Shown here: in pieces, positions 1-64,000 of the stretch
How positions within the stretch are numbered: the first letter of the stretch is position 1
Layout: each line of letters begins with the position of its first letter
DNA from: Blastocladiella emersonii ATCC 22665
Lineage: Eukaryota > Fungi > Blastocladiomycota
NCBI GenBank assembly: GCA_025594325.1
Contig: JANHCV010000012.1
Location: 1 to 64,000, forward strand
Reading direction: 5' to 3'
DNA: 64,000 nucleotides
The notes under the pieces: generated by a model
What the model was told of the DNA's origin: nothing
Database searches by the model: none
What the model saw: only the letters and a program-made list of their open reading frames with translations
Position numbers and translations under genes: made by a program

Positions 1-60
1 GTCTGGCGCTTTGGTTCCTTGCCCACCTGGACGTGAGGGTATACGAAGATTTGATTGAGT

Positions 61-1130
61 ATAGTTATGTTTGAGTACCATGACAATTATCAGCGTGGCG
101 GGATTGATACATCCCGCTTGTCGGAAATTTTGTTGGTTCAATACTGTGATTTATCGGCCCTTGCCCACCTGGACATGGGGCACTCGAAGATTTGAGTATG
201 GTTTCGTTTGAGTGCCATGACAATTATCTGCGTGGCTGGTTTACGACATTTCTTTGGTCAGATATTGTGTTGCTGTGATACTGTGATTTATGGGTCCCTG
301 GCTAGCTGGACAAGCGGGAAGTGAAAGATTTGAATATGGTTTTGTTTGAGTATCAAGACCATTACCTGCGTGGTCGGTTATGTAGACTCCTATGGTCAGA
401 TATTTTGTTGGTTTGATACTGTGATTTATGGGTCTCCAACCTGCTGGACATCTGGGAAGTCATAGATTTGAGTATGGTTTTGTTTGAGTACCATGACAAT
501 TATCTCCGCAGCTTGTTTACTATGTTTCCATGGTCAGTTTTATTGTTGCTTTGAATTTACGATTTATGGGTCCTGAACAAGCTGGACATGTGAATAGTCA
601 AAGACTTGACTATGGTTTTGTTTGAGTGCCATGACAATTACCTACGTGGCTTGTATACTCTATTTCCATGGTCAGATATTTGTTGGTTCGATATTACGAT
701 TTATGGGTCCTCAACCAGCTTGACATGCGGGAAAGCAAAGATTAGAATATGGTTTTGATTAAGTACCATGACAATCATCTGCGTGGCTGGTTTACTATAT
801 TTCCATGGTCAGATATTTTGTTGGTTCGATACTGTGATGTATGGGTCCCTGGCCAGCTGGACACACGGTAAAGCAAAGACTTGAAGATGGTTTTGTTTGA
901 GTACCATAACAATCATGTACGAGGTTGGTTTACTATCTTTCTGTTGTCAAATATTTAGTTGCCGTGATACTGTGATTTATGGGTCCCTGGCTAGCAGGAC
1001 AAGCGGGTAGTCAAAGATTTGAATATGGTTTTGTTCGACTACCATGACAATTGTCTCCGTGGCTGGTTTGGTACGTCCCTATCATTGGTAAATTCATTGC
1101 GTGCATATTGTGATTCGTGGAGGGTCAATG
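61..1130. repeat. Block of about 8 diverged AT-rich 137-138-bp monomers (shown for unit 1; present in every unit)
   Basis: The anchor ATGGTTTTGTTTGAGTACCATGACAAT or a variant recurs at 61, 198, 336, 474, 612, 749, 887 and 1025. TGGTCAGATATT, GATTTATGGGTC, CTGGAC and AAAGATTTGA blocks are shared. A partial monomer also lies at about 15-60. Confidence 0.95.
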
Positions 1131-1623
1131 TTGCTGCTACCTTGCCCGCATGCGCGCTGCGTCCGCCGACCCACCTAGGCCAGACAGGAAGGAAAGGGGA
1201 CCCCAAGAGCCCCACGACACCACTGTAGCTCCACTACCACCACAGCACCCACCAACACCACCTACAAACAAACACGACCCGCCAAGGCGCACGCAGCGAC
1301 ACCCGCAGCCATGCATGCCATGGCGTTGGTGGATGGTGGCCAACCAATCCTCATCACACACGACACGTATGAAGGTCTGCCTGCATCCACCCATCCATTC
1401 ATTCAACACACGCTCCCTCACGCACCCTTTCACTTGTGTTGCTTGACAGCCAGCTAGCCAGGTCCGGCTGCTGCTACCTATCCATTCTGCCTGCCTCCCA
1501 CGCCCGCCGCGTCCTGAGCCAGGCAGGGCTGTGCTGCGATACACGGCCGCGGCCAGTCCACGGTAATGGTACCCATGCAGTACGTTCCATGGCCGCCCGG
1601 CCACCCTAGCTTGGTGCTTGTGT

Positions 1624-1700
1624 GTCACCTTGGTCACCTTGGTCACCTTGGTCACCTTGGTCACCTTGGTCACTTGGTCACTTGGTCTCTTGGTCTCTTG
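1624..1700. repeat. 9-bp microsatellite (CCTTGGTCA)5 decaying into 8-bp CTTGGTCA/CTTGGTCT (in every unit)
   Basis: Read directly. It is the source of the spurious TKV, GHL and SPW peptide repeats in the ORF track. Confidence 0.95.
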
Positions 1701-2480
1701 GCGCTTGTGATGGAGGTCTATCTAACCCAGGCACGCACGGACACAGGCCCGCACGCCCACACGCACTCCCGCCAGGAGCATGTGGTGTGTGGGTCATCAT
1801 CCACCATTCAGTTTGTAGTCCCTAGCACCCCTTGGCCCCAGCACTGTCTCCTTCCTGCAGGAGGAGCCCTGCCGCCTCAGCCCTCCGCAGCCAGCCCTCT
1901 GCAGCCCAGTGAAGCAGTACGGCTGCTACGCTGTTTGCAAGGTACGGTGGCCAGGGCGACGCAGGTGCTGTGGTGTTGCTTGCCACTTGGCTGGCGACAG
2001 GGGCTGGCGCACCCATTGCAAGGCGTTCTGACGGACCCCGCGGCCATGAAAGCATGGGGGCAGCACTGGACACGAGTCTATCAATCAACGGCACTGGGAG
2101 GGCAGGCAGGCGCACCCGTTGGAGCGAGCCGACCTGGATGATAAATCATTGTTGAGTTGAGGACGCCTTGCATGCCTGCCGTTCATGCGAGCGTGTGTGA
2201 CACCAGGGTGGCCGTTTGCGCCGTGTGCGCACGGCGTGGAGCGCCAGGCGCTGTGCGCTGTGCGCGCTGCACGGTGCGTGGTGTACATCCGTCAGCGGGT
2301 GAGTGGTTTCACGCGGATAGACAGAGGAGCTGCTCGGAACCCTCGTTGGCCCATCATCATGCAGGGCTTGGAGTGGACAGCAGAGCTGGCAGCCTGGAGG
2401 AGACCAGTCGTATATTGACAAACCGAACCCCTCTCAGACTACATACGAGATAGATAATATCTACTGGGTGGGCGCTGTCA

Positions 2481-2529
2481 GTCAGGCTGTCAGTGTGGCA
2501 GGCTGCCAGGCTGCCAGGCTGCCAGGGCT
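2481..2529. repeat. 8-bp degenerate microsatellite (GCCAGGCT-like) (in every unit)
   Basis: gtcaggct gtcagtgt ggcaggct gccaggct gccaggct gccagggct. Confidence 0.85.
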
Positions 2530-2627
2530 CATCATTCATTCCTTTGTTGGCTGGGACGGCAACCAGAGAGCGCGGGCCCACAAAGACTTGCGAGGCGGTG
2601 TGGGTGTTCGGATAGCAGGTAGGCAAG

Positions 2628-2664
2628 TTGGCAGGTTGGCAGGTTGGCAGGCTGGCAGGTTGGC
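2628..2664. repeat. 8-bp microsatellite (TTGGCAGG)n (in every unit; expanded by 3 copies in unit 4 at about 10926-10986)
   Basis: Most units read ttggcagg x3, ctggcagg, ttggcc. Unit 4 has six consecutive ttggcagg, which explains the +24 bp offset of all later units. Confidence 0.93.
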
Positions 2665-5600
2665 CGTTTACTTAGTTGATTGGACCGTGTACTTTGACGA
2701 CGGGCTCCATACTTAGGGGATCGAAGAGTTGGCTAGTGGAGTGTGCACAAAGCGGTAGATTTGAATGTCTGGCGCTTTGGTTCCTTGCCCACCTGGACGT
2801 GAGGGTATACGAAGATTTGATTGAGTATAGTTATGTTTGAGTACCATGACAATTATCAGCGTGGCGGGATTGATACATCCCGCTTGTCGGAAATTTTGTT
2901 GGTTCAATACTGTGATTTATCGGCCCTTGCCCACCTGGACATGGGGCACTCGAAGATTTGAGTATGGTTTCGTTTGAGTGCCATGACAATTATCTGCGTG
3001 GCTGGTTTACGACATTTCTTTGGTCAGATATTGTGTTGCTGTGATACTGTGATTTATGGGTCCCTGGCTAGCTGGACAAGCGGGAAGTGAAAGATTTGAA
3101 TATGGTTTTGTTTGAGTATCAAGACCATTACCTGCGTGGTCGGTTATGTAGACTCCTATGGTCAGATATTTTGTTGGTTTGATACTGTGATTTATGGGTC
3201 TCCAACCTGCTGGACATCTGGGAAGTCATAGATTTGAGTATGGTTTTGTTTGAGTACCATGACAATTATCTCCGCAGCTTGTTTACTATGTTTCCATGGT
3301 CAGTTTTATTGTTGCTTTGAATTTACGATTTATGGGTCCTGAACAAGCTGGACATGTGAATAGTCAAAGACTTGACTATGGTTTTGTTTGAGTGCCATGA
3401 CAATTACCTACGTGGCTTGTATACTCTATTTCCATGGTCAGATATTTGTTGGTTCGATATTACGATTTATGGGTCCTCAACCAGCTTGACATGCGGGAAA
3501 GCAAAGATTAGAATATGGTTTTGATTAAGTACCATGACAATCATCTGCGTGGCTGGTTTACTATATTTCCATGGTCAGATATTTTGTTGGTTCGATACTG
3601 TGATGTATGGGTCCCTGGCCAGCTGGACACACGGTAAAGCAAAGACTTGAAGATGGTTTTGTTTGAGTACCATAACAGTCATGTACGAGGTTGGTTTACT
3701 ATCTTTCTGTTGTCAAATATTTAGTTGCCGTGATACTGTGATTTATGGGTCCCTGGCTAGCAGGACAAGCGGGTAGTCAAAGATTTGAATATGGTTTTGT
3801 TCGACTACCATGACAATTGTCTCCGTGGCTGGTTTGGTACGTCCCTATCATTGGTAAATTCATTGCGTGCATATTGTGATTCGTGGAGGGTCAATGTTGC
3901 TGCTACCTTGCCCGCATGCGCGCTGCGTCCGCCGACCCACCTAGGCCAGACAGGAAGGAAAGGGGACCCCAAGAGCCCCACGACACCACTGTAGCTCCAC
4001 TACCACCACAGCACCCACCAACACCACCTACAAACAAACACGACCCGCCAAGGCGCACGCAGCGACACCCGCAGCCATGCATGCCATGGCGTTGGTGGAT
4101 GGTGGCCAACCAATCCTCATCACACACGACACGTATGAAGGTCTGCCTGCATCCACCCATCCATTCATTCAACACACGCTCCCTCACGCACCCTTTCACT
4201 TGTGTTGCTTGACAGCCAGCTAGCCAGGTCCGGCTGCTGCTACCTATCCATTCTGCCTGCCTCCCACGCCCGCCGCGTCCTGAGCCAGGCAGGGCTGTGC
4301 TGCGATACACGGCCGCGGCCAGTCCACGGTAATGGTACCCATGCAGTACGTTCCATGGCCGCCCGGCCACCCTAGCTTGGTGCTTGTGTGTCCCCTTGGT
4401 CACCTTGGTCACCTTGGTCACCTTGGTCACCTTGGTCACTTGGTCACTTGGTCTCTTGGTCTCTTGGCGCTTGTGATGGAGGTCTATCTAACCCAGGCAC
4501 GCACGGACACAGGCCCGCACGCCCACACGCACTCCCGCCAGGAGCATGTGGTGTGTGGGTCATCATCCACCATTCAGTTTGTAGTCCCTAGCACCCCTTG
4601 GCCCCAGCACTGTCTCCTTCCTGCAGGAGGAGCCCTGCCGCCTCAGCCCTCCGCAGCCAGCCCTCTGCAGCCCAGTGAAGCAGTACGGCTGCTACGCTGT
4701 TTGCAAGGTACGGTGGCCAGGGCGACGCAGGTGCTGTGGTGTTGCTTGCCACTTGGCTGGCGACAGGGGCTGGCGCACCCATTGCAAGGCGTTCTGACGG
4801 ACCCCGCGGCCATGAAAGCATGGGGGCAGCACTGGACACGAGTCTATCAATCAACGGCACTGGGAGGGCAGGCAGGCGCACCCGTTGGAGCGAGCCGACC
4901 TGGATGATAAATCATTGTTGAGTTGAGGACGCCTTGCATGCCTGCCGTTCATGCGAGCGTGTGTGACACCAGGGTGGCCGTTTGCGCCGTGTGCGCACGG
5001 CGTGGAGCGCCAGGCGCTGTGCGCTGTGCGCGCTGCACGGTGCGTGGTGTACATCCGTCAGCGGGTGAGTGGTTTCACGCGGATAGACAGAGGAGCTGCT
5101 CGGAACCCTCGTTGGCCCATCATCATGCAGGGCTTGGAGTGGACAGCAGAGCTGGCAGCCTGGAGGAGACCAGTCGTATATTGACAAACCGAACCCCTCT
5201 CAGACTACATACGAGATAGATAATATCTACTGGGTGGGCGCTGTCAGTCAGGCTGTCAGTGTGGCAGGCTGCCAGGCTGCCAGGCTGCCAGGGCTCATCA
5301 TTCATTCCTTTGTTGGCTGGGACGGCAACCAGAGAGCGCGGGCCCACAAAGACTTGCGAGGCGGTGTGGGTGTTCGGATAGCAGGTAGGCAAGTTGGCAG
5401 GTTGGCAGGTTGGCAGGCTGGCAGGTTGGCCGTTTACTTAGTTGATTGGACCGTGTACTTTGACGACGGGCTCCATACTTAGGGGATCGAAGAGTTGGCT
5501 AGTGGAGTGTGCACAAAGCGGTAGATTTGAATATCTGGCGCTTTGGTTCCTTGCCCACCTGGACGTGAGGGTATACGAAGATTTGATTGAGTATAGTTAT

Positions 5601-8600
5601 GTTTGAGTACCATGACAATTATCAGCGTGGCGGGATTGATACATCCCGCTTGTCGGAAATTTTGTTGGTTCAATACTGTGATTTATCGGCCCTTGCCCAC
5701 CTGGACATGGGGCACTCGAAGATTTGAGTATGGTTTCGTTTGAGTGCCATGACAATTATCTGCGTGGCTGGTTTACGACATTTCTTTGGTCAGATATTGT
5801 GTTGCTGTGATACTGTGATTTATGGGTCCCTGGCTAGCTGGACAAGCGGGAAGTGAAAGATTTGAATATGGTTTTGTTTGAGTATCAAGACCATTACCTG
5901 CGTGGTCGGTTATGTAGACTCCTATGGTCAGATATTTTGTTGGTTTGATACTGTGATTTATGGGTCTCCAACCTGCTGGACATCTGGGAAGTCATAGATT
6001 TGAGTATGGTTTTGTTTGAGTACCATGACAATTATCTCCGCAGCTTGTTTACTATGTTTCCATGGTCAGTTTTATTGTTGCTTTGAATTTACGATTTATG
6101 GGTCCTGAACAAGCTGGACATGTGAATAGTCAAAGACTTGACTATGGTTTTGTTTGAGTGCCATGACAATTACCTACGTGGCTTGTATACTCTATTTCCA
6201 TGGTCAGATATTTGTTGGTTCGATATTACGATTTATGGGTCCTCAACCAGCTTGACATGCGGGAAAGCAAAGATTAGAATATGGTTTTGATTAAGTACCA
6301 TGACAATCATCTGCGTGGCTGGTTTACTATATTTCCATGGTCAGATATTTTGTTGGTTCGATACTGTGATGTATGGGTCCCTGGCCAGCTGGACACACGG
6401 TAAAGCAAAGACTTGAAGATGGTTTTGTTTGAGTACCATAACAATCATGTACGAGGTTGGTTTACTATCTTTCTGTTGTCAAATATTTAGTTGCCGTGAT
6501 ACTGTGATTTATGGGTCCCTGGCTAGCAGGACAAGCGGGTAGTCAAAGATTTGAATATGGTTTTGTTCGACTACCATGACAATTGTCTCCGTGGCTGGTT
6601 TGGTACGTCCCTATCATTGGTAAATTCATTGCGTGCATATTGTGATTCGTGGAGGGTCAATGTTGCTGCTACCTTGCCCGCATGCGCGCTGCGTCCGCCG
6701 ACCCACCTAGGCCAGACAGGAAGGAAAGGGGACCCCAAGAGCCCCACGACACCACTGTAGCTCCACTACCACCACAGCACCCACCAACACCACCTACAAA
6801 CAAACACGACCCGCCAAGGCGCACGCAGCGACACCCGCAGCCATGCATGCCATGGCGTTGGTGGATGGTGGCCAACCAATCCTCATCACACACGACACGT
6901 ATGAAGGTCTGCCTGCATCCACCCATCCATTCATTCAACACACGCTCCCTCACGCACCCTTTCACTTGTGTTGCTTGACAGCCAGCTAGCCAGGTCCGGC
7001 TGCTGCTACCTATCCATTCTGCCTGCCTCCCACGCCCGCCGCGTCCTGAGCCAGGCAGGGCTGTGCTGCGATACACGGCCGCGGCCAGTCCACGGTAATG
7101 GTACCCATGCAGTACGTTCCATGGCCGCCCGGCCACCCTAGCTTGGTGCTTGTGTGTCCCCTTGGTCACCTTGGTCACCTTGGTCACCTTGGTCACCTTG
7201 GTCACTTGGTCACTTGGTCTCTTGGTCTCTTGGCGCTTGTGATGGAGGTCTATCTAACCCAGGCACGCACGGACACAGGCCCGCACGCCCACACGCACTC
7301 CCGCCAGGAGCATGTGGTGTGTGGGTCATCATCCACCATTCAGTTTGTAGTCCCTAGCACCCCTTGGCCCCAGCACTGTCTCCTTCCTGCAGGAGGAGCC
7401 CTGCCGCCTCAGCCCTCCGCAGCCAGCCCTCTGCAGCCCAGTGAAGCAGTACGGCTGCTACGCTGTTTGCAAGGTACGGTGGCCAGGGCGACGCAGGTGC
7501 TGTGGTGTTGCTTGCCACTTGGCTGGCGACAGGGGCTGGCGCACCCATTGCAAGGCGTTCTGACGGACCCCGCGGCCATGAAAGCATGGGGGCAGCACTG
7601 GACACGAGTCTATCAATCAACGGCACTGGGAGGGCAGGCAGGCGCACCCGTTGGAGCGAGCCGACCTGGATGATAAATCATTGTTGAGTTGAGGACGCCT
7701 TGCATGCCTGCCGTTCATGCGAGCGTGTGTGACACCAGGGTGGCCGTTTGCGCCGTGTGCGCACGGCGTGGAGCGCCAGGCGCTGTGCGCTGTGCGCGCT
7801 GCACGGTGCGTGGTGTACATCCGTCAGCGGGTGAGTGGTTTCACGCGGATAGACAGAGGAGCTGCTCGGAACCCTCGTTGGCCCATCATCATGCAGGGCT
7901 TGGAGTGGACAGCAGAGCTGGCAGCCTGGAGGAGACCAGTCGTATATTGACAAACCGAACCCCTCTCAGACTACATACGAGATAGATAATATCTACTGGG
8001 TGGGCGCTGTCAGTCAGGCTGTCAGTGTGGCAGGCTGCCAGGCTGCCAGGCTGCCAGGGCTCATCATTCATTCCTTTGTTGGCTGGGACGGCAACCAGAG
8101 AGCGCGGGCCCACAAAGACTTGCGAGGCGGTGTGGGTGTTCGGATAGCAGGTAGGCAAGTTGGCAGGTTGGCAGGTTGGCAGGCTGGCAGGTTGGCCGTT
8201 TACTTAGTTGATTGGACCGTGTACTTTGACGACGGGCTCCATACTTAGGGGATCGAAGAGTTGGCTAGTGGAGTGTGCACAAAGCGGTAGATTTGAATAT
8301 CTGGCGCTTTGGTTCCTTGCCCACCTGGACGTGAGGGTATACGAAGATTTGATTGAGTATAGTTATGTTTGAGTACCATGACAATTATCAGCGTGGCGGG
8401 ATTGATACATCCCGCTTGTCGGAAATTTTGTTGGTTCAATACTGTGATTTATCGGCCCTTGCCCACCTGGACATGGGGCACTCGAAGATTTGAGTATGGT
8501 TTCGTTTGAGTGCCATGACAATTATCTGCGTGGCTGGTTTACGACATTTCTTTGGTCAGATATTGTGTTGCTGTGATACTGTGATTTATGGGTCCCTGGC

Positions 8601-11600
8601 TAGCTGGACAAGCGGGAAGTGAAAGATTTGAATATGGTTTTGTTTGAGTATCAAGACCATTACCTGCGTGGTCGGTTATGTAGACTCCTATGGTCAGATA
8701 TTTTGTTGGTTTGATACTGTGATTTATGGGTCTCCAACCTGCTGGACATCTGGGAAGTCATAGATTTGAGTATGGTTTTGTTTGAGTACCATGACAATTA
8801 TCTCCGCAGCTTGTTTACTATGTTTCCATGGTCAGTTTTATTGTTGCTTTGAATTTACGATTTATGGGTCCTGAACAAGCTGGACATGTGAATAGTCAAA
8901 GACTTGACTATGGTTTTGTTTGAGTGCCATGACAATTACCTACGTGGCTTGTATACTCTATTTCCATGGTCAGATATTTGTTGGTTCGATATTACGATTT
9001 ATGGGTCCTCAACCAGCTTGACATGCGGGAAAGCAAAGATTAGAATATGGTTTTGATTAAGTACCATGACAATCATCTGCGTGGCTGGTTTACTATATTT
9101 CCATGGTCAGATATTTTGTTGGTTCGATACTGTGATGTATGGGTCCCTGGCCAGCTGGACACACGGTAAAGCAAAGACTTGAAGATGGTTTTGTTTGAGT
9201 ACCATAACAATCATGTACGAGGTTGGTTTACTATCTTTCTGTTGTCAAATATTTAGTTGCCGTGATACTGTGATTTATGGGTCCCTGGCTAGCAGGACAA
9301 GCGGGTAGTCAAAGATTTGAATATGGTTTTGTTCGACTACCATGACAATTGTCTCCGTGGCTGGTTTGGTACGTCCCTATCATTGGTAAATTCATTGCGT
9401 GCATATTGTGATTCGTGGAGGGTCAATGTTGCTGCTACCTTGCCCGCATGCGCGCTGCGTCCGCCGACCCACCTAGGCCAGACAGGAAGGAAAGGGGACC
9501 CCAAGAGCCCCACGACACCACTGTAGCTCCACTACCACCACAGCACCCACCAACACCACCTACAAACAAACACGACCCGCCAAGGCGCACGCAGCGACAC
9601 CCGCAGCCATGCATGCCATGGCGTTGGTGGATGGTGGCCAACCAATCCTCATCACACACGACACGTATGAAGGTCTGCCTGCATCCACCCATCCATTCAT
9701 TCAACACACGCTCCCTCACGCACCCTTTCACTTGTGTTGCTTGACAGCCAGCTAGCCAGGTCCGGCTGCTGCTACCTATCCATTCTGCCTGCCTCCCACG
9801 CCCGCCGCGTCCTGAGCCAGGCAGGGCTGTGCTGCGATACACGGCCGCGGCCAGTCCACGGTAATGGTACCCATGCAGTACGTTCCATGGCCGCCCGGCC
9901 ACCCTAGCTTGGTGCTTGTGTGTCCCCTTGGTCACCTTGGTCACCTTGGTCACCTTGGTCACCTTGGTCACTTGGTCACTTGGTCTCTTGGTCTCTTGGC
10001 GCTTGTGATGGAGGTCTATCTAACCCAGGCACGCACGGACACAGGCCCGCACGCCCACACGCACTCCCGCCAGGAGCATGTGGTGTGTGGGTCATCATCC
10101 ACCATTCAGTTTGTAGTCCCTAGCACCCCTTGGCCCCAGCACTGTCTCCTTCCTGCAGGAGGAGCCCTGCCGCCTCAGCCCTCCGCAGCCAGCCCTCTGC
10201 AGCCCAGTGAAGCAGTACGGCTGCTACGCTGTTTGCAAGGTACGGTGGCCAGGGCGACGCAGGTGCTGTGGTGTTGCTTGCCACTTGGCTGGCGACAGGG
10301 GCTGGCGCACCCATTGCAAGGCGTTCTGACGGACCCCGCGGCCATGAAAGCATGGGGGCAGCACTGGACACGAGTCTATCAATCAACGGCACTGGGAGGG
10401 CAGGCAGGCGCACCCGTTGGAGCGAGCCGACCTGGATGATAAATCATTGTTGAGTTGAGGACGCCTTGCATGCCTGCCGTTCATGCGAGCGTGTGTGACA
10501 CCAGGGTGGCCGTTTGCGCCGTGTGCGCACGGCGTGGAGCGCCAGGCGCTGTGCGCTGTGCGCGCTGCACGGTGCGTGGTGTACATCCGTCAGCGGGTGA
10601 GTGGTTTCACGCGGATAGACAGAGGAGCTGCTCGGAACCCTCGTTGGCCCATCATCATGCAGGGCTTGGAGTGGACAGCAGAGCTGGCAGCCTGGAGGAG
10701 ACCAGTCGTATATTGACAAACCGAACCCCTCTCAGACTACATACGAGATAGATAATATCTACTGGGTGGGCGCTGTCAGTCAGGCTGTCAGTGTGGCAGG
10801 CTGCCAGGCTGCCAGGCTGCCAGGGCTCATCATTCATTCCTTTGTTGGCTGGGACGGCAACCAGAGAGCGCGGGCCCACAAAGACTTGCGAGGCGGTGTG
10901 GGTGTTCGGATAGCAGGTAGGCAAGTTGGCAGGTTGGCAGGTTGGCAGGTTGGCAGGTTGGCAGGTTGGCAGGCTGGCAGGTTGGCCGTTTACTTAGTTG
11001 ATTGGACCGTGTACTTTGACGACGGGCTCCATACTTAGGGGATCGAAGAGTTGGCTAGTGGAGTGTGCACAAAGCGGTAGATTTGAATATCTGGCGCTTT
11101 GGTTCCTTGCCCACCTGGACGTGAGGGTATACGAAGATTTGATTGAGTATAGTTATGTTTGAGTACCATGACAATTATCAGCGTGGCGGGATTGATACAT
11201 CCCGCTTGTCGGAAATTTTGTTGGTTCAATACTGTGATTTATCGGCCCTTGCCCACCTGGACATGGGGCACTCGAAGATTTGAGTATGGTTTCGTTTGAG
11301 TGCCATGACAATTATCTGCGTGGCTGGTTTACGACATTTCTTTGGTCAGATATTGTGTTGCTGTGATACTGTGATTTATGGGTCCCTGGCTAGCTGGACA
11401 AGCGGGAAGTGAAAGATTTGAATATGGTTTTGTTTGAGTATCAAGACCATTACCTGCGTGGTCGGTTATGTAGACTCCTATGGTCAGATATTTTGTTGGT
11501 TTGATACTGTGATTTATGGGTCTCCAACCTGCTGGACATCTGGGAAGTCATAGATTTGAGTATGGTTTTGTTTGAGTACCATGACAATTATCTCCGCAGC

Positions 11601-14600
11601 TTGTTTACTATGTTTCCATGGTCAGTTTTATTGTTGCTTTGAATTTACGATTTATGGGTCCTGAACAAGCTGGACATGTGAATAGTCAAAGACTTGACTA
11701 TGGTTTTGTTTGAGTGCCATGACAATTACCTACGTGGCTTGTATACTCTATTTCCATGGTCAGATATTTGTTGGTTCGATATTACGATTTATGGGTCCTC
11801 AACCAGCTTGACATGCGGGAAAGCAAAGATTAGAATATGGTTTTGATTAAGTACCATGACAATCATCTGCGTGGCTGGTTTACTATATTTCCATGGTCAG
11901 ATATTTTGTTGGTTCGATACTGTGATGTATGGGTCCCTGGCCAGCTGGACACACGGTAAAGCAAAGACTTGAAGATGGTTTTGTTTGAGTACCATAACAG
12001 TCATGTACGAGGTTGGTTTACTATCTTTCTGTTGTCAAATATTTAGTTGCCGTGATACTGTGATTTATGGGTCCCTGGCTAGCAGGACAAGCGGGTAGTC
12101 AAAGATTTGAATATGGTTTTGTTCGACTACCATGACAATTGTCTCCGTGGCTGGTTTGGTACGTCCCTATCATTGGTAAATTCATTGCGTGCATATTGTG
12201 ATTCGTGGAGGGTCAATGTTGCTGCTACCTTGCCCGCATGCGCGCTGCGTCCGCCGACCCACCTAGGCCAGACAGGAAGGAAAGGGGACCCCAAGAGCCC
12301 CACGACACCACTGTAGCTCCACTACCACCACAGCACCCACCAACACCACCTACAAACAAACACGACCCGCCAAGGCGCACGCAGCGACACCCGCAGCCAT
12401 GCATGCCATGGCGTTGGTGGATGGTGGCCAACCAATCCTCATCACACACGACACGTATGAAGGTCTGCCTGCATCCACCCATCCATTCATTCAACACACG
12501 CTCCCTCACGCACCCTTTCACTTGTGTTGCTTGACAGCCAGCTAGCCAGGTCCGGCTGCTGCTACCTATCCATTCTGCCTGCCTCCCACGCCCGCCGCGT
12601 CCTGAGCCAGGCAGGGCTGTGCTGCGATACACGGCCGCGGCCAGTCCACGGTAATGGTACCCATGCAGTACGTTCCATGGCCGCCCGGCCACCCTAGCTT
12701 GGTGCTTGTGTGTCCCCTTGGTCACCTTGGTCACCTTGGTCACCTTGGTCACCTTGGTCACTTGGTCACTTGGTCTCTTGGTCTCTTGGCGCTTGTGATG
12801 GAGGTCTATCTAACCCAGGCACGCACGGACACAGGCCCGCACGCCCACACGCACTCCCGCCAGGAGCATGTGGTGTGTGGGTCATCATCCACCATTCAGT
12901 TTGTAGTCCCTAGCACCCCTTGGCCCCAGCACTGTCTCCTTCCTGCAGGAGGAGCCCTGCCGCCTCAGCCCTCCGCAGCCAGCCCTCTGCAGCCCAGTGA
13001 AGCAGTACGGCTGCTACGCTGTTTGCAAGGTACGGTGGCCAGGGCGACGCAGGTGCTGTGGTGTTGCTTGCCACTTGGCTGGCGACAGGGGCTGGCGCAC
13101 CCATTGCAAGGCGTTCTGACGGACCCCGCGGCCATGAAAGCATGGGGGCAGCACTGGACACGAGTCTATCAATCAACGGCACTGGGAGGGCAGGCAGGCG
13201 CACCCGTTGGAGCGAGCCGACCTGGATGATAAATCATTGTTGAGTTGAGGACGCCTTGCATGCCTGCCGTTCATGCGAGCGTGTGTGACACCAGGGTGGC
13301 CGTTTGCGCCGTGTGCGCACGGCGTGGAGCGCCAGGCGCTGTGCGCTGTGCGCGCTGCACGGTGCGTGGTGTACATCCGTCAGCGGGTGAGTGGTTTCAC
13401 GCGGATAGACAGAGGAGCTGCTCGGAACCCTCGTTGGCCCATCATCATGCAGGGCTTGGAGTGGACAGCAGAGCTGGCAGCCTGGAGGAGACCAGTCGTA
13501 TATTGACAAACCGAACCCCTCTCAGACTACATACGAGATAGATAATATCTACTGGGTGGGCGCTGTCAGTCAGGCTGTCAGTGTGGCAGGCTGCCAGGCT
13601 GCCAGGCTGCCAGGGCTCATCATTCATTCCTTTGTTGGCTGGGACGGCAACCAGAGAGCGCGGGCCCACAAAGACTTGCGAGGCGGTGTGGGTGTTCGGA
13701 TAGCAGGTAGGCAAGTTGGCAGGTTGGCAGGTTGGCAGGCTGGCAGGTTGGCCGTTTACTTAGTTGATTGGACCGTGTACTTTGACGACGGGCTCCATAC
13801 TTAGGGGATCGAAGAGTTGGCTAGTGGAGTGTGCACAAAGCGGTAGATTTGAATATCTGGCGCTTTGGTTCCTTGCCCACCTGGACGTGAGGGTATACGA
13901 AGATTTGATTGAGTATAGTTATGTTTGAGTACCATGACAATTATCAGCGTGGCGGGATTGATACATCCCGCTTGTCGGAAATTTTGTTGGTTCAATACTG
14001 TGATTTATCGGCCCTTGCCCACCTGGACATGGGGCACTCGAAGATTTGAGTATGGTTTCGTTTGAGTGCCATGACAATTATCTGCGTGGCTGGTTTACGA
14101 CATTTCTTTGGTCAGATATTGTGTTGCTGTGATACTGTGATTTATGGGTCCCTGGCTAGCTGGACAAGCGGGAAGTGAAAGATTTGAATATGGTTTTGTT
14201 TGAGTATCAAGACCATTACCTGCGTGGTCGGTTATGTAGACTCCTATGGTCAGATATTTTGTTGGTTTGATACTGTGATTTATGGGTCTCCAACCTGCTG
14301 GACATCTGGGAAGTCATAGATTTGAGTATGGTTTTGTTTGAGTACCATGACAATTATCTCCGCAGCTTGTTTACTATGTTTCCATGGTCAGTTTTATTGT
14401 TGCTTTGAATTTACGATTTATGGGTCCTGAACAAGCTGGACATGTGAATAGTCAAAGACTTGACTATGGTTTTGTTTGAGTGCCATGACAATTACCTACG
14501 TGGCTTGTATACTCTATTTCCATGGTCAGATATTTGTTGGTTCGATATTACGATTTATGGGTCCTCAACCAGCTTGACATGCGGGAAAGCAAAGATTAGA

Positions 14601-17600
14601 ATATGGTTTTGATTAAGTACCATGACAATCATCTGCGTGGCTGGTTTACTATATTTCCATGGTCAGATATTTTGTTGGTTCGATACTGTGATGTATGGGT
14701 CCCTGGCCAGCTGGACACACGGTAAAGCAAAGACTTGAAGATGGTTTTGTTTGAGTACCATAACAATCATGTACGAGGTTGGTTTACTATCTTTCTGTTG
14801 TCAAATATTTAGTTGCCGTGATACTGTGATTTATGGGTCCCTGGCTAGCAGGACAAGCGGGTAGTCAAAGATTTGAATATGGTTTTGTTCGACTACCATG
14901 ACAATTGTCTCCGTGGCTGGTTTGGTACGTCCCTATCATTGGTAAATTCATTGCGTGCATATTGTGATTCGTGGAGGGTCAATGTTGCTGCTACCTTGCC
15001 CGCATGCGCGCTGCGTCCGCCGACCCACCTAGGCCAGACAGGAAGGAAAGGGGACCCCAAGAGCCCCACGACACCACTGTAGCTCCACTACCACCACAGC
15101 ACCCACCAACACCACCTACAAACAAACACGACCCGCCAAGGCGCACGCAGCGACACCCGCAGCCATGCATGCCATGGCGTTGGTGGATGGTGGCCAACCA
15201 ATCCTCATCACACACGACACGTATGAAGGTCTGCCTGCATCCACCCATCCATTCATTCAACACACGCTCCCTCACGCACCCTTTCACTTGTGTTGCTTGA
15301 CAGCCAGCTAGCCAGGTCCGGCTGCTGCTACCTATCCATTCTGCCTGCCTCCCACGCCCGCCGCGTCCTGAGCCAGGCAGGGCTGTGCTGCGATACACGG
15401 CCGCGGCCAGTCCACGGTAATGGTACCCATGCAGTACGTTCCATGGCCGCCCGGCCACCCTAGCTTGGTGCTTGTGTGTCCCCTTGGTCACCTTGGTCAC
15501 CTTGGTCACCTTGGTCACCTTGGTCACTTGGTCACTTGGTCTCTTGGTCTCTTGGCGCTTGTGATGGAGGTCTATCTAACCCAGGCACGCACGGACACAG
15601 GCCCGCACGCCCACACGCACTCCCGCCAGGAGCATGTGGTGTGTGGGTCATCATCCACCATTCAGTTTGTAGTCCCTAGCACCCCTTGGCCCCAGCACTG
15701 TCTCCTTCCTGCAGGAGGAGCCCTGCCGCCTCAGCCCTCCGCAGCCAGCCCTCTGCAGCCCAGTGAAGCAGTACGGCTGCTACGCTGTTTGCAAGGTACG
15801 GTGGCCAGGGCGACGCAGGTGCTGTGGTGTTGCTTGCCACTTGGCTGGCGACAGGGGCTGGCGCACCCATTGCAAGGCGTTCTGACGGACCCCGCGGCCA
15901 TGAAAGCATGGGGGCAGCACTGGACACGAGTCTATCAATCAACGGCACTGGGAGGGCAGGCAGGCGCACCCGTTGGAGCGAGCCGACCTGGATGATAAAT
16001 CATTGTTGAGTTGAGGACGCCTTGCATGCCTGCCGTTCATGCGAGCGTGTGTGACACCAGGGTGGCCGTTTGCGCCGTGTGCGCACGGCGTGGAGCGCCA
16101 GGCGCTGTGCGCTGTGCGCGCTGCACGGTGCGTGGTGTACATCCGTCAGCGGGTGAGTGGTTTCACGCGGATAGACAGAGGAGCTGCTCGGAACCCTCGT
16201 TGGCCCATCATCATGCAGGGCTTGGAGTGGACAGCAGAGCTGGCAGCCTGGAGGAGACCAGTCGTATATTGACAAACCGAACCCCTCTCAGACTACATAC
16301 GAGATAGATAATATCTACTGGGTGGGCGCTGTCAGTCAGGCTGTCAGTGTGGCAGGCTGCCAGGCTGCCAGGCTGCCAGGGCTCATCATTCATTCCTTTG
16401 TTGGCTGGGACGGCAACCAGAGAGCGCGGGCCCACAAAGACTTGCGAGGCGGTGTGGGTGTTCGGATAGCAGGTAGGCAAGTTGGCAGGTTGGCAGGTTG
16501 GCAGGCTGGCAGGTTGGCCGTTTACTTAGTTGATTGGACCGTGTACTTTGACGACGGGCTCCATACTTAGGGGATCGAAGAGTTGGCTAGTGGAGTGTGC
16601 ACAAAGCGGTAGATTTGAATATCTGGCGCTTTGGTTCCTTGCCCACCTGGACGTGAGGGTATACGAAGATTTGATTGAGTATAGTTATGTTTGAGTACCA
16701 TGACAATTATCAGCGTGGCGGGATTGATACATCCCGCTTGTCGGAAATTTTGTTGGTTCAATACTGTGATTTATCGGCCCTTGCCCACCTGGACATGGGG
16801 CACTCGAAGATTTGAGTATGGTTTCGTTTGAGTGCCATGACAATTATCTGCGTGGCTGGTTTACGACATTTCTTTGGTCAGATATTGTGTTGCTGTGATA
16901 CTGTGATTTATGGGTCCCTGGCTAGCTGGACAAGCGGGAAGTGAAAGATTTGAATATGGTTTTGTTTGAGTATCAAGACCATTACCTGCGTGGTCGGTTA
17001 TGTAGACTCCTATGGTCAGATATTTTGTTGGTTTGATACTGTGATTTATGGGTCTCCAACCTGCTGGACATCTGGGAAGTCATAGATTTGAGTATGGTTT
17101 TGTTTGAGTACCATGACAATTATCTCCGCAGCTTGTTTACTATGTTTCCATGGTCAGTTTTATTGTTGCTTTGAATTTACGATTTATGGGTCCTGAACAA
17201 GCTGGACATGTGAATAGTCAAAGACTTGACTATGGTTTTGTTTGAGTGCCATGACAATTACCTACGTGGCTTGTATACTCTATTTCCATGGTCAGATATT
17301 TGTTGGTTCGATATTACGATTTATGGGTCCTCAACCAGCTTGACATGCGGGAAAGCAAAGATTAGAATATGGTTTTGATTAAGTACCATGACAATCATCT
17401 GCGTGGCTGGTTTACTATATTTCCATGGTCAGATATTTTGTTGGTTCGATACTGTGATGTATGGGTCCCTGGCCAGCTGGACACACGGTAAAGCAAAGAC
17501 TTGAAGATGGTTTTGTTTGAGTACCATAACAATCATGTACGAGGTTGGTTTACTATCTTTCTGTTGTCAAATATTTAGTTGCCGTGATACTGTGATTTAT

Positions 17601-20600
17601 GGGTCCCTGGCTAGCAGGACAAGCGGGTAGTCAAAGATTTGAATATGGTTTTGTTCGACTACCATGACAATTGTCTCCGTGGCTGGTTTGGTACGTCCCT
17701 ATCATTGGTAAATTCATTGCGTGCATATTGTGATTCGTGGAGGGTCAATGTTGCTGCTACCTTGCCCGCATGCGCGCTGCGTCCGCCGACCCACCTAGGC
17801 CAGACAGGAAGGAAAGGGGACCCCAAGAGCCCCACGACACCACTGTAGCTCCACTACCACCACAGCACCCACCAACACCACCTACAAACAAACACGACCC
17901 GCCAAGGCGCACGCAGCGACACCCGCAGCCATGCATGCCATGGCGTTGGTGGATGGTGGCCAACCAATCCTCATCACACACGACACGTATGAAGGTCTGC
18001 CTGCATCCACCCATCCATTCATTCAACACACGCTCCCTCACGCACCCTTTCACTTGTGTTGCTTGACAGCCAGCTAGCCAGGTCCGGCTGCTGCTACCTA
18101 TCCATTCTGCCTGCCTCCCACGCCCGCCGCGTCCTGAGCCAGGCAGGGCTGTGCTGCGATACACGGCCGCGGCCAGTCCACGGTAATGGTACCCATGCAG
18201 TACGTTCCATGGCCGCCCGGCCACCCTAGCTTGGTGCTTGTGTGTCCCCTTGGTCACCTTGGTCACCTTGGTCACCTTGGTCACCTTGGTCACTTGGTCA
18301 CTTGGTCTCTTGGTCTCTTGGCGCTTGTGATGGAGGTCTATCTAACCCAGGCACGCACGGACACAGGCCCGCACGCCCACACGCACTCCCGCCAGGAGCA
18401 TGTGGTGTGTGGGTCATCATCCACCATTCAGTTTGTAGTCCCTAGCACCCCTTGGCCCCAGCACTGTCTCCTTCCTGCAGGAGGAGCCCTGCCGCCTCAG
18501 CCCTCCGCAGCCAGCCCTCTGCAGCCCAGTGAAGCAGTACGGCTGCTACGCTGTTTGCAAGGTACGGTGGCCAGGGCGACGCAGGTGCTGTGGTGTTGCT
18601 TGCCACTTGGCTGGCGACAGGGGCTGGCGCACCCATTGCAAGGCGTTCTGACGGACCCCGCGGCCATGAAAGCATGGGGGCAGCACTGGACACGAGTCTA
18701 TCAATCAACGGCACTGGGAGGGCAGGCAGGCGCACCCGTTGGAGCGAGCCGACCTGGATGATAAATCATTGTTGAGTTGAGGACGCCTTGCATGCCTGCC
18801 GTTCATGCGAGCGTGTGTGACACCAGGGTGGCCGTTTGCGCCGTGTGCGCACGGCGTGGAGCGCCAGGCGCTGTGCGCTGTGCGCGCTGCACGGTGCGTG
18901 GTGTACATCCGTCAGCGGGTGAGTGGTTTCACGCGGATAGACAGAGGAGCTGCTCGGAACCCTCGTTGGCCCATCATCATGCAGGGCTTGGAGTGGACAG
19001 CAGAGCTGGCAGCCTGGAGGAGACCAGTCGTATATTGACAAACCGAACCCCTCTCAGACTACATACGAGATAGATAATATCTACTGGGTGGGCGCTGTCA
19101 GTCAGGCTGTCAGTGTGGCAGGCTGCCAGGCTGCCAGGCTGCCAGGGCTCATCATTCATTCCTTTGTTGGCTGGGACGGCAACCAGAGAGCGCGGGCCCA
19201 CAAAGACTTGCGAGGCGGTGTGGGTGTTCGGATAGCAGGTAGGCAAGTTGGCAGGTTGGCAGGTTGGCAGGCTGGCAGGTTGGCCGTTTACTTAGTTGAT
19301 TGGACCGTGTACTTTGACGACGGGCTCCATACTTAGGGGATCGAAGAGTTGGCTAGTGGAGTGTGCACAAAGCGGTAGATTTGAATATCTGGCGCTTTGG
19401 TTCCTTGCCCACCTGGACGTGAGGGTATACGAAGATTTGATTGAGTATAGTTATGTTTGAGTACCATGACAATTATCAGCGTGGCGGGATTGATACATCC
19501 CGCTTGTCGGAAATTTTGTTGGTTCAATACTGTGATTTATCGGCCCTTGCCCACCTGGACATGGGGCACTCGAAGATTTGAGTATGGTTTCGTTTGAGTG
19601 CCATGACAATTATCTGCGTGGCTGGTTTACGACATTTCTTTGGTCAGATATTGTGTTGCTGTGATACTGTGATTTATGGGTCCCTGGCTAGCTGGACAAG
19701 CGGGAAGTGAAAGATTTGAATATGGTTTTGTTTGAGTATCAAGACCATTACCTGCGTGGTCGGTTATGTAGACTCCTATGGTCAGATATTTTGTTGGTTT
19801 GATACTGTGATTTATGGGTCTCCAACCTGCTGGACATCTGGGAAGTCATAGATTTGAGTATGGTTTTGTTTGAGTACCATGACAATTATCTCCGCAGCTT
19901 GTTTACTATGTTTCCATGGTCAGTTTTATTGTTGCTTTGAATTTACGATTTATGGGTCCTGAACAAGCTGGACATGTGAATAGTCAAAGACTTGACTATG
20001 GTTTTGTTTGAGTGCCATGACAATTACCTACGTGGCTTGTATACTCTATTTCCATGGTCAGATATTTGTTGGTTCGATATTACGATTTATGGGTCCTCAA
20101 CCAGCTTGACATGCGGGAAAGCAAAGATTAGAATATGGTTTTGATTAAGTACCATGACAATCATCTGCGTGGCTGGTTTACTATATTTCCATGGTCAGAT
20201 ATTTTGTTGGTTCGATACTGTGATGTATGGGTCCCTGGCCAGCTGGACACACGGTAAAGCAAAGACTTGAAGATGGTTTTGTTTGAGTACCATAACAATC
20301 ATGTACGAGGTTGGTTTACTATCTTTCTGTTGTCAAATATTTAGTTGCCGTGATACTGTGATTTATGGGTCCCTGGCTAGCAGGACAAGCGGGTAGTCAA
20401 AGATTTGAATATGGTTTTGTTCGACTACCATGACAATTGTCTCCGTGGCTGGTTTGGTACGTCCCTATCATTGGTAAATTCATTGCGTGCATATTGTGAT
20501 TCGTGGAGGGTCAATGTTGCTGCTACCTTGCCCGCATGCGCGCTGCGTCCGCCGACCCACCTAGGCCAGACAGGAAGGAAAGGGGACCCCAAGAGCCCCA

Positions 20601-23600
20601 CGACACCACTGTAGCTCCACTACCACCACAGCACCCACCAACACCACCTACAAACAAACACGACCCGCCAAGGCGCACGCAGCGACACCCGCAGCCATGC
20701 ATGCCATGGCGTTGGTGGATGGTGGCCAACCAATCCTCATCACACACGACACGTATGAAGGTCTGCCTGCATCCACCCATCCATTCATTCAACACACGCT
20801 CCCTCACGCACCCTTTCACTTGTGTTGCTTGACAGCCAGCTAGCCAGGTCCGGCTGCTGCTACCTATCCATTCTGCCTGCCTCCCACGCCCGCCGCGTCC
20901 TGAGCCAGGCAGGGCTGTGCTGCGATACACGGCCGCGGCCAGTCCACGGTAATGGTACCCATGCAGTACGTTCCATGGCCGCCCGGCCACCCTAGCTTGG
21001 TGCTTGTGTGTCCCCTTGGTCACCTTGGTCACCTTGGTCACCTTGGTCACCTTGGTCACTTGGTCACTTGGTCTCTTGGTCTCTTGGCGCTTGTGATGGA
21101 GGTCTATCTAACCCAGGCACGCACGGACACAGGCCCGCACGCCCACACGCACTCCCGCCAGGAGCATGTGGTGTGTGGGTCATCATCCACCATTCAGTTT
21201 GTAGTCCCTAGCACCCCTTGGCCCCAGCACTGTCTCCTTCCTGCAGGAGGAGCCCTGCCGCCTCAGCCCTCCGCAGCCAGCCCTCTGCAGCCCAGTGAAG
21301 CAGTACGGCTGCTACGCTGTTTGCAAGGTACGGTGGCCAGGGCGACGCAGGTGCTGTGGTGTTGCTTGCCACTTGGCTGGCGACAGGGGCTGGCGCACCC
21401 ATTGCAAGGCGTTCTGACGGACCCCGCGGCCATGAAAGCATGGGGGCAGCACTGGACACGAGTCTATCAATCAACGGCACTGGGAGGGCAGGCAGGCGCA
21501 CCCGTTGGAGCGAGCCGACCTGGATGATAAATCATTGTTGAGTTGAGGACGCCTTGCATGCCTGCCGTTCATGCGAGCGTGTGTGACACCAGGGTGGCCG
21601 TTTGCGCCGTGTGCGCACGGCGTGGAGCGCCAGGCGCTGTGCGCTGTGCGCGCTGCACGGTGCGTGGTGTACATCCGTCAGCGGGTGAGTGGTTTCACGC
21701 GGATAGACAGAGGAGCTGCTCGGAACCCTCGTTGGCCCATCATCATGCAGGGCTTGGAGTGGACAGCAGAGCTGGCAGCCTGGAGGAGACCAGTCGTATA
21801 TTGACAAACCGAACCCCTCTCAGACTACATACGAGATAGATAATATCTACTGGGTGGGCGCTGTCAGTCAGGCTGTCAGTGTGGCAGGCTGCCAGGCTGC
21901 CAGGCTGCCAGGGCTCATCATTCATTCCTTTGTTGGCTGGGACGGCAACCAGAGAGCGCGGGCCCACAAAGACTTGCGAGGCGGTGTGGGTGTTCGGATA
22001 GCAGGTAGGCAAGTTGGCAGGTTGGCAGGTTGGCAGGCTGGCAGGTTGGCCGTTTACTTAGTTGATTGGACCGTGTACTTTGACGACGGGCTCCATACTT
22101 AGGGGATCGAAGAGTTGGCTAGTGGAGTGTGCACAAAGCGGTAGATTTGAATATCTGGCGCTTTGGTTCCTTGCCCACCTGGACGTGAGGGTATACGAAG
22201 ATTTGATTGAGTATAGTTATGTTTGAGTACCATGACAATTATCAGCGTGGCGGGATTGATACATCCCGCTTGTCGGAAATTTTGTTGGTTCAATACTGTG
22301 ATTTATCGGCCCTTGCCCACCTGGACATGGGGCACTCGAAGATTTGAGTATGGTTTCGTTTGAGTGCCATGACAATTATCTGCGTGGCTGGTTTACGACA
22401 TTTCTTTGGTCAGATATTGTGTTGCTGTGATACTGTGATTTATGGGTCCCTGGCTAGCTGGACAAGCGGGAAGTGAAAGATTTGAATATGGTTTTGTTTG
22501 AGTATCAAGACCATTACCTGCGTGGTCGGTTATGTAGACTCCTATGGTCAGATATTTTGTTGGTTTGATACTGTGATTTATGGGTCTCCAACCTGCTGGA
22601 CATCTGGGAAGTCATAGATTTGAGTATGGTTTTGTTTGAGTACCATGACAATTATCTCCGCAGCTTGTTTACTATGTTTCCATGGTCAGTTTTATTGTTG
22701 CTTTGAATTTACGATTTATGGGTCCTGAACAAGCTGGACATGTGAATAGTCAAAGACTTGACTATGGTTTTGTTTGAGTGCCATGACAATTACCTACGTG
22801 GCTTGTATACTCTATTTCCATGGTCAGATATTTGTTGGTTCGATATTACGATTTATGGGTCCTCAACCAGCTTGACATGCGGGAAAGCAAAGATTAGAAT
22901 ATGGTTTTGATTAAGTACCATGACAATCATCTGCGTGGCTGGTTTACTATATTTCCATGGTCAGATATTTTGTTGGTTCGATACTGTGATGTATGGGTCC
23001 CTGGCCAGCTGGACACACGGTAAAGCAAAGACTTGAAGATGGTTTTGTTTGAGTACCATAACAATCATGTACGAGGTTGGTTTACTATCTTTCTGTTGTC
23101 AAATATTTAGTTGCCGTGATACTGTGATTTATGGGTCCCTGGCTAGCAGGACAAGCGGGTAGTCAAAGATTTGAATATGGTTTTGTTCGACTACCATGAC
23201 AATTGTCTCCGTGGCTGGTTTGGTACGTCCCTATCATTGGTAAATTCATTGCGTGCATATTGTGATTCGTGGAGGGTCAATGTTGCTGCTACCTTGCCCG
23301 CATGCGCGCTGCGTCCGCCGACCCACCTAGGCCAGACAGGAAGGAAAGGGGACCCCAAGAGCCCCACGACACCACTGTAGCTCCACTACCACCACAGCAC
23401 CCACCAACACCACCTACAAACAAACACGACCCGCCAAGGCGCACGCAGCGACACCCGCAGCCATGCATGCCATGGCGTTGGTGGATGGTGGCCAACCAAT
23501 CCTCATCACACACGACACGTATGAAGGTCTGCCTGCATCCACCCATCCATTCATTCAACACACGCTCCCTCACGCACCCTTTCACTTGTGTTGCTTGACA

Positions 23601-26600
23601 GCCAGCTAGCCAGGTCCGGCTGCTGCTACCTATCCATTCTGCCTGCCTCCCACGCCCGCCGCGTCCTGAGCCAGGCAGGGCTGTGCTGCGATACACGGCC
23701 GCGGCCAGTCCACGGTAATGGTACCCATGCAGTACGTTCCATGGCCGCCCGGCCACCCTAGCTTGGTGCTTGTGTGTCACCTTGGTCACCTTGGTCACCT
23801 TGGTCACCTTGGTCACCTTGGTCACTTGGTCACTTGGTCTCTTGGTCTCTTGGCGCTTGTGATGGAGGTCTATCTAACCCAGGCACGCACGGACACAGGC
23901 CCGCACGCCCACACGCACTCCCGCCAGGAGCATGTGGTGTGTGGGTCATCATCCACCATTCAGTTTGTAGTCCCTAGCACCCCTTGGCCCCAGCACTGTC
24001 TCCTTCCTGCAGGAGGAGCCCTGCCGCCTCAGCCCTCCGCAGCCAGCCCTCTGCAGCCCAGTGAAGCAGTACGGCTGCTACGCTGTTTGCAAGGTACGGT
24101 GGCCAGGGCGACGCAGGTGCTGTGGTGTTGCTTGCCACTTGGCTGGCGACAGGGGCTGGCGCACCCATTGCAAGGCGTTCTGACGGACCCCGCGGCCATG
24201 AAAGCATGGGGGCAGCACTGGACACGAGTCTATCAATCAACGGCACTGGGAGGGCAGGCAGGCGCACCCGTTGGAGCGAGCCGACCTGGATGATAAATCA
24301 TTGTTGAGTTGAGGACGCCTTGCATGCCTGCCGTTCATGCGAGCGTGTGTGACACCAGGGTGGCCGTTTGCGCCGTGTGCGCACGGCGTGGAGCGCCAGG
24401 CGCTGTGCGCTGTGCGCGCTGCACGGTGCGTGGTGTACATCCGTCAGCGGGTGAGTGGTTTCACGCGGATAGACAGAGGAGCTGCTCGGAACCCTCGTTG
24501 GCCCATCATCATGCAGGGCTTGGAGTGGACAGCAGAGCTGGCAGCCTGGAGGAGACCAGTCGTATATTGACAAACCGAACCCCTCTCAGACTACATACGA
24601 GATAGATAATATCTACTGGGTGGGCGCTGTCAGTCAGGCTGTCAGTGTGGCAGGCTGCCAGGCTGCCAGGCTGCCAGGGCTCATCATTCATTCCTTTGTT
24701 GGCTGGGACGGCAACCAGAGAGCGCGGGCCCACAAAGACTTGCGAGGCGGTGTGGGTGTTCGGATAGCAGGTAGGCAAGTTGGCAGGTTGGCAGGTTGGC
24801 AGGCTGGCAGGTTGGCCGTTTACTTAGTTGATTGGACCGTGTACTTTGACGACGGGCTCCATACTTAGGGGATCGAAGAGTTGGCTAGTGGAGTGTGCAC
24901 AAAGCGGTAGATTTGAATATCTGGCGCTTTGGTTCCTTGCCCACCTGGACGTGAGGGTATACGAAGATTTGATTGAGTATAGTTATGTTTGAGTACCATG
25001 ACAATTATCAGCGTGGCGGGATTGATACATCCCGCTTGTCGGAAATTTTGTTGGTTCAATACTGTGATTTATCGGCCCTTGCCCACCTGGACATGGGGCA
25101 CTCGAAGATTTGAGTATGGTTTCGTTTGAGTGCCATGACAATTATCTGCGTGGCTGGTTTACGACATTTCTTTGGTCAGATATTGTGTTGCTGTGATACT
25201 GTGATTTATGGGTCCCTGGCTAGCTGGACAAGCGGGAAGTGAAAGATTTGAATATGGTTTTGTTTGAGTATCAAGACCATTACCTGCGTGGTCGGTTATG
25301 TAGACTCCTATGGTCAGATATTTTGTTGGTTTGATACTGTGATTTATGGGTCTCCAACCTGCTGGACATCTGGGAAGTCATAGATTTGAGTATGGTTTTG
25401 TTTGAGTACCATGACAATTATCTCCGCAGCTTGTTTACTATGTTTCCATGGTCAGTTTTATTGTTGCTTTGAATTTACGATTTATGGGTCCTGAACAAGC
25501 TGGACATGTGAATAGTCAAAGACTTGACTATGGTTTTGTTTGAGTGCCATGACAATTACCTACGTGGCTTGTATACTCTATTTCCATGGTCAGATATTTG
25601 TTGGTTCGATATTACGATTTATGGGTCCTCAACCAGCTTGACATGCGGGAAAGCAAAGATTAGAATATGGTTTTGATTAAGTACCATGACAATCATCTGC
25701 GTGGCTGGTTTACTATATTTCCATGGTCAGATATTTTGTTGGTTCGATACTGTGATGTATGGGTCCCTGGCCAGCTGGACACACGGTAAAGCAAAGACTT
25801 GAAGATGGTTTTGTTTGAGTACCATAACAATCATGTACGAGGTTGGTTTACTATCTTTCTGTTGTCAAATATTTAGTTGCCGTGATACTGTGATTTATGG
25901 GTCCCTGGCTAGCAGGACAAGCGGGTAGTCAAAGATTTGAATATGGTTTTGTTCGACTACCATGACAATTGTCTCCGTGGCTGGTTTGGTACGTCCCTAT
26001 CATTGGTAAATTCATTGCGTGCATATTGTGATTCGTGGAGGGTCAATGTTGCTGCTACCTTGCCCGCATGCGCGCTGCGTCCGCCGACCCACCTAGGCCA
26101 GACAGGAAGGAAAGGGGACCCCAAGAGCCCCACGACACCACTGTAGCTCCACTACCACCACAGCACCCACCAACACCACCTACAAACAAACACGACCCGC
26201 CAAGGCGCACGCAGCGACACCCGCAGCCATGCATGCCATGGCGTTGGTGGATGGTGGCCAACCAATCCTCATCACACACGACACGTATGAAGGTCTGCCT
26301 GCATCCACCCATCCATTCATTCAACACACGCTCCCTCACGCACCCTTTCACTTGTGTTGCTTGACAGCCAGCTAGCCAGGTCCGGCTGCTGCTACCTATC
26401 CATTCTGCCTGCCTCCCACGCCCGCCGCGTCCTGAGCCAGGCAGGGCTGTGCTGCGATACACGGCCGCGGCCAGTCCACGGTAATGGTACCCATGCAGTA
26501 CGTTCCATGGCCGCCCGGCCACCCTAGCTTGGTGCTTGTGTGTCCCCTTGGTCACCTTGGTCACCTTGGTCACCTTGGTCACCTTGGTCACTTGGTCACT

Positions 26601-29600
26601 TGGTCTCTTGGTCTCTTGGCGCTTGTGATGGAGGTCTATCTAACCCAGGCACGCACGGACACAGGCCCGCACGCCCACACGCACTCCCGCCAGGAGCATG
26701 TGGTGTGTGGGTCATCATCCACCATTCAGTTTGTAGTCCCTAGCACCCCTTGGCCCCAGCACTGTCTCCTTCCTGCAGGAGGAGCCCTGCCGCCTCAGCC
26801 CTCCGCAGCCAGCCCTCTGCAGCCCAGTGAAGCAGTACGGCTGCTACGCTGTTTGCAAGGTACGGTGGCCAGGGCGACGCAGGTGCTGTGGTGTTGCTTG
26901 CCACTTGGCTGGCGACAGGGGCTGGCGCACCCATTGCAAGGCGTTCTGACGGACCCCGCGGCCATGAAAGCATGGGGGCAGCACTGGACACGAGTCTATC
27001 AATCAACGGCACTGGGAGGGCAGGCAGGCGCACCCGTTGGAGCGAGCCGACCTGGATGATAAATCATTGTTGAGTTGAGGACGCCTTGCATGCCTGCCGT
27101 TCATGCGAGCGTGTGTGACACCAGGGTGGCCGTTTGCGCCGTGTGCGCACGGCGTGGAGCGCCAGGCGCTGTGCGCTGTGCGCGCTGCACGGTGCGTGGT
27201 GTACATCCGTCAGCGGGTGAGTGGTTTCACGCGGATAGACAGAGGAGCTGCTCGGAACCCTCGTTGGCCCATCATCATGCAGGGCTTGGAGTGGACAGCA
27301 GAGCTGGCAGCCTGGAGGAGACCAGTCGTATATTGACAAACCGAACCCCTCTCAGACTACATACGAGATAGATAATATCTACTGGGTGGGCGCTGTCAGT
27401 CAGGCTGTCAGTGTGGCAGGCTGCCAGGCTGCCAGGCTGCCAGGGCTCATCATTCATTCCTTTGTTGGCTGGGACGGCAACCAGAGAGCGCGGGCCCACA
27501 AAGACTTGCGAGGCGGTGTGGGTGTTCGGATAGCAGGTAGGCAAGTTGGCAGGTTGGCAGGTTGGCAGGCTGGCAGGTTGGCCGTTTACTTAGTTGATTG
27601 GACCGTGTACTTTGACGACGGGCTCCATACTTAGGGGATCGAAGAGTTGGCTAGTGGAGTGTGCACAAAGCGGTAGATTTGAATATCTGGCGCTTTGGTT
27701 CCTTGCCCACCTGGACGTGAGGGTATACGAAGATTTGATTGAGTATAGTTATGTTTGAGTACCATGACAATTATCAGCGTGGCGGGATTGATACATCCCG
27801 CTTGTCGGAAATTTTGTTGGTTCAATACTGTGATTTATCGGCCCTTGCCCACCTGGACATGGGGCACTCGAAGATTTGAGTATGGTTTCGTTTGAGTGCC
27901 ATGACAATTATCTGCGTGGCTGGTTTACGACATTTCTTTGGTCAGATATTGTGTTGCTGTGATACTGTGATTTATGGGTCCCTGGCTAGCTGGACAAGCG
28001 GGAAGTGAAAGATTTGAATATGGTTTTGTTTGAGTATCAAGACCATTACCTGCGTGGTCGGTTATGTAGACTCCTATGGTCAGATATTTTGTTGGTTTGA
28101 TACTGTGATTTATGGGTCTCCAACCTGCTGGACATCTGGGAAGTCATAGATTTGAGTATGGTTTTGTTTGAGTACCATGACAATTATCTCCGCAGCTTGT
28201 TTACTATGTTTCCATGGTCAGTTTTATTGTTGCTTTGAATTTACGATTTATGGGTCCTGAACAAGCTGGACATGTGAATAGTCAAAGACTTGACTATGGT
28301 TTTGTTTGAGTGCCATGACAATTACCTACGTGGCTTGTATACTCTATTTCCATGGTCAGATATTTGTTGGTTCGATATTACGATTTATGGGTCCTCAACC
28401 AGCTTGACATGCGGGAAAGCAAAGATTAGAATATGGTTTTGATTAAGTACCATGACAATCATCTGCGTGGCTGGTTTACTATATTTCCATGGTCAGATAT
28501 TTTGTTGGTTCGATACTGTGATGTATGGGTCCCTGGCCAGCTGGACACACGGTAAAGCAAAGACTTGAAGATGGTTTTGTTTGAGTACCATAACAATCAT
28601 GTACGAGGTTGGTTTACTATCTTTCTGTTGTCAAATATTTAGTTGCCGTGATACTGTGATTTATGGGTCCCTGGCTAGCAGGACAAGCGGGTAGTCAAAG
28701 ATTTGAATATGGTTTTGTTCGACTACCATGACAATTGTCTCCGTGGCTGGTTTGGTACGTCCCTATCATTGGTAAATTCATTGCGTGCATATTGTGATTC
28801 GTGGAGGGTCAATGTTGCTGCTACCTTGCCCGCATGCGCGCTGCGTCCGCCGACCCACCTAGGCCAGACAGGAAGGAAAGGGGACCCCAAGAGCCCCACG
28901 ACACCACTGTAGCTCCACTACCACCACAGCACCCACCAACACCACCTACAAACAAACACGACCCGCCAAGGCGCACGCAGCGACACCCGCAGCCATGCAT
29001 GCCATGGCGTTGGTGGATGGTGGCCAACCAATCCTCATCACACACGACACGTATGAAGGTCTGCCTGCATCCACCCATCCATTCATTCAACACACGCTCC
29101 CTCACGCACCCTTTCACTTGTGTTGCTTGACAGCCAGCTAGCCAGGTCCGGCTGCTGCTACCTATCCATTCTGCCTGCCTCCCACGCCCGCCGCGTCCTG
29201 AGCCAGGCAGGGCTGTGCTGCGATACACGGCCGCGGCCAGTCCACGGTAATGGTACCCATGCAGTACGTTCCATGGCCGCCCGGCCACCCTAGCTTGGTG
29301 CTTGTGTGTCCCCTTGGTCACCTTGGTCACCTTGGTCACCTTGGTCACCTTGGTCACTTGGTCACTTGGTCTCTTGGTCTCTTGGCGCTTGTGATGGAGG
29401 TCTATCTAACCCAGGCACGCACGGACACAGGCCCGCACGCCCACACGCACTCCCGCCAGGAGCATGTGGTGTGTGGGTCATCATCCACCATTCAGTTTGT
29501 AGTCCCTAGCACCCCTTGGCCCCAGCACTGTCTCCTTCCTGCAGGAGGAGCCCTGCCGCCTCAGCCCTCCGCAGCCAGCCCTCTGCAGCCCAGTGAAGCA

Positions 29601-32600
29601 GTACGGCTGCTACGCTGTTTGCAAGGTACGGTGGCCAGGGCGACGCAGGTGCTGTGGTGTTGCTTGCCACTTGGCTGGCGACAGGGGCTGGCGCACCCAT
29701 TGCAAGGCGTTCTGACGGACCCCGCGGCCATGAAAGCATGGGGGCAGCACTGGACACGAGTCTATCAATCAACGGCACTGGGAGGGCAGGCAGGCGCACC
29801 CGTTGGAGCGAGCCGACCTGGATGATAAATCATTGTTGAGTTGAGGACGCCTTGCATGCCTGCCGTTCATGCGAGCGTGTGTGACACCAGGGTGGCCGTT
29901 TGCGCCGTGTGCGCACGGCGTGGAGCGCCAGGCGCTGTGCGCTGTGCGCGCTGCACGGTGCGTGGTGTACATCCGTCAGCGGGTGAGTGGTTTCACGCGG
30001 ATAGACAGAGGAGCTGCTCGGAACCCTCGTTGGCCCATCATCATGCAGGGCTTGGAGTGGACAGCAGAGCTGGCAGCCTGGAGGAGACCAGTCGTATATT
30101 GACAAACCGAACCCCTCTCAGACTACATACGAGATAGATAATATCTACTGGGTGGGCGCTGTCAGTCAGGCTGTCAGTGTGGCAGGCTGCCAGGCTGCCA
30201 GGCTGCCAGGGCTCATCATTCATTCCTTTGTTGGCTGGGACGGCAACCAGAGAGCGCGGGCCCACAAAGACTTGCGAGGCGGTGTGGGTGTTCGGATAGC
30301 AGGTAGGCAAGTTGGCAGGTTGGCAGGTTGGCAGGCTGGCAGGTTGGCCGTTTACTTAGTTGATTGGACCGTGTACTTTGACGACGGGCTCCATACTTAG
30401 GGGATCGAAGAGTTGGCTAGTGGAGTGTGCACAAAGCGGTAGATTTGAATATCTGGCGCTTTGGTTCCTTGCCCACCTGGACGTGAGGGTATACGAAGAT
30501 TTGATTGAGTATAGTTATGTTTGAGTACCATGACAATTATCAGCGTGGCGGGATTGATACATCCCGCTTGTCGGAAATTTTGTTGGTTCAATACTGTGAT
30601 TTATCGGCCCTTGCCCACCTGGACATGGGGCACTCGAAGATTTGAGTATGGTTTCGTTTGAGTGCCATGACAATTATCTGCGTGGCTGGTTTACGACATT
30701 TCTTTGGTCAGATATTGTGTTGCTGTGATACTGTGATTTATGGGTCCCTGGCTAGCTGGACAAGCGGGAAGTGAAAGATTTGAATATGGTTTTGTTTGAG
30801 TATCAAGACCATTACCTGCGTGGTCGGTTATGTAGACTCCTATGGTCAGATATTTTGTTGGTTTGATACTGTGATTTATGGGTCTCCAACCTGCTGGACA
30901 TCTGGGAAGTCATAGATTTGAGTATGGTTTTGTTTGAGTACCATGACAATTATCTCCGCAGCTTGTTTACTATGTTTCCATGGTCAGTTTTATTGTTGCT
31001 TTGAATTTACGATTTATGGGTCCTGAACAAGCTGGACATGTGAATAGTCAAAGACTTGACTATGGTTTTGTTTGAGTGCCATGACAATTACCTACGTGGC
31101 TTGTATACTCTATTTCCATGGTCAGATATTTGTTGGTTCGATATTACGATTTATGGGTCCTCAACCAGCTTGACATGCGGGAAAGCAAAGATTAGAATAT
31201 GGTTTTGATTAAGTACCATGACAATCATCTGCGTGGCTGGTTTACTATATTTCCATGGTCAGATATTTTGTTGGTTCGATACTGTGATGTATGGGTCCCT
31301 GGCCAGCTGGACACACGGTAAAGCAAAGACTTGAAGATGGTTTTGTTTGAGTACCATAACAATCATGTACGAGGTTGGTTTACTATCTTTCTGTTGTCAA
31401 ATATTTAGTTGCCGTGATACTGTGATTTATGGGTCCCTGGCTAGCAGGACAAGCGGGTAGTCAAAGATTTGAATATGGTTTTGTTCGACTACCATGACAA
31501 TTGTCTCCGTGGCTGGTTTGGTACGTCCCTATCATTGGTAAATTCATTGCGTGCATATTGTGATTCGTGGAGGGTCAATGTTGCTGCTACCTTGCCCGCA
31601 TGCGCGCTGCGTCCGCCGACCCACCTAGGCCAGACAGGAAGGAAAGGGGACCCCAAGAGCCCCACGACACCACTGTAGCTCCACTACCACCACAGCACCC
31701 ACCAACACCACCTACAAACAAACACGACCCGCCAAGGCGCACGCAGCGACACCCGCAGCCATGCATGCCATGGCGTTGGTGGATGGTGGCCAACCAATCC
31801 TCATCACACACGACACGTATGAAGGTCTGCCTGCATCCACCCATCCATTCATTCAACACACGCTCCCTCACGCACCCTTTCACTTGTGTTGCTTGACAGC
31901 CAGCTAGCCAGGTCCGGCTGCTGCTACCTATCCATTCTGCCTGCCTCCCACGCCCGCCGCGTCCTGAGCCAGGCAGGGCTGTGCTGCGATACACGGCCGC
32001 GGCCAGTCCACGGTAATGGTACCCATGCAGTACGTTCCATGGCCGCCCGGCCACCCTAGCTTGGTGCTTGTGTGTCCCCTTGGTCACCTTGGTCACCTTG
32101 GTCACCTTGGTCACCTTGGTCACTTGGTCACTTGGTCTCTTGGTCTCTTGGCGCTTGTGATGGAGGTCTATCTAACCCAGGCACGCACGGACACAGGCCC
32201 GCACGCCCACACGCACTCCCGCCAGGAGCATGTGGTGTGTGGGTCATCATCCACCATTCAGTTTGTAGTCCCTAGCACCCCTTGGCCCCAGCACTGTCTC
32301 CTTCCTGCAGGAGGAGCCCTGCCGCCTCAGCCCTCCGCAGCCAGCCCTCTGCAGCCCAGTGAAGCAGTACGGCTGCTACGCTGTTTGCAAGGTACGGTGG
32401 CCAGGGCGACGCAGGTGCTGTGGTGTTGCTTGCCACTTGGCTGGCGACAGGGGCTGGCGCACCCATTGCAAGGCGTTCTGACGGACCCCGCGGCCATGAA
32501 AGCATGGGGGCAGCACTGGACACGAGTCTATCAATCAACGGCACTGGGAGGGCAGGCAGGCGCACCCGTTGGAGCGAGCCGACCTGGATGATAAATCATT

Positions 32601-35600
32601 GTTGAGTTGAGGACGCCTTGCATGCCTGCCGTTCATGCGAGCGTGTGTGACACCAGGGTGGCCGTTTGCGCCGTGTGCGCACGGCGTGGAGCGCCAGGCG
32701 CTGTGCGCTGTGCGCGCTGCACGGTGCGTGGTGTACATCCGTCAGCGGGTGAGTGGTTTCACGCGGATAGACAGAGGAGCTGCTCGGAACCCTCGTTGGC
32801 CCATCATCATGCAGGGCTTGGAGTGGACAGCAGAGCTGGCAGCCTGGAGGAGACCAGTCGTATATTGACAAACCGAACCCCTCTCAGACTACATACGAGA
32901 TAGATAATATCTACTGGGTGGGCGCTGTCAGTCAGGCTGTCAGTGTGGCAGGCTGCCAGGCTGCCAGGCTGCCAGGGCTCATCATTCATTCCTTTGTTGG
33001 CTGGGACGGCAACCAGAGAGCGCGGGCCCACAAAGACTTGCGAGGCGGTGTGGGTGTTCGGATAGCAGGTAGGCAAGTTGGCAGGTTGGCAGGTTGGCAG
33101 GCTGGCAGGTTGGCCGTTTACTTAGTTGATTGGACCGTGTACTTTGACGACGGGCTCCATACTTAGGGGATCGAAGAGTTGGCTAGTGGAGTGTGCACAA
33201 AGCGGTAGATTTGAATATCTGGCGCTTTGGTTCCTTGCCCACCTGGACGTGAGGGTATACGAAGATTTGATTGAGTATAGTTATGTTTGAGTACCATGAC
33301 AATTATCAGCGTGGCGGGATTGATACATCCCGCTTGTCGGAAATTTTGTTGGTTCAATACTGTGATTTATCGGCCCTTGCCCACCTGGACATGGGGCACT
33401 CGAAGATTTGAGTATGGTTTCGTTTGAGTGCCATGACAATTATCTGCGTGGCTGGTTTACGACATTTCTTTGGTCAGATATTGTGTTGCTGTGATACTGT
33501 GATTTATGGGTCCCTGGCTAGCTGGACAAGCGGGAAGTGAAAGATTTGAATATGGTTTTGTTTGAGTATCAAGACCATTACCTGCGTGGTCGGTTATGTA
33601 GACTCCTATGGTCAGATATTTTGTTGGTTTGATACTGTGATTTATGGGTCTCCAACCTGCTGGACATCTGGGAAGTCATAGATTTGAGTATGGTTTTGTT
33701 TGAGTACCATGACAATTATCTCCGCAGCTTGTTTACTATGTTTCCATGGTCAGTTTTATTGTTGCTTTGAATTTACGATTTATGGGTCCTGAACAAGCTG
33801 GACATGTGAATAGTCAAAGACTTGACTATGGTTTTGTTTGAGTGCCATGACAATTACCTACGTGGCTTGTATACTCTATTTCCATGGTCAGATATTTGTT
33901 GGTTCGATATTACGATTTATGGGTCCTCAACCAGCTTGACATGCGGGAAAGCAAAGATTAGAATATGGTTTTGATTAAGTACCATGACAATCATCTGCGT
34001 GGCTGGTTTACTATATTTCCATGGTCAGATATTTTGTTGGTTCGATACTGTGATGTATGGGTCCCTGGCCAGCTGGACACACGGTAAAGCAAAGACTTGA
34101 AGATGGTTTTGTTTGAGTACCATAACAATCATGTACGAGGTTGGTTTACTATCTTTCTGTTGTCAAATATTTAGTTGCCGTGATACTGTGATTTATGGGT
34201 CCCTGGCTAGCAGGACAAGCGGGTAGTCAAAGATTTGAATATGGTTTTGTTCGACTACCATGACAATTGTCTCCGTGGCTGGTTTGGTACGTCCCTATCA
34301 TTGGTAAATTCATTGCGTGCATATTGTGATTCGTGGAGGGTCAATGTTGCTGCTACCTTGCCCGCATGCGCGCTGCGTCCGCCGACCCACCTAGGCCAGA
34401 CAGGAAGGAAAGGGGACCCCAAGAGCCCCACGACACCACTGTAGCTCCACTACCACCACAGCACCCACCAACACCACCTACAAACAAACACGACCCGCCA
34501 AGGCGCACGCAGCGACACCCGCAGCCATGCATGCCATGGCGTTGGTGGATGGTGGCCAACCAATCCTCATCACACACGACACGTATGAAGGTCTGCCTGC
34601 ATCCACCCATCCATTCATTCAACACACGCTCCCTCACGCACCCTTTCACTTGTGTTGCTTGACAGCCAGCTAGCCAGGTCCGGCTGCTGCTACCTATCCA
34701 TTCTGCCTGCCTCCCACGCCCGCCGCGTCCTGAGCCAGGCAGGGCTGTGCTGCGATACACGGCCGCGGCCAGTCCACGGTAATGGTACCCATGCAGTACG
34801 TTCCATGGCCGCCCGGCCACCCTAGCTTGGTGCTTGTGTGTCCCCTTGGTCACCTTGGTCACCTTGGTCACCTTGGTCACCTTGGTCACTTGGTCACTTG
34901 GTCTCTTGGTCTCTTGGCGCTTGTGATGGAGGTCTATCTAACCCAGGCACGCACGGACACAGGCCCGCACGCCCACACGCACTCCCGCCAGGAGCATGTG
35001 GTGTGTGGGTCATCATCCACCATTCAGTTTGTAGTCCCTAGCACCCCTTGGCCCCAGCACTGTCTCCTTCCTGCAGGAGGAGCCCTGCCGCCTCAGCCCT
35101 CCGCAGCCAGCCCTCTGCAGCCCAGTGAAGCAGTACGGCTGCTACGCTGTTTGCAAGGTACGGTGGCCAGGGCGACGCAGGTGCTGTGGTGTTGCTTGCC
35201 ACTTGGCTGGCGACAGGGGCTGGCGCACCCATTGCAAGGCGTTCTGACGGACCCCGCGGCCATGAAAGCATGGGGGCAGCACTGGACACGAGTCTATCAA
35301 TCAACGGCACTGGGAGGGCAGGCAGGCGCACCCGTTGGAGCGAGCCGACCTGGATGATAAATCATTGTTGAGTTGAGGACGCCTTGCATGCCTGCCGTTC
35401 ATGCGAGCGTGTGTGACACCAGGGTGGCCGTTTGCGCCGTGTGCGCACGGCGTGGAGCGCCAGGCGCTGTGCGCTGTGCGCGCTGCACGGTGCGTGGTGT
35501 ACATCCGTCAGCGGGTGAGTGGTTTCACGCGGATAGACAGAGGAGCTGCTCGGAACCCTCGTTGGCCCATCATCATGCAGGGCTTGGAGTGGACAGCAGA

Positions 35601-38600
35601 GCTGGCAGCCTGGAGGAGACCAGTCGTATATTGACAAACCGAACCCCTCTCAGACTACATACGAGATAGATAATATCTACTGGGTGGGCGCTGTCAGTCA
35701 GGCTGTCAGTGTGGCAGGCTGCCAGGCTGCCAGGCTGCCAGGGCTCATCATTCATTCCTTTGTTGGCTGGGACGGCAACCAGAGAGCGCGGGCCCACAAA
35801 GACTTGCGAGGCGGTGTGGGTGTTCGGATAGCAGGTAGGCAAGTTGGCAGGTTGGCAGGTTGGCAGGCTGGCAGGTTGGCCGTTTACTTAGTTGATTGGA
35901 CCGTGTACTTTGACGACGGGCTCCATACTTAGGGGATCGAAGAGTTGGCTAGTGGAGTGTGCACAAAGCGGTAGATTTGAATATCTGGCGCTTTGGTTCC
36001 TTGCCCACCTGGACGTGAGGGTATACGAAGATTTGATTGAGTATAGTTATGTTTGAGTACCATGACAATTATCAGCGTGGCGGGATTGATACATCCCGCT
36101 TGTCGGAAATTTTGTTGGTTCAATACTGTGATTTATCGGCCCTTGCCCACCTGGACATGGGGCACTCGAAGATTTGAGTATGGTTTCGTTTGAGTGCCAT
36201 GACAATTATCTGCGTGGCTGGTTTACGACATTTCTTTGGTCAGATATTGTGTTGCTGTGATACTGTGATTTATGGGTCCCTGGCTAGCTGGACAAGCGGG
36301 AAGTGAAAGATTTGAATATGGTTTTGTTTGAGTATCAAGACCATTACCTGCGTGGTCGGTTATGTAGACTCCTATGGTCAGATATTTTGTTGGTTTGATA
36401 CTGTGATTTATGGGTCTCCAACCTGCTGGACATCTGGGAAGTCATAGATTTGAGTATGGTTTTGTTTGAGTACCATGACAATTATCTCCGCAGCTTGTTT
36501 ACTATGTTTCCATGGTCAGTTTTATTGTTGCTTTGAATTTACGATTTATGGGTCCTGAACAAGCTGGACATGTGAATAGTCAAAGACTTGACTATGGTTT
36601 TGTTTGAGTGCCATGACAATTACCTACGTGGCTTGTATACTCTATTTCCATGGTCAGATATTTGTTGGTTCGATATTACGATTTATGGGTCCTCAACCAG
36701 CTTGACATGCGGGAAAGCAAAGATTAGAATATGGTTTTGATTAAGTACCATGACAATCATCTGCGTGGCTGGTTTACTATATTTCCATGGTCAGATATTT
36801 TGTTGGTTCGATACTGTGATGTATGGGTCCCTGGCCAGCTGGACACACGGTAAAGCAAAGACTTGAAGATGGTTTTGTTTGAGTACCATAACAATCATGT
36901 ACGAGGTTGGTTTACTATCTTTCTGTTGTCAAATATTTAGTTGCCGTGATACTGTGATTTATGGGTCCCTGGCTAGCAGGACAAGCGGGTAGTCAAAGAT
37001 TTGAATATGGTTTTGTTCGACTACCATGACAATTGTCTCCGTGGCTGGTTTGGTACGTCCCTATCATTGGTAAATTCATTGCGTGCATATTGTGATTCGT
37101 GGAGGGTCAATGTTGCTGCTACCTTGCCCGCATGCGCGCTGCGTCCGCCGACCCACCTAGGCCAGACAGGAAGGAAAGGGGACCCCAAGAGCCCCACGAC
37201 ACCACTGTAGCTCCACTACCACCACAGCACCCACCAACACCACCTACAAACAAACACGACCCGCCAAGGCGCACGCAGCGACACCCGCAGCCATGCATGC
37301 CATGGCGTTGGTGGATGGTGGCCAACCAATCCTCATCACACACGACACGTATGAAGGTCTGCCTGCATCCACCCATCCATTCATTCAACACACGCTCCCT
37401 CACGCACCCTTTCACTTGTGTTGCTTGACAGCCAGCTAGCCAGGTCCGGCTGCTGCTACCTATCCATTCTGCCTGCCTCCCACGCCCGCCGCGTCCTGAG
37501 CCAGGCAGGGCTGTGCTGCGATACACGGCCGCGGCCAGTCCACGGTAATGGTACCCATGCAGTACGTTCCATGGCCGCCCGGCCACCCTAGCTTGGTGCT
37601 TGTGTGTCCCCTTGGTCACCTTGGTCACCTTGGTCACCTTGGTCACCTTGGTCACTTGGTCACTTGGTCTCTTGGTCTCTTGGCGCTTGTGATGGAGGTC
37701 TATCTAACCCAGGCACGCACGGACACAGGCCCGCACGCCCACACGCACTCCCGCCAGGAGCATGTGGTGTGTGGGTCATCATCCACCATTCAGTTTGTAG
37801 TCCCTAGCACCCCTTGGCCCCAGCACTGTCTCCTTCCTGCAGGAGGAGCCCTGCCGCCTCAGCCCTCCGCAGCCAGCCCTCTGCAGCCCAGTGAAGCAGT
37901 ACGGCTGCTACGCTGTTTGCAAGGTACGGTGGCCAGGGCGACGCAGGTGCTGTGGTGTTGCTTGCCACTTGGCTGGCGACAGGGGCTGGCGCACCCATTG
38001 CAAGGCGTTCTGACGGACCCCGCGGCCATGAAAGCATGGGGGCAGCACTGGACACGAGTCTATCAATCAACGGCACTGGGAGGGCAGGCAGGCGCACCCG
38101 TTGGAGCGAGCCGACCTGGATGATAAATCATTGTTGAGTTGAGGACGCCTTGCATGCCTGCCGTTCATGCGAGCGTGTGTGACACCAGGGTGGCCGTTTG
38201 CGCCGTGTGCGCACGGCGTGGAGCGCCAGGCGCTGTGCGCTGTGCGCGCTGCACGGTGCGTGGTGTACATCCGTCAGCGGGTGAGTGGTTTCACGCGGAT
38301 AGACAGAGGAGCTGCTCGGAACCCTCGTTGGCCCATCATCATGCAGGGCTTGGAGTGGACAGCAGAGCTGGCAGCCTGGAGGAGACCAGTCGTATATTGA
38401 CAAACCGAACCCCTCTCAGACTACATACGAGATAGATAATATCTACTGGGTGGGCGCTGTCAGTCAGGCTGTCAGTGTGGCAGGCTGCCAGGCTGCCAGG
38501 CTGCCAGGGCTCATCATTCATTCCTTTGTTGGCTGGGACGGCAACCAGAGAGCGCGGGCCCACAAAGACTTGCGAGGCGGTGTGGGTGTTCGGATAGCAG

Positions 38601-40076
38601 GTAGGCAAGTTGGCAGGTTGGCAGGTTGGCAGGCTGGCAGGTTGGCCGTTTACTTAGTTGATTGGACCGTGTACTTTGACGACGGGCTCCATACTTAGGG
38701 GATCGAAGAGTTGGCTAGTGGAGTGTGCACAAAGCGGTAGATTTGAATATCTGGCGCTTTGGTTCCTTGCCCACCTGGACGTGAGGGTATACGAAGATTT
38801 GATTGAGTATAGTTATGTTTGAGTACCATGACAATTATCAGCGTGGCGGGATTGATACATCCCGCTTGTCGGAAATTTTGTTGGTTCAATACTGTGATTT
38901 ATCGGCCCTTGCCCACCTGGACATGGGGCACTCGAAGATTTGAGTATGGTTTCGTTTGAGTGCCATGACAATTATCTGCGTGGCTGGTTTACGACATTTC
39001 TTTGGTCAGATATTGTGTTGCTGTGATACTGTGATTTATGGGTCCCTGGCTAGCTGGACAAGCGGGAAGTGAAAGATTTGAATATGGTTTTGTTTGAGTA
39101 TCAAGACCATTACCTGCGTGGTCGGTTATGTAGACTCCTATGGTCAGATATTTTGTTGGTTTGATACTGTGATTTATGGGTCTCCAACCTGCTGGACATC
39201 TGGGAAGTCATAGATTTGAGTATGGTTTTGTTTGAGTACCATGACAATTATCTCCGCAGCTTGTTTACTATGTTTCCATGGTCAGTTTTATTGTTGCTTT
39301 GAATTTACGATTTATGGGTCCTGAACAAGCTGGACATGTGAATAGTCAAAGACTTGACTATGGTTTTGTTTGAGTGCCATGACAATTACCTACGTGGCTT
39401 GTATACTCTATTTCCATGGTCAGATATTTGTTGGTTCGATATTACGATTTATGGGTCCTCAACCAGCTTGACATGCGGGAAAGCAAAGATTAGAATATGG
39501 TTTTGATTAAGTACCATGACAATCATCTGCGTGGCTGGTTTACTATATTTCCATGGTCAGATATTTTGTTGGTTCGATTCTGTGATTTATGGGTCCCTGG
39601 CCAGCTGGACATACGGGAAAGCAAAGACTTGAAGATGGTTTTGTTTGAGTACCATAACAATTATGTACGAGCTTGGTTTACTATCTTCCTGTTGTCAAAT
39701 ATTTAGTTGCTGTGATACTGTGATATTTTTTTGGAACCTTTGATATATTCCTTAACAGCGGTTGTAACCTGCAAGCAGAGTATCCACTGTACGACAGGCG
39801 CCGGCCTTTTCTGGCAGAGCTGCAATGCAGCAAGGCCTGGACCACGCACGTCGAGGAGCAAAGGGGAAGAAGTGAGGGAGGGAGGGCAGATAGGACAAAC
39901 GGACGGAGCAAAGCAGACCAGTAGCGTCAAACGAGCAGTAGCGAGAGAGGGAGCGAATGAACAATAATCGAGACCGAGCAGGGCGACATGCTGGGCTGGC
40001 CAGCGAGAGAGCGAGGGCACGCCGGAAAGCCAGTAGCAGTACTGTGGCTTTGGCGGTGGCCCGAGAGGAATGTCAG

Positions 40077-40142
40077 TTTTTCTTTTTCTTCTCCTGTTTT
40101 GTCTTTTCTTTTCTTTTCTTTTTTTTTCGTTTCTTTTCTTTT
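40077..40142 (-). repeat. A-rich tract, (AAAAG)n-like on the element sense strand; candidate retrotransposon tail
   Basis: Plus strand reads tttttctttttcttctcctgttttgtcttttcttttcttttctttttttttcgtttcttttcttttg, about 60 nt downstream of the element stop at 40204. Confidence 0.7.
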
Positions 40143-40203
40143 GTGTCAATCCATGCACCGATGGGCATGATTCAGCGACGACCACGCGGTTCCTTCGGAC
40201 TTG

Positions 40204-42390
40204 TCACTTCAGGATGTGCCTTGGGGAGCCGAGCAGCCAAAGACGGACGGAGGGATCTGCAGCAAGAGCCGCCTGGGCCGCAGTTGTGGGCGGGCACACG
40301 GGCGGGTCTTGTTCACGCCCAGAGGGGTTGGGGGCGTGGGAGTGCATCGAGTGCAAGCACCGCGTGCAGTAGTGGTGTTTGTTGACGAACTTGAGGGTGG
40401 CCCTGTGTTGGCCAAAGGGATGTCGGACGCGTGCGCTCGCCTCGCGGGGCGGAGCGTCGGAAAAGTTGAGCGGGTCGACCTCGGCGCACCCAGCGGCGTG
40501 AGGGAGCCAGCCGAGTCGCCAGAGGGAGCGCGAGGCCACGGAGGTGATGGCCGCGAGGACGGGCCGGGTGAGGGCGCGGTCGAGTTGGAGGGCCCGCGAG
40601 CCGAACGATACGTCGCGGACGCGTAGAACGCAGCCGGCGAGGCGGGAGAGGGCGTCGGGGTCGCGCCAAATGGAGGCCGCGAGCCGGGCGCCAAAGTTGT
40701 GGAGGGCGTCGGTTGCGCCAGCAATGGACTCGCCGACCATGGTGTAGCCGGGCGTGCTGAGGTCCTCGCCTTGGACAGGAGAGAGAGGCGGTGGTGGTGC
40801 AGGTGGAGGTGGAGGTGGAGTGGGCGCATTCTGTGCTCGTGCAGTGGATGCGGCCGCGGCAGTAGCGGCGGCGGCGGCGGCGGCAACAGAGGCAGCGGTA
40901 CGGCGAGCATAGCGCTCAATGGACTTTTGAGCAGAGCCCAGCGCGGCGGACACGGCCGCGGCGTTACGGGTGCAGATCATCCAGTGACTTCCGTCGTCAA
41001 TGGCTACTTGGCACCTAGGACACACCGGTGAAGTGACTAGAGTAGGATGGTGGGCGTGCAGCAGTGAGAGAGTGGGTGTGATCCCAAGGAGGTGGCGAAC
41101 GCGATAGACGATGTCGCGGTTCGCAGCGCTGGAGGTGCGCTTATCGAGCGGGCGGGAGCCGGAGCCAATGGCCAGTGAGGTCGCAAGCATGTCAGGGTGC
41201 TCATCGGGGTCAGGGGAGGTGTGGAGGGAAGAGAGGAGGGCGGACTTGGAGCGCAGGGTCGCATCGCAGCGTGCAGTGGACAGGATCTTGAGGAATGCAG
41301 TGGAGGATGTGGGAACGGGGACGTCATCAAAATACAGCGCATGCTGAACATCTAACCGGATCTGTTTGGCGAAAGGGGGAGCGAGGACGAGCTCTTGGGC
41401 CAGATTGACCCCGTCAGCGGCGAGCCTGTCAGCGATCTCGTTCCCCTCAACGCCGGCGTGCCCGCGGACCCAGGAGACTGTGAAGGTCACACGGCGGGCA
41501 CGCGCGGCTGCCACTGCAAACGACCATGCGTCGATAGAACTGAGGGAAGGAGGAAAGCCAGAATCAGACGAGGAGGAGGAAAGGAACGATAGGACGCGGA
41601 TGGCCGATGCAATGGCAGCCTGGGAGTCACAGAAGATGTGGATGCGTGAGTGCTGTGGTGCCGGGGCGACCGCAAGCGCGATCGCCCACGCCTCGGCCCG
41701 CGTAGAAGAAGCTACGCCAGGCGAGACGCGCGCTGACAGACGGACGCCAAGCGTCGGGAACCACACGCCCGCTCCAAGGCGGGACGACCCAACCCCGTCC
41801 GCGGCTGGCACCATGGAGCCGTCCGTGAAGACTGGCACCAGCGCGGGATCGAGGTCGAGCGGGCCCGCCTGAGCCGGGACTTGCGTTACGCGGAGGCCAG
41901 AGGTGAAGGCGTCGCGGATGTTGATGGCTGGAGCTTGATGAACTGCTCGATCGTCGTGGCGGGGTCCTGGGTAGGGCTCACGCACGCATCGCATCGCGCG
42001 CGGGCCCCACTGTCGTTGAGCTTGAGTGTCGTTGACGTAAACTTGGAGGAGCTGAGCTGCGAGGTTGATGAAGCTTGTGCGATCCGGAACGTCCTTGCGA
42101 CCCTTGGTTGCTGGATTGTCGCGGCCAGAAAGCATGAGTTCTGCAAACCGAAAGTCGATGCCGTCTGAGAGTGAGCGGGACTCGATCAACTGCGACACGC
42201 GCGATATGAAGTAGCCGCGCATGGCTCGGCGGACAGTGAGCGGGAGCGCGCCCCACGGGACAAGCTGGCGGATCGGCAAGTCTGTGGCGGGGTTGCCGAT
42301 AGTATACTCGCCGCTAAGATCGGCAATCGAGAGGCGCCGGACGCTCATGAAAGTTCGAGCAAGCCGCCAAAGTAGCATGGACTCTCCGCA
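40204..42390 (-). pseudogene. C-terminal part of the element polyprotein: RNase H (about 41400-41840), zf-RVT-like CPRC...H...C knuckle, Ala/Pro-rich linker, terminal CTRC...H...C motif
   Basis: VFTDGS, STRAEAWAI, IFCDSQAAI and WVRGHAGVEGNEIADRLA carry all RNase H catalytic residues. VCPRCQVAIDDGSHWMIC and HYCTRCLHSMHSH...VC follow. This part is in a different frame from the RT; the switch is near EPTAES(P/M) at about 42380-42440. Confidence 0.85.
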
Positions 42391-44147
42391 GTCGGCTCGC
42401 TGGTTGGGACGGCAAGCGGCGAGAAAAGGACCTTGAGATACGTCTGCAAAGCTGAGAGCGAGCAGCGGACTGCCGTGCGGATCATGATATCGCAGTGGTT
42501 GAGAGAAGAGATGACCGCCTTCATGTGGTACCGGGTGACCTGCTCCTCGATGGACGCAAGCGCAAGAATCGCGGGATGGTGGAGCGCTGACGCGTGGAAG
42601 GCGCTCGCGACATGCAGCTTCTTGCGAATGAGAGCACGCGCGGACGCGTCCCACTTCTGCAAGCGGCGGAGCTTGGGCACAAAGTTGCGAGAGCGGTACA
42701 CCATGGCAGGCCAGACGACCGCGTTGATGACGTACACGGCCATCTTGGCCGTGATCTTCTTGTTTCGCAGCGAGAGCATCGCGCGCCCGAACGTCTCCTC
42801 CATCGCCTCTACGGCCGGGCCACCCGTGCCCGTCGCGTTGAGGAAGACGCCCAGGTAGCGAAACGCTCCATCGCTCGAAATCCTTGGCACCTCGACGTCG
42901 TTGGACTTGATCAGCGGCTCTCGTTTAGAGTTGATTGACAGCACGGCGCCCTTGGCGGCATTGGAGCGAATGCCGCAGGCCGCGTTGAACGAATCGACGC
43001 GTGCCACGGTGCGGCGGAGGCCGCCTGGCGTGCACGCGAAGAAGGCCGCATCGTCCACGAACGACAGGTTCTTGAGCTTGACGGGTGGGCGGTGCTTGGT
43101 GCCAGGGAAGAGTCGTCTCGGCGGGGTGTAACCAGGCCGAGCGTGCGCGGACTTGAAGGAACCGCGACCTGCATACGGGAGGAGAGGGAAAGCGTCATCT
43201 GCGCCTTTCGAAATATCGTTACAAAGGAGGGGATCGTAGAGACAGGACCACATTAGCGGGGACTCAACGGCGCCCTGGGGCACGACGCGGAGACACGGGA
43301 TCGGTTCGGTGAGCCCATACGCGGTGATCACACGCGATGTGCGACCCTCACGGAATTGCGTGCAGTACAACTCAATGAACGGCTCAGGCAGGCGGATGCG
43401 GCGCAGGGCCAGCCGCAGGATCGAGTGCGGGACCGTGTCGAACGCCTTGCTCTTGTCCTCAAAGTACACGTACATGGCCTTGTCCGAGTCCCGGGCGTGG
43501 TCAATGGCGGACGAGAGGAGCTGGATCGGGACGGCCGTATCTGTCCCGGGCAGAACAGAGTACTTTGCGCCGCGCAGCACGTCATGCTCAACGAGGACGT
43601 GCATCATGCGCGACACGAGGATCTTCATAAACCGCTTCGACGCGGTCTCCATGAGCGTGATGGGCCGCATCGCCGCAGCGGTGCCCGTGTACCCTGCGTC
43701 GGTCTTCGGGATCAGGTAGATGGAGCCCTCGCGCCACTGAGCGGGAGCGACGCCCGTGCGGAGAATGTCGTTGAAGAGCCTCAGCAGGTCGGCACGCGCG
43801 CGCGGGCCCGACTCGCGCAGGAAACGATACGTGATGCCAGACGGGCCGGGCGCCTTGTCAGGATGGACCGCCTTCAGTGCGGCGTCGAGCTCACCCGCCG
43901 AAATAGGGTCCATGAGCGAGCTCCATATGGCCGGGTCAACGTGGTCGAGCGGGGCAAACGCAGCAGCCCACTCCGCTGGAAGCGGCGGGAGGTCAACCCG
44001 GTCGAACCACCCCGCCACCTCCGCGGCCAACCGCCGCTTCACCTCGACGGGGTCCCAGACGGTCGGTTCGTCGTTCGTACCTTGATAGTAATCGATGGTG
44101 GCGTTGACGCGCTTGCGGCCCAGAATCGAGTTGAGCGCCGCGCGCAA
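42345..44147 (-). pseudogene. Reverse transcriptase domain of the non-LTR element (N-terminally truncated, no ATG, frameshifted at its 3' end)
   Basis: Motifs KAPGPSGITYRFL, WREGSIYLIPK, RPITLMET, EDKSKAFDTVPH, VPQGAVESPL, SFVDD and FRYLGVFL occur in canonical order. The track start is TTG and the frame is open further upstream. The usual G before xPQG is V. Confidence 0.85.
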
Positions 44148-44295
44148 GTCACTGTTGAAGAGGCCCTCGCGCCGCTCGCCTGGATCCGACTCTCCACCTT
44201 CTCATTTCAAGTTGGTCTGGAGGGTTTGTGAAACAATCAATCGCAATTTATGTGGTGGGGGCGAGCGAACCACGTGTGAGGATGACCAAGCTTGG

Positions 44296-47200
44296 TCACT
44301 TGCTCCCGCCAAAGAACATGCCAACAAGCTTCTTGATGCCCTTGGACTTCTTCTTCTTCTTGAACGGGAGGTCGAAGGGCGTCGTGTACTTCTGGCTCCA
44401 CAACACAGCCATATCCTGGTATTCGGCAATGAGCTCAGCCGTGCAGGTGAAGCGGCTGAAGTCCATGATCTTGCCAAACTTGTACGCGCAGTACTTCTTG
44501 TACGCGAGCGGGTCCAGAAGATGGCAGCGATGGGCGAGGAGAATGTCGATGGCAGGCACAAGGTTCTTGTAGCGCTCCGAGTCCTTGAGGGACGCCTTGC
44601 GCCGCTCCTCGAGCAGCTGCATGAACTTGGCGTAGCGATCGATGACCGTTTGGGCCGCAACGTTGTCAAACGCGACGCTGCCGTCGCCGCCCTCAACGTG
44701 GTCCGCAATGTCGCGCGACAGCTTTGCCCAGTTGTTCCGAGCGACGATGAGGTCGAGAGAAAGCGGCGTCATGACGTTCTGGTAGTACGAGAGGATCTTG
44801 CCAGTGACAATGTCCGCCTTGCGGCGGAGCTCCTTGGCCTTGCCCGAGTACTCCTTGTCCACGGCGGCCTGGACGTAGTCGTGGAGGATGGCGGCCAGAT
44901 CGAGCTCGGACCACGGGTTGACGACGTCGCGCTCGTTGAGGCGAGCCTCGAGGATCTCGGTCAGGGACTTCTCGTGCGTGAAGAAGAGCAGCTTGTGCAC
45001 CGAGTGCGCGAGCTTGTAGTCGATCTTGCCCTTGGCGAAGTTAAGGAGGGTACCAGCGACGTGGCCCTGGCCCTTCTCGGCCTTACGGAGGTCCTCCACA
45101 AGGCGCCACGCCGAGACGGTGGGCAGCGTGATCCACTTGTCGCACGACTCACAGAAGAGCATGCGGGAACCCGTACGCATCTCTGAGTAGAGCTCCGACT
45201 CCCAAGCCTGGTCGTGGTGGCAGAAGGGGCATGCCAGGGTCCAGGGCGCGGCGACCTGCTCCGCGTCAAGGACAAAGGCCTGACCACTGAACTGGGTCCA
45301 CGACTGGGCGTGGCTTGCGGGAACAAAGTCCTGCCAGGAAGCACCCGAAATCGTCGCGCCCGAGCTGGAAGCGGAGGCGCCAGTCGCTTGGAGGTACACG
45401 TCGACCTTGTCAAGCGGGAAGGCAAAGTGAAGAAGTTTGATGTCGCCGAAAACGCGCACGAGGTCCTCGGAATAGCGGTGCGAGTCCATGATATGGACGA
45501 GCCACATCATAAGCACGTCGAGCGGCGGTAGGGGGAGAGCGTGACCTTCGACGAGCGTGTGTTCCATGAGCGAGAGGTACTGGACGTAGCGCTGCTCCGC
45601 GCGTGCCCAGTAAGCAGCCTCAACCTTTTCGTCATCGAAGCGGAAGTCGGGGCTGTTGAGCAGCACGAGGCACACGCGGTGGAAGAGGACCAGCAGCTCG
45701 GGCTTCATCGTGAACTCGGGGACGGGCTCGACAACCGACGCGGTAGTCGAGCCGCCCAGAGTACCAATCGAGAGTGCACGCGATCTCGGCGAGCCCTGCG
45801 GGCGGAGGAGCACACCGGGCGCCGCATCTTCGGCCGGGACCGGGGGCATGGGGATGCTGGCGACGCCCGTGAGCGATGTACGCTTGGAAACGGGGACAGG
45901 CAGGGCCGGCAGAGGCTCCTCCGACTTGAGCAGCATCAGCGACTGGCCAAAGCGCTGGATCGTCATTGTGCGGTACGCGCCGGGGAACAGGAGGTGCGTG
46001 GCATGGGCGACGTACACCGCTGCGTTGACATCCACCAGCGAGTACATCTCGAAGCTCGAGTCGGTGAAGACCTGGACCGAGAGGCGAGCAAACTGCTGGT
46101 AGAGCGAAGCCGCGGCAGAAGCGTCGAGTTTGCTGGACTCGTTGAGGAACTTGTGCATGCGCGAGCGCCACACGGGGACCTGCGACACGAAATTGATGGA
46201 GAAGGGAGCCAGGCCCCGGTTGATGACGCGAAGCGCCGCCAGGTCGCTCGACTCGGAACAGGTCGGGCAGACGTGCGCCGCTTCGGCGTTGGTCTTGAGA
46301 TCGACGAGGGCTTCCTGCGACACCGAGTGGATGGTGGCACAAGCAGGGCACGACACGAGATACGCGGTGGCGGCCTTGGCGTGGTGGTACAAGTAGGGCT
46401 CGCCGGAGTATGCCTCCCACACCGCCTCGCTCTCCGAGTCAATCTCCTGCTGGAACTTGACCACCTCGCTATGGAGGATTGTGTGGTCGAGGATAGCCTG
46501 GGCGCCGTCATCGCCAAAGAGTAAAACGAGGTCGCTGAGCATGGACTCGTGGTACTGCGCATGGACGTGAATGAGAAGCGCAACGTCGACTGGTGGGATA
46601 AGCGTGGATCGCTTGGTCTCCGCGATCATCGTGAGCCACTTCAGGTAGCGGGACTCGGACCGGACAATGAGAGCGGGGTAATGCGAGGTCTCAATCTGCA
46701 GGAGAACGCGAAGCAGTCGCCAGTGGCGCTCGATCATGGAGCCGGTCACGTCGGCCGCGAGCAGGGGAGCGACGGACGACTTGGAGGCGCCGAGCTCCAC
46801 GCCAGCGGTGTTGCTCACCTGCGTCAGGTCAAGGACGGACCCGGCAGCGAGTGCGGTCGGATCGAGCGAGATGGAGCGGTCGCCGGTGGTGGGCGCGAGG
46901 ACCGAGGCACTGGAAGGCGTTGTCGGGCGGGACGGGAGCATGAGCTCACGCGACAGCGACGGAACGCGCGGCGAAGGCGCCGCCGAGAGGACCGGGGACG
47001 GGAGCGGGGTAGCAGCCACAGACACTGGGCGGCTGTATGCGGCGGCCGCTTTCCCAGCGAGGCGCGGAGCAAAGTAGCTCATCTTGGTACCGAACAGGGC
47101 CCACATGTGCGAGCTGAAGGTCGTCGCGAACTGCGTGTGCACCAAATGGCCGACGAGCACCTCAGGCGTGCTGGGCTGGACCGAGTAGAGGTAAAGCGAG

Positions 47201-50200
47201 CCGTCCTCGGTCTTGATCACGGTTGCCTGCTCGAGCCACTGGAAGTAGTGCGAGACCACGGTCTGGACGTTGATCGTGTGAAGGAACCGGATAACCTCGA
47301 GGAAGGCCTCGACGATCTGGAACGTGCGCACAGCGTAGACCGTGCTGAGGAGCGGCTCGCGGCACACAAGGCACTTCTCCGTGGTCGAGCGAACGGTGAT
47401 AGTCCCATCGCACTTGTTGCAGTGGTAGGTGTTGGAGATCTCAAGCGCCCACTCGGTGCCCGTACTGTGCTCCCAGCGGTGGATGTCGTCCTCCGAGACC
47501 AAAGAGTCGACGTACGAAGCCTCAGCAAAGGTGGCCGGAAGATCGTCGGTAATCTGACCCGTGGCCTTGTGGATCTGGTGGATGACAGCGACATCAGGAG
47601 GAGGCAGGATCGGGTACGGAAGGGCGACCCAGAGCTGGTAGCGCTTGATGGCGTTGAGCGCGAAGATGAGATTACCAAAGCGGAGCTCAAACTCGTTGGC
47701 GAGCCAGTAGGCCTTGAACGACGAAACGTCCTTGAGGGTGATGTACGAAGTCGTAGTAGCCTGCATCGTGTCCAGGTCACGCTGAGCGACCAAAGAATCG
47801 GCAGCCACCTCCTCCTCGGAAAGCGAGACGGTTACGGTTCTGCACACCTCAGCGGAAGCAAGGTCCTCGGTCAGAGCAGCAGCATCCAGAGAGCGGGTGG
47901 CGCCGGTGCCAAACGCGACGACGGCCTTGTCCGCTGTGAGGAAGGAGATGACTCCACCGACGGTGGCTAGCATGTACTCCTCGAACTCAAGGTACTGCGT
48001 CGAGTGGAAGACGTGGGCCATGAGCACGCTCTTGGTGAGTGCAACGAGGGTATACAGCTCAACCGAGCCGTCCTCGCGAGTGAGAATGACAGCCTCGTCA
48101 AGGGCGCGCTGGTACACCACATTGGTCTCGGGGGCGACGACGGCAGCGGCGGCAACGGTTTGAATCTGGACCCAGCGAGCGGCGAGCTGCACCGAAAGAC
48201 GGGTGGAAAGCTCGGCACCAGCGGCAGTGACAGAAGCCGTCGAGGTGTGCGAGGACCACGACCACTGCTGGCGAATGCTGTACGAGATCCACTGAGCGAT
48301 ACGAACAAACGAGCCAGCACCCACGAGCGTCTCGAGGTCCGCGCGGTACTGGGCCCCGAGCGAGGAGTGCAGCACAGCAACCAGCAGAACCGAAGCGGGG
48401 ACATTTGGAAGTGCGGAACCCTCGGGCGCGGTAGCAACATCAAGGAGATACGCCACGTAATCGGAAGTCCAAGCGTCGGACCAGGTGTACGACTGAGCAG
48501 CGTCAACCAGGGTGGACTGCAGGGCCGAAATGGCGACCTGGGTCGTGGATGAGTTCTTGGCCGCCTGCGAGCCATCGAGTGCGCGATGCTGAGCGGAAGC
48601 AGGACTCTCCGAGTCCTCCACAACCTCGTCGGTCTGGAGCGGGACCTCGACGAGAACCGAGCGAGTCGCCTCACGCTTGGGCGGAGTCGCGGTATCGCGA
48701 GGTGCGGTCCAAAGGGCCCCGGCGAAACCAAAGCGTGCGAGCGCAAACTCGGTGTACTCGTCCGACTGCGCAAGGTGGCATAGGTGGGCAAGCTTGGCGG
48801 CGGCCGTAAGCGGCGTGAGCGTGTATAGGTAAGTCTCGCCCGACGGCGAAGAAATCGCGACGGCGTCATCAAGGGAGCGCTGGTACTCGACGTGGGCCAC
48901 GGCAACCTCGGCCGCAGTCACGGAGGCAAAGATCTGCTGCATAAAAGCGAGCTGGGCGTTGAGAGCGGCCGAAAGCGCCTTGGCGTCAAAGTTCTGACCG
49001 GCCGACTCGATCACGCGAAGGTCCACGGCGTACTGGCCCAGCATGGTCGAGTGAAGCAACGAAATGGTTTGCAGCTGCGTATCCGCCGTGTGCGCGCGGA
49101 CGGCCGCGATGTAGGACTGAACCTCGGCAACCGAGATGGTCGACGTCGCCGAGACCAGATGGTGGGCGTAGTCATAGAAGCTCCGGACCTGATCCGCCGT
49201 GACAATGGTCTGGATCGAGGAAATCGCCACACCGTTGTTGCTCATCGGCACGGCGGCCGAGGACAGCGACACGATGTCGTCCGTGACCTGCAGCGTGACC
49301 TGCTGGTGGGTCTCAGGGGCCGCGACGGCAGCGGAGATGTTTGCGGCACCAAGCTCACGGGTGAGGGTCGAGCTGCCGCTCGCAAGGCGGGAAGCAGCGG
49401 AGACATCGGCGAAGAGGGTGCCGACATGACCGTAGTGCTCGTTGCAGTACGCAGTATAGGTCTCGCCGCCGAGGATGTGCACAATGTGCGCGAGCCAGTG
49501 GCCGGAAGCAAACTGGAAGCTGTAGAGCTGCTTGGCGCCGTCGTTGGTGGACATGGCGAGCGTGTTCTCCATGACGTGCTCGTACGTGACGTGCGTGCCC
49601 TGCGACGCGGACACATGCGAAAGGCAGGCGCGCTCCAGGAGCCCGACAAGGTAGCCAAGGGAATGAGCGAGCGGGGTGAAGGCGGGGCGCTCGGCGGCAG
49701 CGGGGACGGACAGCGTTGCTGCATGCGGGGCAAAGATGGCAAGGCGCACGCTCTTGGCAGCAGTCGCGCCCGCGGACTCGCTACCAAAGAAGGCCGCGTA
49801 GTCGGTGGCGAGCGACTCGACGAGGAGCATGTGGGCCATGGCAACGATGGCAACGTTGGAGGTCATGGGGACTGGGGCGCCACCACGAAGAGCGTCGAGG
49901 TACGAGGCGTACTCGCAAAGGGCAGCCTCCTTCTGGCCGATGACGGACTTTGCCGCAACGGAAACAAGGTTCGTGACCTGAGCCGCAGTCTCGGGGCAGA
50001 ATAGCGACGAAGCGGCGACGCGGGTGGCGACAGGCTCAGACTCGGCCTCGCTGACGGAGAAGAAGTCCTCGTCGAGCTGGACGCAGACCGGAGCGACAGT
50101 GGCAGCGGTAAGGGCGGCAGCTGGCGCGGCAGCGGATCGGGCGACCGACTCGGCCGCGGCGGGCTCGGGTGCATCGAGCATCGAGGTGACAGCAACGCCG

Positions 50201-53200
50201 TAGGTCTCAAGGAACCACGCCTGGTACGCGTGGGGGTCCGCCGAGTGGAGCACGTGGCCCACGGTGCTGGAGCGATCACACGAGAGACCCTTGAACGAGT
50301 AGTCTTCCGTGCGCCCGGCCTCGGTGGAAATCACCACGCTCGACGAGAGGGCTGCCGCATACTCGGAGGAAATCGCGCGAGCGTCCACGGTCACCGGGAC
50401 GTGGGAGAGGAGGTGGAAGAGGTCGATGGAGCGGGAGACCAGGTCAGTCGAGACCTCAAAATGCTCCATAATGGGCGCAGCGCACGAGGTGCACACGGCC
50501 GAGCCGTTGGCGTAGTCGATCGGGTTGAGGGCCTGGGACAGGTTGCACTGGGCGCACTCCGAGACAGGGGCGGCGAGAAGCGCGGGCGGCTGCAGCTCGA
50601 ACCCGAGACCAGACGACTGCCACGACTCCGTGGCTACCTTGATGTCCGCAGGCGAAGACGTGATGGCGCGGGCCAGGAGGTGCGAAATTTTGGCGAGATC
50701 GTCAGACGAGAGCCCGAACTGCTCGGCGTCGTGCGCGAACGACGCAGCGTCGGACATGTGCGCCGTAGCAACAAAGGCCACGTCAACAGGCGGAACGCTC
50801 GTGGCAGCGAGCTTCTTCGAGGCGACGCTCTTGAGGTACACAAGGTACCGGCGCACGGCGGCGCTGATGAAGACGCGGTCGTAGTAGAGCGTGGCGTGCT
50901 GCTGCAGGTAACCACGGATCGCGGGGAGGGCCTCGATGACACACGAGTCAAGGGCAGGAACGGCCGAAGACTGGGCGGCCGATGTCAAGACGCTGGTACT
51001 GCGCTCAACAGCCTCAAAGGTGTCCAGGCTGTCGACCTCAACCTTGATGGCGACACACGGAACAGCGGCCTGCGACGCGATGGGAGCCGCGGGCTGCTCC
51101 TCGGCAAAGGTCTCGGAGAGCTCGACTCCGTGGAGGGCGGCAAACTGCGCGGCAAAAGCGATCGGGTCGGAGGCAGCAATGATCTCGCCGATGGCCGCCT
51201 TGGGCGACTGAGTGCCGAGCGCGTACAGCTCGGTGGGCGCGCCGTCCTGGCCGCTGACGAGCACGTGCATGCGCGCATACTGGGTGTACGCGGCGTTGAG
51301 CTCCTCGGCGGTCCACTCCTCGGACACGGTACAGAGCTTCTGGAATAGCTCGAGCGCCGTCGGGACGAGGTCCACGGACAGGACGCGCTCCTCGCGGATG
51401 GTGGCGGAGCACGCGACGCACTCGGCCGACCCGTTGGCGTAAGCGGCAGCATCGACGGACTGCGCCGTCTGGCACGACAGGCATGTCACATGCGGCGGCG
51501 CGATGAGGGCGGGCACGGACAGCTCGAAGCCGAGGTTGGTGGCTGTCGCCCACGCGACGGAATCGGTCTTGCCGTTGAAGGCGCGGCCGAGCGGGTCGGC
51601 GAGGGCGGCGAGCTGGGCCTTGGAGATGCCGAACTTGGCCATGTCGTGGGCGAATGCGGCCGGGGCGGCGGTCATGTGCGCGAGCATCATCATGGCGACA
51701 TCGACGGGGGGAACCATGCCCGTGTCACAGCCGACGGCGACGGCGCGCAGGTACTTGATGTAGCGGCGAATCGCGGTCGTGATGAAGACGCGGTCCGTGT
51801 AGATGGTGGCGCGCTGGATCAGGTACTGCTTGACGATGCGCAGCGTCTTGATAGTGAGAGTGCGCGTCGTCGTGACCGTGGTCTTGGTCGTGGCGGTCGA
51901 GCGGGCAGCGCCGGCGGCGGGCGCGAGCGCGGTGAGCGACACGCCAAAGTGGGTCTCGAACCACGACTGGTACTCGGCGGGGCGCTGGGTGTGGACGAGG
52001 TGGCCCGCGGCGACAGCCTCGTCACGCGTCGCAATCGAGTAGAGCTCCTTGTCGCCCGAGTCATTGGTCACGATCACGGCCATGTCCATGTACCGTGCGT
52101 ACGCGTCCTGGGCAACGGCGGCGGGGACGGTCTCGAAGGCGCGCAGCTGCCCGGCGTACGCGGCGGTCGCGGAGGCGAGGTCGACCGAGAAGTTGGCGGC
52201 CAGCGCATCGGCAGGGAGATGCTTCTCAACCTGCGACCAGGCGGCAGCCGCCTCCTTGGTGTCGGCAGCAGTCGCGCGAACGAGGACATTGTCGGCAGCG
52301 GCAACGATGCGCTCACGGGCGGGGCCGTCAACGGCGATGGCCGACACGTCACGCTGGAACGCGTCGGGCTGCGCCGCGTGCGCGCTCATGACCACGGCCA
52401 CATCAACGGGCGGCGTGGGAGCGCTTGACGCGGCGGCGGCGCCAGCGGCAGCAGCCGTGGCGGAGCCCGAGTTCAGGAAGTGCAGGAACTGCTTGTAGCG
52501 GGCGACGGCAGCGGACACCGCACCCGACTCGGCAACGGCGGCGTGGACCTTGGCCGACGCGAGCTTGAGCTCAGCAAAGTTCTGGCTGGTCACGGAGCGC
52601 AGGACAGGGTTCTTGTCCATGCGCACCTCCTCCTGGAGGTCTTTGCCCTCCTCGACGAGGACGTCGTCGAGGTTGGTGACGTGCGACACCTCGGCGACCG
52701 GGGCCGAGCGGCGCAGGCGGAGCGGGCGGCCGCGGACCGTGTCCCAGTGGTGGTAGTTGATGCCGACGTCCTGCATGACGAGAGCGACCGTGTGGTGGTC
52801 GGCGACGTCGCCGTACATGGCGCGCGAGGCCGCCACGTAGTGGTTGGGCCAGAGGGAGTGCGTGAGGTAGGCGAGGACGACGTCGGCGGTCCAGTCCTGG
52901 GGCTCGAGGTGGTGGACGGACTCGTTGCCGCTGGCGTCGGTCACGAAGATGGACCGGCGCAGGGACTGGGTGCGGTACGTGTCAGCGGCCTTGGTCTTGG
53001 CGGCCGCGTCGAGGTGCAGCTCGGTGAGGACCGAGAGCACCGACGCGCGCCACGTCTGGACCGTGCGGACGAGGTCGACCGAGAACATGGCGAAGGCCGT
53101 GTAGACCTGCGGGTCGCGCATGAGCAGGAGCTGCTGCTTGTTGATGGTGCGCCAGCACACGTTGCACTCGACGGCCTTGTCGCCCATGCGCAGCTTGATG

Positions 53201-55984
53201 AAGTCGGCGACCTCGATCGGGCGGTAGCTGCAGCACGTCGGGCACTGGAGGAGCCACGCGTGCTCGACCACGTCGGCGTTGTGCAGCAGGACGTAGGGCA
53301 TGCCGGTGAACTGCTCCCACGCGTTCTGGGACGACGCGTCAATGTGGCGCGTGAGGGTCTGGACCAGGAACCGGCGCAGCGGGAACGGCGTGAGCAGGAT
53401 GCGCGGCACCTCGGACTCGCCGAAGATGGCCTTGAGGTCGCGCATGTACGAGGGCGTGTGCGACAGGTGGTTGTACCACACGAGGAGCACGTCGACGGGC
53501 GGCATCACGTCGTGCGCGTTGGTGCCGGGCGTGCCGAGCATGACGAGCCAGGCGTAGTAGCGGCGCTCGGCCTTGAGGAGGTACAAGGTGTCGACCTTGC
53601 CCTCGGTGTTCTTGTCCTGGTGGCGGGCCAGCGACAGGTGCGAGGCGAACGAGGACAGGAGGTCGAGGTGCGCGTCCATGGCCTCGGCCGAAAGCAGCGA
53701 GTCCCACGACTCGGACTCGTCGACGGCGCCGGGCACGTTGACGGTCACGGTGCGCGTATTCTTTTTGGTCGACTCGAACATGGCGCGCAGGGCCTGGACC
53801 GAGGGGCCCTTGATCTTGGGCGAGGCCGCGGCGACAGCCTTGCCGGCGGGCGTCACCGAGAGCGCCTGCACCTGCTGCTCGAGCTTGTCGAGGTCCTTGG
53901 CCACGTTGGCGAGCGACGGCTTCTTCTGGACCGTGGCGCCGGCCGCCGCGGCAGCGGTGGCCGTCGTGACGGCAGTGATGACCGAGGCGGCGACCGTCGC
54001 GGTGGCGCTGTCGGCAGCGGCGACCTGGGCCACATCCTTGGAGGCGGTGGCGATAGCGGCAATCTCGCGCTGCTCGGACACGCTGCCCGAGGCGGCGGGC
54101 TCGCCAATCACGTGGACGTGGATGTCGTCGATGCTGGCCGAGGCCATGGTGGCGGCAGCGGCGTAGAGGCGCATCTGGTGCTGCTGGGCGACGAGCGAGA
54201 GGGCGACGGCGTCCTGGTTGAGGATGACGATCTTGGCGAAGCGCTCGAGCGAGTAGTCGAGGTAGGCCTGCGGGGTGAGCAGCGAGGTCCAGTAGGCGAG
54301 GAGGACGTCGGCCTCGACGGCGAGGGCCTTGGAGCTGTCCTCGCGGGTTGCAGCGGTGGTGAGGAGGTGGCGCAGGACAACGGCGAGCTCGGAGGCGCTC
54401 TTGGCCGAGTAGACGGCAACGCGAGCGGCGCTCGACGACTTGCCAGCAGCAGCCTCGGTCTGGGCCTGGTCCTCGGCTTCATCCTCATCAAAGTGGGCGA
54501 GCACGGTGCGGACCTGGGCGGCGACAAAGGGCAGCGAGACGGCAAAGTCGATGGAGAAGCGCAGCAGCGGGATGTGCGAGCGCTTGTCGAGGTCGTCGGA
54601 GAGGTAGACGGCGAGCGAGGCAGCCGTGAGCGAGCGGCGGCAGCCCGAACAGACGACGGCAGCGGCGGCGGAGGAGGCGTTCTCGGCGAGCGGGGTGGCG
54701 GGCTCGGAGACGGTGTCGGGCTCGATCTTGGCGTAGCTGTCGGCCGAGACGACGTTGACGGTGGCGCAGTCGGGACAGGCGACGGTGACGCGGGTCTTGG
54801 GGGCGGGGCCCCAGGTGAAGCCGGTGAAGGACTCCCAGGCGAGCTGGTCCTCGGCCTTGATGTCGGCCGAGCTGGCGGTCGGGAAGGGGAGGCTCAGGAG
54901 CTGGTCGCGCACGTCCTGGCCAAAGAGGGCGCAGATGTCGTCGGCGTAGCGGGCCACGTCGCACACGACGTGGGCGTACCACATGGCGCGGACGTCGGGC
55001 GGCGGGACGGGGAGGTGGTCGGCGAGGGCGGCGCCGAGGGCGAGGCCACCCAGCTCGCGGTGGAGGGCGGTGGCGCGGGTGGCGAGCAGGGTGAGCCAGG
55101 CGTAGTAGCGGTCCTCGAGGGCGACGAGGTGGCTGGCGAGGAAGCGCTGGGTGGAGAACTCGGCCGTGGAGACGAGCAGGCGCAGGAGGCGCAGGTGGTC
55201 GTTGAGGGCGGCGGCCGAGAGGCCGAGCGAGGGCGAGGCGGCGGCGGTGCCGAGCGAGGCGATCTGCGAGATGATGGGAGAGCGCGGCACGTTGGCAAGG
55301 TTGAGCGGGAGCGGGCGGGCCGAAGAGCGGCGGGCCGACGACTCGGCGAAGCTCGAGGCCATGCGGTCGACGGCGGACTGCTCGCGCGACGACTCGTCAA
55401 ACTAGCGGGGATGGGTGTGTGGTGTCAGTGTCAGTGGCGGTCGTTTGGGTCGGGTTGCAATGACAGCAAGCATACCAACGGCGAGTCCGGGACCTTGGTC
55501 AGGACGGGGGCGTCGCCCTCGGCGGCCGACGCGAGGACGGGCGTGGCGGCATCGGCCGAGGCGGCAGCGGCCGTGTCGATGGAGAGGGACTTGGCGGCGG
55601 TAGCGGTGGTGGTCGTCGCAGACGACGTGGAGGTAGTGGTGGTCGGCACGGCCGCGGGGGCCTCAACGGCGGCGGCGGCGGGGCGCGGGATCGGGGTCTT
55701 GACGATGATCTTCTTGACGTGGATGATCTTCTTGCGCAGGATGGAGCCGTCGGGCTGGACCGTCTCGACGATCTCCTCGGTGCGCACCTCGCGCGGCTCG
55801 CTGTAGGTGAAGTTGGGGTCGCGCACGAAGCCGGCCGCCTGGTCGGTAATAATGCCGGGCAATCAGGCGGTGGGTTGCGCGCTGCGAGTGAGTAACCGCG
55901 CCGTCACCGCGGCCCACGCGGGGCCACTTTCGGGGCAGAACAACGTACCGGAGCGGGCGCGGCGGGCGGCGGCGACGAGGACAT
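44296..55984 (-). CDS. Giant (about 3834 aa) protein with about 11 tandem GRDP/DUF1399-like modules, many with CxxC...CxxC insertions. Exon model: 55984-55949, 55838-55476, 55401-44296
   Basis: The 3688-codon ORF is uninterrupted with strong GC3 bias. A RY..(W/F/Y)L...PP.DV...AH motif recurs. The C-terminus RYAKFMQLL...LVPAIDILLAHRCHLLDPLAYKKYC...FG...LWSQKY matches the GRDP-like consensus as I recall it. The ATG is in GCCACCATG context. Two phase-0 introns (GTACGT...CTGAT...CAG, 110 bp; GTATGC...CTGAC...TAG, 74 bp) join the exons in frame. Confidence 0.88.
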
Positions 55985-56619
55985 GGTGGCGGGTGGCGGG
56001 CGTCGGCGCGGGCGGGCGAGCAGGCGTCGGTCGGTCGCGGGCGGGATCAGGGCCGGGATGCGGTGCTCGGGGAGGTGTACGGATACAGTTTCTATGCGGA
56101 GGAGGCCTCGGGTCTGGCTCTCGCACCCACGGCGGGCGGCGGCTGCGGCTTCAGTCTAGCTGGTCAGGACTTGACCCCGGGCGAGCGCAGGCGGCGGTCT
56201 GGCGGCTCGGGTCGTCAGCGTCGCGGGTTGCCTCGGCAGGCGGGTGCTCTCGGCAACGCACAGAGTGTTGAGTCTCGGGTGACGAGAGTCGAGGTCGCGG
56301 TGCCTCGAGCAACTTGGCGAGCGGGGAGAAGTCGTCGAGAGCGGCGGTGGCGAGCTTCAGCCACTCGCGCAAGCTCTCGCAAACGAAAAGCACACAAGGA
56401 ACTGTATCGGCTCTAAGTGTGGCCTCACGTGATTGTCTCGCATCCCGATCTGGCGCCCGGACGCGCGCGGCGGATAACTCGCATCGAATTTTCACCTCAT
56501 CCGCGCCCTACACTCAGCGCCGACTCGATTCGACGCACTGCACCCGTTATAAAGGGCGCCCGCGCCCCTGCCCTTTCTCCCGCTGGCAACACGCACTCGC
56601 TCATTGCAACGTAGCTACC
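55985..56619. promoter_or_regulatory. Divergent (bidirectional) promoter region between the giant GRDP gene and the ABCG gene; TATAAA at 56548-56553
   Basis: The two ATGs are head-to-head, 635 bp apart. A TATA-like hexamer lies about 70 bp upstream of the ABCG ATG. Function is inferred from position only. Confidence 0.5.
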
Positions 56620-58820
56620 ATGACTGGACACCCAGCCACCACCGACGTGGCCCCGGCCCACCACGCCGTGGCCGTCGACGTCGACGACGTGCGCGCCGCC
56701 GACACCAAGCGCGCGCCCGACGCCGCCGCCTCGACCTCCATCCCCGAGCTGCCCGTCGAGAACCGCATCAACATCGCCTTCGACGAGCTGGGCTTCACCA
56801 TCAAGATTGGCAGCGGTAAGAAGGCCTACGACCGCGAGGTCCTCAAGGGCATTGCTTCCTCCTTCAAGGCCGGTCGCCTCACCGTCATCATTGGGGCGAG
56901 CGGGAGTGGTAAAACCAGTTTGTTAAACGCCATTGCCGGCGAGGCCAAGATTGGCGCCATCTCGGGCAACCTGTACCTCAACGGCAAGCGCTCAACGGGC
57001 GCCGAGATCAAGCGCGTCTCGGCGTTTGTCCACCAGGAGGACGTCATTCTTGGCACGCAGACTGTCCTCGAGGCCGTGACCATGGCCGCCAAGCTCCGCC
57101 TTCCCCACGACATGCCCGAGGCCGAGCGCATGCGCCGCGTCGATGAGACCATCTCTATGCTCGGACTCGACAAGTGCAAGCACTCGCTCATCGGCACGGC
57201 CACCATGAAGGGCATTTCGGGCGGCGAGAAGAAGCGCGTGTCGATGGCCATGGAGCTCATCTCGAATCCACCAGCAATCTTCCTCGACGAAAGTACTAGC
57301 GGTTTGGACTGCTTCAACGCCTGGTCCGTCGTACGCCTGCTCAAGGACCTCGCAATCAGTGGCCGAACGGTTGTCGCGACGCTCCACCAACCGTCGTCCG
57401 AGATCTTCCACATGGTCGACGACCTTTGCATCGTCTCCCAGGGCGAGATCATGTACTATGGCCCTGCCGAAGAGTCCGTGCCCTACTTTGCTCGTGCTGG
57501 TTACGCTTGCCCTCAATACTCGAACCCGGCCGACTACTTCTTCATGGACATCCTCAACACGACCAGCGCCGGCTCGGGCACCGGTCCTTACTCGCCCGAG
57601 GACCGTATCCCTCGCCTTCTCGAGGCGTGGAAAGCTTCATCCGAGAACGCTGCAGTGCTCAAAGAAATTGCCCAGCCGCCGCGGAGCGACGGCATTACGC
57701 GCGCGTCCTTCAAGTACGTGCCGCGCTTCACGGAGCAGTTCGCCGTTTTACTCGGTCGCGCTGGCAAGAACGCCTTCCGCAACAAGCTTATCATCAAGGC
57801 CAAGCTCGGTCAATCCCTGTTCATGGCGGTGCTACTCGGGCTCCTGTACCTCAATATCCCGGGTCGCAAGGCCGCGACGCAGATTCAGGACCGGTCCGGC
57901 GTGCTCTTCTTCCTCGCTGTCAACCAAGTGATGGGTGGTGCCATGGGCATCCTCTCGGTCTTCTCCGCCGAGAAGCAGGTCTTCCAGCGCGAGTACGGTG
58001 CTGGCTACTATCGACTCCCCGCCTTCTTCTTCTCCAAGATGGCCGTCGAGTTCCCCTTCCAGCTCGCCATGCCAGCGCTTCTCGTGGCGATCCTGTACTG
58101 GATGGTCGGTCTCCAGAACGATGCGGGCAAGTTCATCATCACGATTGTCGTTACCATCGCCATGGCGCTTTGCGGCACGGCCATTGGCACGCTTGCCGCG
58201 TGCGCCTTCGACGACCTGAGTGTCGCGCTGACTATCGTGCCGGTACGCGACTTTTTTCTGAATCTACTACCACGATCGACCACTGACTCGGATTTCTTCC
58301 TCCGCGTAACTTCTACAGCTGCTCCTCTTGCCGGTACGCATATTACCTCGTAATCGTCCTCAATGATGGAGCGTGACTGACTCTTCGCGATTCGGACCTC
58401 GTCCTCGCCATCATTCCAAAGTTGATGTTGGTTTCGGGCTTGTTTGCGTCAAAACTACCCGCATTCATCGATTGGCTCAAATATCTCAGCCCAATGAAAT
58501 TCGGCTTCACGGCGCTTGTGAAAAACGAATTTTCGGGCCTGGTGATCTGCCCGACGGCCGACGACACGCCGCAGGCTCGGGCGCGCGGTTGCACGGCTGG
58601 CGAGGACGTGATTACCAACCTCAACCTCGACGACCAGGGTTCCGTGGTTGTCAACCTCATTGTCATGTTCGCGCTCTGGGCGGGTCTCCTCATTCTCTCC
58701 TACCTCGCGCTCTGGCGCGTCGTCAGCTCTGCCAAGAACATTGACTTTTCCGCGCCCGACAAGAAGAAGAAGGGAGCCAAGGACGACGCTCCTCTGCTCA
58801 CTGGCGTCTCGGCTCAGTAG
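56620..58820 (+). CDS. ABCG (White-like) half-transporter, about 678 aa. Exons 56620-58242, 58319-58333, 58422-58820
   Basis: Walker A GASGSGKT, Q-loop FVHQED, signature ISGGEKKR, Walker B IFLDESTSGLD and H-loop TLHQP are present, followed by a six-helix-type TMD with WLKYLSP...NEF. Two GTACGC...AG introns (76 and 88 bp) flank a 15-nt microexon and restore the frame. Confidence 0.95.
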
Positions 58821-58884
58821 ATCTCGCTCGTCTGCCCTTGTTGATTTTCCCCGGCCGTGGCCTTTGTTTCCTCGCAATCCGTGC

Positions 58885-58890
58885 AATAAA
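58885..58890 (+). terminator. Putative polyadenylation signal AATAAA of the ABCG gene
   Basis: Canonical hexamer 65 bp after the TAG, in a T-rich 3' region. Confidence 0.45.
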
Positions 58891-59528
58891 CTCTGTTATG
58901 CTTACCGAACCAGCAATTCCTTTGGATCACATGCGAGACATTAGTGTAGTCATGCTTCAGTGAGCATGTACGCCGCCTCTTGAGCGACTTTCGATGGTCG
59001 CAGACAGACAGAATGAAGTGGCGCCGAGCAACACACGCTCTCTGACCCTGGCACTCCAAGAACCGCAGGAATTTACAGGAACTCTAACACCAGCCGAAGC
59101 GGACATGGGGAGTGTCGCGGGCGAAGGTCGAAACACGCGCCGCGCCACGCACGTGGTCGCTGATCAAGAATTGATGGTTTGATCCCGTCAAGATTCCTGG
59201 TCCGGAGCAACCCACGGATTCCAGAATAGTGAGCTCCAGGCCCGCTGACGTACGCAAGAACGGGCGGGGAAAAGTTGTTGTGTGTAGGACGTCGAATCGT
59301 GGACGTCTCATTCAACCACTCGAATGGCTAACCACGAACCTAGTACCAGGTGGATGACTTGACAAACGAGCAGTAAACAGAATGGACCGCCTGACGCTGT
59401 ATCGACTGGGGCGAGGTTCCAACGACAGAGGCTGATCAAAGCTTGATCATGGTCGCGTGTGTGGCGCGGCGCGTCAGCTGTGAGGACATCGCTCTTGATC
59501 CCCCGACCATTTTGTCACTCCAGTCACC

Positions 59529-59544
59529 ACGCGTCGCGACGCGT
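59529..59544. promoter_or_regulatory. Perfect 16-bp palindrome ACGCGTCGCGACGCGT containing two ACGCGT (MCB-type) boxes
   Basis: Read directly. It lies in the intergenic gap upstream of the PARI-like locus. ACGCGT is the established fungal MBF G1/S element; function here is inferred. Confidence 0.4.
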
Positions 59545-59706
59545 TTTGGTCGTTCTCGCATTATCTTCTGTGCATGATCCCAAAACGGGGGAACTCAAGG
59601 CCGTCGCGTTCCATTAGTGCTTTGCACAACTGAATCAACTGGCACAACCTGACCGTCACCAGGAACTTTGTTTTGACGGCCTAGCCGGCAACCTAACATC
59701 CACTAG

Positions 59707-60963
59707 CGTTAACAGTTACGTCGCCAAGTCGCTCACGTCCTTGCACAACATGCACGCCCTCCTCAAACCGGCCAGGAATCTGCGTGAGCGCAAGGCCAAC
59801 TCGGCGGTGCCACTTTCGCTCTCTATCAGCAGTCGGTGATAAATGCGAGATCGAGCAGGAGGACGATAAAATTGCCGACGAGTGCATCGAGGTCTTAAAT
59901 CACAGGACTACCACCGACAAGGACGCAATCAGCGATCACTATATGCTCCACTCCAACGAGCTTGAGTTGCCCTCGTTCTACGACTTGATCCGGTACTGTC
60001 GAGAGGAGCCTATCAAGGTCACGTCGCCACACGAAGCAGCCGTTCCCTGGAGGCAATACCGAAGACGGCGACGCGGCGTGCGCCGAGCGTGGTTGCCAGG
60101 CCGAGCCGTAGTTCAATTCCCGGCATATTCTGAAGCGGGAAAGCTCAGCTCCGATGGATCAACTACTTCCGCGACCATGTGAAAATGTCGCCCGGCAAGC
60201 TGGTTTAAGATTTGGATGCCGACAACAGCGCGAGGCTTCAGCAAGTGGATCTTTGACGTGTCGGAGGTACTGGTATGGAGAACGACAACGAGGGTGACGG
60301 TGAGATCATACCCGTCCGGCATCGCGCAAGAAGCTTACGACAACGAGCGGTCCTGCACGAGATCCTGTCGATCATCCCCAAAAACGACCAGCACGCGGCC
60401 ATGCTCCTCATGTCGGCAGTAGACTACGGACCGCTCTCGAACTCAAACACGCCTATACCTGCTGCGCCACTCGAGCCTAGCCAGGAGCTGCTCAAGATCG
60501 ACTCAGATCCCGCGTGGTTCGCACAACTCGTCAACTACTTTGTTTGATCTGGCCAAGAAGGCCGAGCAGAATGGCCGTCGCTTGGCAGCAGAACTTGCAA
60601 CTGTGCCGCCTCGAGCCCGAGTCGTCGGCGGAGATGGCAGTGTCGCATCACCTGCCACCTTAGTACAGCTTTTGAAGCAGGAGCAGCCTGCTCCGTACCT
60701 TCGGAGGCTCAACGTCGAAGAGCGCTGCGTCGTCAAGCACGTGGAGTCGACGCTCGATACTATTGAGCGCGCAACGACGCTGACATCGAACAGCTCCTCG
60801 CGAACATTCACGGCGAGGCGGCCACGAGCAAGAGTCGCGTCTCACATAAGTTCGATAAAACGGTTGATGCCCAATCGGTTATAAGACAGCGAGGCAAACT
60901 CACAATGAGGGGCTCGTAAAGGTTTAACAGCCTCGTCAGACTCGCTGTATTGACTACTTTTAA
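59707..60963 (+). CDS. Fragmented, intron-rich or decaying gene; candidate PARI/PARPBP-like (PCNA-interacting partner) protein. Start not resolved
   Basis: Protein-like blocks occur in colinear order: LLGDKCEI, DHYMLHSNELELPSFY, VLHEILSIIPKNDQHAAMLLMSAVDYG, SDPAWFAQLVNYFV-DLAKK, TLVQLLKQE. A putative last exon after tttaacag reads PRQTRCIDYF*, resembling a terminal PIP box. Splice signals include CTAAC...CTAG at 59706 and GTGAGC at 59784. The resemblance is from memory only, and several frame breaks are unexplained. Confidence 0.4.
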
Positions 60964-61444
60964 TAGCATTACGCTATCCGAGAGAAAGTTTTCCGTCGGA
61001 ACGGCCGTTTACGCATGGCCTCTCATGCCCCGGACAAGGCCACGGAGGGTGTGTCGTGCCGAATCCATTCTTGTAACGGTTGAGAGAAGTTTCATAGGCA
61101 CCCTTGTTGAACGCAGAGTTCCCAAGTGGTCAACCCCAACCCCAACCCTGTTACCCGTATGAAACTTGGCGCTTTGGCCCAAGTATCGTCGAGCTAGCAG
61201 CATAAGATCACGCCTGCGGCCATTGGCAATGCGTTGGCCGTCATTGCGGTAAGTTAAAGCTAGCCACGACATGCATCTGATTCATGGTCTGCGACGAAAC
61301 GTCGCCGTCGAGGGCCGCCGCGAAAGCAGCGGCACACGAGGAATCGCCTCACGTGATGCTGAACGACGCGTCTCTGGCGGCCTGCGAGTGGTCCGCCACC
61401 GCGCACTTTTGGTTCAACTGGGGCAGCCGTTAAGCAATAAAATC

Positions 61445-62740
61445 ATGAGCACGACTGCGATCAACAGCAAGTTGACGGCCGTTGGGCCCAAGGACCTGTG
61501 GACCATCATGAAGGAGGAGGGCGCCGCCGTTCGAGCGTCTGAGGGGTTCGGTGCGCCATCTCGTGGCTGAGCGTGCGGAAAGAACGACGTCGCCTGACGC
61601 GACGTCCTCCGACAGATCTCCAGTCTGGCTCGGAGACATCCATCATGTTCCTCGGCCAAAAATCGAGCGGCAAGTCGAGCATCATTCACCGATTCCTGGA
61701 CAAGAGCGACGTGCCGAGCGCTACGGTCGGTCTCGAGTACACGTACGCTTCCATGCGCGACGTAGGACTTGGACGGTTTCACTGACGAACAGCCCCCTCG
61801 CGAATAGGTATGGTCGCCGCACAAGGGCGACAACCAACGTCAAGGACGTGTCGCACATCTGGGACCTCGGCGGCGGCACGCACATGACCAAGCTGCTCCA
61901 GGTTCCGCTCACGGCCGGGAACGTGCACACGGCCGCCGCGGTCGTGTGCGTTGACCTGTCCCGGGTACGCCATCGATTGCGCTCCCACCGCATTGCGATG
62001 GACTAACGGAGCCCGCCGTTCCGCTGTACGTAGCCTCGAGAGCTCGTTGCCGCCATGGAGCACTTTGTCACGGCGCTGGCGATGCGGGTGGAGGAGATTC
62101 TGGGTGGTCTCGAGAAGCGCGGGTCGAAGCGGCCCAAGGGCCTGCGCGCATTCGCAGCGAAGCGGTACGGCGGCGACCACCCCGACCGCGCTACGCTCAA
62201 GCTGATCCCAGTGACGTGGGCGCTGGTGTGCACCAAGTACGACGCGTTCCGCGACCAGCCCAGCGAGCTGCGGCGAGCCATTGTAAGGCTGGTGCGGTAC
62301 GTCGGGCACGTTTACGGCGGGACCATCATCTTCACGAGCGACCGCGCGGACGAGGCGACGGCGACGCGGGTGCGTCCCAAGGTCACTGCAGCTGTTGACT
62401 CGGACACGCTTCTGACGAGGCACTTGCTGAGTAGATGAAGCAGCTCGTCAGCCACTACACCTTCAAGACGACGCCGCCCAAGCAAGAGACGACTGACCCG
62501 AACCGCGCCGTGTACCTCATCCCTGGATCCGACTCGTTCGAGGACATATTCGCCAACACGGCATACAAGACGGTCGACGACATCAAGGCGCAGATCCAGA
62601 TGCTCCTCTCCAAGTCGGACGGCGTAAGCGATGCGGCCATGTCGGGCCGAGGGGAGAGCGGGTCAGCGGGCAAGCCGGCGAGGCACAAGGCCCTGTCGCC
62701 CGAGCATGCCGAGCCGACGATTGATCAAGAATGTATGTGA
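61445..62740 (+). CDS. DYNC2LI1: Cytoplasmic dynein-2 light intermediate chain (IFT dynein LIC). Exons 61445-61550, 61616-61742, 61808-61964, 62034-62369, 62435-about 62740; terminal exon unresolved
   Basis: Spliced translation gives DLWTIMKEE...IMFLGQKSSGKSSIIHRFLDKSDVPSATVGLEYTYGRR...KDVSHIWDLGGG...VDLSRP...DHPDR...TKYDAF...RYVGHVYGGTIIFTS...DSFEDI, matching D2LIC motifs in order. All four introns are GT-AG with branch sites and keep the frame. Confidence 0.92.
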
Positions 62741-63838
62741 GAGATACTCGTTGCTGATGCTCTATACACTTGTCCTCCCCTCTAACCGCCTCCGACGAGA
62801 AAGCACGAGCGGGATACATGGCATGGCAGGGGACGCGACGCGCCGCGACGCGTGACGCTGCAGGGCCACCGCACCACCGCTCGCGACCCCGCCGTCTGCG
62901 GTGCCAAGTCCGTAGCCAATTACAGAGGTATTCGGGTGGGGTCGCTTCATCAGCGAGGAGCGTCAAGTACAGCCAGCCGCCCGGAGGTCAGTTGGTCGGG
63001 CGGTGCGCGCCACTCGCGCGGTGGCCTCGTTCGGGTCGCTCGCCGCCACGGCACGCCACCGCCCGCCCGCCTTCGCCTCTGCCCTGCCCGCCGTCCATCC
63101 GCCTGCTGCCCCGATACTACTTGCTGCAACGGGTTGCCGACCGCGCCGAAGCATCCATCCCGCTACCCGAGCGCCGCGCCCGAGTTCCTGCTCGAACCTC
63201 TCCCAGGGTGGGTTGTCCGCCGCCGCCGCCGCCCTCCCGCCACCTCCGCCACCCCGCCACCCCGCCGCCCCTGCGCCCACTCCCCATGCACACGCACTCC
63301 CCGAACGCCATGTATCAACTGCACGAACGTCGCCCATGCAACTGCCCGCGTCGTGCCGCGCCGCGCAGGTGCCACGTCGGGCGCCCGAGCGCCCACAGGA
63401 CTGTCACTCTTGCGAATTTGTTCTGCCGCGCTTTGCTGCGAGCCGGGTCGACTCCCGTACTCGTCCTGCCGCCATCTACCGCTCCTTTCGACGCACAGCG
63501 GGCGGGCTCGACTACCACGGTCCTCCTCGGTGTGGCGTCCACCGTGCTGACCGTCGCCCTCACGCTCCGGCGCGACGGCACGCGGTCCCTGCGCTGCTCA
63601 GCGAGAGCCTCGCACTCGGCGGTGTATCCGCAGCCCCCTCGAACGCGCGCACTGTGTTGAACGCCCGTTCCCTCCTACCTCCTCGCTCGCTCTCGTCCAA
63701 ACGCGGGCCAAGTTCCCTGTACTCACGACACCGCCCCGCCCCAACCTTGTAGACCTCCATCTACCTGACGCAGACCTAGTTCTGTCCCTCCGACATCCCC
63801 CGGCTCCTCCGCATCCACCATCTTCACGAGCCTCCGTA

Positions 63839-63968
63839 ATGAGCAAAGGCAACTATCTCCGCGAGTACAAGCTCGTCGTCGTCGGCGGCGGTGGCGTCGG
63901 CAAGTCAGCCCTCACGATCCAGTTCATCCAGTCCCACTTTGTCGACGAGTACGATCCGACCATTGAGG
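63839..63968 (+). CDS. RAS1: Ras GTPase, exon 1 (gene continues beyond the window)
   Basis: [43 protein letters not shown] shows the Ras P-loop and effector region with the fungal-type QFIQSHF. A GTACGC donor follows at 63969. Confidence 0.95.
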
Positions 63969-64000
63969 GTACGCTACGCACTTCTGGCGCTCTCGTTCGC

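Follow-up and report, generated by a model that had tools for sequence, protein, structure and literature searches.

Seven satellite arrays bordered by LINEs are candidate centromeres in the fungus Blastocladiella emersonii

The genome of Blastocladiella emersonii contains seven arrays of one satellite family that are the best candidates for its regional centromeres or for the heterochromatin directly around them; on the basis of their position and composition we put the probability of this reading at roughly 0.6. The narrower proposal, that the arrays are true satellite centromeres of hundreds of kilobases, each with its own higher-order unit and with inward-pointing LINEs on both sides, stands in our estimate at about even odds. 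The window analysed here, a stretch of 64,000 nucleotides (C4:1-64,000; JANHCV010000012.1), had been read in a preliminary description, which rightly took the host for a zoosporic fungus, as a chromosome end or a centromere boundary at which a satellite and a retroelement might work together as a system. The centromere-boundary part of that reading fits all of the positional evidence (seven variant arrays, LINEs at their edges, a mid-chromosome location), centromere function itself being putative. The chromosome-end part fails because the array is internal, being shared with contig C7, and the telomeres are canonical with repeat families of their own. A working system finds no support in the retroelement copy of the window, which is 5′-truncated and frameshifted.

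Results

The satellite array in the window occupies 1..39724 on the plus strand as a head-to-tail run of 14.4 units, each of 2766 bp except for one of 2790 bp, and the units are 99.9% alike, in agreement with the earlier account of at least 39.7 kb of near-identical higher-order repeats. The autocorrelation at a lag of 2766 is 0.94, and a 40-mer used as an anchor occurs 14 times in the window at a spacing of 2766 bp with a single exception of 2790. Any two interior units are distinguished by 0-3 positions; the one larger difference is a microsatellite that has expanded by 24 bp in the unit at 10,299-13,088. Placed on the assembly, the window is the beginning of contig C4, and the array thus starts at base 1 of both window and contig and stops at 39,724. 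It is the right-hand part of a larger array, array A, the left-hand part of which lies at the end of contig C7 as 29 units of the 2766/2790-bp type (~80 kb), 99.9% identical to those of the window and in the same orientation. From these two contig ends we infer an array A of at least 120 kb, which would be ordered C7 - array - C4.

Each unit combines ~1 kb of 138-bp monomers (7.4 copies, ~77% alike) with ~1.75 kb of GC-rich non-monomer DNA. In the reference unit (2001..4766, plus strand; GC 0.53, CpG observed/expected 0.66) the monomer sub-array is found at 2821..3835 on the plus strand with a GC of 0.41, and the last monomers of the window's array, at 38803..39724 on the same strand, are more diverged. 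The T-runs of the monomers are confined to the plus strand, with 9.9 TTTT per kb against 0 AAAA, and the density of TTTT, on this one strand, is ~10 times that of the arm. The array is depleted in CpG relative to the arm (0.66 against 1.19). The arrays are non-coding, and the possibility that the unit is an RNA or protein gene was ruled out: the unit belongs to no Pfam or Rfam family, an Rfam search of it at the gathering score and at E<=1 returned only a chance snoRNA match, which scored 24 bits where the cut-off is 100, no tRNAs were found in it, and its ORFs lack Pfam matches and are not conserved, with stops present in other array variants. A conservation profile of the seven array variants revealed no clear functional box besides two invariant 17-mers.

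One 17-mer, CGTGGCTGGTTTGGTAC, located at 3824..3840 on the plus strand of the window, occurs once per unit with the same letters in all seven array variants and was used as the marker for a census of the arrays. It has 307 matches in the genome, none of them outside the arrays. The preliminary description had recognized that its reading would not hold for a single interstitial locus; when all loci were mapped, the 307 units fell into seven arrays at 12 contig ends (C2, C4, C5, C6, C7, C9, C10, C11, C17, C19, C20 and C21), the marker being absent from C1, C3, C8, C12-16 and C18. The arrays measure at least 40-280 kb as assembled, and no contig carries two of them. Six of the seven are represented by paired contig ends with identities of 95.5-100% (C4/C7 99.9%, C2/C5 99.1%, C21/C6 100%, C20/C19 99.8%, C11/C10 99.9% and C16/C9 95.5%), all remaining comparisons of array ends giving at most 95.3%. 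The strand relations of all pairs are compatible with end-to-end joins, and array F, on C17, has no partner end. Units are 99-100% identical within an array and 76-95% identical between arrays; these are the homogenised, array-specific variants of one family that are looked for in a centromeric satellite. The seven variants have units of 2.5-4.2 kb, each with 138-bp monomers and a conserved GC-rich part.

In the models of three bounded contig pairs, C2+C5, C21+C6 and C20+C19, repeat families of subtelomere type are found at both outer ends and the array lies mid-chromosome, at distances to the two ends of 1.68/1.17, 1.73/1.22 and 1.79/1.98 Mb, respectively. About 11.9 Mb (C1, C3, C8, C15, C18 and small contigs) is tied to no array. 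These data are consistent with one internal array per chromosome. The 13 terminal-type ends are compatible with ~7 chromosomes, a number equal to that of the arrays; the B. emersonii genome paper put the number of telomeric ends at 12 and that of chromosomes at 6 or more (PMC9730499).

The boundary of the window's array is formed by a LINE copy at 39727..44202 on the minus strand, which is 5′-truncated and frameshifted and lacks the endonuclease domain. On that strand it comprises a 3′ UTR (39,727-40,203), an RNase H ORF (40,204-42,654; PF00075) and a reverse transcriptase ORF (42,345-44,147; PF00078 at 1.8e-14). The best solved-structure matches of the reverse transcriptase are L1 ORF2p and R2, at 1e-16, and neither LTRs nor direct repeats were detected on the flanks of the element. 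It is a dead copy of a family of APE-type LINEs. As had been described, it is a non-LTR element with its 3′ end towards the array: at the junction (39719..39732, minus strand) its short A-tail, a T-run on the plus strand at 39,726/39,727, abuts a monomer at a TGATTT/A-like site, and the same tail is carried by the LINE copies of C16, C17 and C10/C11. The match between the window's LINE and other copies ends at 44,200-44,202. Its 3′ flank is satellite and its 5′ flank is unique DNA without satellite, so that it has no target-site duplication, which fits insertion with deletion of the target or a later rearrangement. The earlier statement that no array sequence lies beyond the element was correct, since no satellite is present anywhere in 39,727-64,000.

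Equally accurate was the placing of a unique gene immediately after the element. This first unique gene (44296..55362, minus strand) is an intron-free ORF of 3688 aa with GRDP-like modules; it is on the same strand as the LINE, directly upstream of it, and ends at 44,296, ~94 bp from it. The 3′ end of the gene (44203..45707, minus strand) is duplicated on the other flank of array A, where an inverted version of it, 99% identical and joined to a LINE copy, occupies C7:981,877-983,377.

The strongest alternative, one that we regard as unlikely, is that the arrays are knob-like internal heterochromatic macrosatellites that occur once on most chromosomes, with the functional centromeres located nearby or elsewhere. 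The evidence from the arrays is wholly positional and compositional, the fungal centromeres covered by a 2020 review are point, short regional, AT-rich or transposon-rich and none is satellite-based (PMC7385547), and the presence of genes less than 100 bp from the boundary LINE means that there is no broad gene-poor pericentromere. However, knobs would not readily explain why the number of arrays, seven, matches that of the inferred chromosomes (about seven), why no contig has two of them and why they lie near the chromosome middle. Centromeres of animals and plants are typically marked by array-specific variants, strong homogenisation within arrays and enrichment of LINEs at the edges, and this is the signature displayed by the seven arrays.

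The LINE family of the window is found at nearly every array edge. When the other array boundaries were located by coordinates, 15 of the 21 mapped LINE 3′ ends lay within 10 kb of an array edge, which answers the earlier question of whether the same element family flanks the arrays, and 13 of these 15 face the array. Copy length ranges over 0.3-4.5 kb: the 3′ end, at query base 124-127, is common to all copies, whereas the 5′ truncation varies in extent. An AP-endonuclease domain (PF03372) is found immediately 5′ of the long copies at C11:2,228,172, C21:508,596 and C9:162,613, the first of which has an open frame of 2360 aa and is apparently intact. An inverted satellite stub was seen directly at one edge only, on C16. 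The origin of this stub by 3′ transduction was rejected because its outer end has no A/T tail and the overlap at the junction is ~9 bp, so inversion or template switching is favoured. The 694 bp beyond the C16 element are unique, with no inverted duplicate, so the inverted copying of arm DNA across an array that is seen at C7/C4 is not a general feature.

It has some appeal, in view of this orientation bias, to suppose that satellite and LINE are interdependent, with the LINE reverse transcriptase or read-through transcripts seeding, extending or delimiting the arrays. Head-to-tail LINE pairs on C7 and C20, LINE 3′ fragments fixed within every unit of arrays E and F, the chimera of gene 3′ end and LINE on the opposite flank of array A, and the open frame of the C11 copy could all be accommodated by such a scheme. 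We nevertheless consider it doubtful. Homology of unit and element was rejected because no sequence is shared between the window's unit and the LINE, the junction sites vary among copies, most of the mapped boundary copies are truncated and that of the window is frameshifted as well, and a bias in target sites together with retention at array edges accounts for most of the pattern.

The true chromosome ends carry the telomere repeat (TTTAGG)n and subtelomeric repeat families of their own; TTAGGG is absent as a telomere repeat. (CCTAAA)n is found solely at C2-5′ and C11-5′, beside unrelated repeat families, and the arrays are at the opposite ends of both contigs. There are three end-repeat families besides the satellite: Y occurs at 6 contig ends, X at 4 and Z at 3, and each of them faces outwards in one orientation throughout. 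It is Y and Z that adjoin (CCTAAA)n, at C2-5′ and C11-5′. The contig ends with X, Y or Z gave no match to rRNA/rDNA. A search of the genome for TERT, which had been suggested as a check, found a telomerase RBD gene. A terminal location of the arrays, either as subtelomeric satellites or on telocentric chromosomes whose telomere was missed by the assembly, might be thought of because every array touches a contig end, just two telomeres were assembled, and the 13 array ends equal in number the 13 other terminal-type ends. This is quite improbable, as no array adjoins a telomere repeat, the array ends form near-identical pairs whose members face outwards in opposite orientations whereas families X, Y and Z are uniform, and terminal arrays would require ~13 chromosomes with 26 telomeres when the assembly graph gave 12 (PMC9730499).

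Finally, it is hardly credible that the array or its junction with the LINE and the gene is an assembly artefact, even though the array is at a contig end, the assembly includes the palindromic contigs C12 and C13, and the 3′ junction is bridged by none of the short-read contigs listed (one study). Against this, independent short-read contigs, which come from four runs of a single study, span the gene-side 5′ junction (44,149-44,700), and the monomers in them reach a very high word depth, a measure that does not give copy number. Satellite and LINE are arranged in the same way at 12 further contig ends, where the junctions differ. The mean HiFi read, at 10.5 kb, is also longer than the boundary structures, which measure 6.5 kb (PMC9730499).

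Discussion

A series of events could explain how LINEs came to border the candidate centromeric arrays. In this genome of 64% GC, T-runs cluster in the AT-rich monomers, and there on one strand. We propose that the LINE endonuclease nicks these runs, which would allow reverse transcription to be primed from the satellite. The 5′ end of the element may then be joined to arm DNA while the stretch in between is lost, an outcome that would leave the 3′ end facing the array and no target-site duplication. Because T-runs are absent from the minus strand of the monomers, TPRT alone cannot account for the left-hand edges, where the mirror arrangement could have been produced by local inversion or inverted duplication, as at C16 and C7. 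Pericentric LINEs are known from the early-diverging fungus Mucor (10.1101/706580).

Among known systems, the arrays resemble the higher-order repeats of primate alpha-satellite and plant centromeres of the CEN180 type in their homogenised multi-kilobase units, which are array-specific here and chromosome-specific there, in monomers of nucleosome size (138 bp in B. emersonii), in diverged monomers at the edges with retroelements at and near them, and in an internal location with one array per chromosome, which in B. emersonii is consistent with the data. They differ from them in that the unit is a composite of ~1 kb of monomers and ~1.75 kb of conserved GC-rich non-monomer DNA, that the assembled arrays are at least 40-280 kb with genes less than 100 bp from the boundary element, and that the host is a fungus in which the centromere status is that of a candidate. 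Mucor circinelloides, also an early-diverging fungus, has APE-type LINEs (Grem-LINE1) mostly around its centromeres, as B. emersonii does around its candidate ones, and its scaffolds break at the centromere regions as the contigs do here (10.1101/706580). In contrast to the long satellite arrays of B. emersonii, which also has a CENP-C gene (C16:633,010), the centromeres of M. circinelloides consist of a short AT-rich core with a motif and have neither satellite array nor CENP-A (10.1101/706580).

The joining of non-LTR 3′ ends to a repeat block recalls Drosophila HeT-A/TART, Magnaporthe MoTeR and the telomeric satellites of Chironomus, and occasional head-to-tail pairs are shared with HeT-A/TART and MoTeR. 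Unlike these, the B. emersonii structures are not at chromosome ends, which have (TTTAGG)n telomeres in a genome with a telomerase gene, and the elements are truncated single copies that form no long terminal arrays, in contrast to HeT-A/TART and MoTeR. The centromeres of Schizosaccharomyces pombe and Candida tropicalis likewise have a central domain between mutually inverted repeats. In B. emersonii the inverted repeats are LINE copies, joined at array A by 1.5 kb of arm DNA at 99% identity; they are retroelement copies of unequal length rather than homogenised arms, and the centre is tandem satellite rather than a unique core.

To our knowledge, very few early-diverging fungi have had their centromeres mapped, and we found no published centromere for Blastocladiomycota. 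In the 2020 review of fungal genome architecture, the word "satellite" is absent from the description of fungal centromeres (PMC7385547). If the narrower proposal of true satellite centromeres holds, the arrays would be the first centromeres of this type in the fungal kingdom, and would suggest that satellite centromeres are older than the split between fungi and animals, with a later loss in those fungi that have been studied more closely. By the pairing of its contig ends, the B. emersonii assembly can be scaffolded into ~seven chromosomes. B. emersonii, which is under development as a model organism, would gain array-specific probes, and the view of centromere evolution in opisthokonts would change if the arrays bind the kinetochore.

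Results

The array studied here begins at base 1 of contig C4 (JANHCV010000012.1; C1-C21 denote contigs of assembly GCA_025594325.1), exactly a contig end, and extends over window positions 1-39,724 as judged by period autocorrelation and an anchor 40-mer. The dominant period in the first 40 kb is 2766 bp (autocorrelation 0.94), and the anchor occurs 14 times at a spacing of 2766 bp with the single exception of 2790. Interior units differ from one another at 0-3 positions, except for one that carries a 24-bp microsatellite expansion. Each unit combines 7.4 copies of a 138-bp monomer, ~77% alike, with a GC-rich part of 1.75 kb. The array terminates at 39,724 in diverged monomers, and satellite was absent past the adjoining retroelement in a search up to the window end at 64,000. 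This element (39,727-44,202, minus strand) contains reverse transcriptase (RT, PF00078) and RNase H (PF00075) domains; no LTRs were found on it, and its short A-tail abuts the satellite. Directly upstream on the same strand, and ending at 44,296, is an intron-free ORF of 3688 aa (44,296-55,362, minus) with repeated GRDP-like (PF07173) modules. The preliminary description of array, element and last gene is accurate.

Searches of the unit against Rfam and Pfam and for tRNAs returned zero family matches, and the ORFs of the window unit are interrupted by stops in other array variants. CpG observed/expected is 0.66 in the window array (1-39,724), where TpG and CpA are in excess, and 1.15-1.19 in the retroelement copy and the arm, the unique DNA beyond it (39,727-64,000). 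Within the window this deamination-like signature is confined to the array, and we infer that the CpG loss there is compatible with long-term cytosine methylation. In short-read contigs the word depth of the monomer exceeds that of the unique flank by a factor of thousands, a figure that is not a copy number. Despite an overall divergence of 5-24% among the seven array variants, two 17-mers, at 2106-2122 (GCAGGCGCACCCGTTGG) and 3824-3840 (CGTGGCTGGTTTGGTAC), are unchanged in all of them and could be binding boxes.

A 17-mer present once per unit and identical in all variants was used as a census marker. It has 307 matches in the genome, every one at 12 contig ends: C2 (18 units of 3124 bp), C4 (14, 2766 bp), C5 (66, 3124/3148 bp), C6 (12, about 2560 bp), C7 (29, 2766/2790 bp), C9 (88, 2.2-4.0 kb), C10 (17, about 3330 bp), C11 (9, 3328 bp), C17 (35, about 4150 bp), C19 (12, 2635/3049 bp), C20 (3, 3049 bp) and C21 (4). 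A satellite stub of 0.36 kb opens C16. The longest assembled array, G (C9:164,861-443,654, about 280 kb), is heterogeneous in unit length, unlike the others.

When array ends were compared all-against-all, six pairs stood out: C4/C7 (99.9%, strand relation +), C2/C5 (99.1%, +), C21/C6 (100%, -), C20/C19 (99.8%, +), C11/C10 (99.9%, -) and C16/C9 (95.5%, +). All remaining comparisons gave at most 95.3%. The strand relation in all six is as required for contigs that hold the left and right parts of a single head-to-tail array, an outcome with a chance probability of 1/64.

The ends of chromosomes served as a control. Telomeres consist of the hexamer TTTAGG, which reads CCTAAA on the plus strand, and its variants; (CCTAAA)n occurs in the assembly only at C2-5' (C2:1-888) and C11-5' (C11:1-92). 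Subtelomere-type family Y adjoins the C2 telomere and recurs at C21-5', C5-3', C19-3', C3-3' and C6-5' with its telomere side always outward; family Z adjoins the C11 telomere and is found again at C18-3' and C8-3'; family X occupies C4-3', C15-3', C16-3' and C20-5', all in the same outward orientation. Together they mark 13 contig ends, each family in one outward orientation, and none of these ends matched rRNA. Three chromosome models carry such families on both sides, with distances from array to ends of 1.68/1.17 Mb (Y-C2-array-C5-Y), 1.73/1.22 Mb (Y-C21-array-C6-Y) and 1.79/1.98 Mb (X-C20-array-C19-Y). With 13 terminal-type ends the chromosome number would be about seven, equal to the number of arrays. 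According to the genome paper, the telomere motif is AAACCT, the assembly graph has 12 telomeric ends and there are six or more chromosomes (PMC9730499).

Terminal-type ends and array pairs provide a scaffold of about seven chromosomes; (CAG)n breaks are seen at C10-5', C13 and C18-5' and hint at additional joins. C12 and C13 each start with 3 kb whose exact reverse complement forms their last 3 kb; either the two contigs are palindromic throughout or they are artefacts of assembly. A U4 snRNA gene (RF00015, 71.6 bits; L019:1525-1679) lies near the 5' end of C7.

The RT of the element matches the solved structures of R2 and L1 ORF2p (1e-16), its genomic copies have a common 3' end and variable 5' truncation points, and the long copies at C11:2,228,172, C21:508,596 and C9:162,613 are immediately preceded by an AP-endonuclease (APE) domain. 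By these features the family is an APE-type LINE. The window copy is without endonuclease, has RT and RNase H in different frames and is a dead insertion. The long copies at C11:~2,227,000-2,233,970 and C21:503,403-509,147 form a subfamily ~83% identical to it, have open frames of 2360 and 1666 aa, APE domain included, and may still be active.

With copies inside array units left out, 21 LINE 3' ends were mapped. Fifteen are no more than 10 kb from an array edge, in zones that make up ~0.4% of the genome. Of these, 13 are directed at the array (C4, C19, C5, C16, C21, C11, C17, C10, C9 and two copies each on C20 and C7) and those on C2 and C6 face away. Every unit of arrays E (C10/C11) and F (C17) also carries a 5'-truncated LINE 3' fragment. 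Junction sites vary among copies, but all have a T-run; TTTT is ~10x denser in monomers than in the arm, on the plus strand only.

Discussion

A chromosome-end role for the array and its retroelement, one of two possibilities put forward from the window, is rejected: array ends form opposite-orientation pairs, whereas terminal repeats have a single orientation, and (CCTAAA)n lies elsewhere. A telomerase gene, for which the preliminary description had advised a search, is present (telomerase RBD, C18:1,092,687).

The best supported reading is the other possibility, a centromere boundary, on the grounds of where the arrays lie, how their variants are structured, their composition and the LINE copies at their edges; the arrays are candidate centromeres or pericentromeres. 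A CENP-C gene is found at C16:633,010.

For the LINE pattern we infer ordinary target-primed reverse transcription that began in the satellite, after which the LINE 5' end was attached to arm DNA and the intervening stretch was lost. Such events would leave the 3' end toward the array and no target-site duplication, and this model explains the right-hand edges. Two cases of left-hand edges were considered. At C16, the element adjoins an 82-bp piece of satellite that has the 'right-hand' orientation; this stub is connected to the main array by an inversion junction showing ~9 bp of overlap. At the C7 flank of array A (the C4/C7 array), the last 1.5 kb of the giant gene of the window is inverted, at 99% identity, and fused to a LINE copy; either a read-through transcript was retrocopied or the DNA was duplicated in inverted orientation. 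This flank (C7:981,877-988,441) is complex: besides the inverted fragment it has a LINE that seems to lack window positions 40,043-41,027 internally, a feature also found at C9:159,038-161,033, then a second, diverged and 5'-truncated LINE and 225 bases up to the first monomer.

The closest parallels are the higher-order-repeat satellite centromeres known from animals and plants and those of Mucor, whose pericentromeres are marked by LINEs (10.1101/706580). Satellite DNA goes unmentioned in a 2020 review on the architecture of fungal genomes that covers fungal centromeres (PMC7385547), and the genome paper is silent on centromeres (PMC9730499). The genome-wide pairing of array ends, together with the end-type control, bears on the question of whether these arrays are chromosome ends or centromeres.
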